Shown: positions 1-64,000 of the stretch, piece by piece
Numbering within the stretch: the stretch's first letter is position 1
Layout of the letters: every line of letters begins with the position of its first letter
From: Candidatus Magasanikiibacteriota bacterium
GTDB taxonomy: Bacteria > Patescibacteriota > Patescibacteriia > Magasanikbacterales > 2-02-FULL-50-9b
DNA: 64,000 nucleotides
Assembly: GCA_903893485.1 (NCBI GenBank)
Contig: CAITMK010000011.1
Location: forward strand, 6,636 to 70,635
Direction: 5' to 3'
Program-made: the position numbers and the translations under genes
The notes under the pieces: generated by a model
Database searches by the model: none
Seen by the model: the letters and a program-made list of their open reading frames with translations, nothing else
Told to the model about the DNA's origin: nothing

Positions 1-14
1 AATGGCTCATTGGT

Positions 15-848
15 TTGAATAATATGTACGACATTTCCGTTGTTATCCTGAATTACAAAATGCGCGCACTCGTTGAGAGTTGTTTGGCGTCGCTCTACAA
101 AGATATTGCCACCTCGGGCCTGCGTGTTGCCGTGGTTGTTGTTGATAATAACTCAGAAGATGGTTTGCTCGAATGGATCGCCGAGAAATTTCCAACCGCA
201 ACGACTATTCAAACTGGCTCAAATCCAGGTTTTGGTACGAGCGTGAATAAAGGACTTACGGCAATTAAAGCGCGCTATTATTTTATTTTAAATCCCGATA
301 CATTGTTCACCGAAGAAAATACGCTTCGCCGCTTATACGATTACATGGAATCACATCCTTGTATTGGCATGTGTGCACCGCAACTTTTGAATGGCGATGG
401 CACCGTGCAATATTCAGTCAATCGATTTCCTGATGTCGCCGTACAGCTCATTCGTCGTTCGCCACTTTCTCGCCGTCCAAAATTTGCTAAAAAAATTGAT
501 AACTTTTTAATGAAGGACATGGATCGATCAATCGATCAACCGGTTGATTGGGCGCAGGGCAGTGCACAGTTTGTGCGCGCCGAAGCATACGACGAAGTTG
601 GTGGATTCGACGAACGTTTTTGGATGTACTTTGAAGACACTGATCTGTGTCGCCGTTTTTGGAAAGCTGGCTGGCCGGTTTATTTTGTGCCATCAATTTC
701 ATTGGTACATTATCACGGCCGTGGCAGCGCTAAATTGCCAGGCATTATTAAACCGCTTCTCAAAAATAAATTAGCGCGCCAGCATTTACTGAGCTGGGCA
801 AACTATTTTTGGAAATGGCGCGCCGATATTTTTTCTTCACCTCTATGA
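15..848 (+). CDS. Glycosyltransferase family 2
   Basis: N-terminal ISVVILNYK...VVVDNNSEDG matches the GT2 (GT-A fold) nucleotide-binding region; DxD-like FEDTDL motif. The stop overlaps the next gene start (ATGA). Confidence 0.7.
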   Translation: MNNMYDISVVILNYKMRALVESCLASLYKDIATSGLRVAVVVVDNNSEDGLLEWIAEKFPTATTIQTGSNPGFGTSVNKGLTAIKARYYFILNPDTLFTEENTLRRLYDYMESHPCIGMCAPQLLNGDGTVQYSVNRFPDVAVQLIRRSPLSRRPKFAKKIDNFLMKDMDRSIDQPVDWAQGSAQFVRAEAYDEVGGFDERFWMYFEDTDLCRRFWKAGWPVYFVPSISLVHYHGRGSAKLPGIIKPLLKNKLARQHLLSWANYFWKWRADIFSSPL

Positions 849-1933
849 AACGCATTGCCATAATTTATCTTTCATTTCACTGCGAGCCATACATTGATGA
901 CGTGGTAAAAGCGCTCGAAACTGTGCAGTATCCAAAAGAAGCGCTCGAATTTATTATTGTGGATAATCCACATCCCGTGCACGGCCTCAGCATGGCGCAT
1001 TTAACCGAGCATGTTTTACCGAAATCGGAAAAGTCGCTTCCAAAAGTTACGCTGCTTCCACAAGAATCTAATTTAGGTTTTGCTGGCGGCAACAACAAAG
1101 GTGTTGAATACGCCGAACAACACGGTTTCGATTATGTTTTTTTCCTGAACAACGATGCATATCCATCAGAACATACATTTACTGAATTAGTAAAAGCCTT
1201 TGAAACGGATTCAAAAATTGCAATCGCGCAGTCGCTCATTATGTTGCATCCACGCCGCGAACTTATCAACACGAGTGGCAACATGATTCAGTTTGTTGGT
1301 CTTGGGTATTGCCGCGATTACCAGGTACCACTCAGCGAACGCAAATTTCAGCCCATCGAAGACATTCCGTATGCGTCTGGCGCGGCATTTATGATTCCAA
1401 CTAAACTTTGTAAACAGTTTGGCGCATGGGACAATGATTTTTTCTTGTATCACGAAGACATGGAATGGTCGCTGCGTTTAAAATCCATGGGGTATCGCGT
1501 GGTCATGGTGCGCGATTCAGTGGTGTATCACGCTTACGAATTCGCCCGCAGCATCACCAAATTTTATTGGATGGAACGCAATCGTTTTGGCGTGCTGCTC
1601 ATGTTTCTTAAAATTCCAACGCTTATTATTATTGCGCCTGCCGTACTTGCGTACGAAATCGGCACCTACGCATTTGCGTGGAAAGGGAAATGGCAAACCG
1701 AAAAACATAAATTGTATGCGTATTGGATCAAGCCATCAACGTGGAAAATGTGGCTCGCAAAACGTGCGCGCATCCAAAAAAATCGTTCAGTTTCAGACCG
1801 CGTTTTGACCGCGGATTGGGTTGGCTACGTCGCCTTTCAAGAAGAGCGCGTCAGTAATCCAATTCTCACCTACATTGCAAATCCAATCATGACCATATAC
1901 TGGGGGGTTGCACATTTCATCATTTTCTGGTAA
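845..1933 (+). CDS. Glycosyltransferase family 2 with C-terminal membrane segments
   Basis: IAIIYLSFHCEPYIDDVVKAL...FIIVDNPHP GT2 signature; hydrophobic C-terminal third. The start was chosen at MKRIAII (ATGA overlap with the upstream gene); the ORF track allows 809. Confidence 0.65.
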   Translation: MKRIAIIYLSFHCEPYIDDVVKALETVQYPKEALEFIIVDNPHPVHGLSMAHLTEHVLPKSEKSLPKVTLLPQESNLGFAGGNNKGVEYAEQHGFDYVFFLNNDAYPSEHTFTELVKAFETDSKIAIAQSLIMLHPRRELINTSGNMIQFVGLGYCRDYQVPLSERKFQPIEDIPYASGAAFMIPTKLCKQFGAWDNDFFLYHEDMEWSLRLKSMGYRVVMVRDSVVYHAYEFARSITKFYWMERNRFGVLLMFLKIPTLIIIAPAVLAYEIGTYAFAWKGKWQTEKHKLYAYWIKPSTWKMWLAKRARIQKNRSVSDRVLTADWVGYVAFQEERVSNPILTYIANPIMTIYWGVAHFIIFW

Positions 1934-1945
1934 GGTTTTGGCATT

Positions 1946-3022
1946 ATGAAAGCCCTTATTGCTGCAGGTGGTCACGCAACGCGTTTGCGCCCCATCACGT
2001 ACACTACCAATAAACATCTCATTCCGCTTGCAAACAAGCCAATGATTTTTAACGCAATCGAAAAGATTGTGGAAGTTGGCGTACGCGAAATCTACATTAA
2101 TATCAATCCGGGCGAACAAGAAATTCAGCGCTATGTTGGCGATGGCGCACGTTGGGGTGTTCACATCACTTACGTCGAACAAACTGGTGGCCCAAAGGGT
2201 TTGGCGCACATCATCAAAAATGCCGAAGGTTTTTTGCGCGGTGAACCATTTCTTTTTTACCTCGGCGACAACATTATTTTGGGCAGCCTGCGCCGCTTCG
2301 TTGAACAATTTCAAACTGAACAATTGGATTGTATGTTGGCATTTGCACACGTGTCAGATCCGCAGCGTTTTGGCGTGCCAGTTATCGAAAATGGTAAATT
2401 AGTTCGTATCGAAGAAAAACCATCGAATCCGCAAACGGATTTGGCGCAGGCAGGTATTTATATTTACAGTGATTCAATTTTTACCGCGGTAAATGCAATC
2501 GAACCAAGTGCGCGTGGCGAATTCGAAATTTCCGATGCAAATACGTATTTAATTGCAAAAGGTTACAAAGTAGGCTGGCAAGAAATTACTGGTTGGTGGA
2601 AAGACACGGGCAAACCAGAAGATTTACTTGAAGGCAACCAGCTCATCATGGATGAATTGCATTTTGCAGATGGTACCAAAGACGCCATGATCGGTCCGAA
2701 GGTGCGTATCCAAGGCCGCGTAAAAATCGGCAAAGGCACGGTGGTGTGGGACAACGTACTTATTCGTGGGCCTGTGGTCATCGGGGAAAATTCATCGATC
2801 CGCGAAAGCTATATTGGCCCGTACACCGCAATTGGTAATCATTGCACCGTGGAAAATACTGAAATTGAACATTCGATTATCATGGACAATGCACAGCTTA
2901 ATGCAGGCACACGTATTGTAGATTCAATCGTTGGTAAAAATGCACGCATTACGTCTACCAAAGAAACATTGCCACTCGGTCACAAATTAGTGGTAGGTGA
3001 CAACTCTCAAGTAGAAGTGTAA
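1946..3022 (+). CDS. Sugar-phosphate nucleotidyltransferase (glucose-1-phosphate thymidylyltransferase-like, long form with C-terminal left-handed beta-helix)
   Basis: MKALIAAGGHATRLRPITYTTNKHLIPLANKPMI matches the G-G-x-G-T-R-L NTP-transferase motif; C-terminal hexapeptide-like repeats (IGPKVRIQGRVKIGKGTVV...). Confidence 0.7.
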   Translation: MKALIAAGGHATRLRPITYTTNKHLIPLANKPMIFNAIEKIVEVGVREIYININPGEQEIQRYVGDGARWGVHITYVEQTGGPKGLAHIIKNAEGFLRGEPFLFYLGDNIILGSLRRFVEQFQTEQLDCMLAFAHVSDPQRFGVPVIENGKLVRIEEKPSNPQTDLAQAGIYIYSDSIFTAVNAIEPSARGEFEISDANTYLIAKGYKVGWQEITGWWKDTGKPEDLLEGNQLIMDELHFADGTKDAMIGPKVRIQGRVKIGKGTVVWDNVLIRGPVVIGENSSIRESYIGPYTAIGNHCTVENTEIEHSIIMDNAQLNAGTRIVDSIVGKNARITSTKETLPLGHKLVVGDNSQVEV

Positions 3023-3029
3023 TTTGTAA

Positions 3030-4070
3030 TTATCGTGTCAAAATGACTTGCGTCCAGGTGCTGTATTCGGCACCTTTTTTGGTTGTATAGGTAATTACAC
3101 CGCCAGCGGTATTTAATGATGCAGATACAATTTCAGCGCCTTCAGGGGCATGTGCAATTGAGATTGGTACGTTTAATGTGTCGGCCAATTGATACGCAAT
3201 GATTTCATCGGGAAGCACCGCAAGCGCCACCGCGGTTTGTGGCACCGGTAAAACAGTAATAATTGGTTTGCTGAGACGCGACAATAGTGTGGCAGCCCCA
3301 GAATTTGGATTTACTTCCCAAAGCTCGAACGGTGTAAACACTAAATGAACTGAGATTGCGTTAATATTATTCCACGAGTGATCTAATAAATGAGTTCCAG
3401 GCACTGAAAACGCGATTGAATCTGGTGAGCTCCACAAACGAAATTGTGTTTGGCTAGCGTCGAGGCGAGTAATTGCAAAATAGCGACCGTCACCGCCGGC
3501 AATGCGCCAACTGCCAATGCCCAAATCACGAGTGAGCGGATTTGTTCCGTTGGTAATTATGGTGCCACCAGCTGGCGTGCTACTGACGGACAAAAGTGAT
3601 CCATTAACCACGGTGCTGGTTGGTGCAATTAGTTCTGCCGGCGCTGTAAAGGAGGTGCTTGATGAAACTAAAACCGCATCATGTTTTTCGAGTAAATACA
3701 CATCGCTTACAAAGGTAGTGCGCATTGGCTGCACGGTTATTGGCTGCGAATAAGGAAAAAAACCAGGCGCCATAATAGCAACGGTGTGGTTTCCAGGGAA
3801 AACAGCGCGCACGCGGCTTGGAGCTGAGGTATCAACGAGCGAGCCATCGAGCAAAACATTGCTCCGTGTAGGCACAAAAGTTATGAGTAAATTGCCGGTT
3901 CGTAAGATTTTAAAACCCGGAATTTGCACGCGATAGCCATTTCCAAATAATAACAAAAGAGCCGCAGTTATTACGTAGAGTACTAACATGGTCCAGAAAA
4001 ATGCGCGCCGAGCTGTTCGTGAAATCACAGAGTTGAAAAAAAGATACCAATAGTGTACTCTAGTACACAT
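3030..4070 (-). CDS. Hypothetical membrane-anchored protein
   Basis: Long ORF with an N-terminal TM helix (MLVLYVITAALLLLF) and a large extracytoplasmic domain; no recognised family. The start could be the internal Met near 3989. Confidence 0.4.
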   Translation of the reverse strand: MCTRVHYWYLFFNSVISRTARRAFFWTMLVLYVITAALLLLFGNGYRVQIPGFKILRTGNLLITFVPTRSNVLLDGSLVDTSAPSRVRAVFPGNHTVAIMAPGFFPYSQPITVQPMRTTFVSDVYLLEKHDAVLVSSSTSFTAPAELIAPTSTVVNGSLLSVSSTPAGGTIITNGTNPLTRDLGIGSWRIAGGDGRYFAITRLDASQTQFRLWSSPDSIAFSVPGTHLLDHSWNNINAISVHLVFTPFELWEVNPNSGAATLLSRLSKPIITVLPVPQTAVALAVLPDEIIAYQLADTLNVPISIAHAPEGAEIVSASLNTAGGVITYTTKKGAEYSTWTQVILTR

Positions 4071-4083
4071 AGAATAAACAAGT

Positions 4084-5343
4084 ATGGCACAATTCCGTAT
4101 TCAAGGACAACAGCCGCTTCAGGGTGAAATCGCCGTAACTGGCGCTAAAAATGCAGCGTTAAAGTTCATTGCCGCCTCACTCATGTGTGACGCGCCGGTA
4201 ACGTTAACCAACGTGCCAAACATCGAGGATGTTCGGCGTATGTTGCATTTGGTGCAGTCATTGGGCGCTGGTGTGCAGCACAATGTTGAAGCGCACACCG
4301 TGGTAATTGACCCAACCACCGTAAACACCCAAACAATTTCTGCGGAACTCGCGAAAACCATTCGCCCATCAATCATGTTTGTGGGGCCACTTATTGCTCG
4401 CTACGGAACCGCGCGAATCGGCTATCCAGGCGGATGCGTTATTGGTCGCCGCCCAATCGATTTGTACCTTAAGGGCTACGAACGTTTTGGTGCACAAATT
4501 ACATCATCAGACGAAAGTTTTGTTTTTACCGCACCAACACCACGCGCCATGGAATTCATGTTTCCACTTATTAGCGTGGTTGCAACCGAAACATTCATGA
4601 TCACGGCAACGCGCATTCCAGGAACAACGGTGTTAAAAAATTGTGCCATGGAACCAGAAGTTGTTGCGCTCGCAGAATTTTTAAATAGTTGTGGCGCACG
4701 CATTACGGGTGCTGGCACACCAACCATTTCCATCGAAGGCGTAACCGCGCTCAGCGGCGGCACCGTGGCCATGATTCCAGATCGTCTCGAAGCTGGTACC
4801 TTTGTTATTTTGGGTGCACTTACGCGTTCCAATATTCGCGTGACCAAATGTATTCCAGAACATCTCGAAAATATTTTGGATCATTTGCGCGAAATGGGCG
4901 TGCCATTTACCGTTGGCCCTGATTGGATTGAAACGCAGCCATATTCGCATACACTTAAGGCAATCAACATTAAGACCCATGAATATCCGGGTTTTGTGAC
5001 AGATTTACAAGCACCATTTACTGTTTTGTTAACGCAGGCTGCCGGCACCTCATTGGTTCACGAAACAATTTTTGAAGGCCGCATGTTCTACACTGACTTA
5101 CTTAATCGTATGGGCGCAAATATTATTTTGTGTGACCCACATCGCGCCATCGTTGAAGGTCCAACCGCACTGTCTGGCCGCAAACTCGACAGTCCAGATA
5201 TTCGCGCGGGCATTGCCATGGTTTTGGCAGGGCTTGCAGCGCGCGGCGAAACCATTATTGGTAACATCGAACAAGTTGATCGCGGCTACGAATCAATTGA
5301 TGCTAGACTTCGCTCCCTTGGAGCTGCTATCATAAGAGAATAA
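4084..5343 (+). CDS. murA: UDP-N-acetylglucosamine 1-carboxyvinyltransferase
   Basis: N-terminus FRIQGQQPLQGEIAVTGAKNAALKFIAASLMCDAPVTLTNVPNIEDV is the canonical MurA/EPSP-synthase-fold start; 419 aa. Confidence 0.9.
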   Translation: MAQFRIQGQQPLQGEIAVTGAKNAALKFIAASLMCDAPVTLTNVPNIEDVRRMLHLVQSLGAGVQHNVEAHTVVIDPTTVNTQTISAELAKTIRPSIMFVGPLIARYGTARIGYPGGCVIGRRPIDLYLKGYERFGAQITSSDESFVFTAPTPRAMEFMFPLISVVATETFMITATRIPGTTVLKNCAMEPEVVALAEFLNSCGARITGAGTPTISIEGVTALSGGTVAMIPDRLEAGTFVILGALTRSNIRVTKCIPEHLENILDHLREMGVPFTVGPDWIETQPYSHTLKAINIKTHEYPGFVTDLQAPFTVLLTQAAGTSLVHETIFEGRMFYTDLLNRMGANIILCDPHRAIVEGPTALSGRKLDSPDIRAGIAMVLAGLAARGETIIGNIEQVDRGYESIDARLRSLGAAIIRE

Positions 5344-5346
5344 ACT

Positions 5347-6660
5347 ATGAACTCGTCCTTTGAACAATCACGCGTCCAGTTGCATCGCTACGTTTTTGCG
5401 TTTTTATTGGTGGTTGCTTTTGGTGCCGGTGTTTTATTGGGTAACCATGCGCCACGCACTGCAAGCGCACAGGATGTGCAGACCGATACGGCAACGAGTA
5501 CCGGCGTTGTTGAAAATAAAAATACGATTGGCCGCACCTTGCCAAGTAAAGTTGATTTTCAACAATTTTGGGATGTCTGGCAAAAGATTCAAAATAAATC
5601 CGTTAAGCGCCCGGTTGATGACGTACAATTATATTACGGCGCCGTCGGTGGACTTGTCGCATCACTTGGCGATCCATACTCAGTGTATTTTCCACCAGAT
5701 ATTGCTAAGGAGTTTCAAGATCAGCTAGCTGGTTCTTTTTCGGGCATTGGTGCAGAAGTTGGCGCTAAAGATGGAAACGTCGTGGTGGTCTCACCACTTC
5801 CAGACACCCCAGCTGAGCGCGCAGGATTAAAGACTGGCGATATTGTTGCTGCCATCGATGGTACTTCAACTTTGAATACGGCCGTTGATGAAGCTGTAAA
5901 AATGATTCGCGGGCAAAAGGGAACCAAAGTTACGCTCACAATTATCCGTGCCGGCTCAAAGGATCCGTTAACGTTCACCATGGTACGCGACACTATTGAA
6001 GTTAAAAGTGTAAAAACTGAACAACTCGATAATAGCGTCATGGACATTACTATTTCAAGTTTTGATGAACAGACGCAAAAATTATTTGCAAACGCGGTTT
6101 TAGAAGCTAAAATGGCACATGCAAAGGGTATCGTGTTGGATTTGCGTAATGATCCAGGTGGATTTTTCGACAGCGCAATTATGGTTGCTAGTGAATTTTT
6201 AGCAGACAATCAAGTGGTTGTTGCAGAACGCGATTCCACGCAAGTTGGCACCAAAAATCGCAAAGAATTTGTCACCGAAGGCACGCACGGATTACTTGGC
6301 ATTCCAACCGCGGTTTTGATCAATGGTGGATCAGCGAGTGCCTCTGAAATTGTCGCGGGTGCGCTTCAAGACCACAAAGTTGCAACATTAATTGGTGAAA
6401 AATCTTTTGGTAAAGGTTCGGTGCAAGAATATGAACAGCTCGCAGATGGTTCGGCGCTTAAATTAACCGTTGCGTTATGGTTTACACCAGACGATCATAC
6501 GATCAACCAAACCGGTATTCAGCCAGACGTGGTTATTGTGCCACCAAAAGTAGATCCTAAAAAAGTTGCGTTGCCCGTGGATCCGCTTAAGGCAAAAGAT
6601 TGGAGAACCGATCCATTTATCATGAAAGCCATGGAGATACTGAAGACAAAAATTAAATAG
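5347..6660 (+). CDS. Carboxyl-terminal processing peptidase (S41 family) with PDZ domain
   Basis: N-terminal TM; PDZ-like GLKTGDIVAAIDG; S41 catalytic region INGGSASASEIVAGALQDHKVATLIGEKSFGKGSVQ. Confidence 0.8.
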   Translation: MNSSFEQSRVQLHRYVFAFLLVVAFGAGVLLGNHAPRTASAQDVQTDTATSTGVVENKNTIGRTLPSKVDFQQFWDVWQKIQNKSVKRPVDDVQLYYGAVGGLVASLGDPYSVYFPPDIAKEFQDQLAGSFSGIGAEVGAKDGNVVVVSPLPDTPAERAGLKTGDIVAAIDGTSTLNTAVDEAVKMIRGQKGTKVTLTIIRAGSKDPLTFTMVRDTIEVKSVKTEQLDNSVMDITISSFDEQTQKLFANAVLEAKMAHAKGIVLDLRNDPGGFFDSAIMVASEFLADNQVVVAERDSTQVGTKNRKEFVTEGTHGLLGIPTAVLINGGSASASEIVAGALQDHKVATLIGEKSFGKGSVQEYEQLADGSALKLTVALWFTPDDHTINQTGIQPDVVIVPPKVDPKKVALPVDPLKAKDWRTDPFIMKAMEILKTKIK

Positions 6661-6680
6661 CAGCTCGAACGCTGAAGAAA

Positions 6681-6712
6681 TAAAAAGGCCACATCTTGGA
6701 TGTGGCCTTTTT
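6681..6712. terminator. Bidirectional rho-independent terminator
   Basis: aaaaaGGCCACATCttgGATGTGGCCttttt perfect hairpin flanked by an A-run and a T-run, between the convergent ctp-like and era genes. Confidence 0.7.
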
Positions 6713-6727
6713 GAACAAAAGATTTTC

Positions 6728-7589
6728 TTACAGCATTTCCATCCAACGTGGATTTGTCTCAACTTCGATTTCCAAAAACACACGTGTATCCAAAATACCC
6801 TCGAGCTCTTTGCGTGCCACGGAGCCGATTTCTTTAATGATGCGGCCGCCGGTACCAATTAACATTTTTTTGTAGCGATCGGCGGAAACCAAAATACGAG
6901 CTTTAATCACAAACATATGTGGATTTTTTGGGCCCGGCTGCTTTTCTTCGATATTATCCACAATCACATGCATTGAGTAGGGAACTTCGGCGCGGGTTTC
7001 ATGTAACGCTTTTTCGCGAATAATTTCCGCAAGCCACTGTGCGCGGGTTTGGTTCGTATTCTGCAAACCGTCATAGGTTGGTTCACCTTCAGGCAGTGCA
7101 TCGAAAGTTGCATTAATCAAAGGTTTGATATGTGAGCCATCTGCGGCTGAAATTTCAAATGTTTGGGTGAAGTCCGGTGATAACGCGCGGTAATCTTCCA
7201 AATAAGGTTTTTTATCTAAATCAATTTTGTTGATAACTAAAAACTTTGGGATAGATGCGCCGCGGATGAGTGACAATGTGTAACGTTCTTCAGCACCAAG
7301 CCCACGGGTAGGATCAACAACGTACAAAATTACGTCGATGCCATGGAGCGCTTCTTTAACCTTTTCAATCATGCGGCCCGTAAGCTCTGCGTGGGAGCCC
7401 TGCAAGACACCTGGGGTGTCCATAAATACAACTTGCCCGCGTTCATCGGTAAGTGCACCGTGAATCACGCTACGGGTTGTTTGGGCCTTATTCGTAACAA
7501 TAGCTAACTTGCTCCCCACAAGCGTGTTGAGGAGAGTTGATTTGCCCACGTTGGAGCGGCCAATGATAATTGCAAAACCTGATTTCATA
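6728..7589 (-). CDS. era: GTPase Era
   Basis: MKSGFAIIIGRSNVGKSTLLNTLVGSKLAIVTNKAQTTR (G1 P-loop plus G2) and a C-terminal KH-like region; the start was trimmed to MKSGF (the ORF track extends to 7705). Confidence 0.85.
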
Positions 7590-7639
7590 CGCGGAGCATA
7601 ACAGATTTTTATATTTCTGTCCAGTCTGGCTCTGAATAC

Positions 7640-7672
7640 AAAAAACCGGCCCGAAGGCCGGCTCTCGAACGC
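7640..7672 (-). terminator. Rho-independent terminator downstream of rpmA
   Basis: The minus strand reads GAGCCGGCCttcgGGCCGGtttttt. Confidence 0.6.
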
Positions 7673-7676
7673 AGAT

Positions 7677-7961
7677 TTATACCGCCTTTGGAGTAACGTT
7701 TGCAAAGGTGCGGAGCTTAAGTGATCCGTCGAATGCAGTTACTTTGCGGCGGGTAAAGGTAACAATACCTGAAAGCGCTGCATACAAGGTGTCATCTTTG
7801 CCACGGCGAACGTTTTTGCCTGGGTGGATTTTAGTACCACGTTGGCGGAAAATGATCTGACCGGTGCGAGCTGGTTGACCGTCGTGAAGTTTAGCTCCAA
7901 GACGTTTTGATTGGGAATCGCGGCCTAGTTGGGTGGAACCGGCCGATTTTTTGGTTGCCAT
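7677..7961 (-). CDS. rpmA: 50S ribosomal protein L27
   Basis: [61 protein letters not shown] aligns with the L27 consensus (MAHKKGGGS..NGRDS.SKRLGVK...G.II.RQRGTK.H.G.NVG.G.DHTLFA). Confidence 0.85.
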
Positions 7962-8015
7962 AGCAAGAAAATTGCAAAATTTAAGTGAGGGGAGTATACT
8001 CCATTTCACGAATAT

Positions 8016-8303
8016 ATGTCAAGAACTCAATCAGAAATTGAAGAAGCGATCAAAAAAGTACTCGAAGAAAAGGTGGCTCCAATGCTCGCCATGCACCAAG
8101 GCGGCTCTGAATTAGTATCCTATGATATGGAGTCAGGTGTCGCAACTGTGCGATTTTTAGGCACTTGTATCGGTTGTCCCATGTCGACCCTTACCCTCAA
8201 AGGCGGCGTTGAAGCCGAGATCCTCGAGAACGTCCCAGAGGTCCAAGAAGTACATGCCGAAGGTGTTGATGAAGACGCCTTCGAATTCATCGGCGAAGAA
8301 TAA
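8016..8303 (+). CDS. NifU-like (Nfu-type) Fe-S cluster domain protein
   Basis: 95 aa; ...[25 protein letters not shown] contains the CxxC motif characteristic of the NifU C-terminal domain. Confidence 0.65.
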
Positions 8304-8315
8304 TCCACAACCCCC

Positions 8316-8684
8316 ATGTCCATTCAATGGTACCCGCTGCAACTGTTTGTTCGGCGCCTTGAGCTGGTAATCCCGCTCGCGGTTTCGTTTTTAATTAGCG
8401 TGGGGCTATGCGTGTGGGTAATTGTTTTGGCTCGCCACATCAAGGAACCGGTTTTTTTGCATTACAGTATTGAGCTTGGTGTGGATGCTTCAGGCACGTG
8501 GCATCAAATGCTTATTTTACCAATCGGACTCGTTCTGGTTAGTCTTGGCTTTGCGGCATTGGCAAATGGGCTCGTTTTACAAGCTCGCAAATTTGCGGTG
8601 CTGGTAGCTTACGCATCGCCACTTATTATTTTACTCGGCGCCTGGTGCGTCTTTTTACTTTTACGCGTTAACGGCGCAGTGTAA
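8316..8684 (+). CDS. Hypothetical small membrane protein
   Basis: 122 aa with three to four predicted TM helices; no recognised family. Confidence 0.35.
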   Translation: MSIQWYPLQLFVRRLELVIPLAVSFLISVGLCVWVIVLARHIKEPVFLHYSIELGVDASGTWHQMLILPIGLVLVSLGFAALANGLVLQARKFAVLVAYASPLIILLGAWCVFLLLRVNGAV

Positions 8685-8686
8685 CT

Positions 8687-9760
8687 ATGAATCCACGAAC
8701 CGCTCTTATTTATATTAGTATTTTGGCTCTGGCAGGTTTCGTGGTTGCGGCAATTGCAGCGCCGGCCGTCGCACGTCTTCTCATTCGTTTTAAATGTTGG
8801 AAAAAGTCCGTGCGATCTGTTGCACCAGACGGATCCGCAACACCACTTTTTGCAGCGCTTCATAAGGATAAAGAAACCAAGACTCCACGCGGCGCTGGTA
8901 TTTTAATGTGGGGATCTGTTTTTGTGGTGGCGATTTTAGCGCGCCTTGTGGCACAATCGTTTCCGCACACGCCGCTCGTACATTTAGATTTTATCAATCG
9001 TTCACAAACCTGGATTCCACTTGCGATCCTCGGGTTTATGTCCGTACTTGGGCTTTTGGATGATATTTTAGTTGTTGGTGGTTTTGGCATTATCGAAAAG
9101 GGCGGGGGAATTAAATTTCGTCATCGCATGCTTGCTGTTTTAGTTGCGGCTGGTGTTGCAGCATATTGGTTTCATTATAAATTAGGTTGGGACATGATCC
9201 ATATTCCGCTCGTGGGTAATATGTTTGTGGGTTGGTGGTATATTCCACTTTTTATTTTTGTATTAGTTGGTCTCAACAGTGCGTCAGTTGTCGATGGAAT
9301 TGATGGATTGGCTGGCGGCGTTTTTGCAATTTTGTATGCAACATTCGCTGCAATTGCCTTTGCACGCGGGCAATTTTTCTTGTCAGCATTTTGCGCGGTG
9401 TATGCGGGTTCGATCACAGCATTTTTGTGGTACAACGTTTCACCCGCAATTTTTTACATGGGTGAAACCGGTATTTTGGGCCTTACCACAACACTTGGCG
9501 TTGTTGCATTTTTTACCAACACGGTTTTGCTGCTGCCGCTTGCGGGAATTATTTTGGTGTGGGAAGCACTTTCGGTTGCAATTCAATTAACTTCAAAAAA
9601 GTTTTTACATCGCAAGATTTTTTTGATCGCGCCATATCACCATCATCTCGAGGCAAAAGGTTGGCCAGCACACAAAGTTACCATGCGTTTTTGGATCGTC
9701 ACGGGCATCGCTTGTTTGGCAACGTTGGTTATTGCACTCGTAGATATTATTTGGAAATAA
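8687..9760 (+). CDS. mraY: Phospho-N-acetylmuramoyl-pentapeptide transferase
   Basis: Polytopic membrane protein with DDILVVGG...VVDGIDGLAGG...NVSPAIFYMGETG motifs typical of MraY/WecA-family transferases; lies beside ftsW and murG. Confidence 0.85.
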   Translation: MNPRTALIYISILALAGFVVAAIAAPAVARLLIRFKCWKKSVRSVAPDGSATPLFAALHKDKETKTPRGAGILMWGSVFVVAILARLVAQSFPHTPLVHLDFINRSQTWIPLAILGFMSVLGLLDDILVVGGFGIIEKGGGIKFRHRMLAVLVAAGVAAYWFHYKLGWDMIHIPLVGNMFVGWWYIPLFIFVLVGLNSASVVDGIDGLAGGVFAILYATFAAIAFARGQFFLSAFCAVYAGSITAFLWYNVSPAIFYMGETGILGLTTTLGVVAFFTNTVLLLPLAGIILVWEALSVAIQLTSKKFLHRKIFLIAPYHHHLEAKGWPAHKVTMRFWIVTGIACLATLVIALVDIIWK

Positions 9761-9761
9761 T

Positions 9762-10895
9762 ATGTCACGCGAATCCGCTGCAGAAAATAATGGCGATTGG
9801 TCTATATTTTTAATTGGCGCGGGCATTTTGGCATTTGGTTTGGTGATGCTCGGGTCTGCAACGGCGCCAATTGGCGCATCACATTACGGAAGCACGTATT
9901 ATTTTTTAATTCGTCAGATTTTATTTGGGGTTTTGCCTGGATTATTGTTGTTTTATATTTTTCGCCGCGTACCAATTGTTTTTTGGGAACGATCATGGCG
10001 AACCATGCTTTGGGTTTCGGCGGTTTTATTAGCGCTGGTATTTGTGCCGCATTTGGGTGCGCGTATCAACAATTCACTTAGCTGGATTCATATTGGGTCC
10101 ATTTCCATGCAGCCGGCGGAGATTGTAAAGTTTACGTTTATTGTTTTTTTGTCGGGCTGGCTCGCAGAAAATCATAAACGTCTGGCAAAACCATTTAGCG
10201 AAGGACTTGGGCAGTATTTAGTATATTTTGGCGTTGTCGCGGGGCTCCTTATGTTGCAGCCAGATTTGGGAACCACGCTTGTTTTTTTTGGTGCAGCCGC
10301 AATCATGGCGTATGTTGCTGGCGCGCAAACAAAACAGCTCATGGCCGTGGCGGGCGCGGGGCTTGCGGTGCTTGTTGTTTTAATTGCGATTGCACCATAT
10401 CGGTTGCAGCGCATTACGGTTATTTTTCACCCTGATCAAGATCCACTTGGCAGCGGCTACCATATTAAACAAGCGCAGCTTGCCGTGGGAACTGGCGGCG
10501 TGCTTGGACTTGGCCTGGGTAATTCGCGCCAAAAATTTCAATACTTACCAGAAGTAAGTGCGGATTCGATTTTTGCAATCATTGCGGAGGAAATGGGATT
10601 TATTGTTTCAACCCTGCTACTTATTGCTTATGCGGTGGTGGTGCTAAAAAGTTATCAGCTTGCGCGTTCATCGCATTCACCGTGGGCACGCTATTTTATC
10701 ATCGGAACGGCGACCTGGTTTTCAATTCAAACTTTTTTAAATATTGGCGCGATGCTTGGTGTGGTGCCGCTCACCGGTTTGCCACTGCCGCTGGTCAGCC
10801 ATGGTGGCACATCGCTCATGGTAACGCTTGCGGCATTTGGCGTGGTATCAGCTATTGCGATTCCGCCAGAGCGCCGTATTAAATCACGCGTATGA
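9762..10895 (+). CDS. ftsW: SEDS-family peptidoglycan glycosyltransferase FtsW/RodA
   Basis: About ten TM helices; conserved LQPDLGT, SDSIFAIIAEEMGF and PLPLVSHGGTSL motifs of FtsW/RodA. Confidence 0.8.
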   Translation: MSRESAAENNGDWSIFLIGAGILAFGLVMLGSATAPIGASHYGSTYYFLIRQILFGVLPGLLLFYIFRRVPIVFWERSWRTMLWVSAVLLALVFVPHLGARINNSLSWIHIGSISMQPAEIVKFTFIVFLSGWLAENHKRLAKPFSEGLGQYLVYFGVVAGLLMLQPDLGTTLVFFGAAAIMAYVAGAQTKQLMAVAGAGLAVLVVLIAIAPYRLQRITVIFHPDQDPLGSGYHIKQAQLAVGTGGVLGLGLGNSRQKFQYLPEVSADSIFAIIAEEMGFIVSTLLLIAYAVVVLKSYQLARSSHSPWARYFIIGTATWFSIQTFLNIGAMLGVVPLTGLPLPLVSHGGTSLMVTLAAFGVVSAIAIPPERRIKSRV

Positions 10896-11968
10896 AAATT
10901 GTTTTTTCAGGCGGCGGCACATTGGGCCCGGTAACACCACTCTTGGCGCTCATGGAAACGTTGCAGGCCGCTGAGCCGGGCGCGCACGAATTTTTGTGGA
11001 TCACCACTGAGCGCGGTGTTGAAATTCCGTTGCTCAAAAAATATGGTGTTGCGGTTTTATCAATTCCATCGGGCAAATTTCGTCGATATTTTTCTTGGAA
11101 GAATTTTTCTGATCTGCGTCAGTTTTTTAAAGGCGTTGCGGTGGCGCGTGCGGCACTGCAAGATTTTAAACCAGACGTTTGCGTAACCGCTGGGGGTTTT
11201 GTTTCCGTTCCCGTGCATTTTGCGGCGCGCATGTTAAAAATTCCAACACTGGTGCATCAGCAAGATATAAAAATTGGTTTGGCAAATCGCCTGATGAGTT
11301 GGTTTGCATCGGCGATTACGGTTTCGGTTCCACAGCAGTTGGAGCAATTTAAAAAAGGGAGGGCTGTGTACACTGGAAATCCCGTACGCCCGAGTATTCG
11401 GCAAGGTTCGCGCGAGGCAGGTGTTGAAATGTTTCGGCTCGATGAATCACGTGCAACGGTTTTTATTTTTGGTGGCGGCACGGGCGCCGAGGCAATTAAT
11501 CGCGCCGTGGAAGGAATGGTTTCCGCGGGCTGCGAACTTTTTCAGATTATTCATGTGACCGGCATGCATCGCGGGCGGCCATCTGCAAATGAGACGCCGT
11601 TTTATCACGCATATCCTTTTTTGACCGCCGAGATGTCACACGCATACGCGGCCGCGGACGTGGTGGTGGCGCGCGCGGGTTTTAATACAATTACGGAAAT
11701 CGCGGCTTGTGGAAAGCCTGCAATTTTGATTCCGATCGGGCGGTCGCATCAAACATTGAATGCCACCTGGGCCGAGGCAGCTGGCGCGGCTCGCATTTTG
11801 CCAGAGGACCATTTGTCCCCAGATTCTTTGCTTGAGGCGATTCGTGATCTTTTAACGGATCATGAGGGCTATGCGGCCTTGGCAGCTGGCGCGGAAGGCT
11901 TATTTCCTGCGGATGCTGCGGAGCGCATTTTAGCGCAATTGCGTAAAATTAGCCAAAAAGCGGCCTAA
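10892..11968 (+). CDS. murG: Undecaprenyldiphospho-muramoylpentapeptide beta-N-acetylglucosaminyltransferase
   Basis: KIVFSGGGTLGPVTPLLAL N-terminal glycine-rich loop; C-terminal GT-B domain (GGGTGAEAIN...ARAGFNTITE); gene order mraY-ftsW-murG. Confidence 0.85.
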   Translation: MKIVFSGGGTLGPVTPLLALMETLQAAEPGAHEFLWITTERGVEIPLLKKYGVAVLSIPSGKFRRYFSWKNFSDLRQFFKGVAVARAALQDFKPDVCVTAGGFVSVPVHFAARMLKIPTLVHQQDIKIGLANRLMSWFASAITVSVPQQLEQFKKGRAVYTGNPVRPSIRQGSREAGVEMFRLDESRATVFIFGGGTGAEAINRAVEGMVSAGCELFQIIHVTGMHRGRPSANETPFYHAYPFLTAEMSHAYAAADVVVARAGFNTITEIAACGKPAILIPIGRSHQTLNATWAEAAGAARILPEDHLSPDSLLEAIRDLLTDHEGYAALAAGAEGLFPADAAERILAQLRKISQKAA

Positions 11969-11974
11969 AGGGGT

Positions 11975-12003
11975 TGACAAAACCCTAAAAACGTGCAATA
12001 CTA
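11975..12003 (+). promoter_or_regulatory. Sigma-70-like promoter of the GC-rich cassette
   Basis: TTGACA-17 nt-AATACT, followed by a strong SD GGGGGAGG 5 nt before the ATG at 12051. Confidence 0.5.
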
Positions 12004-12050
12004 GCATGTTCCTGGTGAAATCTATCCAACCACACCAGGGGGAGGCGAAC

Positions 12051-12317
12051 ATGATTCCGATCATTTGGGTACTAGTGTTGGGCGGAGCGGTCTCGTGTGG
12101 TATGTACTTGTACTTCGCCGTCACGTTCATTTCCATCGCGGCGACCCTTGGCTTCGTCAAGGATCATGTGGTGGCAACGATCGCCATCATCGCCGTGCTC
12201 ACCATCTTGGTGCGCGTGGTGGGCAACACGCGGACCTGCAAGCAGTATCCGCGGAACCTCGCGTGGCCAGCCGTCGTGGCTGTGCTCGCAACAATCGTCG
12301 CGCTGATTCATTTCTAG
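12051..12317 (+). CDS. Small hypothetical membrane protein (GC-rich cassette gene 1)
   Basis: 88 aa with three TM helices; strong SD; the G/C-rich codon third positions contrast with neighbouring genes. Confidence 0.45.
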   Translation: MIPIIWVLVLGGAVSCGMYLYFAVTFISIAATLGFVKDHVVATIAIIAVLTILVRVVGNTRTCKQYPRNLAWPAVVAVLATIVALIHF

Positions 12318-12334
12318 CGCAAAGGAGAGAGTCG

Positions 12335-12757
12335 ATGAACATGTTCATTTGTCTTGCGTTCTTGGTTGAGCTGATCCTGGGCTTTGTCTACGGCCCGATC
12401 AGCCACGATCTGGTGGAGGTCATCATAGCGTACATCACCGGTGGATGTGTGCTGATGCAGAGCCTCCACTACAGTCATCCGCAGTGCTTGGACGGGAATG
12501 TCCATCTGCGGCTGCCCACAAAAAATGAGTGGCTCGAGCTGGCACTGCTGACCACTCTCCAGGTGGTCTGGTGCCTAGTCATCTGGGAGCCGCGCATCCT
12601 TTACGCGATTGGCCTTTGCATCGCGGGAAAGTTTCTGGGAGGTCAGGCTCGCCAACGGCTGCGCAACACGCATGCCTACGGGAACCCGCTGATCGGCAAG
12701 GAGCTGGTCTGGTTCGAGAACTTGCAGGCGGCACGCAAGCGCCGGAAAGTTCTGTGA
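12335..12757 (+). CDS. Hypothetical membrane protein (GC-rich cassette gene 2)
   Basis: 140 aa with about four TM helices; SD AAAGGAGAG 6 nt upstream; followed by a terminator. Confidence 0.45.
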   Translation: MNMFICLAFLVELILGFVYGPISHDLVEVIIAYITGGCVLMQSLHYSHPQCLDGNVHLRLPTKNEWLELALLTTLQVVWCLVIWEPRILYAIGLCIAGKFLGGQARQRLRNTHAYGNPLIGKELVWFENLQAARKRRKVL

Positions 12758-12778
12758 CATCGGCGGGCGGCAACGAGT

Positions 12779-12840
12779 CGTGGCGTTTTGCGAGGAAGAC
12801 TTCCTCGCAGACGCCACGGCTGTTTTATTTTTACACAGGT
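12779..12840 (+). terminator. Rho-independent terminator of the GC-rich cassette
   Basis: CGTGGCGTTTTGCGAGGAAGacTTCCTCGCAGACGCCACG long hairpin followed by gctgttttattttt. Confidence 0.65.
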
Positions 12841-12924
12841 ACTTGCAAGATTTTTCAGATTCGAGTATAATTTTCGCGCTACGTAATGCGGATGAGCGCA
12901 AGTGCTTATCTCCAACCTTCGGTT

Positions 12925-12997
12925 GACCTGGTAGCTCAGTTGGTAGAGCAGTGGCCTTTTAAGCCAATGGTCGTGGGTTCGAATCCCACCCGGGTCA
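12925..12997 (+). tRNA. tRNA-Lys (anticodon TTT)
   Basis: GACCTGGTAGCTCAGTTGGTAGAGCA...GGCCTTTTAAGCC...GGTTCGAATCCCACCCGGGTCA: cloverleaf with a 7-bp acceptor stem, anticodon loop CTTTTAA and a TΨC arm. Confidence 0.85.
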
Positions 12998-13003
12998 TAC
13001 TAA

Positions 13004-13032
13004 AAAAACCACCTTCGGGTGGTTTTTTTAGT
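13004..13032. terminator. Hairpin terminator after tRNA-Lys
   Basis: aaaaaaACCACCttcgGGTGGTttttttt. Confidence 0.6.
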
Positions 13033-13135
13033 ATTATCAGAGTTGGGGATTCGAAGGGCACGCGCACATGCGAGCGTGCGCAGCATGTGTCGCGCGTGCC
13101 CCGGGACTGAGCGCGGGCATTAAGCCCGCGCGAAG

Positions 13136-13153
13136 CGAATCCCACCCGGGTCA
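13136..13153 (+). repeat. Direct repeat of the tRNA-Lys 3' end (att-like)
   Basis: CGAATCCCACCCGGGTCA is identical to tRNA positions 12980–12997 and lies 138 bp downstream of the tRNA. Confidence 0.7.
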
Positions 13154-13180
13154 CTCATTATGATATACTATAATTTCTGA

Positions 13181-14518
13181 ATGAAATTTATGCTTAGTTT
13201 TCTTCGAAAAATTACTCCACAACCCGTTTTCACACTCTACCATTATTTGCTCGCGGTTACGGGCGCGTTTCGTTATAACTATCCAACGCGGCGCATGATT
13301 ACCATTGGCGTGACCGGCACCAGCGGCAAGTCGTCAACGGTTTTTTTCTTGCACCGCATTTTACTGGCGGCGGGCCATATGCCGGGCAGTACCTCAACTA
13401 TTGAATTTTGCATTGGCGATTCGTGCACCATGAACAAAACAAAAATGACGCAGCTTGGCCGGTGGGGCACGCAGCGTTTTTTGGCGCGCATGTTAAAAGC
13501 GGGTTGCGATGTAGCAATTGTCGAAACAACATCGCAGGCAATCGAGCAATTTCGCCATCTGGGTGTGGCGTACGATGTGTGTTTGCTCACCAATTTATAT
13601 CCAGAGCATATCGAAGCACATGGCAGTTTTGAAAATTATAAAAATGCGAAGAAAAAATTATTCGGTTATTTGGCAACGCTAACGCGCAAACTTTTTGGCC
13701 CGCCAACAACGGCAATTGTTAACGGTACGGTCGCTGAGGCACCAGAATTTTTAGATTTTAAAATAGAACGCAAGTGGACCACGCAGGCCGCACTTCCAAA
13801 TACGGATCGCTCGTTTGTGCCAAGCAATATTCAAATCACGGGCACGGGCGTTTCGTTTGATTTGGATTTAGTTCATTTTGCAATTCCACTTTTGGGTGAT
13901 TATGTAGTAACCAACGCGGTTGCTGCAACTGCAGCGGCAGTTGCCATTGGTGTAACCGCACAGCAATGTGCTGATGCGTTATCTAAAATCGCGGGAATTC
14001 CAGGGCGTAATGAATCGGTGGATGCGGGCCAACCGTTTAAAGTGATTGTTGATTTTGCGTTTGAGCCAGTTGCCATGGAAAAATTATACGACGTGGTTAA
14101 AATGATTCCACACGGAAAAATAATTCACGTACTTGGCGGCACCGGTGGTGGACGCGACAAACGCCGTCGTCCAATTTTGGGCAACATGGCAGGTGAGCAG
14201 GCAAACGTAGTTGTGGTAACGAACGAAGATCCGTACGACGAAGATCCGCGTGTTATTATGCAAGCGGTTGCGGATGGTGCGCGCGCCGTGGGAAAAAAAG
14301 ACAACGAAGATTTATTTGTCATTGATGATCGCCGTGCAGCGATACATTTTGCATTGCAAAAAGCAGCGCCAGGCGATATAGTGTTAGTAACGGGAAAGGG
14401 TTCAGAGCAAGCGATGGTGCTTGCAAATCGAAATTTTGTGCCATGGGATGATCGCGCGGTGGTGCGCGAGGAATGGCACGCAATTGAAAAAGTGAAACAA
14501 CATGGCGGTACAAGATAA
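13181..14518 (+). CDS. Mur ligase family protein, MurE-like (UDP-MurNAc-dipeptide–diamino acid ligase)
   Basis: P-loop IGVTGTSGKSST; TNLYPEHIEAHGSFENYKNAKKKLF (Mur ligase central motif); LGGTGGGRDKRRRPILG and DDRRAAIHFAL...VLVTGKG C-terminal motifs. The N-terminal domain is short, so substrate assignment is uncertain. Confidence 0.7.
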   Translation: MKFMLSFLRKITPQPVFTLYHYLLAVTGAFRYNYPTRRMITIGVTGTSGKSSTVFFLHRILLAAGHMPGSTSTIEFCIGDSCTMNKTKMTQLGRWGTQRFLARMLKAGCDVAIVETTSQAIEQFRHLGVAYDVCLLTNLYPEHIEAHGSFENYKNAKKKLFGYLATLTRKLFGPPTTAIVNGTVAEAPEFLDFKIERKWTTQAALPNTDRSFVPSNIQITGTGVSFDLDLVHFAIPLLGDYVVTNAVAATAAAVAIGVTAQQCADALSKIAGIPGRNESVDAGQPFKVIVDFAFEPVAMEKLYDVVKMIPHGKIIHVLGGTGGGRDKRRRPILGNMAGEQANVVVVTNEDPYDEDPRVIMQAVADGARAVGKKDNEDLFVIDDRRAAIHFALQKAAPGDIVLVTGKGSEQAMVLANRNFVPWDDRAVVREEWHAIEKVKQHGGTR

Positions 14519-15053
14519 GATCATTTTAAAGCCAGAGGAGCGGGTGATTCGCACGGTGCGGCGCGTCCCAATTATTGATATTGGGCGCTATGCGTTCGCC
14601 GCGTTTTTTTTACTGTTGCCATTTTTCTTGATTTATCCGCTGCTTAAAATTAAACCATGGGGAATCGCAATTGGCACGGTGTTGTTTTGCATTGGATTAT
14701 TTTTGGTGGTGCGCACATTATTTTTGTGGTATCACAATGTGTTTATTGTTACGACGCATCGCATCATCGATTTGGACCAACGCGGATTTTTTGATCAGGT
14801 TGCGTCGCAATCATCGCACGAAAAAATCCAAGACGTTTCATTTCACACCAAAGGATTTTTGCCAACGCTGTTTCGGTTCGGCACTATTACACTCAAAACT
14901 GGTTGGGGTTCCGTTGAACTCGTGATTCCGCATGTGGCAGAGCCAGCGCGGTTGCAACGACTCATTCTTGATGTGCAAGATGCGTATATGGCAAAAGTTG
15001 GAACAACGCATGAACATAAAAAAACCTATGACACTCCAGAGTCGGCCGAATAA
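14502..15053 (+). CDS. Membrane protein with bacterial PH domain (bPH_2/YdbS-like)
   Basis: Two TM helices followed by VFIVTTHRIIDLDQRGFF...TITLKTG, the typical bPH_2 topology. Confidence 0.55.
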   Translation: MAVQDKIILKPEERVIRTVRRVPIIDIGRYAFAAFFLLLPFFLIYPLLKIKPWGIAIGTVLFCIGLFLVVRTLFLWYHNVFIVTTHRIIDLDQRGFFDQVASQSSHEKIQDVSFHTKGFLPTLFRFGTITLKTGWGSVELVIPHVAEPARLQRLILDVQDAYMAKVGTTHEHKKTYDTPESAE

Positions 15054-15438
15054 AATTATTATTGCGACATTGGGCTGCGCAGCAATCTGCGTGGTGCTTT
15101 TGGTTTCCTTTTTGCGTGTTTTTTTTAAAGACTACGAGTTGCGCCAAGAAATTGCACGCACACAAGTTGAGGTGGGTACATTGCAGAAAAGAAAAATTGA
15201 ATCATTGGAGTTGCTAAAGCGGTTACAAAGCGATACGTATGTTGAGGACCGCGCGCGTGAACAGCTCCAAGCAACGCGTCCTGGCGAAGAGGTGATTGTG
15301 GTCCCAGGACTTTCGGTTTCTTCGACTGCTGCGGCAACGGCAACCCCGGAACCTCTATCCACAGAAACAGAAGAACTTCCCAACTCGCTCAGTTGGTGGT
15401 ATTATTTCTTTCATTCATCCACCGAGCAATCAAATTAA
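15010..15438 (+). CDS. Septum formation initiator (FtsB/DivIC-like)
   Basis: Single TM, a coiled coil, then the conserved YVEDRAREQL...RPGE motif. The start was chosen at an internal Met; the ORF track allows 14932. Confidence 0.55.
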   Translation: MNIKKPMTLQSRPNKIIIATLGCAAICVVLLVSFLRVFFKDYELRQEIARTQVEVGTLQKRKIESLELLKRLQSDTYVEDRAREQLQATRPGEEVIVVPGLSVSSTAAATATPEPLSTETEELPNSLSWWYYFFHSSTEQSN

Positions 15439-15441
15439 AAT

Positions 15442-16455
15442 ATGGAACACACAGAAACAGAACAAGAAGTAGTTCATCCTGCGCCAGCGCCTGCTGCGCA
15501 AGTAAAAGGAAATCCATTTATGCGGGGCATGACCATCGCCATTGGAACCATTCTGGGCCTTGCAATTATTGGCGGCGGTGTTGCAACGTTTCGTTATCCA
15601 GATTCAATGCCGGTGTATCCACGCATTTACCGCGCCATTCACATGCCAGCGGCGGTGATTGGTAGTTCCGTGTATTCATGGACACTCATGCAAACGCACA
15701 TCGACGCACTTCAGGCACAATTGGCGCTGCAGCAAAATGCACCAACACCAACCGCTGATCAGCTTCGCGTGGCAGCAATTCGCCGCGCGGTTATTACTGA
15801 AGCGGTGGAACGCGTTGCGGCTCGTCGTGGTATTGTGGCAACGCCAGCCATGATGGATGCTGAATACACACGTATCGTGGCTTTGCTTGGTGGCCAAGAT
15901 AAAGTTAAGGATATTTTAGATAATAAGTTGCATTGGTCAGAGGCGCAATATCGCGACTTGATTATTCGCCCAAGTGTTTTAATGAATCAATTGCAGGCTG
16001 ATCTTGAAAAAGAAGCTCCTGTGCAAACGGATGTAAAAGCAAAAGCCCAGGGAATTTTGGATCAGCTTAAAAAAGGTGCTGATTTTGCAAAATTAGCAAA
16101 AGCAAATAGTGAGGATGCTTCGAGTGCGCAGGGCGGCGACTTAGGCTTCTTTGCTCGTGGTGCCATGGTTAAACCATTTGAAGACGCAGCATTTAGCTTG
16201 AAGAAAGGCGAATTATATCCAGAGTTGGTTCAATCACAGTTTGGATACCATATCATTCAAGTAACTGATGTGAAGAAAGATGCAAGTGGTACCGTGATCC
16301 AGGTACGCGCACGTCACATTTTGCTGAAGACACAAACAGTAGATTTACTTGGTAACACGTTAATTGCTGAAATCAAGTCCATGCGTTACTGGCAGTTTAT
16401 CCACACAGACGCTGGCGTAAAAACAGGACTTGACAATTCTGGCTCAAACGGATAA
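15442..16455 (+). CDS. Parvulin-type peptidyl-prolyl isomerase (PrsA/SurA-like)
   Basis: N-terminal TM anchor; PpiC domain GGDLGFFARGAMVKPFEDAAFSLKKGELYPELVQSQFGYHIIQVTD. Confidence 0.75.
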   Translation: MEHTETEQEVVHPAPAPAAQVKGNPFMRGMTIAIGTILGLAIIGGGVATFRYPDSMPVYPRIYRAIHMPAAVIGSSVYSWTLMQTHIDALQAQLALQQNAPTPTADQLRVAAIRRAVITEAVERVAARRGIVATPAMMDAEYTRIVALLGGQDKVKDILDNKLHWSEAQYRDLIIRPSVLMNQLQADLEKEAPVQTDVKAKAQGILDQLKKGADFAKLAKANSEDASSAQGGDLGFFARGAMVKPFEDAAFSLKKGELYPELVQSQFGYHIIQVTDVKKDASGTVIQVRARHILLKTQTVDLLGNTLIAEIKSMRYWQFIHTDAGVKTGLDNSGSNG

Positions 16456-16500
16456 ACTAAGGAGCGTAAATATAAGTCGGGCACGTTAGAAATCGAGACT

Positions 16501-16571
16501 GCGGGGTTAGTACAATGGTAGTATGCGTGCTTCCCAAGCATGAAACGCGAGTTCGATTCTCGTACCCCGCT
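16501..16571 (+). tRNA. tRNA-Gly (anticodon CCC)
   Basis: GCGGGGT...GCGTGCTTCCCAAGCATG...GAGTTCGATTCTCGTACCCCGCT: acceptor GCGGGGT/ACCCCGC, anticodon loop TTCCCAA. Confidence 0.8.
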
Positions 16572-16589
16572 TATGGGTTTACGCAGCCT

Positions 16590-16664
16590 GCGGGTATCGT
16601 ATAATGGTTATTATGCGTCCTTGCCAAGGACGAAAAACGGGTCCGATTCCCGTTACCCGCTCCA
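16590..16664 (+). tRNA. tRNA-Gly (anticodon GCC)
   Basis: GCGGGTATCGTATAATGGTTATTATGCGTCCTTGCCAAGGACG...GGTCCGATTCCCGTTACCCGCTCCA: perfect anticodon stem, loop TTGCCAA, encoded CCA. Confidence 0.85.
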
Positions 16665-16667
16665 AAG

Positions 16668-16706
16668 AAAAAATCCCATCTCCGGATGGGATTTTTTCTT
16701 TGTTTA
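16668..16706 (+). terminator. Rho-independent terminator after the tRNA-Gly pair
   Basis: aaaaaaTCCCATCtccgGATGGGAttttttc. Confidence 0.65.
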
Positions 16707-16774
16707 AGGTTTGAGCAGTAAAGTTTTCCACAGGAAAAGTATGCTATAATCGTGTACAGTTAACAGCACATCAA

Positions 16775-19700
16775 ATGATGAATAAAAAGGCGCTACAAAT
16801 TTTGACATTGATCATTTTTTTGACATCTTATTCAGTTGCGCATGCTGCGGTAGTTGCGGCACCGGCACCGGTGGTTGCGGGGGTGCACCAGCTGTTTGTA
16901 CCGGGTCAGGTAATTGTTCGATATAAAACGGGTAACGTAAATTTGCGTACCCCATTGGGGCAAACACGCGCTCATACGCTTGCTCAAAATTATCACGCGC
17001 ATATTCAACGCCAAATACAAGGGCGTAATGTAACGGTTCTTCAGAGTGATTCAGGTGACACTACTGAAAATTTAATCAGTGCGCTACAAACTGATTCAAA
17101 CGTAGATGTTGTGCAGCCAAATTATATTTATGCGCCAACCGATATCGCTACCAACGATACGAGTCGTGCAATGCTTTGGGGTTTACAAAATACCGGCCAG
17201 ACCGTAAATGGCACCGCTGGCACCGCTGGCGCAGATATTCATGCACCACAAGCATGGGCAATTAACGAAGGTGATGTTTCATCAACTATTATAGCGGTGA
17301 TTGATACGGGTGTTGCATACAATCATCCAGATTTAGCAGCAAACATGTGGGACGGCAGTGCGTGCGTCGATGAAAATGGTGGCGCGCTGGGCGGCTGTAA
17401 TCACGGGTATGATTTTGAAGATGGTGACAAAACACCGCTCCCAACAAACAGTACACACGGCACACACGTGGCGGGTACGATTGCTGCGGTGAAAAATAAT
17501 GCGCATGGCATTGTTGGTGTGGCGCCACATGTTAAAATAATGGCGCTCAAATCAAGTCTTACCACGGATAATATTATTCGTGCGATAAATTTTGCCACAC
17601 AAAATGGTGCGCGTGTAATTAATGCAAGTTGGGGTGGCTACGGTAATGATCCGCTGCTGCAAGATGCGATCGGTACATTTCCGGGATTATTTGTTGCGGC
17701 TGCGGGCAATGATGCAGTGAGTAATGAAATATCACCGCTGTACCCATGTGCATATTCGCTTGCCAATATTATTTGCGTTGCAGCGACCAATCAAAACGAC
17801 GGATTGGCATACTTTTCAAATTTCGGTACTTCAACAGTTGATGTGGGCGCGCCGGGAATAAATATTTTAAGTTCCGTTGATAATACTGATTTAGTTTCCG
17901 AAAATTTTGATGCATTAACGGCGCCGGGGCTTCCGGTTGGCTGGACAACCAGTGGTACATCAGAACACTGGGCAACTAAAAGCGTTGCTGGGTGGGGTTT
18001 GGTGCTTACACCGGATACATCAAATCCTTACGCATCGAACGCAAATACATCCATTTCGTCACCGACTATTAATATGGCATCTTCAACGGGTGCAACAATG
18101 GATTTTTGGGCACGTTGTAACACGCAATATATTACAAACGGTTGGGCAGATTACATGACACTTAATTTTTCTGGCGACGGTTCTTCGTTCACCGAAAATA
18201 CTCGATGGGATCAGGCGCAGCTCGATTATTTTAATGGCGTGAATAATCCATTTGGTACCGCGATATATCATTTCCAAGACGTACAAGTACCAACATCCAC
18301 ACTTACCAGTAATTTTAAGTTTCAGTTTGGCTGGGTTACCAATGGCACGGACAATGCACACACCGGTTGCGCAGTAGATAATGTTACGCTCACGAGTTTT
18401 AGCGATGGTGCTGATGAAAAATATGATTATTTTGCCGGGACTTCCATGGCAACGCCACATGTGGTTGGGCTTGCGGGATTATTATGGGGATATGAACCAG
18501 CGCTTACCGCGGCTAAAATAAAAAGTGTTATTTTAAATACGGGCGATTCTGTCGCGGGACTTGCATCAAAAACAGTTTCTGGAAAACGGATAAATGCGTA
18601 TGCGGCCATGGAATATATAACGCCACCAACCATTACTTCATCAACGCCTGAAAATGGTATCGAAGGTTTGGTAACGTCTTCCACTGTTTCATTAGTATTT
18701 TCGAAGTTAATGAGTACGTCGACTTTGGCGTCTGGAATTGAAATTCGAAATTATAATACTGATGTCGCCGTGAGCAGCACTATTTCTTATGCAGGAAATC
18801 CAACCATAACCATTACACCAACGATTCCGTTAAGCGCGGGCACAAAATATTATATTTACGCGAGCAGTACGTTGGAAGACACAAACGGTAATAATTTAAC
18901 GGCCGTGTGGATCGATAAATCTGCGCATGCGTTTACCACGGTCCTTGATAGAATCGCCCCAATTATCTCTTTGAATGGTGCAGCAACGGTAACCGTTGAG
19001 GCGGGAACTGCCTATACAGAACTTGGGGCGACCGCGGTTGATAATATCGACGGTTCTGTACCAGTGGTAATTTCCGGAACCGTAAATACGAGTACGCCTG
19101 GTGGATATATCTTAACGTATACCGCAAGTGATACTGCTATGAATATGGCATCGACTACTCGAACAGTAACTGTTGTAGATACAACAGCTCCCGCCATCAC
19201 ATTGAATGGACCAGCAACAATGACATTTAATCAGGGTTCCCATTTTATCGATCCAGGCGCAACAGCTGTTGATATTGTTGATGGATCTGTGCCGGTTATA
19301 GTTTCTGGCGATGTAAATCCAGCGACTATTGGCGTTTATATGCTGACGTATTCTGCGTCCGATACTGCAGCGAATACCGCATCGATTCAGCGTACAATTA
19401 ATATCATTGCGCCTCCATCCCAATCAAGCGGTGGTGGGGGAGGCGGTGGTGGGGGAGGCGGAGGAGGATCGCCTTATATTCCACCACAGCCGGTCGCGCC
19501 AATTGTTTTGAAACCAACGGCAATGGTGGCTGCACCGCCCGCGGCCAGATTTGTGACACCAGATCCATGGACCATTCAATATCATACGTTAGCCGCTCCA
19601 CAAACCGTAGCACTTACGCGCACGTTGAAAGCGGGAAATTCTGGACCAGACGTTAAGGCGCTACAAATCTTTATGAATACACACGGATTCGTGGTTGCGA

Positions 19701-19894
19701 AAAAAGGTGCTGGATCGCCTGGCAAGGAAACTATGGCCTATGGCCCGGCGTTAACCAGTGCGGTCAAGAAATTTCAAGAGGCGCACGCGGCAGATTTATT
19801 GAAACCATTTAAATTGAAAAAAGGGACCGGTGCTTTAAATGCGCAAACCTTAAAATTGATCAACAGTATTATTGCAGAAGAATTGCCGCAGTAA
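16775..19894 (+). CDS. Secreted subtilisin-like (S8) serine protease with Ig-like repeats, poly-Gly linker and C-terminal peptidoglycan-binding domain
   Basis: Signal peptide; catalytic triad motifs AVIDTGV (Asp), HGTHVAGT (His), GTSMATPHV (Ser); three DNIDGSVPV...TAP Ig-like repeats; a run of 14 Gly; C-terminal PG_binding_1-like repeat (SPGKETMAYGPALTSAVKKFQ). Confidence 0.85.
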   Translation: MMNKKALQILTLIIFLTSYSVAHAAVVAAPAPVVAGVHQLFVPGQVIVRYKTGNVNLRTPLGQTRAHTLAQNYHAHIQRQIQGRNVTVLQSDSGDTTENLISALQTDSNVDVVQPNYIYAPTDIATNDTSRAMLWGLQNTGQTVNGTAGTAGADIHAPQAWAINEGDVSSTIIAVIDTGVAYNHPDLAANMWDGSACVDENGGALGGCNHGYDFEDGDKTPLPTNSTHGTHVAGTIAAVKNNAHGIVGVAPHVKIMALKSSLTTDNIIRAINFATQNGARVINASWGGYGNDPLLQDAIGTFPGLFVAAAGNDAVSNEISPLYPCAYSLANIICVAATNQNDGLAYFSNFGTSTVDVGAPGINILSSVDNTDLVSENFDALTAPGLPVGWTTSGTSEHWATKSVAGWGLVLTPDTSNPYASNANTSISSPTINMASSTGATMDFWARCNTQYITNGWADYMTLNFSGDGSSFTENTRWDQAQLDYFNGVNNPFGTAIYHFQDVQVPTSTLTSNFKFQFGWVTNGTDNAHTGCAVDNVTLTSFSDGADEKYDYFAGTSMATPHVVGLAGLLWGYEPALTAAKIKSVILNTGDSVAGLASKTVSGKRINAYAAMEYITPPTITSSTPENGIEGLVTSSTVSLVFSKLMSTSTLASGIEIRNYNTDVAVSSTISYAGNPTITITPTIPLSAGTKYYIYASSTLEDTNGNNLTAVWIDKSAHAFTTVLDRIAPIISLNGAATVTVEAGTAYTELGATAVDNIDGSVPVVISGTVNTSTPGGYILTYTASDTAMNMASTTRTVTVVDTTAPAITLNGPATMTFNQGSHFIDPGATAVDIVDGSVPVIVSGDVNPATIGVYMLTYSASDTAANTASIQRTINIIAPPSQSSGGGGGGGGGGGGGSPYIPPQPVAPIVLKPTAMVAAPPAARFVTPDPWTIQYHTLAAPQTVALTRTLKAGNSGPDVKALQIFMNTHGFVVAKKGAGSPGKETMAYGPALTSAVKKFQEAHAADLLKPFKLKKGTGALNAQTLKLINSIIAEELPQ

Positions 19895-19911
19895 GTCGAC
19901 ACGCGTAAAAT

Positions 19912-20697
19912 TTATCGAAGAGCAAATTCACGAGCAACACCATGTGCAATTTCATTGGTTGCATCGACGGTCATGCCGCGGCGAGGAAAAATAATAATGT
20001 GTGGGTGAGTAGTATTCACAACAATTTCAGAAATATTTTTGCGTAATTCAGGATGATGAAGTGAGAGTCCTATTACGCGATGTACTAATTCTGGTAGCGG
20101 TGTAACTCGGGGCACGATACGAAGTCCAACTGGCGCGATGTGTGCGCTACCTTCGCGATAGGTTTTATTGTAAACAAAATGTGGATGTGTGAATAAAAAT
20201 TCGTCCGGGGTCGATTGTTCAAAAAAGCCACCATGCCATGCAAAAATATCTGACAATTTTGATGAGTTGATGGCATTCCATTCTGCGTGTCGCGCCAGTT
20301 GTTCAAAGGTGGGCGCTGAAAAATTAATTGCATGCAAAACAATTTTTCCACGTAAAAATTTTTCAACTGATTCGCGGTGTTCAGGTGAAAGCGAATTCAA
20401 TTTTCCATGACCAAATCGTATATGGGCGATTACGCGTTCTAATTCGGGCGCATGGTTAACTAATTTTGCAAGGTCTAATTCAGACGGAAATTGAATGGGT
20501 CCGTGTAATCGTTCGTGAGTGCGCGTGGCCGATGAAAAAAAACGGTGCGCTTGCTCAGGCGACTGAATTCGCTTATCGGTGACCGGATCGCGCCAAGGTA
20601 AATCGGTGATACCAATTTGCGCGGCGCGCCACGTTTCTACGAGAAAAGAACCATTCATAATTCGTGCAGTATAGCAGATATTGGGGCGGGTGGACAA
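19912..20697 (-). CDS. Hypothetical HIT-superfamily (GalT/Ap4A-phosphorylase-like) protein
   Basis: Two HPH-containing motifs (THPHFV, THPHII) resembling GalT/HIT nucleotidyl-transfer motifs; the assignment is weak. Confidence 0.35.
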   Translation of the reverse strand: MSTRPNICYTARIMNGSFLVETWRAAQIGITDLPWRDPVTDKRIQSPEQAHRFFSSATRTHERLHGPIQFPSELDLAKLVNHAPELERVIAHIRFGHGKLNSLSPEHRESVEKFLRGKIVLHAINFSAPTFEQLARHAEWNAINSSKLSDIFAWHGGFFEQSTPDEFLFTHPHFVYNKTYREGSAHIAPVGLRIVPRVTPLPELVHRVIGLSLHHPELRKNISEIVVNTTHPHIIIFPRRGMTVDATNEIAHGVAREFALR

Positions 20698-20875
20698 CGC
20701 AAAAAAAAACTGGTATTATCATTGCGCTACGTACGCGTGATTCAAGTTCATTCGTCTTGCTATTTCAGCGTTCACTTCGCCACCCCAGCTCCTTCGCACG
20801 CTTCGCGTGCTCGGGCTTGGGGGCTCCGTTCGAAAGAAATTTCGAACGGAAGCGTTCAAATTTCTTTCTCACTTC

Positions 20876-20951
20876 GCCACTTTAGCTCAGCTGGTAGAGC
20901 AATGCTTTCGTAAAGCAGAGGTCCCGAGTTCGATCCTCGGAAGTGGCTCCA
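20876..20951 (+). tRNA. tRNA-Thr (anticodon CGT)
   Basis: GCCACTTTAGCTCAGCTGGTAGAGCAATGCTTTCGTAAAGCAG...GTTCGATCCTCGGAAGTGGCTCCA: acceptor GCCACTT/AAGTGGC, loop TTCGTAA. Confidence 0.8.
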
Positions 20952-20999
20952 TCCCAATCAATCTTTTCAAAAATCAAAATTTGTGCTACGCTTTCCTGT

Positions 21000-21518
21000 A
21001 TGACCGAGCAAGAATTTGCCGCCCTCATGAAACAGCACAATACACACGTTTTTCGTTTTGTGCGTCGCATGGTTGGCGATGAAGCCGTTGCTGAAGATAT
21101 TACGCAAGATGCGTTTATCAAAGCATGGAACTCAATCAACTCTTTTGACCCAGAAAAAAAGTTTTCAACTTGGATTTTTCAAATTGCAAAAAATACGGCC
21201 GTGGATGTGATGCGCAAAAAAAAGATTCCCGCGATTTCCGCGATTCAGCATGCGGATTACGATGGGGAAATCATTGATACCGTGGCTGATGTTACGCCGC
21301 TTCCGCCTCAGGTACTGGCCTCGGCAGAGCAGGCGCATGAGGTGCGTCAGGCCCTGGAATCACTCGCGCCACACGAAGCGCAAATTATTCAGCTTCACTT
21401 GGAAGAGGACATGACATTTGCGGACATCGCCGATTTATTAGAGGAGCCGATCGACACCATTAAAAGTCGCTATCGGCGCACCCTATTGAAGTTGCGGGCT
21501 AAATTTGCACCAAAATAA
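21000..21518 (+). CDS. RNA polymerase ECF-type sigma-70 factor
   Basis: Region 2 (FRFVRRMVGDEAVAEDITQDAFIKAW) and region 4 HTH (MTFADIADLLEEPIDTIKSRYRR). Confidence 0.8.
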   Translation: MTEQEFAALMKQHNTHVFRFVRRMVGDEAVAEDITQDAFIKAWNSINSFDPEKKFSTWIFQIAKNTAVDVMRKKKIPAISAIQHADYDGEIIDTVADVTPLPPQVLASAEQAHEVRQALESLAPHEAQIIQLHLEEDMTFADIADLLEEPIDTIKSRYRRTLLKLRAKFAPK

Positions 21519-21546
21519 GGGCACCCCGCGTATTACACGTAGAATT

Positions 21547-21972
21547 ATGACCTGGGAACAGCAATTACAATTAACTCTGCGAAATTCTGGTGCCGGGACA
21601 CCGGAAGATTTAGCACGGGCAGGTCGCATGCAAGCGGCATTTTTTGAGCATGTTCGCTTAGTGGCTAAGGTGCGATTGGTTTTGTTCAGCGCGGTGTTTG
21701 TGGCATCTTTAGGAGCATTTTTGTACCTGGTTCAAGATACTATTTCAGAGGCCGGTGCCACGGGTCTTACCGACGTATTACACTTGGCAATTTCTGATTG
21801 GTCATCCGTGATTGCGCAATGGCATTCATTTGCACTCTCACTCATCGAACTTTTACCGGTCGTTTCAATCGCCGGTGGATTGATTGCCTTGGTGGCCATG
21901 TTGGTTTCCATTGGTTATTCAGTTCAAGCTTGGAATAACGCACGCGGATTTCGCGTTGCAAATATAATGTAA
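21547..21972 (+). CDS. Putative anti-sigma factor or membrane protein co-transcribed with the ECF sigma
   Basis: Small protein with TM segments immediately downstream of, and overlapping, the sigma gene; function assigned by position only. Confidence 0.35.
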   Translation: MTWEQQLQLTLRNSGAGTPEDLARAGRMQAAFFEHVRLVAKVRLVLFSAVFVASLGAFLYLVQDTISEAGATGLTDVLHLAISDWSSVIAQWHSFALSLIELLPVVSIAGGLIALVAMLVSIGYSVQAWNNARGFRVANIM

Positions 21973-21973
21973 T

Positions 21974-22426
21974 ATGGAAAATTTCTTACGATCTAAAACG
22001 TTTAAAATCATAATCGCCGTGCTTCTTGCGGGTGCGTACACACTATTTATTTTTAGTGCAGGTATTATGGTTGGCTTCCACAAAGCTGAATTTACCAGTG
22101 AGTGGTACGAAGGGTATCGTCAAAATTTTATGGGATCGCCCATTGGCGGTCATCACGGATCACTTTTGCCCGGCATGAATCCGATGAGTAGTCATTCGGT
22201 CGCGGGAAATATCATTTCTATCGATGCATCAGCATTGATTATTAAAACCGCCGACGGTGTTGAAAAAACAGTCATTGTAACCGACGACACTTCGGTGCGC
22301 GCAAATCGCGATGATGTAAAATTAACTGACTTAAAAGTTGGCAATCATGTGGTGATTATTGGATCACCAAATGATAAGGGTCAAATTACGGCAGCACTTA
22401 TTCGAGTGGTAGATCAAAATTTTTAA
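21974..22426 (+). CDS. Secreted hypothetical protein (paralog of 26090–26530)
   Basis: N-terminal TM/signal; C-terminal IIKTADGVEKTVIVTDDTSVRAN...ITAALIRVV resembles the C-terminus of the ORF at 26090. Confidence 0.4.
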   Translation: MENFLRSKTFKIIIAVLLAGAYTLFIFSAGIMVGFHKAEFTSEWYEGYRQNFMGSPIGGHHGSLLPGMNPMSSHSVAGNIISIDASALIIKTADGVEKTVIVTDDTSVRANRDDVKLTDLKVGNHVVIIGSPNDKGQITAALIRVVDQNF

Positions 22427-22427
22427 T

Positions 22428-24146
22428 ATGACAAAAGAAGATTTAAAACGTCCACGTGTTTGGGGAAGCGCGCTTATTCTGATTGCGATTGCAGGGTATT
22501 GGGTCTATCACAATAATGCTTCAAAACCAGATATTCATTATGTTACCGCGACCGTAGCTAAAACCACTTTGGTTTCAGCGTTGTCTGGTACCGGGCAGGT
22601 AAGTTCAGAAAATAAAATTGATCTAAAATCAGAAATTTCTGGAACGGTTGTGGCGGTTCCGGTTGTGGTTGGCCAGCAAGTTAAAATGGGTCAAACGATT
22701 GCGCAATTTGATGCACGTACCGCACTGGTTTCGTATAATAGCGCCAAGGCAAGTCTGGAAAGTGCCAAGGCAAATTACGACAAAATTGTCGCAGGTATTA
22801 CGAGCACTGATTTAACAATTGCACAAACGTCGCTTAAAAGTGCACAATTAAATTTGGATAATGCAAAGAAAAATAAAGATCGCACCTCGCAGCAACAAGA
22901 TATTTTGGTTGCGAATGCGCTTCGTTCATTACTTAACTCAACACTTACCGCGCAGCCAGCGACAAATAATGTTACAACCGCAAATCCAACTATTTCTGGT
23001 ACGTATACCGCTCCAGAGCAGGGCCAATATCAGATTTCGCTTTATCAGAGTGGCTCTGGCTTACATTATTTGGTAAATGGCTTAGAAACTTTTGAAGGCG
23101 TGGTAAATTATACTTCGCCGTCGCCATTGGGTTCTAAGGGCTTATTTATTCAGTTTCCAGCGAATGCAAATATTTCGGATACCTGGACCGTACCAATTCC
23201 AAACACGCAAGCAACTAATTATATTGCAAACAGCAATGCCTATTCTGCAGCACTTGAGGCGCGCACCACCGCACTTTCAGACGCGGATTCAAGCATTCAG
23301 AGTGCAGAATTAAATGTGGAGCAAGCTCAAGCAACCTTTGCGCAAAAAACACAAGCAGCTTTGCCGTCTGATGTTGCAGCAGCGCAAGCGCAGGTAGATA
23401 GCGCCGCAGCGCAGGTACAATCAGCACAAATTACACTTGCAAACGCAACATTGCGTGCACCGTTTGATGGAACAATTTCAGCAGTTTCGGTGCAACGTGG
23501 CGACCAAGCGGGAAGTGGTACACTAATCGCATCACTTATTACCACGGGGCAGGTGGCTAAAATTACGTTAAATGAAGTTGATGCCGCGAAGGTGGTGGTA
23601 GGTCAAAAAGCAACTTTAACTTTTGATGCAATAGATACGTTAACGATCGCGGGTCATGTGGCAGCGATTGATCCAGTCGGTACGGTTACTCAGGGCGTAG
23701 TGAGTTATACCGTAACGATTGCGCTCGATACGCAGAATGATCAAATTAAATCTGGCATGAGTGTTTCAGCCTCAATTATTTTAGCCGCTAAAACTGATGT
23801 GCTTGCAGTTCCATCGAGTGCGGTAAAATCACAAGGAGCTTCAAACTATGTTGATTTATTCGCGCCAAACACGGTATTCACAACCGTTGCTGGAACCGTT
23901 GGCGCTCGTGCATCCGCAGTCCCAACTCATCAAACCGTTGTAGTCGGCATGTCATCAGATTCAATGATCGAAATTACGAGCGGCTTGCAAGAAGGCGATT
24001 TAGTCGCAACACAAACCGTGGATGTTAACGCCTCAAAGACCACGGCCGCAAGTAGCGCGAGCAGCATTCGTATTCCTGGCTTAACGACAGGTGGCGGCGC
24101 CGGTGGTGCTGGTGCAGCACGAGCTGGTGGTCGCGCTGGCGGCTAA
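22428..24146 (+). CDS. Efflux transporter periplasmic adaptor subunit (HlyD/MacA family)
   Basis: N-terminal TM, long coiled-coil alpha-hairpin, beta-barrel and lipoyl-like regions; Gly-rich C-terminal tail. Confidence 0.75.
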   Translation: MTKEDLKRPRVWGSALILIAIAGYWVYHNNASKPDIHYVTATVAKTTLVSALSGTGQVSSENKIDLKSEISGTVVAVPVVVGQQVKMGQTIAQFDARTALVSYNSAKASLESAKANYDKIVAGITSTDLTIAQTSLKSAQLNLDNAKKNKDRTSQQQDILVANALRSLLNSTLTAQPATNNVTTANPTISGTYTAPEQGQYQISLYQSGSGLHYLVNGLETFEGVVNYTSPSPLGSKGLFIQFPANANISDTWTVPIPNTQATNYIANSNAYSAALEARTTALSDADSSIQSAELNVEQAQATFAQKTQAALPSDVAAAQAQVDSAAAQVQSAQITLANATLRAPFDGTISAVSVQRGDQAGSGTLIASLITTGQVAKITLNEVDAAKVVVGQKATLTFDAIDTLTIAGHVAAIDPVGTVTQGVVSYTVTIALDTQNDQIKSGMSVSASIILAAKTDVLAVPSSAVKSQGASNYVDLFAPNTVFTTVAGTVGARASAVPTHQTVVVGMSSDSMIEITSGLQEGDLVATQTVDVNASKTTAASSASSIRIPGLTTGGGAGGAGAARAGGRAGG

Positions 24147-24147
24147 T

Positions 24148-24858
24148 ATGATCGAACTTAAAAACATTACTAAAACGTACACAAATAATAATCTATCCCT
24201 GCAAGTGCTCAAAGGAATTACTTTTAGCATCGAGGATGGTGAATTTGTGGCGATCATGGGTCCATCTGGTTCGGGCAAATCAACACTCATGCATATTATT
24301 GGTGCGCTTGATACGCCAACGTCTGGCCAATATTTGCTCGACGGTCATGATGTTTCAACTTTGGCCGAAGATGAACTCGCGCGAATTAGAAAAACAAAAA
24401 TTGGTTTTGTTTTTCAAGCGTTTAATTTGTTACCACGCGCTACGGTGCTTCGTAACGCATCGCTTCCACTTATGTATGCGGGCGTGCCAAAAGAAGAGCG
24501 TGATGATCGTGCTAAAAAAGCACTGCTTGCTGCAGGACTCTTGGAATCGCATTTCATGCATTTATCAAATCAATTATCGGGTGGTCAAATGCAGCGTGTT
24601 GCAATTGCACGTGCGCTGGTAAATAATCCATCACTTATTTTGGCCGACGAACCAACCGGTAATTTGGATTCAAAAACCGGCAATGTGGTGCTCGGCACAT
24701 TTCAAAAGCTAAATCGGGAAGGGCACACTATTGTTTTGATTACTCACGAGCGTGATGTGGCAGAACATGCGCAGCGCATCATTTTTTTACGCGATGGCGT
24801 GATAGAATCTGATGATCGTTCTCATGTACAACGTAAACAATCCTATGACAACGCGTGA
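24148..24858 (+). CDS. ABC transporter ATP-binding protein (MacB/LolD type)
   Basis: Walker [11 protein letters not shown]-loop, signature [15 protein letters not shown], Walker [12 protein letters not shown]. Confidence 0.85.
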
Positions 24859-26068
24859 TATTTTAGAAGAAACCTATTGGGCGCTTTCGGGCAACAAAGT
24901 GCGTAGCGCACTTACCATGCTCGGTATTGTGATTGGTATCGGATCGGTGATCGCGATGGTTGCGGTTGGCCAAGGTGCGCAAGGTAGTATTCAATCAAGC
25001 ATCGAATCGGCCGGCTCAAATTTGGTTACCGTGGTGCCTGGTGCGCAGCGTGGCGTTGGTGTTTCAGTGAGTGGCGGCCGTGGAACTGCTACGACACTTA
25101 CGCAAGCAGATGCGGATGCGATTATTGCACAGATCACTGACGCACGCGCGGTTTCGCCAGAACTTTCACGCCGTTATCAGGTTACCTCAAAAGGGACAAA
25201 TACAAACACAACGGTGAACGGTACGGTTGCGGCATACACCGACGTGCATAATATACAAATTGACTCGGGTGTTTTTATTTCGGATGATAATGTTAAATCA
25301 CTTGCGAAAGTTGCGGTGATTGGGCCAACGACGCGCGATGATTTGTTTGGTGTTGGATCCGATCCGGTTGGACAAACCATAAAAATTAATTCAAATATTT
25401 TTAAAGTTATTGGTGTCACTGTTGCAAAGGGTGGAACTGGGTTTAATAATCCGGATGATATTGTATACGTGCCAATCAGTACCGCGCAGCGTTTCTTGGC
25501 AGGCGACACCTATGTTTCAACGGTGAGTGTTGCGGCGGTAAGTAGCGATGCTATGTCATCAATTAAAGATCAAATTACATCGCTGCTTCTGACGCGTCAC
25601 AAAATGTCAGATCCAACTACTGCGGATTTTACCGTACAAAGTCAAGCTGATATTTTAGCAACCGCATCAACCGTAACAAATACATTTACCATGCTTCTTG
25701 CATCAATTGCGGGCATTTCGCTCCTCGTTGGTGGTATTGGTATTATGAACATGATGCTTACCACGGTTACCGAACGCACGCGTGAAATTGGTTTACGCAA
25801 GGCGATTGGTGCGGAGCGCCGCGACATAAGCGTTCAATTTTTAATGGAAGCAATTTCATTAACATTTATTGGCGGGTTCTTTGGTATTATTTTGGGGTGG
25901 CTGATAGCGCAGATTATTTCCAGTTTTGCCGGGCTATCCACCACCATTTCAATTTCATCTGTTGCTCTTTCTTTTGGCGTGTCCGCGGCGATCGGCATCG
26001 TGTTTGGGTATTACCCAGCGCGGCGTGCGGCGCGGCTTAGCCCAATCGAGGCGCTCAGATACGAATAA
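24845..26068 (+). CDS. ABC transporter permease (MacB-like, FtsX domain)
   Basis: MacB_PCD-like periplasmic domain between TM1 and TM2; C-terminal FtsX four-TM bundle with RTREIGLRKAIGA. Confidence 0.8.
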   Translation: MTTRDILEETYWALSGNKVRSALTMLGIVIGIGSVIAMVAVGQGAQGSIQSSIESAGSNLVTVVPGAQRGVGVSVSGGRGTATTLTQADADAIIAQITDARAVSPELSRRYQVTSKGTNTNTTVNGTVAAYTDVHNIQIDSGVFISDDNVKSLAKVAVIGPTTRDDLFGVGSDPVGQTIKINSNIFKVIGVTVAKGGTGFNNPDDIVYVPISTAQRFLAGDTYVSTVSVAAVSSDAMSSIKDQITSLLLTRHKMSDPTTADFTVQSQADILATASTVTNTFTMLLASIAGISLLVGGIGIMNMMLTTVTERTREIGLRKAIGAERRDISVQFLMEAISLTFIGGFFGIILGWLIAQIISSFAGLSTTISISSVALSFGVSAAIGIVFGYYPARRAARLSPIEALRYE

Positions 26069-26089
26069 TTCATTTAGTAATCATATTTT

Positions 26090-26530
26090 ATGAAAACACA
26101 TTTTATTGTGATCATTGGAGTCGTTGCTTTACTCGCCGGTTTTTTTGGCGGCATTGAATACGCTAAGTCAACGCAACCAGCGGTGGATCAGAATGCAGCC
26201 CTTGCAGGTCGCGGTCCAGGCGGCGCGGGTGCACGTGCGGGTCGTGGCGGTCAGGGTATGGGTGGATTTACCACGGGTAAAATTATTGCGCAAGATGCCA
26301 CCAGCATTACCGTTCAGCTTCGCGATGGCAGTTCAAAAATTGTTTTGATTGCAGGATCAACTGAATATTCAAAAATGGTTGCGGGCACTATTGCCGATAT
26401 GGTTATTGGCAAACAGGTGAGTGTATCTGGCACCGCAAATTCAGATGGTAGTATTACGGCGCAGACAATCCAGCTTCGCCCAGACATGGTAGCAGTACCA
26501 GGAGCCGCAGCAACAAGCACAAAAAAATAA
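26090..26530 (+). CDS. Secreted hypothetical protein (paralog of 21974–22426)
   Basis: Signal/TM; Gly-rich segment; C-terminal region similar to the ORF at 21974. Confidence 0.4.
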   Translation: MKTHFIVIIGVVALLAGFFGGIEYAKSTQPAVDQNAALAGRGPGGAGARAGRGGQGMGGFTTGKIIAQDATSITVQLRDGSSKIVLIAGSTEYSKMVAGTIADMVIGKQVSVSGTANSDGSITAQTIQLRPDMVAVPGAAATSTKK

Positions 26531-26544
26531 ATTAAAGATAAAAA

Positions 26545-26592
26545 TCGCCGGCACCCAATTATACATTGGGTGCCGGTTTTAATTTGTGAGTA
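26545..26592 (+). terminator. Rho-independent terminator
   Basis: CCGGCACCCAATTatacATTGGGTGCCGGtttt. Confidence 0.7.
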
Positions 26593-26633
26593 TCCCGTCG
26601 CATTTAAAATGCAATTCATGATATAATCATTTT

Positions 26634-27314
26634 ATGATTAGACTCGATGCTGTTTCGAAAATATATCCGGGTGATGTTGCCGCGTTAAGCAACGTGCATT
26701 TGCATATCGGAGCTGGTGAATTTGTTTCTATTGTGGGCCAAAGTGGCACGGGCAAAACAACTTTGGTAAAACTCTTAATTGCCGAAGAGTCTCCAACCCA
26801 TGGAAAAATTGAAATCGGCGGCTGGGATATTTCAAAAATTCGCCAGGGAGATGTACCGCTGCTTCGCCGGCAGATGGGCGTAATTTTTCAAGATTTTAAA
26901 TTGTTGCCAAATAAAACCGGCGCCGAAAATATTGCATTTGCACTTGAAGTTGCGGGTGAAAAACGCGCGCATATTCAATTGGCGGTAAAACAACTATTGG
27001 AATTGGTTGGTATGCAACATGCGGCCGATCGATTTCCACATCAAATGTCTGGCGGCGAGCAACAGCGCGTTGCCATCGCGCGCGCCCTGGCTCACAAACC
27101 AAAAATTTTGGTCGCCGACGAACCAACAGGGAATTTAGATACGCTTAGCACCGAAGAAGTGATTCGCATTTTAAAAAAAATAAATGAATTTGGCACCACG
27201 GTTTTATTAGTTACCCATAACCGCGATGTGGTGAACGGTTTGCAGCGTCGCGTGGTGACGCTCGATAAAGGCCGCGTATTACATGATCAAAAAACTGGAA
27301 AATATGTCATCTAA
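26634..27314 (+). CDS. ftsE: Cell division ATP-binding protein FtsE
   Basis: Walker A GQSGTGKTT, signature [15 protein letters not shown], Walker [12 protein letters not shown]; followed by ftsX. Confidence 0.85.
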   Translation: MIRLDAVSKIYPGDVAALSNVHLHIGAGEFVSIVGQSGTGKTTLVKLLIAEESPTHGKIEIGGWDISKIRQGDVPLLRRQMGVIFQDFKLLPNKTGAENIAFALEVAGEKRAHIQLAVKQLLELVGMQHAADRFPHQMSGGEQQRVAIARALAHKPKILVADEPTGNLDTLSTEEVIRILKKINEFGTTVLLVTHNRDVVNGLQRRVVTLDKGRVLHDQKTGKYVI

Positions 27315-28245
27315 AAAATATCGCGCAAATTTTTTAATTGTGTGGGGCCGCATTATTGCGCATGCCGGGCAAAATATGTGGCGCAATGCAAGTTTGGCTT
27401 TGGTCACCATTACCATTTTAGTGTTGTCGTTAATTTCAGTTAATGCGCTTTTGGCCGTGCGCGCCGCAACAACCGCGGCCGTGACGGCCGTTAACAAACA
27501 AGTTGATTTAAGTTTATTTTTTGAACCAGCCGCACCAGAAAAAACGATAACTGATATCGTTGCTTATTTACAGGCCGTGCCAAATGTTACTTCGGTTGAA
27601 TATACGAATCCCGATCAAGCGCTTGCGGCGTTCCGCGCGCGCCATGCAAACAACGACGAGATTTTAAAATCGCTTGATGTGCTTGGCGAAAATCCACTAG
27701 GCGCACTCGTGGTGGTGCATGCGGGTTCGGCCGGGGATTATCCAGCGATTATCTCACTGGTGCAAGCGCAGCCATGGAATACGCTTATTCAGCAGCGCTC
27801 CTTTGAAGACAAAACGCAAATTGCATCGCGCGTTGAATTGTTAACGTCACGCGCACGTACGGGTTCAATTGTCTTGGCGATCTTATTTTCGCTCATCGCG
27901 ATCATGATTATTTTTAACACGGTACGCGTTGCAATTTATACACAGCGCGATGAAATTGCAATTAAAAAATTAGTTGGCGCAACAAATGGGTTTATTCGTG
28001 CACCATTTTTTGTGGAGGGTTTTGTGTATGTGGTGATTGCGTGTGCGGTGGTTATCGGCTTGCTTGCGGCAACCGCGCGCGTGGTGGATCCATTTTTGGG
28101 CCCGCTATTTTCTGATGGCGGATTTTCGTTGCATACCTTATTTTTTGCAGCCCCATACGAGCTTCTTGTTGCGGAAACAATTATCGTTTTGCTACTTACC
28201 TGGATTACCTCGGCTTTTGCAATGCGAAGATATTTGCGGACGTAA
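27304..28245 (+). CDS. ftsX: Cell division permease FtsX
   Basis: TM1, periplasmic domain, three C-terminal TMs; REIAIKKLVGATNGFI conserved FtsX motif. Confidence 0.8.
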   Translation: MSSKKYRANFLIVWGRIIAHAGQNMWRNASLALVTITILVLSLISVNALLAVRAATTAAVTAVNKQVDLSLFFEPAAPEKTITDIVAYLQAVPNVTSVEYTNPDQALAAFRARHANNDEILKSLDVLGENPLGALVVVHAGSAGDYPAIISLVQAQPWNTLIQQRSFEDKTQIASRVELLTSRARTGSIVLAILFSLIAIMIIFNTVRVAIYTQRDEIAIKKLVGATNGFIRAPFFVEGFVYVVIACAVVIGLLAATARVVDPFLGPLFSDGGFSLHTLFFAAPYELLVAETIIVLLLTWITSAFAMRRYLRT

Positions 28246-28295
28246 ATTGACAAAGTTCGATTTTTTTGGCAAACTAGTGGCTGTAATATCTCTAT

Positions 28296-28369
28296 TCCGA
28301 GATCGTCTAATGGTAGGACAGCGGCCTTTGAAGCCGTATATCATGGTTCGAATCCATGTCTCGGAGCCA
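28296..28369 (+). tRNA. tRNA-Gln (anticodon TTG)
   Basis: TCCGAGATCGTCTAATGGTAGGACAGCGGCCTTTGAAGCCGT...GGTTCGAATCCATGTCTCGGAGCCA. Confidence 0.8.
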
Positions 28370-28412
28370 AAGAAAAATACTCACTTTCGGGTGAGTATTT
28401 TTCTTTTGTTTA
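28370..28412 (+). terminator. Terminator after tRNA-Gln
   Basis: aaaaaTACTCACtttcgGGTGAGTAtttttctttt. Confidence 0.65.
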
Positions 28413-28513
28413 ACGGGCGGAATTATATTGACTTTTTTAAACAATTTTGCTAGTCTTTACCTGTCGGGAGAAAATCTGCTGACATAGTGCGCTGCGGCGC
28501 GAGGAGAACACCA

Positions 28514-29263
28514 ATGCTGCGTTTGAAATTTATAGTAAATGGAACAACCATTTCCACGACCTACGATCTGGTTATGGAGGATGGTGAAACCAACCTGGTG
28601 ATCCAAACCACCGAGGGTTTGGAGGTTGTTGAAACGGAAAATCAGACCTTTGCGCGGCTGGCGGAGTGTCTGGCATATCCGAAGATGCACCCGATTATTC
28701 GGCGGGCACTGGTGGCGAAGATTGAACTCGAAGGAGGCTTGAGCTTCTTGAGCCAGCTGAGTGATTTGCCACTCATGGTGGTTGGCCCTCAGATTGAGGG
28801 AAAAGATTTGCGTTCGGGCAACTTTATCCGGATAACCCCGGCGGTGCTCGAAGCCCATGTCGCCGAGAAAAAGGCTGCGACGAAGATCGAGTCGATTACG
28901 CAGGAACTCATCGCGAAGTATGGCATCGATCACGCGGATGCGCAGCGGATTGCGCGCGCCTCAACAAACGGTCAAATCGCGCTGCGTGTGATCGAAGCGT
29001 GCGAATATTCTTTTCAGCCGAAGCCGAATGATGTCCATTGGACAATTCGTCGTCGCACGCTTTTGTACATGGCCATGGCGGCAGCTGAAGAGAACTTTGA
29101 TACTGACCGCAGTCGTAGTGTAGAAATTGCGGCAGCCTTTGCGGCCCATCGCCTTCCTCTGCCACACATGCTCACGTCCGCCCAATTGCCGCACTTTTTC
29201 CGTGGCGTCTGCGCGGCGCTCGAAAGTCGGTATTTTGTTCAGAAGGTTCTCATTCCCGAGTAG
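28514..29263 (+). CDS. Hypothetical protein (GC-rich cassette)
   Basis: 249 aa ORF in a patch with clearly elevated G+C; SD GAGGAG 7 nt upstream of the ATG; upstream TTGACT promoter-like element; no recognised family. Confidence 0.45.
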   Translation: MLRLKFIVNGTTISTTYDLVMEDGETNLVIQTTEGLEVVETENQTFARLAECLAYPKMHPIIRRALVAKIELEGGLSFLSQLSDLPLMVVGPQIEGKDLRSGNFIRITPAVLEAHVAEKKAATKIESITQELIAKYGIDHADAQRIARASTNGQIALRVIEACEYSFQPKPNDVHWTIRRRTLLYMAMAAAEENFDTDRSRSVEIAAAFAAHRLPLPHMLTSAQLPHFFRGVCAALESRYFVQKVLIPE

Positions 29264-29334
29264 CGCATCGGGTCCGCAGATTCTGTCCCACTCCCTTGAT
29301 CGCATGTATTGGCTGATCGGGGGGTGGGCATTTT

Positions 29335-29736
29335 TTATTTTTTCGAATCCACACAATCAGTATACGTTGCGATATTTTTTTCCCAGAATGTCACACTCGA
29401 GCCTTTATTCCACAGCACTAACGAATCATCGGCGGTGGCATAGCGAGCTCCATCAGCAGAAATTGTTTGCGGTAAAGTAAAATCGCGACCATCGCTCAGG
29501 GATATTTTCGCTGAGCCAGTTGGGGTGGGCATCGCATCCTGACTCACAGGTGCGATTTGTGGTTGTTCATAAAATATAACGTGGACACTTTTGTTATCGG
29601 GGCATGCAAATGTAGCATCAGCCACGATCGTTTTTTTATCAGCAGGCGATAGAGCTGAAATCCGAAAACGCCAGAATACGATCAGGGTGGAGCCTACTAT
29701 TAAAAAAAGTACTAGCAATATCAAATATTTTTTCAT
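29335..29736 (-). CDS. MliC-family lipoprotein (membrane-bound lysozyme inhibitor of C-type lysozyme-like)
   Basis: Signal/TM MKKYLILLVLFLIVG; conserved SADGARYATADDSLVLWNKGSSVTFW resembles the MliC SGARY...W.KG core. Confidence 0.5.
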   Translation of the reverse strand: MKKYLILLVLFLIVGSTLIVFWRFRISALSPADKKTIVADATFACPDNKSVHVIFYEQPQIAPVSQDAMPTPTGSAKISLSDGRDFTLPQTISADGARYATADDSLVLWNKGSSVTFWEKNIATYTDCVDSKK

Positions 29737-29811
29737 GTATAAAGCATAGCACGTTGCATAATCATTATCCACACTTGACATTTTTGTAATATCTGTAACG
29801 CTGGATACATT

Positions 29812-30372
29812 ATGAAACGTAAACATATCACTATTATCAGTACACTACTGATTTTGCTTATCGGTGTAGCGATACGCTCCCCAGCAATTAAAAATCTTAT
29901 TGCGCATAAGCCGCCCTCGCTACCGGCCCCAATAATAGTCTCTGCAAGTGAAACCGACATGGTTACGCGCACCGTTGATGGAGACACGTTTGTGGTTTGG
30001 CTCAATGGCACCGAAGAAAAAGTCCGTATGCTCGGCATGGATACCCCGGAAACAGTTGATCCGCGTAAGCCCGTACAATGTTTTGGTAAAGAGGCTAGCC
30101 ATCGCTTACATGACTTGCTCACGGGCGTTGTGGTGCGTCTAGAGCCAGATCCAACAAACGATAACCGCGATAAATACAATCGCATTTTACGATATGTATA
30201 TCTGCCCGATGGCACCGATGTAAATGCACAAATGATCCAGCAGGGTTACGCATTTGCATATACGGTTTTTCCATTTCAAAAACGCGAGGCATATTTGAAA
30301 CTGCAAACCGATGCACGGCAAAACGCGCGTGGCCTTTGGGCGCTCACCACCTGCGCTGGCAAGCACGGGTAA
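29812..30372 (+). CDS. Membrane-anchored thermonuclease (staphylococcal nuclease/SNase fold)
   Basis: N-terminal TM; VDGDTFVV...VRMLGMDTPE...DKYNRILRYVYL...QQGYAFAY SNase catalytic motifs. Confidence 0.75.
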   Translation: MKRKHITIISTLLILLIGVAIRSPAIKNLIAHKPPSLPAPIIVSASETDMVTRTVDGDTFVVWLNGTEEKVRMLGMDTPETVDPRKPVQCFGKEASHRLHDLLTGVVVRLEPDPTNDNRDKYNRILRYVYLPDGTDVNAQMIQQGYAFAYTVFPFQKREAYLKLQTDARQNARGLWALTTCAGKHG

Positions 30373-30434
30373 AATTTGCTACACTTACGTCATCCGGCAC
30401 TTTTACGCCGATATCGTAAAAAATAAACATCGCT

Positions 30435-30908
30435 ATGATGTCAGGAAAATATTCTTGCAAGGACTGGGGCATGCTCCTCATTCGCTTAGCAGTTGCTTTT
30501 GTCTTTATTCAGCATGGTGTTCAGAAATTAGGCAATATGCCAATGACCGTTGGATTTTTTGGAACGCTTGGTATGCCAGCTGCACTCGCATGGGTTGTTG
30601 CAATTGGTGAAGTATTAGCAGGTGTTTTGGTACTTCTTGGTGCATGGACCAAATGGGCAGGATATTTTGTTGCAATCGTAATGCTTGTTGCAATTTTGAC
30701 CGCAAAACGCAAAATGGGTTTCACCGCTTGGGATCTTGAATTATCAATGCTTTTTGTAGCACTTGGTCTTTCATGCACAGGTCCTGGTGCAATTGCGCTT
30801 CACGCGGGTTGTGGATGCTGCGCAGGTTCTTGCGCAAAGGGCAAAAATTGCCAGGGCGCTTGCTGCGGCAAGGGTGAAAAACCACAAGGCGGTTGCTGCC
30901 GAAACTAA
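30435..30908 (+). CDS. DoxX-family membrane protein with Cys-rich C-terminal tail
   Basis: Four TM DoxX topology (LLIRLAVAFVFIQHG...); C-terminal CGCCAGSCAKGKNCQGACCGKGEKPQGGCC. Confidence 0.65.
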   Translation: MMSGKYSCKDWGMLLIRLAVAFVFIQHGVQKLGNMPMTVGFFGTLGMPAALAWVVAIGEVLAGVLVLLGAWTKWAGYFVAIVMLVAILTAKRKMGFTAWDLELSMLFVALGLSCTGPGAIALHAGCGCCAGSCAKGKNCQGACCGKGEKPQGGCCRN

Positions 30909-30909
30909 T

Positions 30910-31398
30910 ATGCCTAAGATCGGTGCAAAAGCTCCAAGCTTTTCGCTTCCAGATCAGACGGGCAAAGTGCACGCACTCAAAGACTATCTTGGTCAATGGG
31001 TGCTGCTCTATTTTTACCCCAAGGATGATACGCCAGGATGCACCGTGGAAGCGTGCACCCTGCGTGATAATTTCCCCGCGTTTAAGAAATTAAAAATTGC
31101 GGTCTTGGGCGTAAGCGTTGACCCAGTGAAGAGTCATAAAAAGTTTGCAGAAAAATACGAGCTGCCGTTTACACTCTTAGCAGACGAAGAAAAAAAAGTT
31201 GTTGCAGCATACGGCGTGTGGGGCCAGAAAAAATTTATGGGAAGGGAATATATGGGCACCATGCGACACTCATTTCTGATTTCACCCGAGGGAAAAATTA
31301 AAAAAATCTACCTTGAAGTGAAACCAGCGCTGCATGCCGAAGAGGTACTCGCGGACCTCAAAAAATACCGTACAGAAACCGAACAAAAAGGCAAATAG
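30910..31398 (+). CDS. bcp: Thiol peroxidase Bcp (peroxiredoxin Q)
   Basis: VLLYFYPKDDTPGCTVEAC active-site motif. The start was chosen at MPKIG; the ORF track start at 30763 lies inside doxX. Confidence 0.8.
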   Translation: MPKIGAKAPSFSLPDQTGKVHALKDYLGQWVLLYFYPKDDTPGCTVEACTLRDNFPAFKKLKIAVLGVSVDPVKSHKKFAEKYELPFTLLADEEKKVVAAYGVWGQKKFMGREYMGTMRHSFLISPEGKIKKIYLEVKPALHAEEVLADLKKYRTETEQKGK

Positions 31399-31604
31399 GC
31401 CCTGTGGAAAACTCGGCTTGCGCTATCCGAAAGACTGGCGTAAGGTAGCCCCAGTTTATAAACATAACTAGGGCCAATATGCGCTTAAATTCAATAGTTA
31501 TGCGGGAGAATTTCTTCTGCGAAGACGGTTTTGAAGAAGATGACGAGGACGGGGTTTAACCCCGTCCTTGCAATTTACCCGTATCACTGGTATCCTCAAA
31601 ATGT

Positions 31605-32204
31605 ATGAAATACGAACCAGCTCCATTACCATTTTCAAAAACGCCAGAAGGCATTTCAGAAAAAACACTCACGATCCATCACGACAAATTATATGTCGGA
31701 TACGTGAACAAAAAAAACGAGATTGAAGAAAAATTATTGCCCCTGATGCAAGGCGGCGATGTTGCTTCTGCAAATCAATCATATTCAGAACTTCGCGCAC
31801 TCCTTGATGGTTTAACATTCTCTGCAAACGGTACCTATTTGCACGAATGGTATTTTGAATCATTAGCTGGTGCGGGCGTTCCACAAGGTCCATTCGCAGA
31901 TGCGCTTATCGCACGATTTGGTTCCATGGAAAATTTCTTGAAATTTTTTGCAGCAGCTGGTATGGCTGCGCGCGGTTGGGCAGTCCTGGCATGGGACACT
32001 AAATCACAAGCACTCCAGGTATACATTGGCGACGCACATAACCAAGGTGGTGTGTGGGGCGCAGTGCCAGTGCTCGTCATGGATGTATACGAACACGCAT
32101 ACTTCCTTGATTACGGTTCAGACCGCAAAGCATATATTGAATCTTATTTGAAACAACTCAATTGGGATCGTCTCAATGAATTGTACACGAGTGCGTCTCG
32201 TTAA
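31605..32204 (+). CDS. Fe/Mn superoxide dismutase
   Basis: HHDKLYVGYV N-terminal metal-ligand His region and C-terminal DVYEHAYFLDYGSDRKAY (D-x-W-E-H-A-Y-Y motif). Confidence 0.85.
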   Translation: MKYEPAPLPFSKTPEGISEKTLTIHHDKLYVGYVNKKNEIEEKLLPLMQGGDVASANQSYSELRALLDGLTFSANGTYLHEWYFESLAGAGVPQGPFADALIARFGSMENFLKFFAAAGMAARGWAVLAWDTKSQALQVYIGDAHNQGGVWGAVPVLVMDVYEHAYFLDYGSDRKAYIESYLKQLNWDRLNELYTSASR

Positions 32205-32513
32205 TTGTTCTTTCCTTCCTGTATGGCCGCCTCTCTTTTACGATCTATTGACATCTCGCAAGATATTCAAGCTGAAATTGAAGATATTGCCGCATATCTT
32301 TCCCAAGTGTACGGTTTTGATTTTCCACTTGAGCTTTTGGAAGATTGCTATAAACAAGTTACGAAGGTTGAAACGGTTCGCCATATTGCGGACCGCGTAA
32401 AATCTCGCGTGAATATCGACCCGGATGATATTTTCAATGACGATCGCATGGCTCGCCATGTCACGCGCCTTGAACGCGCATTTCAATATTACATCGACGA
32501 ACATTTATCATAA
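32205..32513 (+). CDS. Hypothetical small acidic protein
   Basis: 102 aa ORF between the sod and prx genes; no recognised domain. Confidence 0.3.
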   Translation: MFFPSCMAASLLRSIDISQDIQAEIEDIAAYLSQVYGFDFPLELLEDCYKQVTKVETVRHIADRVKSRVNIDPDDIFNDDRMARHVTRLERAFQYYIDEHLS

Positions 32514-32530
32514 TTTTAAACAAAAATCCT

Positions 32531-33052
32531 ATGTTACAAGTTGGACAACTCGCCCCATCATTTGACATCGAAGGTTACGTTGCTGGTGAAACAAAACACA
32601 TCGCGCTTTCAGACTACAAAGGTAAATGGACGGTATTGTTTTTTTATCCACGCGATTTTACTTTTGTTTGTCCAACCGAAATTAAAGGCTTTGCAGCCGC
32701 AGAATCAGAATTTGCAAAAATTAACGCAGTAATTGTTGGCGCATCAACCGACAGTGCCTTTGCGCACAAAGCATGGTTTGAACGCGATATGCCAGAAGTT
32801 AAATTTCCAGTTCTCGCTGATACCTCACTCAAGGTGAGTCGTGAATATGGTGTGCTCATTGAAGAAAGTGGCACTGCTCTGCGTGGTACTTTTGTAATCG
32901 ATCCAGACGGCATCTTGCGCTATATTGTTGTTTCAGATTTAAACGTTGGCCGCAGTGTCGAAGAAACACTGCGCGTTGTTGAAGCGCTCCAAACTGGTGA
33001 ACTTTGCCCTGTGGCATGGAAGCCGGGCACCGCGACTTTAGGCAAAGGCTAA
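32531..33052 (+). CDS. 2-Cys peroxiredoxin (AhpC/Prx1 family)
   Basis: FFYPRDFTFVCPTEI peroxidatic Cys motif; C-terminal resolving Cys (GELCPVAW). Confidence 0.8.
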   Translation: MLQVGQLAPSFDIEGYVAGETKHIALSDYKGKWTVLFFYPRDFTFVCPTEIKGFAAAESEFAKINAVIVGASTDSAFAHKAWFERDMPEVKFPVLADTSLKVSREYGVLIEESGTALRGTFVIDPDGILRYIVVSDLNVGRSVEETLRVVEALQTGELCPVAWKPGTATLGKG

Positions 33053-33056
33053 GCCT

Positions 33057-33656
33057 ATGTCACGCGAAGTGGTCTTTGACATTGAAACACAGAATACCTT
33101 TGAAGAAGTCGGCGCCGGAAACCACAAGGGACTTAAAGTCTCATTGGTGGTTACGTATTCCTACGAAGATGATACGTTTCGTACGTTTCGCGAAGAGCAG
33201 CTTAAGGATTTGTGGCCGGTTTTGGAACGCGCGGAACGACTCATTGGCTATAACTCAAAATATTTTGATATTCCGGTTTTACAAAACTATTATACCGGCG
33301 ACCTCATGAAGGTGCCGCATTTAGATTTGCTCGAAGAAATCAAACGCTCAGCCGGGTTTCGCCCAAAGCTCGACGATATTGCAAAGGCAACGCTGAACAC
33401 ACAAAAATCTGGTCATGGTTTGCAAGCGGTTGAATGGTTTAAAACAGGTGAATGGGACAAAATCGAAAAATATTGTATCGATGATGTGCGCATTACGCGC
33501 GATGTGTACGAATACGGAAAAACCCACAAACAAGTTTTCTATCCGGATCTACAAAATAACATCAAACCAATTTCCGTTAAATTTACTCCGGAAAAAGTTT
33601 TTGCAGCAGGTGGCGTTCCAACTACCGGCGGCATGAACATGACGTTGCCTTTCTAA
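33057..33656 (+). CDS. DEDD-family 3'-5' exonuclease (RNase H-like fold)
   Basis: VVFDIETQN (Exo I), YNSKYFDIPVL (Exo II), YCIDDVRITRDVYEY (Exo III). Confidence 0.5.
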   Translation: MSREVVFDIETQNTFEEVGAGNHKGLKVSLVVTYSYEDDTFRTFREEQLKDLWPVLERAERLIGYNSKYFDIPVLQNYYTGDLMKVPHLDLLEEIKRSAGFRPKLDDIAKATLNTQKSGHGLQAVEWFKTGEWDKIEKYCIDDVRITRDVYEYGKTHKQVFYPDLQNNIKPISVKFTPEKVFAAGGVPTTGGMNMTLPF

Positions 33657-33657
33657 T

Positions 33658-34929
33658 ATGAAAAAATTTTTGGCCGCTTGCCTTGGAAAACTAACTGGCC
33701 GCGTGCTCCAAAAATATCAGCCGCGTATTATTGCGGTGACCGGATCCGTTGGTAAAACAACAACAAAAATTGCCATTGCGGCGGTGCTGCAAACTAAATT
33801 TTCAGTGCGCAGCGCAACCAAAAATTATAATAATGAATTAGGATTGCCGCTCGCAATTTTAGGACTCGATGCCCCGGGCAAAAATCCATTTAAATGGTTC
33901 GCGATTTTTGCTGAAGGATTTCGATTATTACTTTCGCAAGATCCGCGATTTCCGCATGTGCTTGTGTTGGAATTTGGCGCGGATCATCCGGGAGATATTG
34001 CGTACTTGTTAAAAATTGCGCAACCGCAAATCGGCGTGGTGACCGCGGTTGCCGCAGCACATACTGAATTTTTTGGTTCCGTTGAAGGCGTGCTCGCAGA
34101 AAAAAAATTAGTTGTGACGCGCCTCGCAGAAGGGGGCACCGCGATTTTAAATACTGACGATGAGCTTATTGCGTCACTGAAGCCAGAAATTAAAGCGCAG
34201 ATCATTACGTACGGTTGCAACACGGGAGAAATTCGTGCAAGCCGTGCGCAAATTCATTACACCATGTCGGGCGATCCAGATGGAATTGAAGTTGGTATAA
34301 CCACCGACGATGGCGAAGTTGGATTTTTAGTTGCAGGAGTTTTAGGTCGGCCGGTTGCATATGCCGCCGCCGCCGCGGTTGCAGTTGGACGAATTTTTAA
34401 TTTATCAAATTCAGAAATTGCAAACGGATTAGCGCTCGCCGATTTTCCGCCGGGCCGCATGCGAATTATTCCGGGCATTAAAAATACCACGCTTATCGAT
34501 GATACGTACAACGCGTCGCCGCGCGCGGCCGCTGAAGCGCTTCGCGTACTTGCAGAAATTCAGGGCAGTGGCCGCCGAGTGGCTGTCTTGGGTGATATGC
34601 TCGAGCTCGGCGCCATGACCGAAGATGAGCATCGTAAAATTGGTTTGCTCGCGGCTGCGTCTGATGTGGCGCTACTTGTTACGGTTGGTGCTGCGTCACG
34701 CGCGTCGGGCGCCGGTGCGCGCGAAGCGGGCATGTCTGAAGATCAAATTTTTCATTTTGATAACGCGGCTGACGCAGGGCTTTTTTTGCAAGATCGTATC
34801 ATGACCGGTGATTATATATTGGTAAAAGGCTCGCAAGGTGTTCGCTGCGAAAAAATTGTAAAAGAATTGATGGCTCAGCCGCTACGCGCGCCGCAATTGC
34901 TGGTGCGTCAGAGTAAGGCGTGGCTATGA
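33658..34929 (+). CDS. murF: UDP-N-acetylmuramoyl-tripeptide–D-alanyl-D-alanine ligase
   Basis: IAVTGSVGKTTTK P-loop, NYNNELGLP, and a C-terminal Mur ligase domain. Confidence 0.75.
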   Translation: MKKFLAACLGKLTGRVLQKYQPRIIAVTGSVGKTTTKIAIAAVLQTKFSVRSATKNYNNELGLPLAILGLDAPGKNPFKWFAIFAEGFRLLLSQDPRFPHVLVLEFGADHPGDIAYLLKIAQPQIGVVTAVAAAHTEFFGSVEGVLAEKKLVVTRLAEGGTAILNTDDELIASLKPEIKAQIITYGCNTGEIRASRAQIHYTMSGDPDGIEVGITTDDGEVGFLVAGVLGRPVAYAAAAAVAVGRIFNLSNSEIANGLALADFPPGRMRIIPGIKNTTLIDDTYNASPRAAAEALRVLAEIQGSGRRVAVLGDMLELGAMTEDEHRKIGLLAAASDVALLVTVGAASRASGAGAREAGMSEDQIFHFDNAADAGLFLQDRIMTGDYILVKGSQGVRCEKIVKELMAQPLRAPQLLVRQSKAWL

Positions 34930-35678
34930 AATTAATTTCATTAAATACTTTTGGTGGCACTTTTTTTGAGTCGCTCATAGAATTTGTGGAGCGTGAAGAG
35001 TCGACCACTGATATTTTTTGTTTTCAAGAAATTTTATCTGAGGCGCATGATGCAACAAATGTGCGCGGTATGCGCATGAATTTGTTTATTGAGCTGCGAA
35101 CTATTTTGGCAGATTTTGATTATGTATCTTTAGTAACCAATCATAAAAATCAAGCGCCTGAAGAAGGATATACTTTTGGTAAAACAATTTTTGTAAAAAA
35201 ACCAATGCAGATTGAGACGCTCACAGATCATACTGAAGGAGCTTTTTTAGTCGCAAAAATCAAACAGATGAATACAGAATTTATAGTCTGTAATGTACAC
35301 GGCCGATCGCTTCCGGGAGAAAAATTTGATACTGCTGAACGTCTTGAACAGTCAAAAAATATTTTAGATTTTTTGGCCGCACAGTCGGGTGAAAAAATTA
35401 TCTGTGGTGATTTTAATTTATTGCCGCAAACACAGAGTATCAAAATGTTTGAAGAAGCTGGCTATAAAAATTTAATTACTGACTTTGCAATTACCACCAC
35501 GCGTGGAACATTGCATAAAAAGACGTATCCAGAATACGCAAATTTACCGGACGGATTTCAAGAATTTGCAGATTACACGTTTGTGATGCCAGGAATTTTA
35601 GTAAAAAGTTTTGACGTACCGGATTTGTCACTCTCGGATCATTTGCCGATGATATTGAATTTTGATGTTATTCAATAA
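34920..35678 (+). CDS. Endonuclease/exonuclease/phosphatase (EEP) family protein
   Basis: ISLNTFGG...FCFQEI N-terminal and LSDHLPMILNFDV C-terminal EEP motifs. Confidence 0.65.
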   Translation: MAMKLISLNTFGGTFFESLIEFVEREESTTDIFCFQEILSEAHDATNVRGMRMNLFIELRTILADFDYVSLVTNHKNQAPEEGYTFGKTIFVKKPMQIETLTDHTEGAFLVAKIKQMNTEFIVCNVHGRSLPGEKFDTAERLEQSKNILDFLAAQSGEKIICGDFNLLPQTQSIKMFEEAGYKNLITDFAITTTRGTLHKKTYPEYANLPDGFQEFADYTFVMPGILVKSFDVPDLSLSDHLPMILNFDVIQ

Positions 35679-35736
35679 ATATTGAAGGGAATTGCTTCGC
35701 GCGGGCTATATGCCTATGCTCGGTCGCGCAGCAGCC

Positions 35737-35757
35737 CTTCGATTCCCGTCAGCACAG
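35737..35757 (+). repeat. Partial copy of the tRNA-Glu 3' end (TΨC loop plus acceptor), inverted relative to the intact tRNA at 43110–43181
   Basis: TTCGATTCCCGTCAGCAC versus tRNA-Glu TTCGATTCCCGTTAGCAC (17/18 match); no complete cloverleaf can be folded around it. Confidence 0.6.
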
Positions 35758-35762
35758 CTGAT

Positions 35763-35800
35763 ATTTAAAAATATCCAGCGTTTGCTGGATATTTTTAAAT
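35763..35800 (+). terminator. Terminator-like hairpin
   Basis: aaaaATATCCAGCgtttGCTGGATATtttt. Confidence 0.6.
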
Positions 35801-35960
35801 AGCCCCGGGGACACTGCTAGCGAACTTTTTTATTCAAGCGGTGCGTGTCGAGCCTGAAATGCGGCAGTGGAGTGCTGACATCCGCAACTTTTTGAGTAAG
35901 GAAATACGGGAACCTAAATTTATGGTAACATACTAAAAAGCCATAAATAAAAAGAAAACT

Positions 35961-36143
35961 ATGTCATTACAACGAAAAGACGCATTGACCGACCTTATTC
36001 ATCACACGCCACGCGACAACGGACAAAATAACAAGCCACAAGGGCAAAGCCAACCTGCCGGAACAGTAATTGCGGCAGATGGTACATTAGTAACCCTTGG
36101 CTTAAATCAGAGTAAAAATTCGTCTGACACCTCTAATAAGTAA
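35961..36143 (+). CDS. Hypothetical small protein (low-complexity, Gln/Asn/Ser-rich)
   Basis: 60 aa ORF at the left edge of the AT-rich island; weak support. Confidence 0.2.
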   Translation: MSLQRKDALTDLIHHTPRDNGQNNKPQGQSQPAGTVIAADGTLVTLGLNQSKNSSDTSNK

Positions 36144-36169
36144 CACATGAACCTTAGTGGGTTAACAAT

Positions 36170-37432
36170 ATGCTGGGAAAAGATTTTGACGACATCGATT
36201 GTGATACCGTAAAAGCATTTTTAGAAAGTCAGGCTGACGAAACCCAAAAGATTGAGTTTAAAAGAGAAGCGTGGATTGATAAGCCTGATAAAGATGCCGA
36301 AAAAGGTGATGAAATGTTAAAGGATATTACAGGAATGGCTAACGCGTACGGCGGCTATATTTTACTTGGTGTGAAACAAAATAAAGAAAATGAGGTAATC
36401 ACTTATGAATTTTTTAATATTCCTGACCATGATAAAGAGATGGTGCGCATTAAGCAAAGATGCAACGCATGCATACAACCACGTCTTGATGGTTTTAAAA
36501 TAAAGAGTGTGGAGATGACAACGCTGGAAAAGGAAAGGGTGGTAATTCTGATTTTGAATGTTCCTCGGGGTATTAATGCGCCGCACGCAGCAAAAATGAC
36601 TGATATGCGCGCGGCCTATTGGTTTTGGCGTCGTTATGGTGACATTGTTTTGCCGATGCAGACATTTGATATACGAAAACAAATTATGGATACTTATTTT
36701 GGGACGGAGACTTTGGAGAAAAAATTTACTGATGCTTTTAATCATTTTAAAATCATTAATCATAGCGCGCCGCCATACATTTGGTTGGTCGCTAGTCCGG
36801 CAGATGTTTTGTCTAATAATCGAGTTGACATTAAAAATTCAGCAGTCAAACAAGCCTTTATAAATGAAAAAAGTGCATATACAACCAATCCTTTTCAATT
36901 CACTTTTAAATCTGAAGAATTAAAATATACGGTACGGGGTTTGTGCGCAGCAAGGTCGGGCTATAATATGGGTAAGCGTATAGAACTTCATAAGAGTGGT
37001 TTTCTTCAGGGTATTGGATTTTCTATTTTATCCGAAGAGCCGGGCGCATCAAGTAGACAGTTGTTATCTACATATCGGATTAGGTCGTTTATTTTGAGTT
37101 TTATTAGTCAGGTGTACACCTTATATCAAAATGCAAATATTCAGGGCGGTGTTGATTTTCAGGTTGCAATTGGACAAGCGCAGGGATGCAAACTTCCAAA
37201 TAGGGAGAAAGCACAATACGAAATTGGCATGGCTAGCACAATGATTGTAGAAAATTCATACGATGACACCGTACCACTTATATCTGAAATTATTCATATA
37301 GATGATTTTGACCGTAAACAAATTTTGTTGGTCGCTGACGATTTAGCTGAAAAGGTTTGGAATGGCTTTGGATTTGAAAAAGCAGCGCAATTTAGCCAAG
37401 AATATATTGACGATATAATGAGCCAAACATAG
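36170..37432 (+). CDS. AlbA_2/Schlafen-like putative nucleic-acid-binding domain protein with uncharacterised C-terminal domain
   Basis: The N-terminal roughly 140 aa carry the KIEFKRE...ITGMANAYGGYILLGV...VVILILNVPRG hallmark of the AlbA_2 (Schlafen-type) domain; the remaining roughly 280 aa are unrecognised. AT-rich codon usage. Confidence 0.55.
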   Translation: MLGKDFDDIDCDTVKAFLESQADETQKIEFKREAWIDKPDKDAEKGDEMLKDITGMANAYGGYILLGVKQNKENEVITYEFFNIPDHDKEMVRIKQRCNACIQPRLDGFKIKSVEMTTLEKERVVILILNVPRGINAPHAAKMTDMRAAYWFWRRYGDIVLPMQTFDIRKQIMDTYFGTETLEKKFTDAFNHFKIINHSAPPYIWLVASPADVLSNNRVDIKNSAVKQAFINEKSAYTTNPFQFTFKSEELKYTVRGLCAARSGYNMGKRIELHKSGFLQGIGFSILSEEPGASSRQLLSTYRIRSFILSFISQVYTLYQNANIQGGVDFQVAIGQAQGCKLPNREKAQYEIGMASTMIVENSYDDTVPLISEIIHIDDFDRKQILLVADDLAEKVWNGFGFEKAAQFSQEYIDDIMSQT

Positions 37433-37448
37433 CGCCAACAGGCTTTAT

Positions 37449-37862
37449 ATGACCTCTAATACTGTTAGTTTGGGTAGTTACGAAGAATCGTACAAATCTG
37501 ACACTTACGCTCAGTTTCAGGAACTCATAAGCACGCGTACAGCTTTGTGTACCCATAAGAACAGCTCAGTAGATAAAAACGAACGTGAGAGTACACGAAG
37601 AGCAAAAGACCGTCTCGTGGCAATTTATGGGCACTACGGTTACGTCAGTGTGAGTGTTGCGGTGCGGTATGCAGGAATAAGCCGAGACACCTACTACCGT
37701 TACTTACGTGAGGACGCAAATTTCGCGGCAAAAATTAATGAGGCGCAGGAATTTCTAAATGACTATGTGGAAGACCTATTGCTTAAAAAAATTGTGCGGG
37801 ACGAAAATATAGCTTGTATCAAGTTTTATTTATCCCACCGACACCCGGCTTACAGGAAGTAA
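37449..37862 (+). CDS. HTH-domain protein
   Basis: 137 aa; VSVAVRYAGISRDTYYRYLRE looks like a helix-turn-helix (resolvase/terminase-small-subunit style). Confidence 0.4.
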   Translation: MTSNTVSLGSYEESYKSDTYAQFQELISTRTALCTHKNSSVDKNERESTRRAKDRLVAIYGHYGYVSVSVAVRYAGISRDTYYRYLREDANFAAKINEAQEFLNDYVEDLLLKKIVRDENIACIKFYLSHRHPAYRK

Positions 37863-37866
37863 TATA

Positions 37867-38193
37867 TTAGGATTTGAGTAGCGAAACAATGATTTGAACG
37901 ATACCAACAAAAACAAGTGCGCCAGTCAAATAAGTCATTCGGTTTGCATATTTTTCATTACTCGCACTAAGCTCGGTGTTTGATTTGATACTTTTTTCGG
38001 CGCTTTCTCTAATTGTACCTCGCAGCTGCGCAACACTAAGAGGAATTTGAGTGCTGAGGAGTTGTATGGCTTTTGCAAGTTCCTCTGATTTTTCTCCAGT
38101 AAACAATGCTGCTGCTGCATTTACACTAACGTCGGCGGTGGAATGCGGATTATCTTTATATCGACTTAATAATTCGGTTGGGGTCATTGGCAT
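37867..38193 (-). CDS. Hypothetical C-terminally membrane-anchored protein
   Basis: MPMTPTELL...; C-terminal TM (LTGALVFVGIVQIIVSLL); the start lies 2 nt after the stop of the upstream gene. Confidence 0.35.
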   Translation of the reverse strand: MPMTPTELLSRYKDNPHSTADVSVNAAAALFTGEKSEELAKAIQLLSTQIPLSVAQLRGTIRESAEKSIKSNTELSASNEKYANRMTYLTGALVFVGIVQIIVSLLKS

Positions 38194-38195
38194 AG

Positions 38196-39245
38196 TTATT
38201 TGTTGCGCAGAAGAGCACGAAAAAGAGCCAAGATACCTGAAGCAAAAAAAGCAAAAGTAAAGTTGTATTGGATGATTGTAACAATCAAGGAAATCAACCA
38301 GAGGGCAAAGGAAATCACAATGAAGAGCCAAAACCACTGAATAACAAAAAGGAAAACGTTGAATTTGAAACCAGAAGAAGTTTCATTTATGACGTTATTT
38401 TTAAGGTTCGGTATATCCTCATTTTCGAGGTCGGCTATATCATCCTGTTTATTGATAGTAGGCTTTTTATTTAGAAAAAACTCAACACGTTCCAGCACCT
38501 CTTTACCAGACCTAAACTCATTATAAGATATGCCGACATATTTTTCGGATTTTTCTTCAAATAATTGCTCAAGAACTTTATTTAGGTGCTCTCTAGCACT
38601 TTCTAATTCCGCTTCAGACATCACATCCCGTTTTGTTTTCGGATACGAAATTATATCTAAATCTTCGGACTCGTCCATTATTTGTAAACCCGTTTCATCT
38701 GACTTGAGTGCCATTTCTACTTTGAGCGTCGCATCCTTTATTTTTTCTGATAACTGTCGTAAATATCGACGGTGGTCATTTGGAGTAATTATTTCAGGAT
38801 GCTTGGAAAGGATATACATTGAGACAGGGTTACCCGCCCAGCCCTCGTGCCACTCAACCTCTTTTTTGAGGCCGTCAATAAGCTCATCGGTCGAGGTAAT
38901 GAAATCAAGCCAATCTTTCCCCTCTCGTTCTTTGCGAATAGCTGACTCTAAAACGACCCCGTCTTTTACACTGTATCGTTCTGGTGGTTCGTGCTTTTGT
39001 TCAATGAGTCGCGTTTCTACCTTTATAGGATTAGTTTTTATACGGTATTCGAATTTGTCGGTGTAATAATCATATTCAAGACTCATCATTGATTGATAAG
39101 TCTTTGTTTCTGGGTATACGTCAAAAGTACAATCACCAAAGGTGAGTGTACCGTTGCCATCTTCTTCAAAAATTTCTATTTCCATAAAATTGGTATACCC
39201 ATAATAGGATACATACACTTTCCCATATTGAGACCTAAAAATCAA
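38196..39245 (-). CDS. Hypothetical protein with soluble N-terminal domain and two C-terminal TM helices
   Basis: 349 aa; acidic coiled N-terminal region; C-terminal FNVFLFVIQWFWLFIVISFALWLISLIVTII plus a second TM. Confidence 0.45.
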   Translation of the reverse strand: MIFRSQYGKVYVSYYGYTNFMEIEIFEEDGNGTLTFGDCTFDVYPETKTYQSMMSLEYDYYTDKFEYRIKTNPIKVETRLIEQKHEPPERYSVKDGVVLESAIRKEREGKDWLDFITSTDELIDGLKKEVEWHEGWAGNPVSMYILSKHPEIITPNDHRRYLRQLSEKIKDATLKVEMALKSDETGLQIMDESEDLDIISYPKTKRDVMSEAELESAREHLNKVLEQLFEEKSEKYVGISYNEFRSGKEVLERVEFFLNKKPTINKQDDIADLENEDIPNLKNNVINETSSGFKFNVFLFVIQWFWLFIVISFALWLISLIVTIIQYNFTFAFFASGILALFRALLRNK

Positions 39246-39250
39246 CTATA

Positions 39251-39868
39251 TTAGTGACATTGTGGACTTAAACTGCGGTTTGGGTACGCCTGCAATAGGT
39301 CTGTGAGCGAGCCAAAAGATTTAAGATATTTAGGACTTAAACTTCGCCACGCACTGCATGATGCTGGATAATACAGCTTGGCTGAGCCGTACGATGAAGT
39401 GTAATATGCCGGCGCTTCCTGCGTTGGTGGCGTGATTGGCAAAATGGTTGGTGCTGGTGCTTCATTTACCACAACCGGTGCTGTAGTTATTTGCGGCACA
39501 AACACTGGAGCTGCCAGCTCTGAATTTGTAGCAGCCTTAGTAGGCTTTGTTTGCGGTGATTTATAGTGAGTGAGCCAATCTGTCGAAATTTCTTTTTGCG
39601 CCTCGTCAATGGTCATTTTACCGGTGCAGACTTGTTTGTGTAGCTTGTTTTCAAAAACGTCTTTGACTCGTGACCCATTATTTATACCATACGCTTCAGG
39701 CCACAAATTTGAAATGTCATTACTGCCACCAAGTTCAAGACTGATGAGATGGTCAACTTCGTAATTGCTGCGGCGGCTGTATGGAATACCATATTCTGCG
39801 AATACCTGTTTTTTCTCGGTCGTGGTTACATTGCGCACCGTCTTTGTGTAACCGGTTTTACAAATCAC
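39251..39868 (-). CDS. Secreted HNH endonuclease (annotated from an internal GTG; in-frame signal-peptide-like sequence continues upstream to about 40033)
   Basis: HNH motif YEVDHLISLELGGSNDISNLWP; Pro/Thr-rich linker. Upstream in frame: KSSHFITPIAFALSLFIITPAFA|DYG (a signal peptide with an AFA cleavage site) but no ATG/GTG/TTG before it. Confidence 0.6.
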   Translation of the reverse strand: MICKTGYTKTVRNVTTTEKKQVFAEYGIPYSRRSNYEVDHLISLELGGSNDISNLWPEAYGINNGSRVKDVFENKLHKQVCTGKMTIDEAQKEISTDWLTHYKSPQTKPTKAATNSELAAPVFVPQITTAPVVVNEAPAPTILPITPPTQEAPAYYTSSYGSAKLYYPASCSAWRSLSPKYLKSFGSLTDLLQAYPNRSLSPQCH

Positions 39869-40097
39869 CGAAATGTCAGTGGTGAGAACTGCGCCCGGCG
39901 TACATGCAGGGTCTTGATATGCGGTGTTACCAACGCAACCAACTGTTTTGGTTTGTACGCCGTAATCAGCAAATGCAGGCGTAATAATGAATAACGAAAG
40001 CGCGAACGCGATGGGGGTAATGAAATGGGAGGATTTTATAGGGGTTTATTTTTAGGGAAAATATCACGAATTATTTTGCTGCTTGATTAGGCGTATT

Positions 40098-41153
40098 TTA
40101 CTGTAGCTCAACACTCGTGCCATCCCAGTCACTCCAACGACCTGTTGCGACTGTTCTGATGCCGTTGCTTATGTTGACCTGAACACTCGAATTTGGATAA
40201 TTTTGCTTCAGTGATTTCACGAGGCTGGTTACAAAATCTTTTTTAGTCGTATCGGTCGCATATGCCCATGAAATATTAGTTACGTCTGCAGCCAAGGTTG
40301 CTGCGGTAACTTTCCCTCGATAGTCACTTTCATCGCCACCTGCAGCGTAGTCTTTCTCAGCATCATCTGGTGCTTGAAGATTAACAGCACCATCGAAACC
40401 GACTGATTTATAAAGTGTAATGAAGGTTGTCGCGGTTTGTGCGGCCATGGAGTTGTTACCAAGGTTCGTATCAAATTTCTGACGCTGCGAAATCGTCGCC
40501 TGAAGCGCTTGTGGTGAGATAATGAATGCGCCGGTAAATTTACTCGCATCGTTAATTTCTGGAACGAATTTGACGCGGTAGTCAGCACCAGCGATGTTGA
40601 AATTGCCCGCAATACCTAGAACACTTTTATCTGCTACAGCGTCAGTTGATGTTATAAAGAAGTTTTTTACTGCTAGTGTTTTATAGTCGTACGTGACGTC
40701 AAGCGATATATCACCATTCTGATACGTTTCGTCCCATTCGTAATTGGCTGCTTGCAGTTCTGATTTACTTGGTGTTGCAGCATCTTTTGGTTTACCGCCA
40801 AGTGCAGCGCGAATTTGTGTGATGTTTTTTCCAAATAACGATGGAATATCAAATGATGGTTTTGGCTGCGGTGGCACTTCTGCAACAGCCTGCTGTACAT
40901 CTGGCTTATTTTCTGGCGCAGCGGCTGGTATGGAAGTTGTCAGCTGATTTTGATTTGTAGCTGCAACGGTCGCCGGTTTTGGAGGCGCTGGAGGTGCAGT
41001 GGCAGCAACACCAAAAAAGCCAACGATAAATGTAATACCGCAGACCATAAGAACACGTTTGCGGGATGGAAGTTTAATCCGTGCCGGATTGATTAAGCCT
41101 ACGATGCCTACAACAATAGAGCCGAGTAAAATGATGACAAAAATGCCTGACAT
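40098..41153 (-). CDS. Hypothetical membrane-anchored protein with Pro-rich linker
   Basis: Two N-terminal TMs, APPAPPKPATVAAT linker and a roughly 250 aa extracytoplasmic domain. Confidence 0.45.
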   Translation of the reverse strand: MSGIFVIILLGSIVVGIVGLINPARIKLPSRKRVLMVCGITFIVGFFGVAATAPPAPPKPATVAATNQNQLTTSIPAAAPENKPDVQQAVAEVPPQPKPSFDIPSLFGKNITQIRAALGGKPKDAATPSKSELQAANYEWDETYQNGDISLDVTYDYKTLAVKNFFITSTDAVADKSVLGIAGNFNIAGADYRVKFVPEINDASKFTGAFIISPQALQATISQRQKFDTNLGNNSMAAQTATTFITLYKSVGFDGAVNLQAPDDAEKDYAAGGDESDYRGKVTAATLAADVTNISWAYATDTTKKDFVTSLVKSLKQNYPNSSVQVNISNGIRTVATGRWSDWDGTSVELQ

Positions 41154-41458
41154 ATTTTTATACAACTGGGTATTTTGCAATATGCCACGATGGATTTTGC
41201 ATTATACAATTTGAATAAAACCGGATTGTCTTAAATAAAAAAAGCGACACCCGGGGTGTCGAAGCCCAACTTAAGCACAGGTCGTGCTGAGGTTGTTTTA
41301 CCGGGCGCCGCTTTCATCGCGCGACCTGGAAAAATAGCCAAATGGCCTACTTAAGTTGAACTTCGACCAAAACAATATAGCTTAAAATTTTGACTAAGTA
41401 AAGCCGTAGTAACTTTTGCGGCAATGAGGTAAAATTAATGATACATAATGCATAAAAT

Positions 41459-43147
41459 ATGGCAGAAGATGACAAAAGCGTTTCAAACCTAGTTGCTCGT
41501 CTCAAGAACACAATTGGTGTTGAAAAACAGGCCGAACAAGACCTTGAAAACATGCGTTATGTTGCTTATGTTCGTAAAAGCACTGACGATGGCGTCCACC
41601 AGCTTCGTTCAATTGGCGACCAAATCAAAGAATGCAGAGATTTGGCGATAAGAATAGGTGTCGGAAGAGTACCTATTGTACCCGAAGAACAATCGGCTAA
41701 AATTTCCGATAAACGTCCTAAATTTCGGCAAATGCTGAACGATATCGTCGATGGTAAATATGATGGGATTATTGCTTGGGCTCCTGACCGTCTAGCGCGC
41801 AATATGAAAGAAGGTGGTGAAATCATCGACCTGCTTGACCGTGGCGTAATCAAAGACATTAAGTTCGCTAACAATTATATGTTTAGCAACGACCCATCAG
41901 GTAAAATGTTGCTCGGCATTGCGTTTGTAATGGCAAAACAGTATTCAGACCAACATGGGCAAAATGTGAAACGTGGCTTTGACCACCTAACAGAAGACGG
42001 AAAGTGTGGTGGTGCAGCAAAGCATGGATACTACAAAGACCAGCATAAGTTTTTACAACCAGATGGTGAGAATTGGACGCTTATTAAGCGGGCGTTTGAA
42101 ATGCGTTTAGATAAAAAAAGCCTTAAAGAAATTTCAGAGTTTTTAGAGGAGGCTGGATACCCGCTGCAAACGAAACACAGTAAACGTACCTCAATAAATG
42201 TAAATGTAAAATTTGTATCCGACATGTTTCGTGACCCATTTTATGCTGGTGCAATGGTTCGAGGCGACAAAATTATTGAATTGTCAAAAAAATATAAATT
42301 CACGCCAATTATTACATCAGAACAGTTTGATGAGATGACAACCTTAGATAAGATTAGTAAAACATTTCGCCTGACTGAGGCAATCAAAGAGAGAGGGTCA
42401 GTAAGGGCAGATTTGATGCGTAAGATGATTATTTGCGCACACTGCAAGCGCTTCATGTCGGCGAGTATAAATGAAAAGCACACAACACTTAAAAGTGGTG
42501 AACGGCGCGAGATAAACTATCTTAGATATAGGTGCGATACCGGAGGTTGTAAAAGAAAAGGGAAAACGGTTAGAGCAAAGATTATCTGTGACGCGGCGTT
42601 TGAATTTCTTAAAACGCACCCAATGAACATAAATGAGGGTTATGAAGCCTATGCGCGTGAAATGGAACGACAAGCGGTACTTCAAGGCACGGACGTCGCA
42701 ACGCGACTGCAATCACTTAAGCAGCGCCGCGTGGTTATCATCAATCGTAAGAGCATTGCAAGGCAGGATATGGAGGAATATGCGCCTGACCCTCTGATGC
42801 GCAAAGAGTTTGCAAGTGAATTTCGAAATCAGACACAACTGCTAAAAGACATTGATAAACTCATTGATGAGACTGAGCAAGAAAAAGAGGGTAAAAAATC
42901 AGCAAATAAGAGCCTCATGGAATTCATCGAACTATTCAATAATTTGACTAAGGTTATACAAAATTATAAGCACATGGAGGACTTGGATTATGTGATGAAA
43001 AAAGTGTTCTCGAACTTTGAAACTGATGGTAAAAAAGTGACTAAGATAACACAAAACTCCCCTTTCAGGGAGCTGTGTGAGCCAGTTAAGGCTGTAAATT
43101 GTACTAATATAGTGCTAACGGGAATCGAACCCGTCTTCTTAGATTGA
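41459..43147 (+). CDS. Large serine recombinase (phage-integrase-type)
   Basis: N-terminal resolvase catalytic domain YVAYVRKSTDDGV...SIGDQ (nucleophilic Ser), recombinase domain, zinc-ribbon CAHCKRF...YLRYRCDTGGC and a coiled-coil tail. The last about 12 codons are the reverse complement of the tRNA-Glu TΨC arm. Confidence 0.85.
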   Translation: MAEDDKSVSNLVARLKNTIGVEKQAEQDLENMRYVAYVRKSTDDGVHQLRSIGDQIKECRDLAIRIGVGRVPIVPEEQSAKISDKRPKFRQMLNDIVDGKYDGIIAWAPDRLARNMKEGGEIIDLLDRGVIKDIKFANNYMFSNDPSGKMLLGIAFVMAKQYSDQHGQNVKRGFDHLTEDGKCGGAAKHGYYKDQHKFLQPDGENWTLIKRAFEMRLDKKSLKEISEFLEEAGYPLQTKHSKRTSINVNVKFVSDMFRDPFYAGAMVRGDKIIELSKKYKFTPIITSEQFDEMTTLDKISKTFRLTEAIKERGSVRADLMRKMIICAHCKRFMSASINEKHTTLKSGERREINYLRYRCDTGGCKRKGKTVRAKIICDAAFEFLKTHPMNINEGYEAYAREMERQAVLQGTDVATRLQSLKQRRVVIINRKSIARQDMEEYAPDPLMRKEFASEFRNQTQLLKDIDKLIDETEQEKEGKKSANKSLMEFIELFNNLTKVIQNYKHMEDLDYVMKKVFSNFETDGKKVTKITQNSPFRELCEPVKAVNCTNIVLTGIEPVFLD

Positions 43148-43181
43148 GAATCTAATGTCCTAACCGATAGACGATAGCACC
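43110..43181 (-). tRNA. tRNA-Glu (anticodon CTC)
   Basis: Minus strand: GGTGCTATCGTCTATCGGTTAGGACATTAGATTCTCAATCTAAGAAGACGGGTTCGATTCCCGTTAGCACT; perfect anticodon stem TTAGA/TCTAA, loop TTCTCAA; G1·U72. Confidence 0.7.
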
Positions 43182-43362
43182 AAGTGAGGAGCAACGTCCA
43201 CGCTTGCGTGGACGGTTGTTCCGAACGCCGGTGCGCGCTTTCGCAAAGCGAAAGCCTAGCAGCCAGCCGAATATCGCTGGCATCATTCTATCAATTCCCA
43301 CCAAAAATTTCAAGATGTACCAAAAAAGCATTATGTCCGTATTGCTTATGTAATTTTTATTT

Positions 43363-43839
43363 ATGAAAAAATCATCATCAGTTTTTCTTGCACTTAGTGC
43401 AGCATTGTTAGTCATGGGAGGTGCGGGTTGTGCATCTGCTACCGACGATCAGCCAGCGGTTGCGCCGGCTCCACAACAAATCGAAAAGCAAGCTCCAGCG
43501 CCAGCAGCTGTGGCACCAGTTGCAACATCCACTGAGGCAGTTCCTGCGGCTGCAGTTGATAAAACAGTAAAGGAATTTTCAATCACCGGTAAAAATTGGG
43601 AATGGGATCCAAATACGATTACCGTGAAAAAAGGTGACAAAGTTCATCTCAAACTTACTGGCATGGATGAAACACATGGGTTTGCAATTCGCGAATATGG
43701 AATTAATGTAAATATGCCAGAAGGCACCACACAGACCGTTGATTTTGTGGCAGACAAAGCGGGTACATTTGAATTCCGTTGTTCAGTGCCATGCGGCTCT
43801 GGTCATCGTGAAATGGTTGGTAAACTTATTGTTCAGTAA
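43363..43839 (+). CDS. Lipoprotein with CuA-type cupredoxin domain (cytochrome oxidase subunit II-like copper site)
   Basis: Signal plus lipobox (GAGC); copper ligands in COX2-like spacing: H...(35 aa)...CSVPCGSGHREM, i.e. C-x3-C-x3-H-x2-M. Confidence 0.55.
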   Translation: MKKSSSVFLALSAALLVMGGAGCASATDDQPAVAPAPQQIEKQAPAPAAVAPVATSTEAVPAAAVDKTVKEFSITGKNWEWDPNTITVKKGDKVHLKLTGMDETHGFAIREYGINVNMPEGTTQTVDFVADKAGTFEFRCSVPCGSGHREMVGKLIVQ

Positions 43840-43848
43840 ATAGCAACA

Positions 43849-43880
43849 TAAAACCGTCGGGCTTAGGTTCGACGGTTTTA
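43849..43880 (+). terminator. Rho-independent terminator
   Basis: AAACCGTCGggcttaggttCGACGGTTTTAt. Confidence 0.6.
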
Positions 43881-43929
43881 TAATTGACAAAAACCAAAAA
43901 ATGCGCTACTGTTTTTGTGGAGGTGAATC

Positions 43930-44742
43930 ATGAATTTTGAACCAAAGCGCAATGAACCGCAATTTAATTTGGGGCGCGTCGACGAAATCTTGCTGTCTGA
44001 TGGTGCGCAATTTGAGACAATGGGGTTTGATGCCCAAGCGCCAGTACTGGGTCTGCTGTCCAGACGCGAGCAGCGTAATACGCAGGCACTCATCAGCCGG
44101 CTGGAAGGAAATCCGCATTTCCAAGCGCCACGTGAGGATGACTTGGCCGCGCCGTACGGTAGTTACCTGGGCCGTCACGTGATCGGCTTTGGTACGCGGA
44201 TCCAAGGTGGTGTGTACATGGGGCGCAAGCCGCGCGAAGCGATTGTCGTGGATGCGACGTCAAAGGTGGTTCGTCGCCTACATTACAAGCTGCGCTTGCA
44301 ACTGCTCATCTTCACGGCGCAGCATCTCTGGACGCGTCGAGGGAGTATTGATCGGGGGCAGATTCAGCGCGAGCAACTCAAGTTCATCATGCGTTTTGTG
44401 CAACGGACGCTCGTGTTCGATAACCACGCAGTGACCGCGCTCATTGAATTTTACGGCGCAAAGCACGACGTAAAATTGTCCCTGAACGCCTTCATTGAAG
44501 CGCGCGTTGGGGTGTGCCGCCACCAAGTGTGCTTGTATGGTGTGCTGGTTGAGTTGTTGCAGGAAGACGGTTTGCTTGGCGGCAAAGTGTCGGTGCAGCG
44601 GGCTCGATTCGCACGGTTCAGCCACGCGTGGGTCCGGTTCACGAGCCAATGGGGGCAAGTGTACATCATCGATCCGGCGCAAGACCGTTTTGCCAACCTC
44701 AGTGAAATGGGGGAAATGGAGCGAGAATTTTACAGTATTTAG
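43930..44742 (+). CDS. Transglutaminase-like cysteine protease superfamily protein (GC-rich cassette)
   Basis: Cys-His-Asp arrangement GVCRHQVCLYGVLVELL ... FSHAWVRF ... YIIDPAQD typical of transglutaminase-like cores. Own promoter (TTGACA-17-TACTGT), SD GGAGGTG and downstream terminator. Confidence 0.5.
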   Translation: MNFEPKRNEPQFNLGRVDEILLSDGAQFETMGFDAQAPVLGLLSRREQRNTQALISRLEGNPHFQAPREDDLAAPYGSYLGRHVIGFGTRIQGGVYMGRKPREAIVVDATSKVVRRLHYKLRLQLLIFTAQHLWTRRGSIDRGQIQREQLKFIMRFVQRTLVFDNHAVTALIEFYGAKHDVKLSLNAFIEARVGVCRHQVCLYGVLVELLQEDGLLGGKVSVQRARFARFSHAWVRFTSQWGQVYIIDPAQDRFANLSEMGEMEREFYSI

Positions 44743-44889
44743 GCCAGGAAAAGCGGCAAACAGCGCGGAATTCTCCAGGAGGGGAGGTTCCGCGCTCATT
44801 TTTTATTTAGCCTCAGCCTTAAAACTTGATTTAATTCGGCTTCTGTGATACACTTTTGCAATCTGAAAAACCGCTAAACGCCTCAAAAT

Positions 44890-46692
44890 ATGGATATTCG
44901 AAACATCGCGATCATCGCGCACGTTGACCACGGCAAAACCACGCTCGTGGATGCTTTGCTAAAACTTACTCATACCAAAATTGGTAACGAACGTCCAATG
45001 GAACGCGTGATGGACAACAACGATTTGGAACGTGAACGCGGTATTACTATTTTCTCTAAAAATGCATCCATTCATTACGGAGACACCAAAATTAATATTA
45101 TCGACACCCCAGGCCACGCTGACTTTGGTGGTGAAGTTGAACGTGTTTTGAAAATGGCTGATGGCGCACTTTTGCTCGTTGATGCAAAAGAAGGTCCAAT
45201 GCCACAGACTAAATTCGTTTTGAAAAAAGCAATTAACTTGGGGCTCCGCGTTATTGTGGTTATCAACAAAATCGATAAGAAAGATGCACGTTGCGAATAT
45301 GTGCTCAACACAACCTTTGATTTGTTTGGCGCACTTGGTGCAAGCGATCGCCAGCTCGACTTCCCAGTTATTTACGCTGCAGCAATTGCGGGCAAGGCTG
45401 GCTACGAAGACAACTTGGAAGCAATGACCGATATCACTCCAATTCTTGATACCGTAATTAAGGAAGTTCCACCACCAACCGGTGATGCAGAAGCGCCACT
45501 CCAAATGCTTGTGGTTTCACTTCGCATGGACAACTATAAGGGTAAGCTCGCGATTGGCCGTATCTTTAATGGCCGTGTGAAAAAAGGCGACACCATTATG
45601 CACATCAATCGCGATGGTAAAATGACCAAGCAAAAAGTTACCGCGCTCATGGCGTTCGAAGGTTTGGAAACAACTGAAATCGAGCACGCACAGGCTGGTG
45701 ACATTATTTTGCTCGCTGGTATCCCAGATGTTTCAATTGGTGACACCGTTGCAGATGCAACAAACCCAATTGCACTCGACATGCTCGACATCGAACAGCC
45801 AACCGTGAAAATGACATTCCGCGTGAATGACTCACCATTTAACGGCAAACAGGCTGGTACCAAAAATACTTCACGCCTTCTTCGTGAACGTTTGGACAAG
45901 GAACTTGAAACAGACGTTGCACTTCGCGTCGAGCAGGGCGACAGTGCTGACAACTTTATTGTGTCAGGCCGTGGTGAATTGCACCTTGCAATTTTGATCG
46001 AAAAAATGCGTCGTGAAGGTTTTGAATTGCAGGTTACCCGTCCACAGGTGGTTACGCACATGGAAAATGGTGTTGAAATGGAACCAGCTGAAGATGTATA
46101 CGTTGAAGTTCCAGAAACATATGCAGGTACCGTTATCGAAAAGCTTGGTAAACGCCGTGGTGAAATGAAAAACTACGCTGTGCAGGAAGGCCACGCGCAG
46201 GTGCATTTCCTTATCCCAACTCGTGGGCTTATTGGCTACCGTAATGAATTCATGACCGACACCAAGGGTACCGGTATCTTGAACTCACTTTTTAATGGAT
46301 TCATTCCATGGGTACAGAACTTGTCAACAAGCAATCACAGTTCACTTATTGCGTACGAATCTGGTGTTACCACCGGTTACGCGCTTGAATCAGCGGGTGA
46401 ACGCGGTCAATTGTTTGTGGGTCCAGCAACAGAAGTTTATGCTGGTCAAGTTGTTGGTCAGAATGCTAAAGACGAAGATCTTGAAGTTAATGTGTGTAAG
46501 GAAAAACGTTTGTCTAACATGCGTTCATCTGGCGCGGACATGGCAGTTAAATTGGAACCACATCGCACACTCACCCTTGAAGAAGCTATTGAATATATTA
46601 GCGACGATGAATGGGTAGAAATTGTTCCAAGCGAAATTCGTATTCGTAAGCAGTGGTTAAGTCCGAATGATCGTAAGAAAAACGGAAGATAA
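44890..46692 (+). CDS. typA: Translational GTPase TypA/BipA
   Basis: IRNIAIIAHVDHGKTTLVDALL (G1), DTPGHADFGGEVER (G3), NKIDK (G4), EF-G-like domains; 600 aa. Confidence 0.9.
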   Translation: MDIRNIAIIAHVDHGKTTLVDALLKLTHTKIGNERPMERVMDNNDLERERGITIFSKNASIHYGDTKINIIDTPGHADFGGEVERVLKMADGALLLVDAKEGPMPQTKFVLKKAINLGLRVIVVINKIDKKDARCEYVLNTTFDLFGALGASDRQLDFPVIYAAAIAGKAGYEDNLEAMTDITPILDTVIKEVPPPTGDAEAPLQMLVVSLRMDNYKGKLAIGRIFNGRVKKGDTIMHINRDGKMTKQKVTALMAFEGLETTEIEHAQAGDIILLAGIPDVSIGDTVADATNPIALDMLDIEQPTVKMTFRVNDSPFNGKQAGTKNTSRLLRERLDKELETDVALRVEQGDSADNFIVSGRGELHLAILIEKMRREGFELQVTRPQVVTHMENGVEMEPAEDVYVEVPETYAGTVIEKLGKRRGEMKNYAVQEGHAQVHFLIPTRGLIGYRNEFMTDTKGTGILNSLFNGFIPWVQNLSTSNHSSLIAYESGVTTGYALESAGERGQLFVGPATEVYAGQVVGQNAKDEDLEVNVCKEKRLSNMRSSGADMAVKLEPHRTLTLEEAIEYISDDEWVEIVPSEIRIRKQWLSPNDRKKNGR

Positions 46693-46791
46693 TTTCTTGT
46701 TTTCTTTCTTAAGAGTTTGCTCACAACTCCCGCCTTTGGCGGGAGTTCGCTTTTATTGGTTTAGATCTCTTAAGAAAGAAAACAAGAAATT
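46691..46791. repeat. Nested perfect inverted repeat (25-bp arms) enclosing a terminator-like hairpin
   Basis: AATTTCTTGTTTTCTTTCTTAAGAG (46691–46715) is exactly complementary to CTCTTAAGAAAGAAAACAAGAAATT (46767–46791); the inner hairpin AACTCCCGCCtttgGCGGGAGTT is followed by cgcttttatt. Confidence 0.7.
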
Positions 46792-46876
46792 ATTTCGTAT
46801 TTACGACATTCTTATTGACCTGACTGACCTTACGTGGTAACCTTGGCACGGATTTACGATTGCCTCAGGAGGGCAA

Positions 46877-47392
46877 ATGAGCACACTTGAAAGCGTCATG
46901 GAATTGCTGAGCAGGCATACCTTCAGTGTTGAGCACAACCCGAATTGTCCATCACCATACCTCGTTCGTCTGGTGGGCTTTCAGCGGGGTGGGCTGGACA
47001 AATTTGAGCCCAACGCAACTAATGACTACATGGGCTACGGCAAGACTCTCGTCGAGGCGGCGGATGCAGCATTTAGCGCAAAGACGGCATTCGATACATT
47101 CGTCGCAAATTCACGCTGCCCGGTTTGTACGGAAAAGCCAAAGCGACTTTGGTTTGAGGGTCGGGTGCGCAAGGTCTGCAAAAAATGTCAGGCCGCACAG
47201 CCTGACCTCACGGTCGCGCATCACAATTTCTCGTGCAAGAGCTGCGGTAACTGGTACTTGTATCACGATAGCACGCTGTATTGGTACGGGTTATATCACG
47301 ATGGCGTGGTGTCCAAGGGCGCTGATCGGCGTCCGCCAGGCATGAAATCAGTTGCCGAACTGACCTCGCCGCTGAGGCATTTTCTTCCATGA
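46877..47392 (+). CDS. Hypothetical zinc-ribbon protein (GC-rich cassette)
   Basis: CPVC...CKKC and CKSC Cys pairs; SD AGGAGGG; upstream TTGACC-17-TAACCT; downstream terminator. Confidence 0.4.
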   Translation: MSTLESVMELLSRHTFSVEHNPNCPSPYLVRLVGFQRGGLDKFEPNATNDYMGYGKTLVEAADAAFSAKTAFDTFVANSRCPVCTEKPKRLWFEGRVRKVCKKCQAAQPDLTVAHHNFSCKSCGNWYLYHDSTLYWYGLYHDGVVSKGADRRPPGMKSVAELTSPLRHFLP

Positions 47393-47527
47393 GCGCAACA
47401 CACCCAATTCTTTATCGCACAACAAGCGATCAGAAGCGGGTGTTTTTTTAAATAAAAAAATCCACCAGGAATCGCTTGGCACTGGAAAGTGCGTCGCGAT
47501 TCAAGGTGGGGAAAACAGGCAATCGAG

Positions 47528-47911
47528 TTACGCGGGCTGTTGCGTGCCGCGGCGGCGTTTGAGCTCTTCGTTGGCCGTGTGGAAATCCGCGCGTACATAC
47601 TCCATGTACGTGTGCGCTGGCGCTCCCGTAACGGTCGGGGTGAAGTCTTGACCCGTAATGAGACGCAGCATGTGGACCGTTGCAAAAAACGCACCGCCCT
47701 CTTCATCGGCCGGGCAGTAGAAGCCCAAATGATGAGTGCTATTGCGGCTAAAGTCCACAACAGTCTCGTTGAAGCTAAGGCCATCGGGTGCGAGCTCGAA
47801 GATGTGCAGTCCGATCATCGTGCCGGACATGAGACCGACGGCGTTGACACGCGCCAGCGATTCCAGCGTTGCGGGGATGATCTTTTTCTTTTCTGGGGTG
47901 TGAATGGTCAC
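47528..47911 (-). CDS. Hypothetical protein (GC-rich cassette; GTG start)
   Basis: 127 aa; minus-strand promoter TTGACT-17-TAGTTT and SD AAGAGG before the GTG; convergent with the ORF at 46877. Confidence 0.35.
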   Translation of the reverse strand: MTIHTPEKKKIIPATLESLARVNAVGLMSGTMIGLHIFELAPDGLSFNETVVDFSRNSTHHLGFYCPADEEGGAFFATVHMLRLITGQDFTPTVTGAPAHTYMEYVRADFHTANEELKRRRGTQQPA

Positions 47912-48138
47912 GGGGAGCCTCTTTTGGTAGCGGTTTTTTGCTACATATGAGCAAACTATCACGAACTGCGTAAAAAGTCAAGATTGTAAAGCAAATTCAA
48001 ACTGATATTTTTTTGTGATTTGAGAAACAAAAAAAGTTTGCAGACTCATTGGTTTTTTCTTCCTGAGAGACTGAACCCGCTGACAGCGAACGCGCGCCAA
48101 GAGCGCGCATCGTGAGCCTGTCTCTCGGGGAGGAAAAA

Positions 48139-48573
48139 CTAATGAGTCACTTCGACAAATCTTTTTTCATTTTCTTCTCCAAATCGCAAAAACAAAATAT
48201 CTTTTCCTTCCAAAATTTCCGCAACATTTTCTGGCCACTCAAGCAGCGTTACCGCAGCTGGATCATCTAAAAAATCTTCCGCGCCAGCAGCGCGAAGTTC
48301 TGCGGCGTTATCGACTCGATATGCATCGATGTGGACAAGTCGGTGAACGCCATTTATTACGGCAGGGAGTTCATATACAGCCATCACGGTAAAAGTAGGC
48401 GATGTCATTTCGCCCACAACACCCAAAGCCGCGCCAAAAAATTTTGAAAACGTTGTTTTGCCCGCGCCAACAGGGCCGGACAGGGCAATCAGCAGGCCGC
48501 CGGTAACCCCCGTTGCCAATTTTTTTGCAAGCGCTTCGGTATCTTGTAAATTGTGTAATTCAATTCGTTCCAT
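48139..48573 (-). CDS. tsaE: tRNA threonylcarbamoyladenosine biosynthesis ATPase TsaE
   Basis: LSGPVGAGKTTFSKFF P-loop, about 145 aa, typical YjeE/TsaE. Confidence 0.7.
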   Translation of the reverse strand: MERIELHNLQDTEALAKKLATGVTGGLLIALSGPVGAGKTTFSKFFGAALGVVGEMTSPTFTVMAVYELPAVINGVHRLVHIDAYRVDNAAELRAAGAEDFLDDPAAVTLLEWPENVAEILEGKDILFLRFGEENEKRFVEVTH

Positions 48574-48605
48574 AGCTGTGCACATTCTACCAGAGAGCGC
48601 GCCAT

Positions 48606-49064
48606 TTGTGCTATACTACCAATGCTTGTATGTGGACATCACTTCTTTTACACAGTGCCGCCGCATTGGTGCTGATCATTGCCGCAACACAACTCATTGA
48701 TTGGGTTTTTTCTGGCACCAAACTGATGCATAAATATTACGCCGCACACGCCGAGGTGTGGCGCCCTATGCAGGCAGATACGGGTGCAAATGCTCGTGTG
48801 GTGTGGGTAAGTTTAGCCGGCTCATTTCTTTTTGCAATCGCATTTTTGATTTTTTATATTGTTTTGCAACCAGGCGTTATTTTTGGCACTGGTGCCACTC
48901 GCGCCATTATTGTTGCAATTGTTACGTGGGCAGCAACGGCGCTGCCACTTTTGTTGGTTCAGCATGTATTTATTAAATTCCATCGTGCGGTAACCGCGGC
49001 ATTTATTTTTGGATGGCTTTTCAAATTAATGGCCGCGGCGCTCATTATTACGTATCTAATCTAA
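48606..49064 (+). CDS. Hypothetical membrane protein
   Basis: 152 aa with four TM helices; upstream of the giant ORF. Confidence 0.4.
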   Translation: MCYTTNACMWTSLLLHSAAALVLIIAATQLIDWVFSGTKLMHKYYAAHAEVWRPMQADTGANARVVWVSLAGSFLFAIAFLIFYIVLQPGVIFGTGATRAIIVAIVTWAATALPLLLVQHVFIKFHRAVTAAFIFGWLFKLMAAALIITYLI

Positions 49065-49065
49065 T

Positions 49066-49383
49066 ATGCAAGATCTTTCTTCCGCAAATATTTTTTCACT
49101 TTTGGGCCTTGGCGGTGCGCCAGCCGGCGTTAAACAAATGCTTGCCGGCCGCATGATTACACTTTTGGAAAAACGGGTGCTCATACGGGTGCTTGATATT
49201 TTGCCACCAGCGCACCAAGAAGTTTTATTGAGCTTGCTCGACAGCGGATCCGAAGAGGATCGAACGTTATTTTTGCAGCAACATGTGCCGCTCATTCAAA
49301 AAATAATTGAGGACGAAGTCACTAAGTTAAAACATGAGTCACAGCAATTTGGTAATCGCTTTGCAGCTGCGGGCGCGGTTTAA
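49066..49383 (+). CDS. Hypothetical protein
   Basis: 105 aa; start 2 nt after the previous stop; no recognised domain. Confidence 0.35.
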   Translation: MQDLSSANIFSLLGLGGAPAGVKQMLAGRMITLLEKRVLIRVLDILPPAHQEVLLSLLDSGSEEDRTLFLQQHVPLIQKIIEDEVTKLKHESQQFGNRFAAAGAV

Positions 49384-49392
49384 TAATTTTGT

Positions 49393-52300
49393 ATGGCAGA
49401 ACCAACGGATTTGTATTCAGGAGAACATCAGGAAATTGTTGATGCGTTATACACCAGTTATCTTGCAAACTGGGTAGACGTTGTGTTTGCTGGCCCCACA
49501 GAAATTTTTTCAGTAGATGGAAATGCAAATGCAACTTTTTTAATAAGTCTTGATCCAGACGCAAGTGATGATGCAAATACTGCAGCCGCAAAATTAAAAG
49601 CGAAGGAGCTAATTAGTTCCGGCAATTTTGATAAAATTGGTGATATTTATATTAGTCGAGCGGCTAACGAAATTGCGACACGATTAATTGCTAGTTCTGC
49701 GGAAAGCAAAAAAGGTAAAAAACTTTTGAAAGAAATTGAGCGAATTGGGTCACTGTCACGAGTGCAGGATGAAATTAGCGAAGCGTTAAAAGAAAAAAAA
49801 TATTCATTTAAAGCGTACTTGAATAATGGTGCAAATATTGAAGCGCTTGATGCATTAAAAAAACATCTTGAGGATAAAAAAAATAAGACTGAATCTGAAA
49901 AATATTTGCTTGCACAAATTGAAAAACAAATTGCAGAGCCAGTATCCCATGATGATCGGGTTCATGCAGGTTTGGTGGAATTTAAAGCGCCAGAGCCAGC
50001 GCCAAAACCAGAAATTCAAAAAATAATTCCACGACAAGTAAAGCCGGAAGAACGTGAAAAAAAAGATCGTACCACAGGTATGCCTGAATGGCATGCAAAA
50101 CCAGTTGCAGGCGCGCTCATGCCGGTTAAAATGATTGTAAATAGTGCGCGCCGTGCGCGTTATGAGGCAGTGTATGTGTCAGCAAATCCGGATGCGCCAC
50201 GCATTCCAATTACGCTCAAGGTTCAGCAGCAGATGAGTTACATGCCACCTGGTGCGCAGACAATTTTGGTGCGCTTGGGTGAACCTCAGCCAATGAAAAA
50301 TACGGCGGGCAAAGTTGATCGCTACGAAATTATTGCCACGCCAGAAATTCCAAAAATAGAGAGCGGTGCGTATATTAAGCCTGTGGATTTTCAACATGTT
50401 GGCGGTGAGGCATTTTATGTTTTGCCCGACGGCTCGCGCATGTATATTTCTCCAAAGGATCGCCTCATGCTGAATGCTAAAACCGGTTATTTGGTTGATG
50501 CAAAAGGTGAAGATACTGGTATTCCACCACTGGTAAAAATCGAAAAACATGTTCGTGAAAACACCTTTATTGGTTTTGTTGAACCGCTCGTCCGCGCTCG
50601 CAATCGTATTCAAATGGAAGGCGTCATGCGCCAGTATATTTTTGGAAGTCGTGCGCAGCGCAACTTGAGCCCCGATGATCGTGAATTTGTTGAACAAGTC
50701 GAGCGTCTTGGTTTGTTGGTTGGTAATAAACAAGTGCCCGTTGAAATCGGACGCAGACTTCGTTTGATTTTAGAAAAGGAAACAAAAAAAGAACCACAGT
50801 ATGTGGTGGTAACAGCGCGTACCACGGTGCTCCGCAAAGGTTTTCGTGAATTTGATGGATGGCTTACAAAATTTGGTAAAAAATATCCAGCTGCAAAATC
50901 AATGACCGATGAACTTTCGGCTGCCGCGGCAATTGCAAAAGATGAAATGAACGCCATGGCGCTCAAAGTGAGTAATAATGAAACCATTAGTGAGGAAGAA
51001 AAAGCGGAATATTCTGCACGCTATTCTGATTTTTTTATTAAACTATACGAGTTTGAACAATCGCCGCTGAGCCGTCCAAATGGTGGTGTGCGTCGTTTAC
51101 GCGAACGCTTTTTTACCTCTGACCTTGATGGTGAATCCGCAAATGTTATTTTAAATAAAGCTGGCATTCGCACGCTCGTTGTGCCGCAAGTACCAAATAT
51201 TATTCCTGAGGGCGAACAGAATATTGATGGTGCGGTATATTTGGACGCATCGCATTCGCTTGGTACCAAAATTCGACAAAACGGTGATAAACTTGAAATA
51301 TTTTTGGATGAAGATAATGTAAAAACTTTTTCAGCGACTCACGCAACGCTTCGTCACACTGAAAAATTGGGGCTGTTGACCAAAAAGGGTGCAGACATTG
51401 GCGAGATGCAATATTTTATCGAAATGGTAAATGCGATCGATGGATTCAAAGGGCCGTACGAAGATCCAAAACGAATCAAAGCGATTTACCAAAGTTACGA
51501 TACAAATATTTACGGCATTTCGCAGGAGCTCGCTAAAATGGGCCGTCCTGATTTAGTGTTTTGGTTTTTTGAAAAAGCCGGGCAAAAAATTGTGCGAAGA
51601 GCGCAAGAGCTTTCGCGCGCCGAAGGCGCACGCCGAAAACCAGCCGAATATGTTTTAGATGTTCTCATAAATTTTAACGCCGCAGAGGTTTTTGAAAATA
51701 AAAAACCGCCGCTCAAGATAATTGAAGCGGTTAAAAAAGCAATTCAAAAAAATAAGGCAAATACTGAAAAAGGTTTTGCAACGCTTGAAAATTCAAAAAA
51801 TAGTTTTGTCATACAAACTGATTTTGGACGCACGCTGGTTGATATTGCGCAGCCAATGGAAATTGATGATCAAGAAACCGGGCTGAAAAAAACGCTTTGG
51901 CTTGGTCGTATTAAAATGTCGGGGTTAGCTGCATTTGCCCATGGATATGATGCATATGTTGCATACAACCCCGATGGAAAAGTTGGCATGGTAAATATTC
52001 GCCCAGGCTTAAAAACAAAAAGTGGCAAGCCAAACGTGTTGCCCGTGGACATGGCCATGGATGAAAATGGATTACCAAAAGGTGATTGGATTAAAGACGG
52101 CCGCATGTACGTCATGAATGACACGAGCACCAAACTGAGTGGCTTGCACGAATTTTTGGATTCCATGTGTCGTACGGTGCCAAAGAATTTTACGCCAGGC
52201 ATTGAACGTCAAATAAAATTGGATGCGGGCATGGATGTTTCTGCTCCACCACCTCCACCTGATCGTTCGAAATTAACTCCAAAGCAATTAGATATTCAGC

Positions 52301-54882
52301 GAAATATCTTATCGAAGAAATTGGAAAATCTTAAACAGCATCCTGAATTAATTTCCGAGATTGATGCGGGTTTTGTCATTGCCGCCGAAGAGGGCGTGCT
52401 TCGTGAGTTCACAAAGTTATATTATGATGATGAAGAGCAACGATCAGCATCAGATTTTATCATTTTAGAGTGGTGGAAAAATTTACACGCAGATACTCGC
52501 AAGAAAATTTTGATGAAAGCTGAGGCAATCCGTACGCAAGTCATGAAAGCGCACGATCTTCGTCGTAAAAATGAAGTCGAGCTTAGCAACATGTCGCGTA
52601 TATTGGCGCGATTGCGTTATGACGAACGTGTGGCGCTCTATCGAGCTGCTCGTGCCGGTGCCGAAATTCCCGTTCCATTTAATGCTTTTTCTGCTCATGG
52701 CCCAACGCCAGAGCAAAAGGCGCAGTGGCAAAAGTTTGTAATTAAAGAATGGTATGGAACTTTAACGCATCAGCAGCATGTCTATTTCAAAGAACGCGCT
52801 GATTTGCCGGGCATTTTGCGTGAACGCGCGGAAAAAACGCGCCTTGAGCTTGCCCGCATTGACAGCGAACTAAGGGAGTTTTCATCAACGGGAAGCCGAT
52901 TTAAAGCAGTATTTACGTCGCAAGATGAAGCGGATAGAAAAAAGTTACAATTCGAAAAGCTTCAGGCTGAGCGAAAGATTGCAGTATTAGAATATCGCGT
53001 AGCACAAGAAGAAATTTGGGTGCAGGATCAGACGCAAGAGGCAGATAAATTAATCGACGAGATTTTGGTAAAATTTGAAAAGAATGCGTCAGGTTTATCA
53101 ACGCGACTTTTTGGTAATACGAATATTGCGTGGAATGTTGGTGCGCAGACAATTTCAGGGGAGGCGATATATGGTTTAATTAATGGTACCCCAGATATAA
53201 CGGGCGCACTCAGAACATCGCCATTTTTATTGGGTGAATCAGTAGCAGCAATTACGTTAAAACGACGCGAACCCGCTGAGCTTACTGGCGAGCGCATGCC
53301 ACAAACGCCACTTGAACAGTGTATTTTTTTGCAGCGAAAAATTTCGGAAATATACGGTGCTGAAACGATAAAATATGGTTCAATTACTGCAGCCATCGAA
53401 CACGATCCGCTCAAAAAATTATATAGTCAATACAAAGAATCTCTTGACCATTCAGTTTCCGACAAAATGTATTTTTTGAAGGATATTTTTGCGCGTCAGG
53501 ACAAAATGTTTCAAGCTTTTGTCGCAGTAAATACTTTTGGAAACTCTTTTGATGGTCTTTCGAAGTCTGTTGCGGGTGCTAACGAGCGATATGCGGGCTA
53601 TAAAGCAAAAGGAAAATTAAAAGGCGCCCTTTTGAATATGCACGAAGGCCTTGCAAAGTTTGATGTTGCGGTTCAGGAATATCAGCAGGCACTTAATGAA
53701 TTGCCTCATTTAGTAGATAAAAAATTCATCGATCTTGTCCAGGAAAAAATTAAAACAAGATTTGAATTGTCAAAGAAAATAGGCGATGCTTGGGTTACCA
53801 ATCGTCAAGCAGAAATTCCAGCACTTTTAGATCAAAGTAAATACGATGACGATGCGACTGTTGCTCAAGCAGTTATTCGAACTGAAGTGGTGCGGCACGT
53901 TGTCCGGGCAGCAGCAAATGTAGATGAAGCTGTAGCACGTGCCGATGAAGAATTGGCCACCCGTGGTGTGCGTACATTTGATACCGGTTTTACAACGCCA
54001 GAACAAAAAGGTTTTTTTGGTCGCGTTTTTGAAGGCGTTGGTATTCCGTCGGAAGAACGCCGTTTATGGGGCCCAACGCTTAAAACTGGTGGCGCATCCC
54101 TGCGTGAAATTGCAGGCAAGAAAAATGAGCATATCGTGCAGCCATTTGAATCGCCATTTGATGTAGTTGAACAATTGATGCAAGCAGTGCATCCCGAAAT
54201 TGGCCCTGCAATGATCACTCGTTTGACGCAGCGATTTATGACAAAGGGTGAAGTGAAAGATTCTGCTGGGCAATTTTCAGGTGCGTTTATGCATAATGGC
54301 CAGTATCTCGGCACCTTGCACGCTGGTGATCGCGTTATTGCATGGCATTCCGAAAACGCAGCCATGGCGGAAATGCGTATCGAAATTAAGCGCGCTCCAG
54401 TAGTGGCGCATACCATCAAAGAAGTATCCGGCTATCCATTTTTTGCCGATGATGGAACGCTTGAATTTTTCTATGAACCTGCACAAAATAATAGCGTTGA
54501 TGTGTGGGAACGTGGATCAAGAGGCGTGCTGCGTAAAAAAGGATCCTTTGATTCCGCAAACAGATTTCAACCTTACGCCGAGAGACTTTGGAAATTTACG
54601 AATAACCAAGGTGCCTTGGATACGGTTGGCGAATCAGATTATTATGTTTGGTTTAGCCCCAATGGCGACGTGATTGATAACGAAAGAAACGAAAAGATTG
54701 GAAAAACAGAAGCGTTTGGAAGATATTTATTTGTAATTCCCGACACCGGCGTTCAAAGAAAAATAGACACTACAACGGGTAAATTTTTCATCGACACGGC
54801 GGGCATCGTTTGGCAATCAGATAAACTGATTGGCGATCAGCCGCTCGGCGCACTTATCGCGCATCTGAACACGCTGCCGTAG
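49393..54882 (+). CDS. Giant hypothetical protein (1829 aa)
   Basis: Uninterrupted 5.5 kb ORF with no signal peptide or TM, Lys/Glu-rich probable coiled-coil stretches, a PPPPPD segment; no catalytic motif recognised. Confidence 0.6.
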   Translation: MAEPTDLYSGEHQEIVDALYTSYLANWVDVVFAGPTEIFSVDGNANATFLISLDPDASDDANTAAAKLKAKELISSGNFDKIGDIYISRAANEIATRLIASSAESKKGKKLLKEIERIGSLSRVQDEISEALKEKKYSFKAYLNNGANIEALDALKKHLEDKKNKTESEKYLLAQIEKQIAEPVSHDDRVHAGLVEFKAPEPAPKPEIQKIIPRQVKPEEREKKDRTTGMPEWHAKPVAGALMPVKMIVNSARRARYEAVYVSANPDAPRIPITLKVQQQMSYMPPGAQTILVRLGEPQPMKNTAGKVDRYEIIATPEIPKIESGAYIKPVDFQHVGGEAFYVLPDGSRMYISPKDRLMLNAKTGYLVDAKGEDTGIPPLVKIEKHVRENTFIGFVEPLVRARNRIQMEGVMRQYIFGSRAQRNLSPDDREFVEQVERLGLLVGNKQVPVEIGRRLRLILEKETKKEPQYVVVTARTTVLRKGFREFDGWLTKFGKKYPAAKSMTDELSAAAAIAKDEMNAMALKVSNNETISEEEKAEYSARYSDFFIKLYEFEQSPLSRPNGGVRRLRERFFTSDLDGESANVILNKAGIRTLVVPQVPNIIPEGEQNIDGAVYLDASHSLGTKIRQNGDKLEIFLDEDNVKTFSATHATLRHTEKLGLLTKKGADIGEMQYFIEMVNAIDGFKGPYEDPKRIKAIYQSYDTNIYGISQELAKMGRPDLVFWFFEKAGQKIVRRAQELSRAEGARRKPAEYVLDVLINFNAAEVFENKKPPLKIIEAVKKAIQKNKANTEKGFATLENSKNSFVIQTDFGRTLVDIAQPMEIDDQETGLKKTLWLGRIKMSGLAAFAHGYDAYVAYNPDGKVGMVNIRPGLKTKSGKPNVLPVDMAMDENGLPKGDWIKDGRMYVMNDTSTKLSGLHEFLDSMCRTVPKNFTPGIERQIKLDAGMDVSAPPPPPDRSKLTPKQLDIQRNILSKKLENLKQHPELISEIDAGFVIAAEEGVLREFTKLYYDDEEQRSASDFIILEWWKNLHADTRKKILMKAEAIRTQVMKAHDLRRKNEVELSNMSRILARLRYDERVALYRAARAGAEIPVPFNAFSAHGPTPEQKAQWQKFVIKEWYGTLTHQQHVYFKERADLPGILRERAEKTRLELARIDSELREFSSTGSRFKAVFTSQDEADRKKLQFEKLQAERKIAVLEYRVAQEEIWVQDQTQEADKLIDEILVKFEKNASGLSTRLFGNTNIAWNVGAQTISGEAIYGLINGTPDITGALRTSPFLLGESVAAITLKRREPAELTGERMPQTPLEQCIFLQRKISEIYGAETIKYGSITAAIEHDPLKKLYSQYKESLDHSVSDKMYFLKDIFARQDKMFQAFVAVNTFGNSFDGLSKSVAGANERYAGYKAKGKLKGALLNMHEGLAKFDVAVQEYQQALNELPHLVDKKFIDLVQEKIKTRFELSKKIGDAWVTNRQAEIPALLDQSKYDDDATVAQAVIRTEVVRHVVRAAANVDEAVARADEELATRGVRTFDTGFTTPEQKGFFGRVFEGVGIPSEERRLWGPTLKTGGASLREIAGKKNEHIVQPFESPFDVVEQLMQAVHPEIGPAMITRLTQRFMTKGEVKDSAGQFSGAFMHNGQYLGTLHAGDRVIAWHSENAAMAEMRIEIKRAPVVAHTIKEVSGYPFFADDGTLEFFYEPAQNNSVDVWERGSRGVLRKKGSFDSANRFQPYAERLWKFTNNQGALDTVGESDYYVWFSPNGDVIDNERNEKIGKTEAFGRYLFVIPDTGVQRKIDTTTGKFFIDTAGIVWQSDKLIGDQPLGALIAHLNTLP

Positions 54883-55678
54883 CGCGCATGGCGCAGGCAA
54901 TCGTAACCGGTCCAACGCCGCCGGGCGTTGGGGTAATCCAGTTTGCAAGCGGTTCAACTTCTTCAAAATTTACATCGCCAACCACACGGCCAGTTGGCAG
55001 GCGATTAATACCAATATCAATTACCGTGGCGCCTGGTTTTATATGCGCTGCGGTAATTAAGTTTGCGTGGCCAACCGCAACAACTAAAACATCAGCTGCG
55101 CCCGTTAGTTCGGGCGTTATATCTTCGGGCTTAACAAAAGTTGTTTGCAATCTTTTTTTTTCGAGCAAATGCGTAAGTGGCGCCAAAAAAACATCGGATT
55201 TGCCAATGATGAGTGCATTTTTACCGCTAAAATTCTGTGTGGTTTCGACCAGCAAAAATTCTATTGCTTCAAGCAAAACGGGCGTGCGGGCACCAGGCAC
55301 ATCTGCAATAAAATCCGCAATATTTTTTGGATGAAATCCGTCAACATCTTTGGCCGGGTCCATAGCTGCAATCACCGCATCGGTATCGATGCCCGCGGGC
55401 AACGGCAATTGAATCAAAATACCGTCGACATCGGCGCGCACATTTAAATTTTGTACCAGCGTAATCAGTGATTCGGTGGTTGCGGTTTCTTCGGCGTGCA
55501 GTTCAAAATCAATGCCAACGCGCGCGGCCGCGGCTGCTTTTCGCGCGTCATACATTTTACTTGCAGGATCGTTGCCAATTAAAACAACAACTAATTTTGG
55601 TTTTTTACCGCTTGCTACAATGCGCTGCGCCAATTCTGTTTCAAGTTTTGTTGCCAATGCGGTTCCGGATAAGATCAT
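54854..55678 (-). CDS. folD: Bifunctional methylenetetrahydrofolate dehydrogenase/cyclohydrolase
   Basis: ILSGTALATKLETEL...PKLVVVLIGNDPASKMY N-terminus; NAD(P) domain GKNALIIGKSDV; C-terminal PGGVGPVT. Confidence 0.85.
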   Translation of the reverse strand: MILSGTALATKLETELAQRIVASGKKPKLVVVLIGNDPASKMYDARKAAAAARVGIDFELHAEETATTESLITLVQNLNVRADVDGILIQLPLPAGIDTDAVIAAMDPAKDVDGFHPKNIADFIADVPGARTPVLLEAIEFLLVETTQNFSGKNALIIGKSDVFLAPLTHLLEKKRLQTTFVKPEDITPELTGAADVLVVAVGHANLITAAHIKPGATVIDIGINRLPTGRVVGDVNFEEVEPLANWITPTPGGVGPVTIACAMRATAACSDAR

Positions 55679-56961
55679 AAATCAATATATGGTGGGTGCT
55701 GCGCTGCCAAAGCAGTTACGCGAGTTTTTAGCGCTGCCAAAAAAGTTTCATCGTCGGCGTGAGTCAATGCGGCGTGCATAATTTCAGAGATAAACTCCAT
55801 ATCCTTTTCAACCAGGCCACGCGATGTCATGGCTGGTGTGCCAAAACGAATACCGGATGGATCAAATGCCTTACGTGGATCGTACGGCACGGTATTTTTA
55901 TTCACCGTGAGGCCGGCTTTGCCCAATGCAACTTCCGCAACCGCGCCGCCAATACCAAATGGCGTGACATCCATTAGAATTAAATGGTTATCCGTGCCGC
56001 CGGTAACTAATTTGCAGCCAAGCGCCATCAGCGCATCGGCCAATTTTTTTGCGTTCTTCACGACTTGCGCCCCGTAAATTTTAAATTCTGGTGACGCCGC
56101 ATGTTTGAGTGCAACAGCGATTGCAGCGGTCTGATGATTGTGTGGGCCGCCTTGCAAACCAGGGAACACGGCGCGATCAACAAGTGTTGGAATATTTTCA
56201 CGAGTTTTTGGAACGGCTTTGAGCGGCATTGATGGTAAGCCGTTACATAAAATCAAAGCGCCACGAGGGCCGCACAGCGTTTTGTGCGTGGTGGTGGTGA
56301 CAACATCGGCGTGGCCAACTGGCGACGCATGCACACCCGCCACAACAAGCCCTGCGATGTGTGAAATATCGGCCAACAAAAATGCATCAACCTCTTTTGC
56401 AATTTGTGCCATGCGTACAAAATCCAACGCGCGTGGATAGGCAGTTGTTCCACAAACTAATAATTTTGGACGCACTTCCTTTGCTTGTTTTTCAACTTCG
56501 TCGTAATTAATCCAACCGTCTTCGCCGGTTGAGTAGGGATGCGATTCAAAAAAAGTTCCTGAAAAATTAACGCCATGCCCGTGGGTTAAGTGGCCGCCAA
56601 ACGAAAGTGAAAGTCCCATGACTTTTTCGCCAGGATTAAGCAGCGCCATGTACACGGCCTGATTAGCCGGTGAGCCAGAATATGGCTGAACATTTGCATG
56701 GGTCACGCCAAAAAGCGCCTTTGCACGGTCACGTGCCAAATTTTCAATTACATCGATGTGTTCATTGCCGCCGTAATATCGTTTGCCCGGGTAGCCCTCG
56801 GAATATTTATCAGTTAAAATTGAACCAAGCGCTTCCAGAACGCCGGTTTGGGTAACATTTTCGGAGGGGATTAAATCAAAACCTTCGGAGCGGCGAGCAA
56901 GCTCTGCCATGATTGCAGCGTGAATCTCGGGGTCTTGTGAGGCAAGGTGTGGGTACAGCAT
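55675..56961 (-). CDS. glyA: Serine hydroxymethyltransferase
   Basis: LIPSENVTQTGVLEALGSILTDKYSEGYPGKRYYGG and the PLP-lysine region TTTTHKTLCGPRG. Confidence 0.9.
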   Translation of the reverse strand: MLYPHLASQDPEIHAAIMAELARRSEGFDLIPSENVTQTGVLEALGSILTDKYSEGYPGKRYYGGNEHIDVIENLARDRAKALFGVTHANVQPYSGSPANQAVYMALLNPGEKVMGLSLSFGGHLTHGHGVNFSGTFFESHPYSTGEDGWINYDEVEKQAKEVRPKLLVCGTTAYPRALDFVRMAQIAKEVDAFLLADISHIAGLVVAGVHASPVGHADVVTTTTHKTLCGPRGALILCNGLPSMPLKAVPKTRENIPTLVDRAVFPGLQGGPHNHQTAAIAVALKHAASPEFKIYGAQVVKNAKKLADALMALGCKLVTGGTDNHLILMDVTPFGIGGAVAEVALGKAGLTVNKNTVPYDPRKAFDPSGIRFGTPAMTSRGLVEKDMEFISEIMHAALTHADDETFLAALKTRVTALAAQHPPYIDL

Positions 56962-56977
56962 GGGAATGAAGATAAAA

Positions 56978-58741
56978 TCATACCGATTTTACCATGTAGG
57001 TGCCGGCTCGTACATACCCAATTTTTTCGTAAAAACCGCGTACACCAACGCCCGAAATTACGGTCATGCTGTGGCGCCCGCTGACGCGCACAATTTCTTC
57101 GGCCGCGAGCATTAAGCGTTTGCCAAGTCCTCGATGTTGCTGATCTGATGCGTTTGCAATTGCTGCAACCGGAACCAAAAAACCGTACGTATGCAGTTCG
57201 CGAATAAATGAAGTGTGTTTTGTTTCGGGCAAAAGTTCGTGGAGTTTTTTTACCTGATCATCAACGGCTTCGTCGGGAATATACAAACGCGCAAACGCAA
57301 ATACCGCGCGGCGCTGCGTGTCTTCGAGCGACAAAAAATATTCAGTGCCCTGCGATGCGCGATATTTTTCCGTGAATAATTCAAGATGATCAACTTCGAA
57401 AGCAATTTCTGGAATATCTTTAGCAACGTGGCCAACCTCGCGGCAACGCAAACACAAGCACGCGCGGCCTTCTTTGTGCAGTTGCGTTTGGATTGCTTCT
57501 CGCAAATTGGTAACCGTGTTGCCCGCAATAATTTCGTTGCCCGGAATATCGCGAATGAGGCGCGAGATGCGGCAGTAGCGGGGAATTAAATTTGCTTTTA
57601 CATCGGCAAGCATTTTTTGCAAAAGTGGTAGCGCGTATGGTGTGTATTCGCCGCGCGCATGCCATTCGGCAATTTCGGCGGTTGGCGTTACGACGCACGG
57701 ATAAATTTTAATCATGTCTGGGCGCAAATCTTCGCGCTCAAAAATTTCTTCGTACATTTTGTAATCCTTTTCAGGCGTGGTGCCTGGAAGTTGCGGCATG
57801 GTGTGCACATCAACTTTAAAACCCGCATGACGCAAAAGGCGCATGGCCTCGGCGGTTTGCTCAATCGTGTGGCCACGTTTTACCAATTCTAAAATTTCGT
57901 TGTCCGTGTGCTGCAAACCTAATTCTACGCGGGTGCAGCCCAGCATGCGCAGCTGCCACAGCGTGTTGGGGCGGATCCAATCAGGGCGCGTTTCCAATGT
58001 TAATCCAATAATGCGGCTGCCGGTTTTTTCGTTCAGCACCTGCGCGGTTTCCAGACGCACTAATTCTTCGCCGACAAATTTTTCAATTTCAGCGTGCGTT
58101 CGGAGCGTCGGCGTGTCGGTAAAACTAAATGTACCAGATTCGTGATTGGTACGAATCGTGTGGTCGTCGCCGGTTTCATCAGTAATACCAAACGCATTGC
58201 ACGCATCAAAACAGCGGCGAATAAACCATAGTTGATAATGCCAGGTATACGCGCTCCAGGTGCCACCCTTAATGATCAGTTCAACTTTATCGGTTGGATG
58301 ACCATTGGCCGCGAGCATGGTGAGGCGGCCATACACTTGCGCAAACGGATCAAATTCAAAACGAAGCGCGCGCTGGGCAGCTGGCTCGGTTTCGATGTAA
58401 CTTTTTGGCATGCGGACTTCGGTTGGGCAATAGGTGCAGGTGCCAGGGCATGGAAACGGCTTGGTAAGCGCGGTAATAATTGCAACACCACTTTGGGTGC
58501 GGACCGCGCGTTTTTTAAGTAAATTATCTAAAACTTTGGTTGGCGGAATTTCGCCTGAGGACACCATTTCCACAAAAGCTCGGCGCAAAGCCGCGGTGGA
58601 AGGAGGGTCGCTGTGGTGTTCAGATACCACTTGTTGCTTCAATTGTAAAAATTCCTCAGGCGTTGTACACTGAAGACCTCGACGGATTATCTCTTTATTT
58701 ATTTCGTGAGGAATCATATGAAACCAGAGTTGGCACAGCAA
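56978..58741 (-). CDS. Elp3-like radical SAM / GNAT acetyltransferase (tRNA wobble-uridine modification family)
   Basis: Radical SAM Cys cluster CPGTCTYCP near the N-terminus; C-terminal GNAT fold (GLGKRLMLAAEEIV...GVGVRGFYEKIGY); about 580 aa. The start could be MIPHEI at 58717. Confidence 0.7.
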   Translation of the reverse strand: MLCQLWFHMIPHEINKEIIRRGLQCTTPEEFLQLKQQVVSEHHSDPPSTAALRRAFVEMVSSGEIPPTKVLDNLLKKRAVRTQSGVAIITALTKPFPCPGTCTYCPTEVRMPKSYIETEPAAQRALRFEFDPFAQVYGRLTMLAANGHPTDKVELIIKGGTWSAYTWHYQLWFIRRCFDACNAFGITDETGDDHTIRTNHESGTFSFTDTPTLRTHAEIEKFVGEELVRLETAQVLNEKTGSRIIGLTLETRPDWIRPNTLWQLRMLGCTRVELGLQHTDNEILELVKRGHTIEQTAEAMRLLRHAGFKVDVHTMPQLPGTTPEKDYKMYEEIFEREDLRPDMIKIYPCVVTPTAEIAEWHARGEYTPYALPLLQKMLADVKANLIPRYCRISRLIRDIPGNEIIAGNTVTNLREAIQTQLHKEGRACLCLRCREVGHVAKDIPEIAFEVDHLELFTEKYRASQGTEYFLSLEDTQRRAVFAFARLYIPDEAVDDQVKKLHELLPETKHTSFIRELHTYGFLVPVAAIANASDQQHRGLGKRLMLAAEEIVRVSGRHSMTVISGVGVRGFYEKIGYVRAGTYMVKSV

Positions 58742-59443
58742 TTACTAAAGGCAACCGTGGCACAGTATAACCGCATTGCGGTTGAATTTGATAGTGCCCG
58801 CAGTACAGCCTCTGATTTTACTGCATTGACACGATTTGTCAAACCAGGAGACCTGGTGGTTGACGTGGCTTGCGGCAATGGCCGTTTGGCCGCTGCTTTT
58901 GCCGATCAGGAGGTCCGAATGATTGGCACGGATGGCTCAAAGGAACTTATCACAATTGCCCGTGAACGCTATGCCACCGAGATTGAAAAAGGATGGCTTG
59001 GATTTACCGTTGCGGACATTATGGAATTGCCGTTCGATCACGCGCAGTTCGATGTGTGCTTTTTCATGGCAGCGCTGCATCATGTGCCAAGTCACGCGAT
59101 GCGTATTGCCGTGATGCGAGATCTTAAAAAGATTATTAAACCAGGCGCACGCGTTATTGGTAGCGTGTGGAACTTGCGTGCAACACTTTTTACTCAGCGC
59201 TACGATTTGGAAACGCAGCTGGTAACGCCACGCTCGGGCCACGATGTGGGCGATGTATTTATTCCATGGAAATCAGGTGGTGCGGCCGAAGAACGGTATT
59301 GCCATGCGTTTACCATTGAAGAGCTTCAGGATTTGTTTACTGAGGTCGGATTTGTTATTGAAGAGTTATATCCAGTCGATCGCATGTTTGAAAAAGTAGA
59401 ATTTGCGGACTCACTGAATATCTTTTTTGTGCTCCGTGGATAA
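58718..59443 (+). CDS. Class I SAM-dependent methyltransferase
   Basis: Motif I LVVDVACGNGRL, motif post-I IGTDGS; divergent from the Elp3-like gene. Confidence 0.7.
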   Translation: MKPELAQQLLKATVAQYNRIAVEFDSARSTASDFTALTRFVKPGDLVVDVACGNGRLAAAFADQEVRMIGTDGSKELITIARERYATEIEKGWLGFTVADIMELPFDHAQFDVCFFMAALHHVPSHAMRIAVMRDLKKIIKPGARVIGSVWNLRATLFTQRYDLETQLVTPRSGHDVGDVFIPWKSGGAAEERYCHAFTIEELQDLFTEVGFVIEELYPVDRMFEKVEFADSLNIFFVLRG

Positions 59444-59499
59444 CTGATCTTGCACGGATACGTTCTTTTTGTTATCATCAAAAATATAAAATTACAATT

Positions 59500-59667
59500 A
59501 TGCTTACAACAACCGGTACCGACGAAGTTGCATTAGACGATGACGCAGATTTCGATGAAGATGCTGAAGAATTAGAAGGTTTTGGCCTCGCCGACGAAGA
59601 AGCTGAACCAGGTCAAAGCGATCTCATGGGTTCATCAGACGATGCATACTGGGACGAAGAAAAATAA
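59500..59667 (+). CDS. Small highly acidic protein (55 aa)
   Basis: MLTTTGTDEVALDDDADFDEDAEELEGFGLADEEAEPGQSDLMGSSDDAYWDEEK; ends 4 nt before dus; not in the ORF track (below the length cut-off). Confidence 0.3.
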   Translation: MLTTTGTDEVALDDDADFDEDAEELEGFGLADEEAEPGQSDLMGSSDDAYWDEEK

Positions 59668-59671
59668 TTAA

Positions 59672-60649
59672 ATGATTTCTTGGGGCACGTTGCCAAAACC
59701 AATCATTGCACTTTCACCAATGGCGGACATGACTGATTCGCCATTTTGTCGTATTGCAAAAGAATTTGGATGGCCCGTGGTGTTCCGCGAGATGGTTTCT
59801 TCAGAGGCGCTGGTTCGTGAGTCAGCAAAAACCTTGCATATGGCCGCGTTTCACGAAGAAGAACGTCCGCTGATTCAGCAAATTTTTGGTAAGGACCCGC
59901 TCATTATGGCGCGGGCCGCAGAAATTATTGAAAAGAATTTTGCACCCGATGGTATCGACATTAATATGGGATGTCCGGTGTATAAAATCGTTTCTGATTT
60001 TAACGGCGCGTGCCTCATGAAAGATCCAGCACGTGCCACGGCGATTGTACGCGAAATGAAAAAAGCCGTGCAGGCGCCGATTTCGGTTAAGATTCGTTTG
60101 GGTTGGTCTGATCCAACCGAATGTTTAGATTTTGTAAAACAGCTCGAAGAAGCCGGCGCGGAATTAATTACCATTCACGGTCGCACACGCGCACAAGGGT
60201 ACAGTGGTGTTGCCGATTGGGAAATGGTTGGCCGCGCAAAGCAGCAAGTTTCAATTCCGGTATTGTGTAACGGCGACATTCATACGCCAGAAAAAGTTTT
60301 TGAAGCGCTAAAAATTTCTGGTTGCGATGGCGCGCTCATAGCACGCGGCGCTTTGGGCTGTCCATGGTTTTATCAGCACTACGCCGAAATTCGTGACACG
60401 GGCGTGCGCCAAACGGAAATCACACCTGCATTTCGGGCCGACGTTGTGTTGCGTCATGCGCAGTTGCACATGGCAGAGTATGGTCCGCGCGGCATTACCA
60501 CATTCCGCAAACATTTATCGTGGTACTTTAAAGGTATCGAAGGAATTAAATCATTTCGTACCGAATTAATGCAAGTCAATTCAATGGAGCGGTTGCAGGA
60601 ATTGTTGGCGCAGTTTGTAGCCGATAGCGGTACAGCTTCAGGGATTTAG
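59672..60649 (+). CDS. dusB: tRNA-dihydrouridine synthase
   Basis: LSPMADMTD...INMGCPVYKIV...IHGRTRAQ...NGDI motifs of the Dus TIM barrel. Confidence 0.8.
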   Translation: MISWGTLPKPIIALSPMADMTDSPFCRIAKEFGWPVVFREMVSSEALVRESAKTLHMAAFHEEERPLIQQIFGKDPLIMARAAEIIEKNFAPDGIDINMGCPVYKIVSDFNGACLMKDPARATAIVREMKKAVQAPISVKIRLGWSDPTECLDFVKQLEEAGAELITIHGRTRAQGYSGVADWEMVGRAKQQVSIPVLCNGDIHTPEKVFEALKISGCDGALIARGALGCPWFYQHYAEIRDTGVRQTEITPAFRADVVLRHAQLHMAEYGPRGITTFRKHLSWYFKGIEGIKSFRTELMQVNSMERLQELLAQFVADSGTASGI

Positions 60650-61127
60650 GCGCCTCAAATATTTTTTCCGGCGTCATGCCAGGCAATTCCCAAACGTAAT
60701 TAATCAGGCGAGCGCCGTTGGGCAGCTCGTTTATTTTTTTTAATAAGTGGTCAAACGATTTTGGCATTAAAAAAGTATACACAACCGTGGTGCGGCTTAC
60801 ATCTGCTTTCCAAAAATTTCTAAAATAAATTTTCGGGCGTATATTGCGCGGCGTAAATAAACAGCGCACTTGCGCAATCAAATAGGGAAGCAAGGATATT
60901 TCATATCCAATGGCCTCAGCCGCTCCGGCGCGCATGGCAGCAAAAAGTAATCGGCCATCGCCGCAGCCTAAGTCGACAACCACGTCAGTTGGTAAAATTT
61001 CGCCAGCTTCAATGAATCGCGTGACGTCTGAAGCGCGGGCTGGTACCCAGGGCGCTGCAGAATAACCACCAATCACAAACGTGAACATGAATAAAAAAAT
61101 GATTGCAAAAAGAATGTGCAACACCAT
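60576..61127 (-). CDS. Membrane-anchored class I SAM-dependent methyltransferase
   Basis: N-terminal TM; VVDLGCGDGRLLFAA motif I. The start was chosen at MVLHIL, directly after the upstream stop; the ORF track allows 61199. Confidence 0.55.
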   Translation of the reverse strand: MVLHILFAIIFLFMFTFVIGGYSAAPWVPARASDVTRFIEAGEILPTDVVVDLGCGDGRLLFAAMRAGAAEAIGYEISLLPYLIAQVRCLFTPRNIRPKIYFRNFWKADVSRTTVVYTFLMPKSFDHLLKKINELPNGARLINYVWELPGMTPEKIFEAPKSLKLYRYRLQTAPTIPATAPLN

Positions 61128-61128
61128 A

Positions 61129-62376
61129 TTACTCGTAACGAAGTGCTTCCACTGGGCTGCGTTTTGCAGCTTGCTGCGCCGGATATAATCCAAACACAAT
61201 ACCTGTTACCGTTGAAACGGTTGCAGACAAAATAAGTGCGCTTGCAGGCATCATAAAAATCCAACCCGCTTGACCACCAAAATTTTTAATGACGTAGGCA
61301 ATTACATAACTGAGTGAACCGCCGAGTACCGTACCAATAATGCCACCAACCATTGTAAGCATTAACGATTCAAGTAAAAATTGCAAAATAATTTCTTTAT
61401 TTTTAGCACCAAGCGCTTTGCGTAAACCAATTTCTTTGGTTCGTTCCATAACAGACACCAGCATAATATTCATAATACCAATGCCGCCAACAATTAATGA
61501 AATGCTGGCGATGGCAGTTAAAAATGCGGTCATGACAGACGTAATATTGCCGAGCAAAGATAACACATCGGCTTGAGTACGAATCGTAAAATCATCTTTA
61601 TCTGGATTGGTAATGCGATGACTGCTGCGCATGATTTTGGTGATACGATCTTTTACAAAATTAATATCGTACTGCGGCTGCGCCTCGATGGAAACTGAGT
61701 TGTAAAAATTAATACCAAGCAATTGTTTTTGTGCAACTGACATTGGAATGATAACTAAACTGTCTTGATCGATACCAAATGCACCAACACCTTTTTGCTC
61801 AAGCACACCGATAATGCGAAAGGGAATATCTTTGAGGCGCACAATTTTTCCAATTGGTTCGCGCGCACCAAATAAATCGGTTGCAAGTTGTGAGCCAATA
61901 ATGGCAACGCGACTTGCGCCGGTGACATCCTGCTCGGTAAACGCGGCGCCTTTTGCAACATTAAAATTTCTGATACCAAAAAAATCTGGCGTGCTGCCTT
62001 CAAAAGTAACCTGAGTATCTTTATCTTCAAAAACCATGCGGGCGCCACCACGAACATCGGGCGCTAAACGTTTAATAGATGGCTCTTGTTTGAGCGCATT
62101 GATATCTGCCTCGACAAGTGTTTTTATAACGATACCAAGCGATGATTGCGGCGCAGAAAGCTGTGAGCCTTTCGTTGCACCCGGCACCACAAAAATTAAA
62201 TTGGAGCCAACGCCTTGCACTTGATTAATAATCAGCGCCTTGGCAGACGCGCCAATAGACATGAGGAGCATCACGGACGCGATACCGATAACAATACCAA
62301 GCATGGTAAGAAGCGAGCGAATTTTCGCGTTGCTCACGCCTTCATATGCGGTGCGGACAGCATCAGTTAATTTCAT
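61129..62376 (-). CDS. ABC transporter permease (MacB-like, FtsX domain)
   Basis: Paralog of 24845–26068: same TM1-periplasmic domain-FtsX architecture, RTKEIGLRKALGA. Confidence 0.8.
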   Translation of the reverse strand: MKLTDAVRTAYEGVSNAKIRSLLTMLGIVIGIASVMLLMSIGASAKALIINQVQGVGSNLIFVVPGATKGSQLSAPQSSLGIVIKTLVEADINALKQEPSIKRLAPDVRGGARMVFEDKDTQVTFEGSTPDFFGIRNFNVAKGAAFTEQDVTGASRVAIIGSQLATDLFGAREPIGKIVRLKDIPFRIIGVLEQKGVGAFGIDQDSLVIIPMSVAQKQLLGINFYNSVSIEAQPQYDINFVKDRITKIMRSSHRITNPDKDDFTIRTQADVLSLLGNITSVMTAFLTAIASISLIVGGIGIMNIMLVSVMERTKEIGLRKALGAKNKEIILQFLLESLMLTMVGGIIGTVLGGSLSYVIAYVIKNFGGQAGWIFMMPASALILSATVSTVTGIVFGLYPAQQAAKRSPVEALRYE

Positions 62377-63050
62377 AGCGCGGTGTCTGAATCAACCAGA
62401 CCATCTTTAATGCGAATTAAACGATTGGCATATTGTGCAGTTGCAAGATCGTGCGTAACTAAAATTACCGTGCGGCCATCTTCATGTAATTTTTTGAGAA
62501 TTTCCATAACTTGTTTGCCGGATGCGGAATCAAGATTGCCCGTTGGTTCATCTGCGAAAACCACCGCGGGATTTGCAACCAAAGCGCGTGCAATCGCAAC
62601 ACGTTGTTTTTGCCCACCAGATAATTTGCCCGCGGCAATTTGTAATCTTTCAGTAAGCCCAACATTTGCAACCGCGGCTTCAATGCGTGATTTACGCGCG
62701 TCAGCGGGTAGGGAAACGCTGTACAAAAGTGGTAGTTCAACATTGCGATACACCGAAACGCGCGGCAATAAATTAAACGATTGAAACACAAAGCCGATCG
62801 TTTCGTTGCGAAATGTTGCGAGTGCCGCGTCGTCCAAGGTTTGCATTTCTTTTTCTTCGAATTTAATAATGCCCGCGGTTGGGCGATCCAAAAAACTCAG
62901 CATTTGAAGCAGCGTTGATTTACCAGAACCAGATGGACCCATGATCGCTACAAATTCACCCTGGTTAATCGTCAGGGAAATTCCTTTCAGCGCATTGGTG
63001 GTAATGTCGTTATCGACGTATACCTTGGTAATGTTGGTGGCGGTAATCAT
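62373..63050 (-). CDS. ABC transporter ATP-binding protein (MacB/LolD type)
   Basis: Walker [12 protein letters not shown], signature [15 protein letters not shown], Walker [12 protein letters not shown]. The start was chosen at MITATN, 2 nt after the upstream stop. Confidence 0.85.
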   Translation of the reverse strand: MITATNITKVYVDNDITTNALKGISLTINQGEFVAIMGPSGSGKSTLLQMLSFLDRPTAGIIKFEEKEMQTLDDAALATFRNETIGFVFQSFNLLPRVSVYRNVELPLLYSVSLPADARKSRIEAAVANVGLTERLQIAAGKLSGGQKQRVAIARALVANPAVVFADEPTGNLDSASGKQVMEILKKLHEDGRTVILVTHDLATAQYANRLIRIKDGLVDSDTAL

Positions 63051-63051
63051 G

Positions 63052-64000
63052 TTATTTGAGGCCAACGCTTTCGACCTGGTCATTTTCGGCAAGACCGCTG
63101 GTGATTTCGACGACACCATTCGTACCGCGCATGCCCATGGTAATTTTCGTTTTTTGACTTGGCGCACCTGCGACAATTTTTTGTACAAATGCACCGGCAT
63201 CTTCTTCGCTGATGGTATATTCCGGTAATGTCAAAACATTTTCTTTTTTCTGCGCATGAATTGTTAAGTTTGCGGTCAAACCACTTTTAACGCGCGCATC
63301 TTCTGTTTGCAATGCGATTACAATTTTGTAATTTACCACACCATCGATAATGGTTTCAGCTGGATCGATAAACGAAACATGTGCGGGAAAATTATCGCTA
63401 CCGATCGCATCAAAGGTCACAGCAACATCGTTACCCACGGCTAATTTACCAACGTCAACTTCAGGAACCTGGGCTTCAATTTCCAATGCGTTTGGTGCGA
63501 TTACGGTTGCAACCGTTGCATTTGGCGCCGCGATTTCACCACGTTGAATATCGAGGAAGGTAACGGTGCCATCAATCGGTGAACGCAACGCAAATTTTGC
63601 TAATTGCGCACTATATAACTGAACCGTAGCGGCCGCTGAGGCGACCTGCGCCTCCTGCGCTTTGATTTGATCCGGCACAACGCCTGCATTTTGCAGCGCA
63701 AGAGTATTTTGAAGCTTACTCAAGGCTAGTTTTTGCGTGACAATATTTTGTTGCAGTGCCTGCACGGCAGTTTGTGCGGTGACCAAATTAGTTATTGCAA
63801 GACTAATATTGGTACGATAAACCGCAACGGTTGCATCATTTTGTAAACACTGATTTGCGATTGAAACACGCGTTACATCCAAAAATTGTTTGATAAGCGT
63901 AAGCTGGCTTGCTGCATCCGCCAAAATACGTTCCTTTTCGGTTGCGTCGGTGGTTGCTGAAATATCTGTTACATCTTTTTGAATCCGCGCTAATATATAG
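63052..64000 (-). CDS. Efflux adaptor subunit (HlyD/MacA family), 5'-truncated by the window end
   Basis: C-terminal beta-barrel/MPD region and coiled coil; the ORF runs off the window end. Confidence 0.7.
   Translation of the reverse strand, partial: YILARIQKDVTDISATTDATEKERILADAASQLTLIKQFLDVTRVSIANQCLQNDATVAVYRTNISLAITNLVTAQTAVQALQQNIVTQKLALSKLQNTLALQNAGVVPDQIKAQEAQVASAAATVQLYSAQLAKFALRSPIDGTVTFLDIQRGEIAAPNATVATVIAPNALEIEAQVPEVDVGKLAVGNDVAVTFDAIGSDNFPAHVSFIDPAETIIDGVVNYKIVIALQTEDARVKSGLTANLTIHAQKKENVLTLPEYTISEEDAGAFVQKIVAGAPSQKTKITMGMRGTNGVVEITSGLAENDQVESVGLK

Follow-up and report, generated by a model that had tools for sequence, protein, structure and literature searches.

The window (the whole 64,000-nucleotide stretch of DNA analyzed here) is chromosomal sequence of Candidatus Magasanikbacteria (CPR/Patescibacteria), as BipA, MraY, and neighboring genes match metagenome-assembled genomes (MAGs) of that group. 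Four short patches in it, called cassettes 1 to 4 below, carry six genes (c1a, c1b, c2, c3, c4a, and c4b) with the following features.

11974..12002, plus strand: cassette 1 promoter-like site, TTGACA-17-AATACT (10/12 consensus matches)
12051..12317, plus strand: c1a, 88-aa multi-transmembrane protein, GC3 0.79 (GGAGG Shine-Dalgarno site 6 nt upstream)
12335..12757, plus strand: c1b, 140-aa multi-transmembrane protein, GC3 0.76 (AGGAG Shine-Dalgarno site)
12772..12835, plus strand: cassette 1 terminator, long hairpin and U-run (dG -38.3, z = -4.0)
28428..28456, plus strand: cassette 2 promoter-like site, TTGACT-17-TAGTCT (pattern match)
28514..29263, plus strand: c2, 249-aa soluble orphan protein, GC3 0.60 (from ORF and composition)
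29284..29343, plus strand: cassette 2 terminator, bidirectional, common to the convergent MliC gene (hairpin scored against shuffles)
43884..43912, plus strand: cassette 3 promoter-like site, TTGACA-17-TACTGT (pattern match; conserved in relative L086)
43930..44742, plus strand: c3, 270-aa transglutaminase-fold protein with Cys196/His232/Asp248, GC3 0.64 (from fold and family alignment)
44762..44808, plus strand: cassette 3 terminator (hairpin scored against shuffles; sequence conserved in L086)
46815..46843, plus strand: c4a promoter-like site, TTGACC-17-TAACCT (pattern match)
46877..47392, plus strand: c4a, 171-aa protein, small N-terminal domain and C-terminal CxxC zinc ribbons, GC3 0.61
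47400..47450, plus strand: c4a terminator (z = -4.4)
47452..47509, minus strand: c4b terminator, convergent with that of c4a (z = -4.7)
47528..47911, minus strand: c4b, 127-aa soluble orphan protein, GTG start, GC3 0.70 (AAGAGG Shine-Dalgarno site)
47953..47981, minus strand: c4b promoter-like site, TTGACT-17-TAGTTT (pattern match)

Mean GC of the window is 0.457, and the four patches are sliding-window peaks of 0.52–0.60. Raw-GC peaks of 0.52–0.56 are also seen in native genes (at 11.4–11.8, 19.4–19.8, and 34.2–34.8 kb), so that GC at third codon positions (GC3) is the discriminating measure. GC3 of the six cassette genes is 0.60–0.79, compared to 0.411 (standard deviation 0.049, maximum 0.491) in the 59 other ORFs of the window, none of which reaches 0.50; the corresponding z-scores are 3.9–7.7, and the departure is strongest in cassette 1 (0.76–0.79). 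The GC-normalized tetranucleotide signature of the cassettes correlates with that of the rest of the window at r = 0.716, lower than every one of 200 native segment sets of equal size (mean 0.886±0.035, minimum 0.728). Their match to a Myxococcota locus is 0.687, versus 0.304 for the rest of the window. The windowed G+C and tetranucleotide comparisons proposed in an earlier, sequence-only reading of this DNA thus find the cassettes atypical in both, and GC3 and tetranucleotide signature confirm its claim of higher G+C and G/C-ending codons in the four patches.

Such patches could be assembly or binning artefacts, with pieces of a GC-richer contaminant joined into the contig. The abrupt change in composition is in keeping with this, as is the fact that several public contigs stop near cassette 1 (at about 13010–13040); these ends, however, fall where an exact 18-nt stretch of the tRNA-Lys 3' end is repeated. 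At least five other, independent assemblies contain contigs that are 100% identical across the murG–c1–tRNA-Lys, FtsX–tRNA-Gln–c2–MliC–SNase, and cupredoxin–c3–BipA junctions, and in two additional contigs the gene tables give the order BipA–c4–tsaE. Since the same junctions recur in independent assemblies, since patch borders match promoters and terminators, and since a different MAG has a c3 orthologue in the same context, we regard an artefact as extremely improbable. The 18-nt repeat itself brackets a 156-bp noncoding block downstream of tRNA-Lys, and not cassette 1.

A TTGAC-type site, Shine-Dalgarno sites visible in the sequence, and a hairpin with U-run were found in each unit, in agreement with the sequence-only reading. 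All five units (cassette 4 comprising two) are closed by a stable hairpin and U-run (z = -3.0 to -4.7 versus shuffles). As judged from sequence, these elements would act as promoters and terminators, and c1a and c1b probably share one transcript. The pattern TTGACN-N17-TANNNT has five matches on the two strands of the 64 kb, four of which are cassette promoters (28428, 43884, 46815, and, on the minus strand, 47981). The fifth lies upstream of tRNA-Gly. The -10 boxes of the cassettes are weak, with only the 11974 site passing a consensus scan. The two TTGACA promoters do resemble one another as had been claimed, their spacers (at 11974 and 43884) being identical at 13/17 positions by manual count. 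Possession of a promoter does not single the cassettes out, since the same TTGACA-17-TAnnnT type serves native genes and genes that occupy the corresponding slots in relatives.

For the proteins of cassettes 1 and 4, the searches made brought up no close relatives. The two small proteins of cassette 1 are both multi-transmembrane, as the sequence-only reading held; independent assemblies likewise annotate c1a with a length of 88 aa, and both form singleton clusters among clustered proteins. A search of 5.8 billion clustered proteins and 1.84 billion representatives returned for c2 a self-match only. Like c1a and c1b, c4b was examined for relatives in the protein clustering and is an orphan, and viral, phage, and plasmid searches found no relatives of it; its minus-strand ORF is a better reading than the plus-strand ORF of some annotations. 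At its N terminus, c4a has a 65-residue domain with 46% identity to an ORF from a phage contig in IMG/VR and 41%–45% identity to proteins of Bosea megaplasmids.

The protein of cassette 3 had been called transglutaminase-like, and the papain-like/transglutaminase core fold is indeed present. H232 and D248 are invariant in its family (36 members), and at least 90% of the members share C196. C196 opens helix 196–212, H232 lies in strand 230–238, and D248 ends strand 244–248, so that the putative Cys-His-Asp triad stands in the expected order. No Pfam or NCBIfam model, Transglut_core included, matches c3 at E ≤1, and a profile search against PDB sequences returned nothing relevant. We take c3 to be a putative cysteine protease or transferase of the transglutaminase fold, which adds to the features of that superfamily a family-specific N-terminal half of ~190 residues. 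Of 40 homologues found, those with a named source are mostly from Myxococcota, Deltaproteobacteria, or Myxococcales MAGs.

The flanks of the cassettes are kept in relatives (murG/tRNA-Lys, tRNA-Gln/SNase, and tRNA-Glu/BipA/tsaE). Synteny comparison, another check that had been proposed, found relatives without cassettes 2 and 4 and one without cassette 1, but two with cassette 3; it covers few relatives, and for the cassette 1 slot a single one. SNase directly follows tRNA-Gln in L006 and L175, and hence c2 and MliC are missing there; BipA directly adjoins tsaE in L007 and L086, and hence cassette 4 is missing there. The murG/tRNA-Lys gap of L113, the one murG relative compared, holds no homologue of cassette 1. 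Cassette 1 does lie within the cell-wall gene neighborhood that it was said to split, but the murG/Mur-ligase region is already broken by tRNA-Lys in a relative without the cassette. Elsewhere among the relatives the slots are empty or filled with other, unrelated genes (SNase, 2OG oxygenases, M48 peptidase, OMP decarboxylase, PRTase), several of which exceed their genomes in GC and are preceded by TTGAC promoters of their own. In each of the six genomes looked at, GC-richer genes occupy the tRNA-Glu/BipA slot.

The same slot carries c3 orthologues in two other Magasanikbacteria, L086 and L175 (55% and 38% identity), and the L086 orthologue keeps promoter, Shine-Dalgarno site, and terminator. 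Four-fold degenerate sites of the orthologues are saturated (excess identity about 0.04±0.08). Given same-slot orthologues and saturated synonymous sites, c3 is an old resident of the lineage, and the earlier description of the cassettes as recent acquisitions fails for it. Conservation in relatives, which the sequence-only reading had named as a finding that would count against it, is seen for cassette 3 alone. In a rough neighbor-joining tree rooted at the midpoint, the Magasanikbacteria copies form a subtree of the family, together with one copy from a short contig of unknown host.

GC at four-fold sites (GC4) is 0.58–0.79 in the three c3 orthologues versus 0.40–0.43 in core genes. Because these sites are saturated and yet GC4 is still high, a simple model of passive amelioration fails to fit c3: decay from a single ancestor would require GC4 in that ancestor to have been about 1.0 or higher. 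This misfit, together with the GC-richer genes in the tRNA-Glu/BipA slot of six of six genomes, would be expected if the cassettes were native, fast-evolving genes whose GC-rich codons are kept by codon or mRNA selection or by biased gene conversion. However, only three members of the c3 family could be placed in Magasanikbacteria, and the one copy examined outside the CPR, from Myxococcota/Deltaproteobacteria, matches its own GC-rich neighbors in composition (locus GC 0.67, gene GC3 0.84). The cassettes depart from the genome in tetranucleotide signature besides GC, c2 and cassette 4 are missing in relatives, and BipA and other strongly conserved genes, which are presumably well expressed, lack this codon bias. 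A native origin therefore seems quite improbable, and the lasting GC-richness of cassette 3 is the one point without explanation.

Placement beside tRNA genes, which had been claimed for the first three cassettes, stands for cassette 1 (tRNA-Lys) and cassette 2 (tRNA-Gln) but not for cassette 3 in the window, where a cupredoxin gene intervenes; c3 orthologues in relatives do adjoin tRNA-Glu. The cupredoxin gene (43363–43839) is of low GC. Three of the four units thus adjoin, or ancestrally adjoined, a tRNA gene, for which a rough estimate under random intergenic placement gives p ~0.01–0.1. A low-GC island also adjoins, at ~35.7–43.1 kb, and its large serine recombinase gene (41459–43147) ends at the tRNA-Glu 3' end. 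The island is separate, lying across tRNA-Glu from cassette 3.

This tRNA linkage, a promoter, Shine-Dalgarno site, and terminator in each unit, the strongly atypical composition (cassette 1 foremost), and the lack of cassettes 2 and 4 in relatives speak for the proposal of recent, self-contained mobile or moron-like units, targeted to tRNA genes from a higher-GC host or partner. Conservation of promoter, gene, and terminator together between the window and L086, as if a whole unit were passed on, would agree with this, as would a Myxococcota homologue of c3 from the same sample series. That homologue, however, is only 38% identical, c3 is old, and the promoter type is one that native genes share. 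We found no direct repeats flanking any cassette, no repeat of a tRNA 3' end at the far border of cassettes 2, 3, or 4, no integrase or recombinase gene inside any cassette, and no second copies within the window; mobility is therefore unsupported. Cassettes 1 and 3 are located 5' of their tRNA genes, whereas integrases act at the 3' end, and the neighbors are chromosomal core genes with no prophage. Phage searches were nearly empty: there was no close relative in IMG/VR for five of the six cassette proteins, none among GenBank phages for the three searched, and no significant PHROGs match for any of the six. Taken together, we consider recent mobile units unlikely.

We favor horizontal acquisition of the four patches, as accessory islets of different ages from GC-richer sources that occupy variable gaps between conserved genes, and we hold this to be the likely account. 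The foreign origin proposed earlier finds support in the atypical signatures, the absences in relatives, the Myxococcota-rich family of c3, and the phage and Bosea domain of c4a; for c1, c2, and c4b no donor was found, and the argument there is from composition and from their absence in relatives. Across six Magasanikbacteria loci, genes unique to a lineage do not as a class exceed core genes in GC (p = 0.31), so GC-rich sources would be one among several. On this account, DNA from GC-richer gene pools would enter the Magasanikbacteria chromosome at permissive intergenic gaps at operon boundaries, either next to a tRNA gene or with strongly conserved genes on both sides; the most likely route would be illegitimate or homology-assisted recombination between conserved flanks. 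Transcription of each islet, one or two genes long, would run from an ordinary sigma-70-type promoter to an intrinsic terminator. The four would stem neither from one event nor from one element. Entry of cassette 3 would predate the split of the window organism from at least two other Magasanikbacteria, with the tRNA-Glu/BipA slot held since.

The units themselves are without mobility machinery, and the islets are ordinary horizontal gene acquisition and not a new mobile element. Like phage morons, they are autonomous transcription units by their sequence, atypical in composition, and inserted without disrupting conserved neighbors; unlike morons, they lie outside any prophage, flanked by murG, tRNA-Lys, FtsX, tRNA-Gln, SNase, BipA, and tsaE, and have no phage relatives except for the 65-residue c4a domain. 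They share with tRNA-linked integrative islands, of which the low-GC island at ~35.7–43.1 kb is a real example, the adjacency of foreign DNA to tRNA genes, but not the integrase or the tRNA 3' repeat at the far border, and two are on the tRNA 5' side. Integron cassettes are promoterless ORFs with attC behind them, located next to intI/attI, whereas each unit here has a promoter-like site and a 3' hairpin that differs in sequence from the others and leads into a U-run; neither a tyrosine recombinase nor a repeat family common to the cassettes was found. Islands and single transferred genes have already been documented in groundwater Patescibacteria (PMC12455944, mSystems 2025). As there, the chromosome is streamlined, and accessory genes that are lineage-specific and atypical in composition sit between conserved ones; many of the proteins are hypothetical, the transfers are in many cases not recent, and the donors are frequently unsampled. 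In contrast to those islands, the units here are only 0.8–1.1 kb, are GC-richer than the genome, and have clear expression signals, and one has kept its slot in three genomes.

The mean GC of the window is 0.457, and sliding GC peaks at 0.56–0.60 (12.0–12.8 kb), 0.55 (28.6–29.2 kb), 0.56–0.58 (44.0–44.8 kb) and 0.52–0.54 (46.8–48.0 kb), over the four patches that we call cassettes c1 to c4. With gene coordinates corrected, the six cassette genes have a G+C at third codon positions (GC3) of 0.60–0.79, or z = 3.9–7.7 relative to the 59 other ORFs of the window (0.411±0.049, top value 0.491), and their codon usage is shifted to CTG, GCG, GTC/GTG and CGG. The conspicuous G+C and G/C-ending codons described in the sequence-only reading are thus borne out by both the GC profile and GC3, and the cassettes prove atypical in GC3 and in tetranucleotides alike. 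The genes concerned and their neighbors are as follows:

12051–12317, c1a
12335–12757, c1b
28514–29263, c2
29335–29781, minus strand, MliC-type lysozyme inhibitor gene, convergent with c2 and sharing its terminator-like hairpin (GC3 0.37)
35700–43147, low-GC island with a recombinase gene
43363–43839, plus strand, cupredoxin lipoprotein-like gene with a terminator-like hairpin, inserted between tRNA-Glu and c3 (GC3 0.29)
43930–44742, c3
44890–46692, BipA gene
46877–47392, c4a
47528–47911, minus strand, c4b

In base-composition-normalised tetranucleotides, the pooled cassettes correlate with the rest of the window at r = 0.716, a value exceeded by 200 of 200 size-matched native sets (0.886±0.035). 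Their correlation with a Myxococcota locus is 0.687, and that of the remaining window sequence 0.304. Of the four cassettes, c1 is the most extreme in composition. The idea that a higher GC is a general trait of accessory genes in this lineage was rejected: taken as a class, genes of six Magasanik loci that lack a homologue in the remaining loci do not exceed shared genes in GC (p = 0.31), and these unique genes are bimodal, some far GC-richer and some GC-poorer, with no overall shift. Both kinds occur in the window, as GC-rich cassettes and as low-GC additions (the cupredoxin gene, the MliC gene and the recombinase island). The MliC and cupredoxin genes have no homologue in the compared loci of relatives, and are further lineage-specific single genes, of low GC3.

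The cassettes are not an assembly artefact. Contigs of several other assemblies match the window at 100% identity over murG–c1–tRNA-Lys, over FtsX–tRNA-Gln–c2–MliC–SNase and over cupredoxin–c3–BipA, so that the c1–c3 junctions are confirmed in sequence, and the order BipA–c4a–c4b–tsaE is found in the gene tables of two more contigs. Contigs of the same species show no variation over the cassettes; the sole SNPs fall in BipA, at one contig's end.

Two contigs from other samples, L001 and L002, bear on the strains present around c3. L001 carries 14 differences within its last 120 nt (2840–2967; window 46032–46152), all in BipA and 13 of them synonymous, and is otherwise identical there, which suggests that a second strain is involved, through recombination or through assembly across strains. 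At their other ends (L001 1–122, L002 1–123) both match the window perfectly rightward of 43312, which is precisely the left edge of the inserted cupredoxin segment. Leftward of it, a 5′-truncated rmlD-like fragment (ISTDYVFDGF…) replaces the tRNA-Glu promoter, and the two contigs diverge from one another farther left. This junction is either a strain-level rearrangement or a product of short-contig chimeras.

Each cassette was said to have its own promoter, Shine–Dalgarno (SD) sequence and terminator, and sequence matches agree. Over its full length the window contains TTGACN-N17-TANNNT five times, at four cassette promoters and upstream of a tRNA-Gly gene. The promoter-like site of c1, at 11974, is TTGACA-17-AATACT, and the −10 hexamers of the cassette sites are weak. 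A GGAGG-like SD precedes all six genes, and a stable hairpin followed by a U-run closes each of the five units. A native SNase gene in the related locus L086 has a promoter of the same type (TTGACA-17-TACTTT), and the self-contained unit is the general layout of single genes in these genomes.

None of the six proteins has a significant match in Pfam, NCBIfam, PHROGs or PADLOC. The c1a and c1b products are predicted to be multi-TM, and those of c2, c4a and c4b soluble; c1a, c1b, c4a and c4b have essentially no close relatives within their 90%-identity clusters. For c2, no homologue was found in a set of 5.8 billion clustered proteins; HMMER, run in full against 1.84 billion representatives, returned only the protein itself and one weak match (~40 residues, E = 3.5e-4), and a structure predicted without an alignment is too poor for use (pLDDT 45.5). 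The c4a protein joins a short N-terminal domain (…VEHNPNCPSPYLVRL…GYGKTL…) to CxxC zinc ribbons. That domain, which also occurs in hypothetical Bosea megaplasmid proteins and in a phage contig of IMG/VR, was the only match found in GenBank phages and plasmids (c2, c4a and c4b) and in IMG/VR (five of the six proteins). Assignment of c4a to Cas12f/TnpB was rejected, the weak matches being confined to the generic CxxC ribbon. The minus-strand reading of c4b (127 aa, GTG start, AAGAGG SD, GC3 0.70) is better than the Arg-rich plus-strand ORF called in some public annotations. The fusion of c1 into one 235-aa gene in contig L089 is artefactual, caused by a run of N.

The BipA protein is 86%, 85% and 69% identical to those of the L006, L007 and L008 MAG loci, and 83% and 91% identical to those of two further loci, L086 and L175. 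L006 and L008 are labeled Candidatus Magasanikbacteria/Magasanikiibacteriota and L007 "uncultured Gammaproteobacteria." The order of genes around BipA is common to the window and its relatives, and together with the BipA matches this identifies the window as a chromosomal stretch of a CPR/Patescibacteria bacterium. A metagenome scan with MurG as query found no relatives; repeated with MraY, it gave a single informative locus for the c1 position, L113.

In these relatives the gaps that hold the cassettes have differing contents, and are therefore variable slots across the lineage. BipA and tsaE are adjacent in L007 and L086, where c4 is therefore absent, and are separated in L006 and L008 by unrelated genes (419 and 341 aa). 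tRNA-Gln and SNase, which in the window flank c2 and the convergent low-GC MliC gene, are directly adjacent in L006 and L175. In L113, a 490-bp spacer without a c1 homologue lies between murG and tRNA-Lys. The tRNA-Glu/BipA slot holds 2OG-Fe(II) oxygenases, an M48 peptidase, an OMP decarboxylase and a phosphoribosyltransferase in L006, L007 and L008, with their own TTGAC-type promoters and a GC above that of their genomes. In L086 it holds a c3 orthologue (55% identity) immediately beside tRNA-Glu, with the same TTGACA-17-TACTGT promoter and SD and a near-identical terminator, and in L175 a more divergent copy (38% identity). An ancestral 2OG-oxygenase plus c3 cluster as the source of these contents is unsupported (a 30% generic family match only). 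The proposal that the promoter belongs to the slot and not the gene was also rejected, as slot-gene promoters across genomes are unrelated beyond the consensus hexamers. The statement that c1–c3 abut tRNA genes fails for c3, which the cupredoxin gene separates from tRNA-Glu, and c1 can be said to split a cell-wall gene neighborhood only with the qualification that in a relative, tRNA-Lys already interrupts the stretch from murG to the Mur ligase.

Recent acquisition had been proposed for all four cassettes. For c3 this does not hold, given its same-slot orthologues in L086 and L175 and its saturated 4-fold sites: at identical residues, the three c3 copies show no excess identity at such sites (0.04, −0.05 and 0.06; ±0.09), with core genes at 0.18–0.27 by the same measure. 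Thus, c3 dates back at least to the split of the three genomes. For c1, c2 and c4, information on age consists of absence from the sampled relatives. The G+C at 4-fold sites (GC4) of the c3 orthologues is nonetheless 0.58–0.79 in the three genomes versus 0.40–0.43 in core genes, and one-rate passive decay from a single ancestral copy would need an ancestral GC4 of at least 1.0 for the window copy. A further process must contribute, be it maintenance of the GC-rich codons or a later replacement drawn from a GC-rich pool. It is conceivable, if improbable, that the tRNA-Glu/BipA gap (and perhaps others) is a long-lived "expression slot" in which GC-rich foreign genes are repeatedly captured or replaced by recombination between highly conserved flanks, or that c3, as a resident gene, is actively kept GC-rich in its codons, well away from the equilibrium of the genome; either would explain high GC4 despite saturated synonymous sites. 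A c3 homologue in another strongly mosaic stretch, the 2462-bp contig L176 from SRR24750911, has a GC3 of 0.74 and sits between genes of 0.86, 0.45 and 0.85.

Nor is the description of the cassettes as mobile borne out. None is flanked by direct repeats or has a recombinase of its own, no further copies occur in the 64-kb window, and their 3′ hairpins share no sequence. The low-GC island at ~35.7–43.1 kb (GC 0.35–0.43), which adjoins the c3 region, is probably an integrated mobile element. Among its products are a 562-aa large serine recombinase, a protein with a Schlafen/AlbA_2 domain, a nuclease-like protein and several orphans; the recombinase gene shares 39 nt with the 3′ end of tRNA-Glu. 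The island is missing from L086 and L175. c3 lies on the opposite side of tRNA-Glu and is not part of it.

Several structured intergenic elements were also observed:

12980–13153, exact 18-nt direct repeat of the tRNA-Lys 3′ end, CGAATCCCACCCGGGTCA (12980–12997 and 13136–13153), enclosing a terminator hairpin plus a GC-rich block of ~100 nt with a very stable structure (dG −88.6, z = −8.2)
43183–43285, minus strand, ~100-nt structured GC-rich leader separating the tRNA-Glu gene from its promoter (43313..43285)
46683–46793, perfect 25-bp inverted repeat (AATTTCTTGTTTTCTTTCTTAAGAG and its complement) around the BipA terminator hairpin, a 100-nt structure (dG −47.9, z = −9.1)
48020–48140, minus strand, long GC-rich hairpin then a U-run, directly after tsaE (dG −43.0)

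The first block resembles a T-arm/acceptor fragment interrupted by insertion, matches no Rfam family, and is a place where several public contigs terminate; it may be the att-like scar left by an excised element, or an uncharacterised RNA. The tRNA-Glu leader has hairpins with apparent compensatory changes in L086 (9812–9900) and a similar block in L006 (8546–8625), is missing in L175 and L007, and may be a small RNA or a tRNA 5′ leader of unusual length. The BipA structure is missing after BipA in L086. The tsaE hairpin is similar in style to the GC-rich blocks at tRNA-Lys and tRNA-Glu, and these may form one family.

The patches are real: accessory genes of foreign composition that look expressed, came into a CPR chromosome at different times and now occupy recurrently variable intergenic slots. 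The genomes of CPR bacteria are tiny and the organisms are thought to rely on partners, so that the few genes gained from outside hint at their needs. Additions can be very small, seemingly fully equipped transcription units at operon boundaries; those in the window derive from both GC-rich and GC-poor sources; and at least one, c3, a putative enzyme of transglutaminase fold (its other relatives with a source name come mostly from Myxococcota), has been long retained. c3 is a candidate for an interaction function, as are the orphan proteins. The cassettes are not a new class of mobile element, and leave the understanding of gene transfer unchanged. Gene gain in Patescibacteria is already known (PMC12455944); compared with it, the gain seen here takes an unusually tidy, small-unit form.

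Follow-up and report, generated by a model that had tools for sequence, protein, structure and literature searches.

An integrative island in a Magasanikbacteria genome whose large serine recombinase gene appears to be cut by its own integration beside a tRNA-Glu gene

Introduction

What does it mean when the gene of a large serine recombinase (LSR) ends inside a tRNA gene that is read from the opposite strand? Such an arrangement occurs in the 64,000-nt stretch of DNA analysed here (the window), which derives from a Magasanikbacteria (CPR) genome. A sequence-only reading of this DNA had proposed an A/T-rich integrative island that reconstitutes its target tRNA-Glu. Our analysis leads to an amended explanation, which we regard as probable: the island is an integrative element inserted by its own LSR, attP lies inside the LSR gene, and the tail of that gene is lost on integration.

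The recombinase and the convergent tRNA gene

41459..43147, plus strand: LSR, integrated (short) form, 562 aa (Pfam, alignment)
43110..43181, minus strand: tRNA-Glu(CTC), host integration target, intact (ARAGORN, Rfam, relatives)

The 562-aa protein had been described as an LSR with a YVRKSTDD catalytic-serine motif and a zinc ribbon, and this description was borne out. Pfam matches were obtained to Resolvase (residues 35–182, E 1.2e-20) and Recombinase (residues 205–294, E 2.5e-9), and in a 30-sequence alignment R39, S41 and T42 as well as the zinc-ribbon cysteines C326, C329, C359 and C364 are invariant. The N-terminal catalytic domain, the lack of which would have refuted the earlier proposal, is complete; an extra N-terminal helix is conserved in the alignment and present in the AlphaFold model. 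The LSR ORF and the convergent tRNA-Glu(CTC) gene (minus strand; ARAGORN 43109–43182; Rfam 43110–43181, 61.7 bits) overlap by 38 nt, again in agreement with the earlier description. The acceptor 3' strand, T arm and variable loop of the tRNA, read as their reverse complement, supply codons 551–562, (I)VLTGIEPVFLD, and the stop; residues 1–551 are element-encoded, and residues 552–562 with the stop come from the antisense of the host tRNA. This short form keeps all folded domains (catalytic, recombinase, and zinc ribbon with coiled coil). Its tail is clearly dispensable, since a 1-base difference between L169 and L170 shortens it by 15 residues.

Extent, composition and target site of the island

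35762..35801, no strand: host terminator-like hairpin, perfect 18-bp stem (equivalents in relatives)
35800..35802, no strand: left junction core TAG
43110..43112, no strand: right junction core TAG, equal to tRNA positions 73–71

By means of four related islands and two empty sites, the ends of the island were mapped to about 35802 and 43111 (7,310 bp). The block had previously been drawn from 35680 to 43260; its true ends fall at 35800–35802 and 43110–43112, and both 35680–35800 and the tRNA are host DNA outside the island. The G+C content of 35802–43111 is 0.411 versus 0.463 in the remaining window, and the island alone is lower than the 84 other 7.3-kb windows, all of which have at least 0.437. 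The composition is not uniform across the region, but the claim of a strongly A/T-rich block was overstated: the dip is moderate (about 5 points), the GC3 of the island genes (0.32–0.44) overlaps the range of the flanking genes, and the G+C of the host EEP gene (0.354) is below that of the island. Neither phage structural genes nor known defence genes were found in the island, and related elements measure 3–7 kb, which supports the view of a small integrative island rather than a prophage.

The closest genomes available lack the block at the syntenic position, as expected of an inserted element. None of the three conditions named in advance as refuting the earlier proposal (uniform composition, the same block in all relatives, an LSR without its catalytic domain) thus applies. 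The empty site L009 (TypA 86% identical) reads murF, terminator hairpin, TAG and tRNA-Glu on the minus strand, and L010 (TypA 85% identical) reads murF, EEP, terminator hairpin, TAG and tRNA-Glu on the minus strand; no LSR match was found in either. At these empty sites the host hairpin stands directly past the tRNA-Glu 3' end, whereas in the window it is displaced by 7.3 kb by the island; hairpins equivalent to it lie against the tRNA in L009 and L010 and against the left island end in L174, L175, L177 and L178. In L175/L176/L089 the same murF–TypA locus is occupied with different cargo. The left junctions of the window, L175/L176/L089, L177 and L174 consist of the host hairpin, TAG and a conserved element arm (...ACAYTnC...CGAACTTTTT), and their right junctions of a conserved element arm (...GATTGTnnnnn(TGG)), TAG and the tRNA body. 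At the left junction, the hairpin at 35762–35801 is inferred to be the host half-site (B').

The TAG shared by 35800–35802 and 43110–43112 corresponds to tRNA positions 71–73, and the repeat at the two island ends amounts to merely 3–4 nt. Since TAG is the only sequence common to both junctions of the four close islands and both empty sites, with the tandem arrays in agreement, strand exchange is placed inside it; whether the exchanged dinucleotide is TA or AG is not resolved. Insertion and junctions are thus documented by comparison of loci. The LSR would have inserted the island between the last base pairs of the tRNA-Glu(CTC) gene and its terminator hairpin, with strand exchange within TAG and the tRNA body left untouched.

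With exchange confined to positions 71–73, the whole tRNA body stays host DNA; it is not reconstituted. The acceptor stem reads GGTGCTA/TAGCACT in the window tRNA and GGCGCTA/TAGCGCT in relatives, so that both strands differ, and this matched change of the acceptor 3' strand and its 5' partner is consistent with DNA of the host and with strand exchange at the very 3' end. The earlier proposal of a reconstituted target would require a deeper crossover, in the T loop, with the present T arm and acceptor 3' half derived from the element. The ORF does overlap the T arm, and a displaced 17-nt tRNA-Glu 3' fragment beside EEP in L010 resembles a fossil of such an event. However, no displaced tRNA fragment, that is, no direct copy of the tRNA 3' half, is present at the far (left) island end, GCCCCGGGG beside the left core would not pair with the 5' strand of this tRNA, and the matched acceptor strands are those expected of host DNA. 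Classic reconstitution is scarcely credible here, and a recombinase sitting on a tRNA end, which had been called its classic footprint, is classic for tyrosine integrases.

The tail exon at the opposite end of the island

35802..35936, plus strand: tail exon, 44 codons and stop (APGTLLANFFIQAVRVEPEMRQWSADIRNFLSKEIREPKFMVTY, then stop), which continues the LSR frame once the ends are joined
35961..36143, plus strand: orf60, conserved small gene of the backbone, immediately downstream of the tail exon (homologues at the same position)

When 43111 is joined to 35802, the LSR frame remains open for 44 codons. The overlap of the LSR with the tRNA had been seen before; what had been missed is that, on the evidence of this frame, the attachment site is inside the recombinase gene and the remainder of the gene lies at the opposite island end. 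The exon is 135 nt long in all four islands. Its peptide is identical at 32/45 aligned positions between the window and L174 and at 25/45 between L175 and L177 (the 45 positions being 44 residues and the stop), differences at codon positions 1/2/3 number 7/7/18 and 10/8/22, and the other two frames contain 2–4 stops. With a profile built from tails, isolated single exons were detected at the left island ends in the window and in L174–L179, and none among more distant relatives, many of which have short flanks. This long tail also occurs in other homologues from the databases, where it ends in ...VTY or ...(R/K)L, and the pattern ...MRRW..D...FL..E....VTY is kept down to about 40%-identical relatives with the stop at the same aligned position. 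An in-frame, conserved tail exon is well documented by these alignments.

In the free element, attP would lie inside the LSR gene, 44 codons before the stop, and the circular element would produce a 595-aa long form, the last 44 residues of which are predicted to form a flexible linker and an alpha-helix. In the AlphaFold model of the long-form homologue P0019, the last domain ends near residue 545, residues 548–569 are of low confidence, and a helix follows at 565–588. Integration would strand the 44 codons at the left island end, behind the host terminator, and the integrated gene would run into the antisense tRNA and end after 11 unrelated residues to give the 562-aa short form. The LSR gene appears, then, to be cut by integration itself, so that the enzyme would differ between integrated and free copies. 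It is inferred that the long form carries out integration, and that, once integrated, the element has an enzyme whose activity or amount is altered by the new tail and/or by convergent transcription of the tRNA.

It is also conceivable that this was an ordinary LSR insertion at a tRNA end, in which the exon is no functional part of the protein, its conservation stems from DNA roles (a P half-site and an orf60 promoter), the true C-terminus is close to residue 545, and any read-through, whether into tRNA or tail, is incidental. The first ~30 nt of the exon double as the element half-site P, with a conserved CGAACTTTTTT at 35821–35831. LSR zinc-ribbon domains generally bind attP arms ~20–30 nt from the core, and the conserved CGAACTTTTT lies within that range. 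A sigma-70-like TTGAGT, 17 nt, TAAATT was noticed within the exon by eye (a scan tool made no call), the tail reaches a pLDDT of only about 70 in the AlphaFold model, and the long tail could be dispensable too, like that of the short form. Part of the conservation could accordingly be non-coding, as a recombinase-binding arm and, in the 3' part, a possible orf60 promoter. DNA roles alone nevertheless sit poorly with an exon that has the same length and frame and is stop-free in every element, with a third-position bias that extends over the whole exon, beyond the arm, and with a peptide pattern and a single aligned stop that persist in distant homologues. We consider a purely non-protein tail improbable.

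Homologues of orf60 occupy the same position in L174 (63% identity), L179 and L178, and no match was found in Pfam, PADLOC or PHROGs. That it is an accessory factor is an inference; from position only, one may speculate that it is a candidate regulator or directionality factor, its function being unknown.

Tandem, circular and distant relatives

35738..35755, plus strand: inverted partial tRNA-Glu copy, 17/18 nt, host DNA outside the island

In the tandem arrays L178 and L179, the frame of the upstream LSR crosses the junction between elements and continues into the tail exon of the next one, which gives proteins of 607 aa and 579 aa. The 4,929-nt contig L182 has identical 30-nt ends, contains no tRNA and carries an uninterrupted long-form LSR (38–39% identical to the window LSR); we take it to be a circular relative of ~4.9 kb, the ends being as expected for a k=31 circle, with the terminal overlap as the only basis. 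Read-through into the tail is thus evident, at the level of assembled contigs, in tandem arrays and one circular relative. The gene-into-tRNA layout likewise recurs across the wider family: among 65 distant relatives (metagenomic or viral, with a complete 3' end), the ORF stops inside a convergent tRNA in 47, and ten tRNA types are overlapped (Ser, Pro, Gly, Gln, Leu, Glu, Val, Tyr, Ile and Thr).

No circular form, attP junction or empty site was found for the window element or its species, and the mobility of the window copy is therefore inferred from relatives. The island could instead be a fixed remnant, now chromosomal, whose LSR was crippled by loss of its C-terminal exon on integration in the manner of the archaeal SSV-type 'suicidal' integrases. 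These are tyrosine recombinases, found exclusively in archaea according to a review, and their split is thought to lock elements in place; the island is also present in every contig of the species that reaches the site. But the archaeal split removes essential parts of the enzyme, whereas in this serine recombinase of CPR bacteria the swap affects no more than a 44-residue tail that lies outside the folded domains, and the catalytic and DNA-binding parts are kept. Furthermore, the LSR, the tail exon and both arms are intact without frameshift, one relative exists as a circle, and cargo varies among same-site islands of related genomes, so that turnover is ongoing. A fixed remnant is rather unlikely, though it keeps some weight.

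The segment 35738–35755 copies the tRNA-Glu T-loop, 3' T-stem and acceptor 3' strand, and in the unoccupied site this segment, the hairpin and the tRNA end make up a large palindrome. The LSR might be an invertase that flips the whole block via the 18-bp inverted repeats 35738–35755 and 43112–43129, without integration or excision. The repeat is significant (17/18 nt, the sole such match in the window), and in L177 the tRNA-Glu and island block, as well as the tRNA in L011, are in the opposite orientation to murF. Yet the left copy belongs to the host and is also found in the island-free, LSR-free L009 and L010, and in L175, each copy matching its own tRNA; the shared core TAG falls outside the repeat; as an LSR of the integrase type, the protein has a zinc ribbon and a coiled coil; and tandem arrays and the circular form fit integration and excision. 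Inversion is very improbable as an explanation of the island.

A probable replacement terminator for the tRNA

43055..43074, minus strand: terminator-like hairpin on the tRNA strand, 36–55 nt past the tRNA 3' end
43285..43313, minus strand: promoter-like site TTGAAA, 17 nt, TG-TAGAAT (10/12 matches; consensus match only; host DNA)

The hairpin at 43055–43074 is antisense to the conserved SPFREL codons of the recombinase and is followed by a T-run. It was found in 10/10 related loci, with a compensatory synonymous pair in L178. We infer that it is a replacement terminator supplied by the element, which could end tRNA transcription in place of the displaced host terminator. The promoter-like site lies about 100 nt upstream of the tRNA.

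Comparison with known systems

The window LSR shares with phage-type LSRs (phiC31, Bxb1, A118 and SPbeta SprA/YokA) the domain order of catalytic serine, recombinase and zinc ribbon with embedded coiled coil, short att sites in which attP and attB have hardly any identity outside a tiny core, and a gene at the element edge. It is, however, only about 22–24% identical to the LSRs of cultured phages and matches the solved SPbeta structures in the catalytic domain only (E 2e-4). Phage-type LSRs target a protein-coding gene, whereas the window LSR targets a tRNA gene end; unlike them, it has attP inside its own ORF, such that integration changes the C-terminus, and the extra N-terminal helix.

In mycobacteriophages BPs and Brujita, attP reportedly lies inside a coding sequence and integration replaces the C-terminus of the protein (work of Broussard et al. 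in 2013). The likeness is that the form of a protein depends on integration state. In those phages the repressor gene is the one that is split, the integrase is of the tyrosine family and the tail that is removed serves as a degradation tag; in the island it is the gene of the serine recombinase itself that is split, and its tail has no known role. The phiRSM filamentous phages are said to integrate into tRNA-Ser, and in them, as in a minority of tycheposons, a serine-family recombinase is likewise linked to tRNA-gene integration; the phiRSM enzyme is a small resolvase-like protein, unlike the window LSR. An LSR occurs in 27/937 Prochlorococcus elements (tycheposons); the text consulted names no integration site for these LSR-bearing ones. 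In the parts of the literature consulted, attP inside the recombinase gene is not reported for phiRSM or tycheposons.

Islander-type islands with tyrosine integrases also lie beside a tRNA 3' end, with the integrase at the tRNA-proximal edge and variable cargo, and the same site likewise holds different islands in related genomes. The window lacks their signature, in which an intact tRNA is accompanied by a displaced tRNA fragment. The Islander authors state that the serine family is not known to target tRNA genes.

Cargo genes

36170..37432, plus strand: AlbA_2/Schlafen-domain protein, 420 aa (Pfam PF04326, E 1.6e-12, N-terminal)
37449..37862, plus strand: weak helix-turn-helix protein, 137 aa (Pfam HTH_Tnp_1_2, E 0.0011)
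37867..38337, minus strand: small protein with C-terminal membrane segment (ORF, hydrophobicity)
38196..39245, minus strand: 329–349-aa protein, two C-terminal membrane segments, no family match
39251..39868, minus strand: HNH-like nuclease, weak match (Endonuclea_NS_2 E 3e-4, HNH E 0.009)
40098..41180, minus strand: 351–360-aa protein, two N-terminal membrane segments, no family match

The cargo had been read as an AlbA_2/Schlafen-like protein, an HTH protein, three membrane proteins and a secreted HNH nuclease. The first of these holds; it has no PADLOC match and a 47%-identical homologue in the related island L174. The HTH assignment rests on a weak Pfam match, and PHROGs returned a small-terminase-like HTH match (E 2e-6) for the same protein. 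The nuclease assignment is also weak, and its secretion is unsupported, as no signal peptide was found and even the longest possible ORF lacks an N-terminal hydrophobic signal; its C-terminal domain is common to SNase-family proteins of related islands. The three membrane proteins do contain hydrophobic segments of transmembrane length, and the smallest is called as 108 aa (37867–38193) on other contigs.

Layout and composition of the island

The island and its immediate neighbors are arranged in the window as follows:

33658–34929, plus strand: murF
34920–35678, plus strand: gene of the endonuclease/exonuclease/phosphatase (EEP) family, followed by a 280-nt intergenic stretch
after the intergenic stretch, plus strand: a 60-codon ORF (orf60), an AlbA_2/Schlafen-domain protein and a weak helix-turn-helix protein
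between the weak helix-turn-helix gene and the recombinase ORF, minus strand: four genes
41459–43147, plus strand: large serine recombinase (LSR) ORF, 562 aa
43110–43181, minus strand: tRNA-Glu(CTC), identified by ARAGORN and Rfam

The sequence-only reading had placed the recombinase directly on the tRNA gene, and this was borne out: the ORF enters the minus-strand tRNA-Glu(CTC) by 38 nt. The tRNA was the sole Rfam match between 33 and 46 kb. A strong A/T shift had also been claimed for the block and stood only in part. Within the block, G+C content is indeed lower (0.411; 0.463 outside it), and every other 7.3-kb window reached at least 0.437. The drop is moderate, however, and the host EEP gene lies lower still. 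The resolvase-type catalytic domain with a nucleophilic serine, likewise read from the sequence, was confirmed by Pfam as PF00239 (LSR residues 35–182, E 1.2e-20), with the serine, S41, invariant.

The recombinase and its family

In an alignment of the LSR with 29 homologues (30 sequences), R39 and T42 were invariant alongside S41, as were the four cysteines of the zinc ribbon. The PF07508 recombinase domain was detected in Pfam (E 2.5e-9), and many homologues carry a precomputed PF13408 assignment. The AlphaFold model of P0019, a long-form homologue, displayed two long helices (396–445 and 450–484) that interrupt a beta-rich domain, giving a zinc ribbon with an embedded coiled coil. By sequence and domain content the 562-aa enzyme qualifies as a large serine recombinase; its integration and excision activity is inferred only. 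More than 500 homologues were detected, mostly from CPR bacteria. Identity to the LSRs of cultured phages was only about 22–24% in the phage genomes searched, and solved structures in the PDB matched over the catalytic domain alone.

A conserved N-terminal extension (LVxRLxxxFG; LSR residues 1–34, window 41459–41560) precedes the catalytic domain of the family, with a helix predicted at residues 13–23 in the P0019 model. To our knowledge, an extension of this kind is not known in characterised serine integrases.

Empty sites and the point of insertion

TypA (44890–46692) was used to scan species-representative genomes, and the nearest relatives were Candidatus Magasanikbacteria: L009 (86% identity), L010 (85%) and L011 (69%). 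The gene order in L009 is SOD, a hypothetical gene, peroxiredoxin, an RNase-H-like gene and murF, with tRNA-Glu(CTC) on the minus strand about 220 nt further on; in L010, murF and EEP are followed after about 160 nt by the same minus-strand tRNA-Glu(CTC). No LSR match was found at either site. Both genomes have a hairpin with a T-run directly beyond the tRNA 3' end. Its counterpart in the window (35762–35801, a perfect 18-bp stem) lies at the block's left edge, with 7.3 kb between it and the tRNA. Since this terminator adjoins the tRNA in L009 and L010, the block was inserted between the tRNA end and the terminator. The expected absence of the block from the syntenic site of relatives was thus verified, L009 and L010 being empty and two further genomes, L175 and L177, holding different islands. 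For this species itself, which occurs in samples ERZ1426586, ERZ1426703, ERZ27313557, ERZ18661749 and ERZ18662466, searching for exact matches to the cupredoxin, MurF, EEP and LSR proteins recovered no empty site or circle. The junction predicted for the free element (attP, ...GTAAATTGTACTAATATAGCCCCGGGGACACTGC...) had no exact match in viral contigs; that predicted for the empty host site (attB) is ...GCTGGATATTTTTAAATAGTGCTAACGGGAATCG....

The unoccupied site has further structure: the tRNA-Glu 3' end, the terminator hairpin and an inverted partial T-loop/acceptor copy make up a large near-palindrome (window 35690–35801 with 43110–43129; L009 8400–8545; L010 6000–6212; L175 4250–4400). The inverted copy tracks each genome's own tRNA: L010 has TTCAACTCCCC, and the window, L009 and L175 have TTCGATTCCC. 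The copy belongs to the host DNA, has G+C-rich hairpins on either side and matched no Rfam family. Candidate explanations for it, none of them established, are a pseudo-attB in mirror image, a structure used in processing, or what is left of past inversions. The orientation of tRNA-Glu relative to murF is reversed in L177 (island included) and L011 as against the window, L009 and L010, which indicates that the tRNA segment was inverted between related lineages. At about 6000–6020 of L010 (minus-strand reading), a direct 17-nt copy of a tRNA-Glu 3' end, GATTCCCGTTAGCGCTA, adjoins the EEP stop codon. This copy lies about 155 nt downstream of the tRNA, is a closer match to the tRNA of L009 than to L010's own, and resembles the remnant of an earlier integration or replacement in a genome that is now without an island.

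Junctions and the TAG core

Related islands were available for comparison in L174 (LSR 68% identical; target tRNA-Glu(TTC); cargo orf60 and AlbA_2), in L175, L176 and L089 (LSR 52% identical; murF–TypA locus as in the window; cargo including HNH_5, ThsB_TIR and SNase) and in L177 (LSR 53% identical). The aligned left ends consist of the host hairpin, TAG and a conserved element arm (CCCCGGGGACACTGCTAGCGAACTTTTTT in the window), and the aligned right ends of a conserved element arm (...AAATTGTACTAATA; ...GATTGTACTTTGG in relatives), TAG and the tRNA body, while the empty sites run from hairpin through TAG to tRNA body. TAG is the sole sequence common to all three, which places the exchange within it, at 35800–35802 and 43110–43112 (tRNA positions 71–73). 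The sequence shared at the junctions is ATAG in the window, TAGC in L175 and L177, and up to 11 nt in L174. Judged from these alignments, such short, TAG-only identity would fit LSR sites; the exchanged dinucleotide and the minimal sites are undetermined. The acceptor stem reads GGTGCTA/TAGCACT in the window versus GGCGCTA/TAGCGCT in relatives, and this difference on both strands agrees with a putative host origin of the acceptor 3' strand.

Alignment of the two island ends, which the sequence-only reading had proposed as a way to attL and attR, yielded nothing but an 18-bp inverted repeat. Its role as a terminal inverted repeat or P arm was rejected because the island-free L009 and L010 have the same repeat. 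A 9-nt direct repeat, GTYAGCACT (35871–35879 and 43111–43119), was rejected as the core since four related islands align at TAG. Contigs L001 and L002 part from the window at 43311/43312, and a placement of the tRNA inside a variable block, which this had suggested, was also rejected; L009 conserves both the tRNA and the hairpin upstream of it, so this divergence is a separate strain difference. The Islander signature is absent: the 3' half of the tRNA is not repeated directly at the left end as a displaced fragment, and the sole tRNA-like copy there is inverted and is host DNA. Exact matching for far-end tRNA fragments in 27 distant loci gave just scattered matches of 10–15 nt.

A recombinase gene apparently split by integration

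After a conserved ITQNSPFRELC motif, the LSR homologues have C-terminal tails such as MVAPRGIEPLLTA, VALTGIEPVFSD and DPAGLEPATPCLQSRCSTK, which are translated reverse complements of tRNA 3' halves; a minority have a long tail ending ...VTY. When position 43111 of the window was joined to 35802, as in a circle, the LSR frame remained open for 44 more codons (APGTLLANFFIQAVRVEPEMRQWSADIRNFLSKEIREPKFMVTY) up to a stop at 35934–35936, and the ends of L174, L175 and L177 joined likewise gave tails of the same length. The tails conform to the pattern TL..NFF....E..MR.W..D...FL..E........Y followed by the stop, the remaining frames of the tail exon hold stops, and nucleotide differences at codon positions 1/2/3 numbered 7/7/18 and 10/8/22, with third positions dominant. 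A profile of the tail detected single stand-alone copies at the left island ends of the window and L174–L179; no exons were found with it in distant relatives. The split-integrase layout is met, in that the attachment site lies within the LSR ORF and the gene parts flank the integrated element.

Uninterrupted ORFs were observed in tandem arrays and in a probable circle. The tandem arrays L178 and L179 each contain two elements at one tRNA-Glu, with three junctions that have a common core (TGGTAGC in L178, TGGTGACCC in L179). In both, the upstream LSR continues across the inter-element junction into the tail exon of the next element, which explains these two long-form database proteins. L182, a 4,929-nt contig without a tRNA gene, encodes an uninterrupted long-form LSR that is 38–39% identical to the window's; its first and last 30 nt are identical, as would be expected for a circle assembled with k=31. 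Contig L181, with a terminal overlap of 15 nt, was not counted as evidence of a circle. Each tandem element (L178 6160–14725; L179 3200–15040) has its own tail exon, and the downstream element of L179 encodes a SocA/Panacea-domain protein, an AAA_25 ATPase and a second, shorter LSR (514 aa).

A broader sample comprised 82 metagenomic and viral loci with LSR relatives 27–52% identical, 65 of them with a complete 3' end. The LSR stop lies within a convergent tRNA in 47 of these 65, and ten amino-acid specificities are represented. Two near-identical IMG/VR proviral contigs (L169 10390–10402; L170 11569–11626) differ by one base in the acceptor/T-stem of tRNA-Gly; the difference creates a stop and makes one LSR tail 15 residues shorter, so that the tRNA-encoded short tail is not under protein selection. 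Conservation of the tail exon may be due in part to DNA functions. That the tail is functionally irrelevant is a rival explanation, which the one-base stop favors and the dominance of third-position differences in the exon speaks against; we hold it to be improbable.

The structural model of the long-form P0019 (mean pLDDT 80.7) bears on what is exchanged. Its standard LSR domains finish near residue 545; beyond this lie a low-confidence linker, encoded by the attachment-site arm, and a helix at 565–588 (pLDDT about 70). Integration would thus take away the linker and helix only, and no folded domain. The short form is predicted to keep every folded domain of the model, and its activity is not established.

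A putative replacement terminator for the tRNA

A pattern scan of the tRNA strand located a hairpin with a T-run at 43074–43055, which starts 36 nt beyond the tRNA end and is antisense to the SPFREL codons. It was kept in all 10 of 10 related loci, one of which has a compensatory synonymous pair (CTCCC/GGGAG to CTCTC/GAGAG). We infer that the element, having displaced the tRNA's own terminator, provides a substitute for it.

Cargo and type of element

PHROGs identified the integrase, a "helicase" match in the AlbA region and a weak small-terminase-like helix-turn-helix protein, and nothing more; it detected no capsid, tail, portal or large-terminase gene in the 7.3-kb element. The anti-phage defence models of PADLOC gave no match beyond one at chance level (E 0.009), and neither PADLOC nor PHROGs made a functional call for the cargo. 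Membrane segments are present in three cargo proteins. Related elements measure 3–7 kb and have TIR, HNH, SNase, AAA_15 ATPase or SocA-like genes aboard; the ThsB_TIR, HNH_5, SNase and AAA_15 ATPase of related islands make a defence role for cargo plausible but unproven. The position of orf60 directly past the tail exon is kept in L174, L178 and L179, which marks it as a backbone gene; by position only, it is a candidate directionality factor (RDF), the accessory protein on which excision by serine integrases depends. The island is a small integrative element with variable and possibly defence-related cargo and is not a prophage; its intercellular route is not established.

Proposed mechanism and relation to known systems

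Genome comparison shows that the element was inserted at the end of the tRNA, with TAG as the core, that its LSR ORF is split, and that both LSR forms exist among relatives. In the mechanism that we propose, the circle would express the long form, perhaps from a transcript that also covers orf60 and downstream genes, and the long form would integrate the element. Following integration, the cell would make the short form, whose mRNA would meet convergent tRNA transcription, this being antisense to the end of the LSR gene as far as the 43074–43055 hairpin. It is possible, though we put this forward as a tentative idea that may well be wrong, that the tail exchange is a state sensor setting the direction of recombination. 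The long form, made by the free circle only, would then be tuned for integration, and the short form, made by the integrated copy only, would be tuned for excision or silenced. Any effect on direction, activity or stability is open. If the tail does act as a state sensor, a separate directionality factor would be unneeded, or orf60 alone would be needed, and the strategy would be widespread in small CPR mobile elements, which target at least 10 kinds of tRNA gene.

A 2014 reference stated that tRNA genes were not a known target of serine integrases; in later work, 27 of 937 Prochlorococcus elements were reported to have a large serine recombinase. For the archaeal tyrosine "suicidal" integrases, an att site within the integrase gene has been described, and this arrangement has been called exclusive to archaea. 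These integrases are SSV-type tyrosine recombinases, whereas the enzyme of the window is a serine recombinase. The literature that we covered, which is incomplete, contained no report of a serine recombinase, or of CPR bacteria, with the split layout. Two textbook generalisations are extended, namely that tRNA targets belong to tyrosine integrases and that att sites within the integrase gene occur in archaea only.

Serine integrases are important tools for genome engineering, for which control of direction is a central question, and a natural family whose protein form depends on integration state would be a simple, testable model of directionality. Engineered integrase–RDF fusions, reportedly made by Olorunniji et al. 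in 2017, are a parallel to an integrase family that changes form with integration state. The LSR family also offers many integrase/attB pairs aimed at conserved tRNA ends, in organisms almost without genetic tools. At one conserved locus, related genomes have small islands with differing nuclease, TIR and Schlafen-like cargo, and such islands may be one of the principal ways in which these reduced genomes exchange genes.

Host flanks

A short remnant of an RmlD-like gene (dTDP-4-dehydrorhamnose reductase; ...KLHKQYGHNAFLVH) lies at 43312–43353 on the minus strand, upstream of the cupredoxin gene. In two other samples (L001 1–121, L002 1–122) this gene continues (ISTDYVFDGFKINPYDETDATH...), while the window departs from it at 43311/43312 into a G+C-rich tRNA leader, at a break that falls on the -35 box of a site resembling a promoter. 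The break is a strain-level rearrangement directly beside the tRNA. A second strain-level breakpoint is at 33651: directly upstream of murF, L005 1–127 (sample ERZ27313554) differs from window 33524–33650, and its minus strand codes for the N-terminal portion of a further member of the EEP family (MKNICKIIISSNTDIVCLQEV...).

The stretch 43183–43311, which separates the promoter-like site from the 5' end of tRNA-Glu, is rich in G+C and in hairpins and has no Rfam family; part of it is conserved in L009 (CCACGCAAGCGTGG versus CTCGCAAGCGAG). Two hypothetical genes flanking typA (43930–44742 and 46877–47392) have G+C contents of 0.55 and 0.54 and GC3 values of 0.64 and 0.61, with neighbors at about 0.45. 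In L009 and L010, the interval from the tRNA to typA showed neither these two genes nor the cupredoxin gene, and the hypothetical genes may be another acquired or fast-evolving segment. Finally, the hairpin beside the island of L174 (714–746) is 91% identical over 33 nt to window 12998–13029, directly after tRNA-Lys, and similar terminator hairpins seem to lie behind different tRNA genes in these genomes.

Follow-up and report, generated by a model that had tools for sequence, protein, structure and literature searches.

Prokaryotic Schlafens (pSlfn), such as RorSlfn5 and EcoSlfn7, were first shown to act as anti-phage tRNases in 2026 (Perez Taboada et al., Nat Microbiol 2026, PMC13056530). 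The pSlfn survey lists 558 "unannotated fusion" clusters, and a "TBP-like" fusion class which makes up 1.5% of pSlfns (PMC13056530). CbCash is a tRNase that cuts both T-loops and anticodon loops, and it is activated by oligomerisation via a fused sensor domain (PMC13462974). Mutagenesis of RorSlfn5 and CbCash defined the motif E-x4-(E/D)-x-K and showed it to be essential for defence and for tRNA cleavage (PMC13056530, PMC13462974).

The gene described here, found in a window of 64,000 nucleotides (the whole stretch of DNA that was analysed), closely resembles these systems in its overall design. It shares with pSlfns an N-terminal PF04326 nuclease domain bearing the E-x4-(E/D)-x-K motif, a single chain of about 400 aa (RorSlfn5 is a protein of 43 kDa) and a C-terminal non-nuclease fusion. 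Defence neighbourhoods and mobile elements are likewise common to pSlfns and to the family of the window protein, the window copy being carried by an integrative element. By contrast, the C-terminal domain is neither Ig-like, as in pSlfn5, nor a DUF262, histidine-kinase/HATPase or HTH domain, and it has no match in Pfam or the PDB. The window family may already be among the "unannotated fusion" clusters of the survey, or in its "TBP-like" class. The features of the gene are the following.

36170..37432, plus strand: prokaryotic Schlafen (pSlfn) gene, 420 aa, ATG start, with a predicted N-terminal nuclease and an uncharacterised C-terminal domain
36170..36679, plus strand: Schlafen/AlbA_2 nuclease domain, residues ~1-170 (Pfam PF04326, Foldseek, CbCash profile match)
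36239..36262, plus strand: predicted catalytic motif E24-TQKI-E29-F-K31 (E-x4-(E/D)-x-K), then R32 (conservation and CbCash alignment)
36692..37429, plus strand: C-terminal domain, residues ~175-420, probably sensor/regulatory (AF2 model, conservation; outside described families)
37349..37375, plus strand: family motif (D/E)(R/K)phi-W-(N/Q)-(A/G)-F-G-(F/Y), at the end of the C-terminal domain (conservation pattern)

Sequence and predicted fold both identify the N-terminal ~170 residues as a Schlafen/AlbA_2 domain, in line with the earlier note on this DNA, which had read such a domain at the start of the 420-aa ORF, where residues 52-68 are DITGMANAYGGYILLGV. Indeed, Pfam SLFN_AlbA_2 (PF04326) matched residues 24-150 (E 1.6e-12) with 48.4 bits, above its gathering cut-off of 25.3, and the 127 aa covered exceed the 100 aa over which a significant match defines a pSlfn. 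The same Pfam family matched all 15 scanned members of the window Schlafen family (best E 3.4e-19). Beyond PF04326, no match for the 420-aa protein was found in Pfam, NCBIfam, PADLOC (no model) or PHROGs. In the AF2 model, most 10-residue blocks of this domain had a pLDDT of 73-87, falling to 59-66 near residues 21-50, and the best Foldseek match was 2kyy (E 1.9e-4, prob 1.0), with SLFN14, SLFN11, SLFN13 and SLFN5 also matched. When the family profile was compared with the PDB, the tRNase CbCash (9ylu) was the best match (E 1.4e-10) and is the best solved relative; only the N-terminal domain aligned (profile positions 24-183), with E24, E29 and K31 placed on E17, D22 and K24 of CbCash and the next basic residue aligned as well. 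The E-x4-(E/D)-x-K motif was kept in 27 of the 27 sequences shown, and the predicted metal-dependent RNase triad E24/E29/K31 (with R32) is intact here and kept in every family member examined. Such conservation, despite an overall identity of about 20%, points to selection for catalysis, and the intact triad makes the Schlafen domain itself the most likely effector. On sequence grounds, the 420-aa protein appears as a putative Schlafen-type RNase whose active site is intact and whose nuclease domain is fused to an undescribed one.

Outside this nuclease core, the described relatives differ from the window protein. CbCash possesses a Csx15 (CARF/SAVED-like) cA4-binding domain and occurs in type III CRISPR loci, but neither was detected for the window protein: no Cas, CARF or SAVED was found in the 420-aa protein and its island neighbours, a single SAVED match (E 0.043) on an unrelated ORF being noise. 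Mammalian SLFN11/12/13/14 share the catalytic motif and the fold of the nuclease core with the window protein, but they combine two nuclease lobes with linker and helicase domains, whereas the window protein has a single lobe and a C-terminal domain with no detectable resemblance to the second one. The AlbA_2-HATPase_c_4 proteins ("RecG-like / ATP-binding"), which represent the commonest bacterial AlbA_2 architecture, also begin with AlbA_2, but their HATPase_c_4, histidine-kinase-like and winged-helix domains were absent from 15 of the 15 window-family members scanned. Plasmid relatives found by tblastn, annotated "ATP-binding protein", matched the N-terminal half of the 420-aa protein only.

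The C-terminal ~250 residues are, according to the predicted structure, a separate alpha/beta domain. The earlier note had described about 280 residues without a family; the lack of any described family was confirmed, but the unassigned part was reduced to ~250 aa because the Schlafen domain extends to about residue 170, in alignment and model. This domain had no match in Pfam, NCBIfam, PADLOC, PHROGs or PDB sequences. A Pfam scan of 15 family members found nothing on it, and PDB profile searches with alignments of 3, 7 and 15 members gave matches confined to the N-terminal domain. The AF2 model of the C-terminal domain only, built on a 7-sequence alignment, is of moderate confidence (pLDDT 74, pTM 0.79) and gave no significant Foldseek match. 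It predicts an alpha/beta arrangement in which beta-alpha-beta4-alpha occurs twice, with helices H6-39, H144-164 and H227-242 (numbering of this C-only model), and its resemblance to the TBP-like fold, a duplicated beta-alpha-beta4-alpha, is a weak hint. No Ig-like structural match was obtained, the prediction being of mixed alpha/beta type with long helices. The housekeeping fold that the earlier note had weighed against its own proposal, such as HATPase_c_4 in conserved and non-mobile contexts, was looked for and not found: HATPase_c_4/GHKL gave no Pfam match, with cut-offs of E <= 1 for the 420-aa protein and E <= 0.1 for the 15 members, the C-terminal model had no significant match to the GHKL fold, and no HTH or winged-helix domain was present in the 15 scanned members. 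A degenerate second Schlafen lobe, arising from internal duplication, was also considered and rejected, as hhalign returned only 12 residues shared by construction and the C-terminal model had no Schlafen matches.

The C-terminal domain diverges faster than the N-terminal one (median pairwise identity of 18% vs 31%). Its conserved positions are mainly structural, with no obvious catalytic constellation, and at the most conserved polar motif the window clade has H-K-S-G-x-x-Q vs the consensus F-R-N-G-x-x-E. It was found fused to the window-family Schlafen domain only, with 5 real matches among 1.84 billion representatives. It had been proposed earlier that this domain may be a novel effector or a sensor. 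Since the Schlafen triad is intact and the effector role most likely falls to the nuclease domain, a sensor/regulatory domain is probable, and a better reading than that of a novel effector.

The window copy of the Schlafen gene is cargo in an element of ~7.3 kb, integrated at tRNA-Glu by a large serine recombinase. This agrees with the earlier placement of the gene and its neighbour inside a mobile island, in line with a G+C content of 0.38-0.42 over ~35-43 kb vs ~0.45-0.48 across most flanking sequence, with an overlap of 39 nt between the end of the recombinase gene and the 3' part of tRNA-Glu, and with a homologous element (L001) at another tRNA-Glu, where the recombinase is 68% identical and the flanking genes are unlike those of the window. 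The element and its left border comprise, besides the Schlafen gene, the following features.

35762..35801, no strand: perfect 18-bp inverted repeat with A/T-rich flanks (18/18 complementary, 4-nt loop), read as a bidirectional terminator
35800..35813, no strand: probable attL core TAGCCCCGGGGACA, where homology to the sister element starts (alignment to L001)
35803..35960, plus strand: conserved non-coding leader, probably recombinase-binding arm and promoter (identity to L001)
35961..36143, plus strand: gene for a small protein of 60 aa, element backbone, motif QSQPxGTVxxxDGTxVTLG (homology to the L001/L002 ORF)
37449..37862, plus strand: orphan ORF, 137 aa, ATG start, probable HTH at residues ~65-92 (weak HTH/terminase-small-subunit-like matches); element cargo or regulator
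37867..38337, minus strand: cargo ORF, 108 aa in public gene calls, no significant family
38196..39245, minus strand: cargo ORF, no significant family
39251..39868, minus strand: cargo ORF, weakly HNH-like, no significant family
40098..41180, minus strand: cargo ORF with an N-terminal TM segment, no significant family
41459..43147, plus strand: large serine recombinase (integrase) (Pfam Resolvase PF00239 E 1e-20, Recombinase PF07508 E 2.5e-9, PHROG integrase E 3e-54)
43109..43182, minus strand: tRNA-Glu(CUC), integration target (ARAGORN; Rfam 61.7 bits), with attR at its 3' end (~43109-43125; sequence comparison)

The recombinase was assigned to its class on the presence of Resolvase catalytic and Recombinase domains in a protein of about 500-600 aa. 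At the left end, TAGCCCCGGGGACA of the window aligns with TAGTCCCGAGGACA of L001, which belongs to a direct repeat of the tRNA-Glu 3' end (TGGTAGTCCC[G/A]AGG, 14 nt) present at both ends of L001; the left and right ends of the window element are identical over only ~4-5 nt (ATAG). The segment 35738-35755, which has the only long match to the tRNA-Glu 3' end (17/18), was rejected as attL because this match is inverted and lies outside the element. The hairpin at 35762..35801 is host sequence just outside the left end of the element, and L001 has a different hairpin at that position outside attL. The leader is 74-80% identical to that of L001 at the DNA level, vs 62% for the ORF that follows, and it holds a promoter-like site, TTGAGT-N17-TAAATT, read by eye and kept in L001; we infer the leader promoter from this reading, because the promoter scan did not flag the site. 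No empty tRNA-Glu site was found in contigs of the same population, which close to the island are either broken or divergent (divergent left of 43312 in L035 and L036).

Relatives of the recombinase were found in a metagenome scan when a two-sequence alignment was used as the query, whereas a single-sequence query returned nothing, and the tRNA abuts the 3' end of the recombinase in 25 of the 54 related loci. In sister elements whose recombinase is related, the small upstream ORF is retained, but the Schlafen gene is absent and the cargo is different. In L001, none of the four minus-strand cargo ORFs (37867..41180) is kept. In one sister element the cargo is a DUF4238 protein, a validated single-gene defence. 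The backbone (small ORF and integrase by the tRNA) has a variable slot, filled by the Schlafen gene in two elements and by the DUF4238 gene in another. A defence-cargo slot beside a conserved backbone is also found in hotspots on small integrative elements and phage satellites, such as those of P2/P4 (Rousset et al., 2022, PMC9122126). However, these rely on a tyrosine integrase, whereas the elements described here have a tRNA-targeting large serine recombinase, are very small (~3-7 kb) and come from sources that are all uncultured and metagenome-derived.

The window Schlafen family is rare and patchy, being found in 11 species genomes over ~8 lineages and in 9 prophage contigs, with bacteria, an archaeon and prophages represented; the nine members in tailed (pro)phage contigs are full-length. 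Defence neighbours were only partially mapped, named defence genes being assigned at 4 of the 11 genome loci: a type II MTase with an Mrr/type IV REase (L014), type III Mod+Res (L016), a PifA-like KAP NTPase with a PD-Lambda-4-like gene (L022) and a DpdJ-like gene (L018). The immediate neighbours are housekeeping genes at L003, L006, L013, L015 and L019, no recurrent partner gene was seen across 22 family loci, and no recognised defence gene lies beside the Schlafen gene in the window island (PADLOC, NCBIfam). In our opinion, the 420-aa protein is probably a single-gene anti-phage pSlfn defence, carried as accessory cargo on the serine-recombinase element in the tRNA-Glu 3' end. The island-borne defence put forward as a candidate by the earlier note is indeed the best reading, as suggested by the predicted triad, by the defence and prophage contexts of the family and by its position as element cargo. 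By analogy with RorSlfn5, EcoSlfn7 and CbCash, the Schlafen protein would be kept as an inactive oligomer in the uninfected cell. Infection would be sensed by the C-terminal domain, most likely through a phage protein, after which the nuclease would cut tRNAs of both host and phage (anticodon arm or T-loop), bringing translation to a halt and lowering phage yield. A common transcript with the upstream 60-aa gene, starting from the conserved leader, is probable (the gaps are 26 and 16 nt), and the Schlafen gene may protect host and element alike.

Other readings give a role to the genes on either side. According to the earlier note, the AlbA_2 and HTH proteins form a module, which might pair a sensor/effector with its regulator, or a toxin with a transcriptional antitoxin-like repressor. 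The 137-aa ORF was confirmed, co-oriented and starting 16 nt after the 420-aa ORF. Its HTH label is plausible, from sub-threshold matches that converge on one region, residues ~65-131: PHROG terminase-small-subunit families (E 2e-6 and 1e-5), Pfam HTH_Tnp_1_2 (E 1e-3, with a score under the gathering cut-off) and PADLOC mad1 (E 9e-3). The distant member L016 also precedes a small HTH gene, mad1/CasR-like. However, the 137-aa ORF is related neither to this gene nor to the sister-element HTH gene, it is present only on same-strain contigs, and it is an orphan, with no homologue among 5.8 billion proteins. None of the ~22 family members has a relative of it alongside, nor do the sister elements, so the neighbourhood search suggested earlier revealed no co-occurrence of the pair; the closest homologues of the 420-aa gene are instead followed by a Zn-ribbon membrane protein, HU or a TM protein. 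The 137-aa HTH ORF appears as a separate, strain-specific element gene rather than a conserved partner of the Schlafen gene, and a functional module of the two is very unlikely. The terminase-like matches, together with the weak HNH-like ORF close by and the family members in tailed prophages, may also evoke a phage satellite or cryptic prophage remnant, in which the Schlafen protein would take part in competition with a helper or competing phage while the 137-aa protein redirects packaging. We regard this as highly improbable: these matches are essentially restricted to the HTH region and lie under Pfam thresholds, no capsid, portal, large terminase, primase or replication genes were found in the element, and sister elements can be as small as ~3 kb.

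Upstream lies a conserved small ORF that the earlier note does not name. Its position 26 nt before a potentially toxic RNase is the classic antitoxin-toxin order, and the pair is kept in the sister element L001/L002, where the ORF has the same length, 63% identity and a coding signature (substitutions by codon position 20/10/38; 20 synonymous codon changes). This would suit an addiction module in which a 60-aa antitoxin and the Schlafen RNase toxin stabilise the integrated element, rather than act against phages. However, homologues of the 60-aa ORF occur in L039, L042 and L043, all without the Schlafen gene, and the Schlafen gene lacks a 60-aa homologue at ~20 other family loci. The small ORF therefore tracks the element backbone, not the nuclease; a type II toxin-antitoxin pair is unlikely as the two genes are not co-inherited, and we give little credit to the addiction module as a whole. 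The 60-aa protein, with no Pfam or PHROG match, is a candidate regulator or recombination directionality factor. A non-immune role of the Schlafen protein itself, with AlbA_2 as a DNA/RNA-binding module regulating element or host genes, was also weighed. AlbA_2 has long been annotated as a DNA-binding or RecG-related regulator, and the best structural match, 2kyy, is a "RecG-related" N-domain. Some family members have housekeeping neighbours only and, in the pSlfn survey, 30% of pSlfn genes had no defence neighbour, non-immune roles being allowed for these (PMC13056530). This role nevertheless seems unlikely in view of the triad kept in all examined members at such low identity and of the absence of HATPase_c_4 and HTH domains. 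A conflict system fits the scattered distribution of the family among lineages and its presence in prophages, beside R-M genes and in integrative elements.

As a probable anti-phage pSlfn, the window gene adds to a known kind of prokaryotic Schlafen defence, and what is new is its uncharacterised, probable sensor domain. The unit of interest is the single Schlafen gene in a cargo slot, not the pair of AlbA_2 and HTH genes. A broader reading, which we put forward only tentatively, is that the C-terminal domain is an undescribed, possibly TBP-like, infection-sensor fold gating a Schlafen tRNase, that it defines a new pSlfn class scattered among bacteria, archaea and prophages, and that the elements which deliver the gene here, minimal in size (3-7 kb) and with a tRNA-targeting serine integrase, form an undescribed lineage, with a defence-gene hotspot slot after a conserved small gene, in uncultured bacteria. 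The tRNA-Glu serine-integrase elements, with the Schlafen gene in two copies and DUF4238 in a sister copy, suggest that uncultured, little-studied lineages have a hotspot for defence cargo, which could be mined for further systems. Among prokaryotic Schlafens, the window family offers a compact, single-gene case of ~400 aa. With a probable sensor domain that has no described relative, a triad kept at ~20% identity and members in bacteria, an archaeon and prophages, this family could therefore serve to find a new mechanism of trigger recognition.

The 420-aa protein combines a Schlafen fold with an intact catalytic triad. The two open reading frames of the earlier note, of 420 and 137 aa with 16 nt between them, are present exactly as claimed, and its peptide ...ITGMANAYGGYILLGV... 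was found at residues 53-68 of the larger protein. The features concerned, in window positions unless a locus is named, are:

35738-35755, inverted relative to the tRNA gene: 18-nt match (17/18) to the tRNA-Glu 3' end (T-loop, T-stem 3' strand, acceptor 3' strand)
35803-35960: non-coding leader, ~160 nt, between attL and the 60-aa ORF (74-80% DNA identity to 748-905 of the sister element L001)
35961-36143: small ORF, 60-65 aa, conserved core QSQPxGTVxxxDGTxVTLG (also L001 906-1088; recombinase-relative loci L039 2-160, L042 6111-6302, L043 608-805)
36170..37432, +: Schlafen protein gene, 420 aa (ORF call)
36989-37009, +: deviant polar motif H/Y-K-S/N-G-x-x-Q, residues 274-280, of the window's clade (with proteins P0002 and P0003; family alignment)
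37449..37862, +: 137-aa ORF (ORF call), 16 nt from the Schlafen gene
37867-41180, -: four cargo ORFs, two with predicted membrane segments; 39251..39868 weakly HNH-like
41459-43147, +: large serine recombinase, 562 aa, at the end of the low-G+C block, its last 39 nt overlapping tRNA-Glu(CUC) (43109..43182, -)

The AlbA_2/Schlafen domain recognised in the earlier note was matched by Pfam SLFN_AlbA_2 (PF04326) at residues 24-150 of the 420-aa protein, above the gathering score (E 1.6e-12; 48.4 bits, threshold 25.3). A whole-protein AlphaFold2 model (pLDDT 69) matched the AlbA_2 domain 2kyy and mammalian SLFN14, SLFN11, SLFN13 and SLFN5, while the best solved relative of a 15-member family profile was the CRISPR-associated Schlafen tRNase CbCash (PDB 9ylu; E 1.4e-10), the catalytic triads of both being in register in the profile alignment. 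The window protein reads E24-TQKI-E29-F-K31-R32, and E-x4-(E/D)-x-K is kept in 27/27 sequences shown, at overall identities down to ~20%. This motif is a requirement for an active prokaryotic Schlafen (pSlfn) defence nuclease (PMC13056530, PMC13462974; both 2026): E15A/D20A in the characterised RorSlfn5 abolished phage defence and tRNA cleavage (PMC13056530), and mutation of E17/D22/K24 in CbCash, whose pocket is lined by R25, eliminated tRNA cleavage (PMC13462974).

Beyond SLFN_AlbA_2, no further match was obtained for this protein in Pfam, NCBIfam or PADLOC, in line with the note's C-terminal region of no assignable family. Its size was however overestimated at ~280 aa: family alignment and structural model place the Schlafen domain end at ~residue 170, and the unassigned remainder is therefore ~250 aa. 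HATPase_c_4, the housekeeping alternative named in the note, was absent from this region by Pfam in the window protein and 15 family members. The C-terminal domain is separate, exclusive to Schlafen fusions and fast-diverging. Among 1.84 billion representative proteins, exhaustive HMMER searching with a profile of the C-terminal part alone gave six matches; one, a spurious repeat protein, was discarded, and the others are all Schlafen fusions of ~390-420 aa or copies of such fusions truncated at the N-terminus. Pattern scans added 11 members in species-representative genomes (Armatimonadota, Actinomycetota, Dehalococcoidia, Acidobacteriota, Gemmatimonadales, Candidatus Peribacteria, an unclassified bacterium and a Woesearchaeote) and a further 11 loci from IMG/VR viral contigs, nine giving end-to-end matches to the family HMM (E 1e-44 to 1e-73). 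Median pairwise identity is 18% in the C-domain versus 31% in the nuclease domain. A second Schlafen lobe was ruled out by profile-profile comparison and structural-model search.

The C-domain ends on (D/E)(R/K)phi-W-(N/Q)-(A/G)-F-G-(F/Y), and conservation elsewhere, one polar motif apart, falls on Pro, Gly, Trp and hydrophobic residues. The most conserved polar motif, F-R-N-G-x-x-E, reads H-K-S-G-F-L-Q in the window protein, and this change in its clade may mark an altered ligand or trigger specificity. The architecture pairs a conserved catalytic effector with a domain that diverges faster and looks non-enzymatic; an effector-sensor fusion of the same pattern has been described for pSlfn, as have nuclease fusions to diverse, often unannotated sensor domains (PMC13056530; 2026). 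As far as checked, neither this C-terminal domain nor minimal tRNA-targeting serine-integrase elements carrying a Schlafen gene have been described; the papers' supplementary lists lay outside this comparison, and the family is possibly catalogued there.

That the gene sits in a mobile island, as the note held, was borne out by a block of low G+C (0.38-0.42, most of the flanks having ~0.45-0.48), by the serine recombinase at tRNA-Glu and by an equivalent element elsewhere, in L001/L002. The latter holds the closest homologue of the Schlafen protein (47% identity) in the order 60-aa ORF (63% identical), Schlafen gene, different cargo, recombinase (68% identical). Its recombinase overlaps tRNA-Glu(UUC), a 14-nt direct repeat of the tRNA 3' end bounds it, and its surrounding genes differ from those of the window; homology between both elements starts at window ~35800, directly on the inner side of a terminator hairpin. 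Recombinase relatives were found at 54 metagenomic loci (L038-L091), and since 25/54 have a minus-strand tRNA next to or overlapping the 3' end of the recombinase gene (Glu in the closest clade; elsewhere Pro, often beside Leu, Ala, Gln or Val), the recombinase belongs to a tRNA-targeting integrase lineage. The 39-nt overlap suggests that in the window the tRNA's 3' end is supplied by the element. The Schlafen gene occurs in 0/54 of these loci. Three of them, L039, L042 and L043, carry the small ORF, then a 135-137-aa N-terminal-HTH gene, then other cargo; small ORF and recombinase thus form the backbone and the Schlafen gene swappable cargo. Between the backbone HTH gene and the recombinase, one sister element carries:

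L039 619-1623: DUF4238 protein (tblastn E 2e-8 to an annotated DUF4238 protein)

This family has a validated single-gene anti-phage member, active against T7 (PMC9122126), which suggests that the cargo slot is a defence-gene hotspot.

Around the integration site, contigs L035 and L036, from related samples, share an identical cupredoxin gene with the window and diverge completely from it left of 43312, ~130 nt right of tRNA-Glu (L035 1-121 and L036 1-122, compared with window 43191-43311). Several same-strain contigs break inside the island or at its edges, which could reflect population heterogeneity or assembly artefact. The 35738-35755 match, just outside the element and left of the terminator hairpin, where neither ARAGORN nor Rfam found a tRNA, could be left over from an older event or from a convergent tRNA-like gene. 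Further downstream lies a very long ORF of 1829 aa (49393-54882, +).

The leader is better conserved than adjacent coding DNA (74-80% versus 62% identity; proteins of both elements are 47-68% identical) and, from the two distinct sequences compared, may hold a recombinase-binding arm, a promoter or a structured RNA; a promoter-like TTGAGT-N17-TAAATT was read in it by eye. By its substitution pattern (20/10/38 over the three codon positions) the small ORF is clearly coding; it matched nothing in Pfam or PHROG and belongs to the backbone of the tRNA-Glu element clade. Lying at the attL end, it could serve as a recombination directionality factor or as a regulator. A toxin-antitoxin pair of this ORF with the Schlafen gene is opposed by its presence in L039, L042 and L043, where no Schlafen gene accompanies it.

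The note's candidate module of AlbA_2 and HTH proteins was not supported as a functional unit. Weak matches of the 137-aa ORF do converge on residues ~65-131 (PHROG terminase-small-subunit families, E 2e-6 and 1e-5; PADLOC mad1, E 9e-3), in keeping with the HTH label, but the Pfam match, HTH_Tnp_1_2 (E 1e-3), falls under its gathering score. A search of 5.8 billion proteins returned no relatives; the ORF was seen on same-strain contigs alone, had no counterpart next to any other family member examined, and has no detectable relationship to the sister elements' HTH gene. As an orphan so limited, it leaves the pair unsupported, and is best treated as a putative strain-specific DNA-binding gene of the element. 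Specific evidence likewise stands against a non-immune nucleic-acid-binding role of the Schlafen protein and against satellite biology of the element.

The family is associated with mobile elements and defence genes, as seen at the following loci:

L014: type II methyltransferase upstream, Mrr_N / type IV restriction protein downstream
L016 (717-6963): type III Mod and Res directly upstream, small HTH gene (mad1/CasR-like) downstream
L022: PifA-like KAP NTPase, then PD-Lambda-4-like protein
L018: DpdJ-like helicase at ~6 kb
L017: phage capsid gene
L023: Bro-N gene

L016, from a Woesearchaeota MAG, where Mod, Res, Schlafen and small HTH genes form a co-oriented array with Schlafen third, is the tightest R-M association among the loci seen and an archaeal occurrence of the family. 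PADLOC also matched ThsB/TIR, type I specificity subunits and candidate systems among 126 neighbours pooled over loci. Portal, large terminase, major head, tail sheath and integrase genes mark the viral contigs as genuine tailed (pro)phages. In L020 (10844-11332), a BLASTP relative of the HNH-like cargo protein lies three genes from another family member. Clustering of ±4 neighbouring genes over 22 loci gave no recurrent partner, which is the behaviour of a stand-alone gene. For some members housekeeping genes are the sole neighbours, as for ~30% of pSlfn genes in a published survey (PMC13056530).

By analogy with RorSlfn5 and CbCash, the Schlafen protein would be an auto-inhibited oligomer, which an infection cue would activate via the C-domain; the nuclease would then cleave tRNA loops in a metal-dependent manner, and the resulting translational arrest would limit phage yield. 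This anti-phage reading as a whole seems to us rather probable. We conclude that the element carries the Schlafen gene as exchangeable cargo, in a slot that defence genes can occupy.
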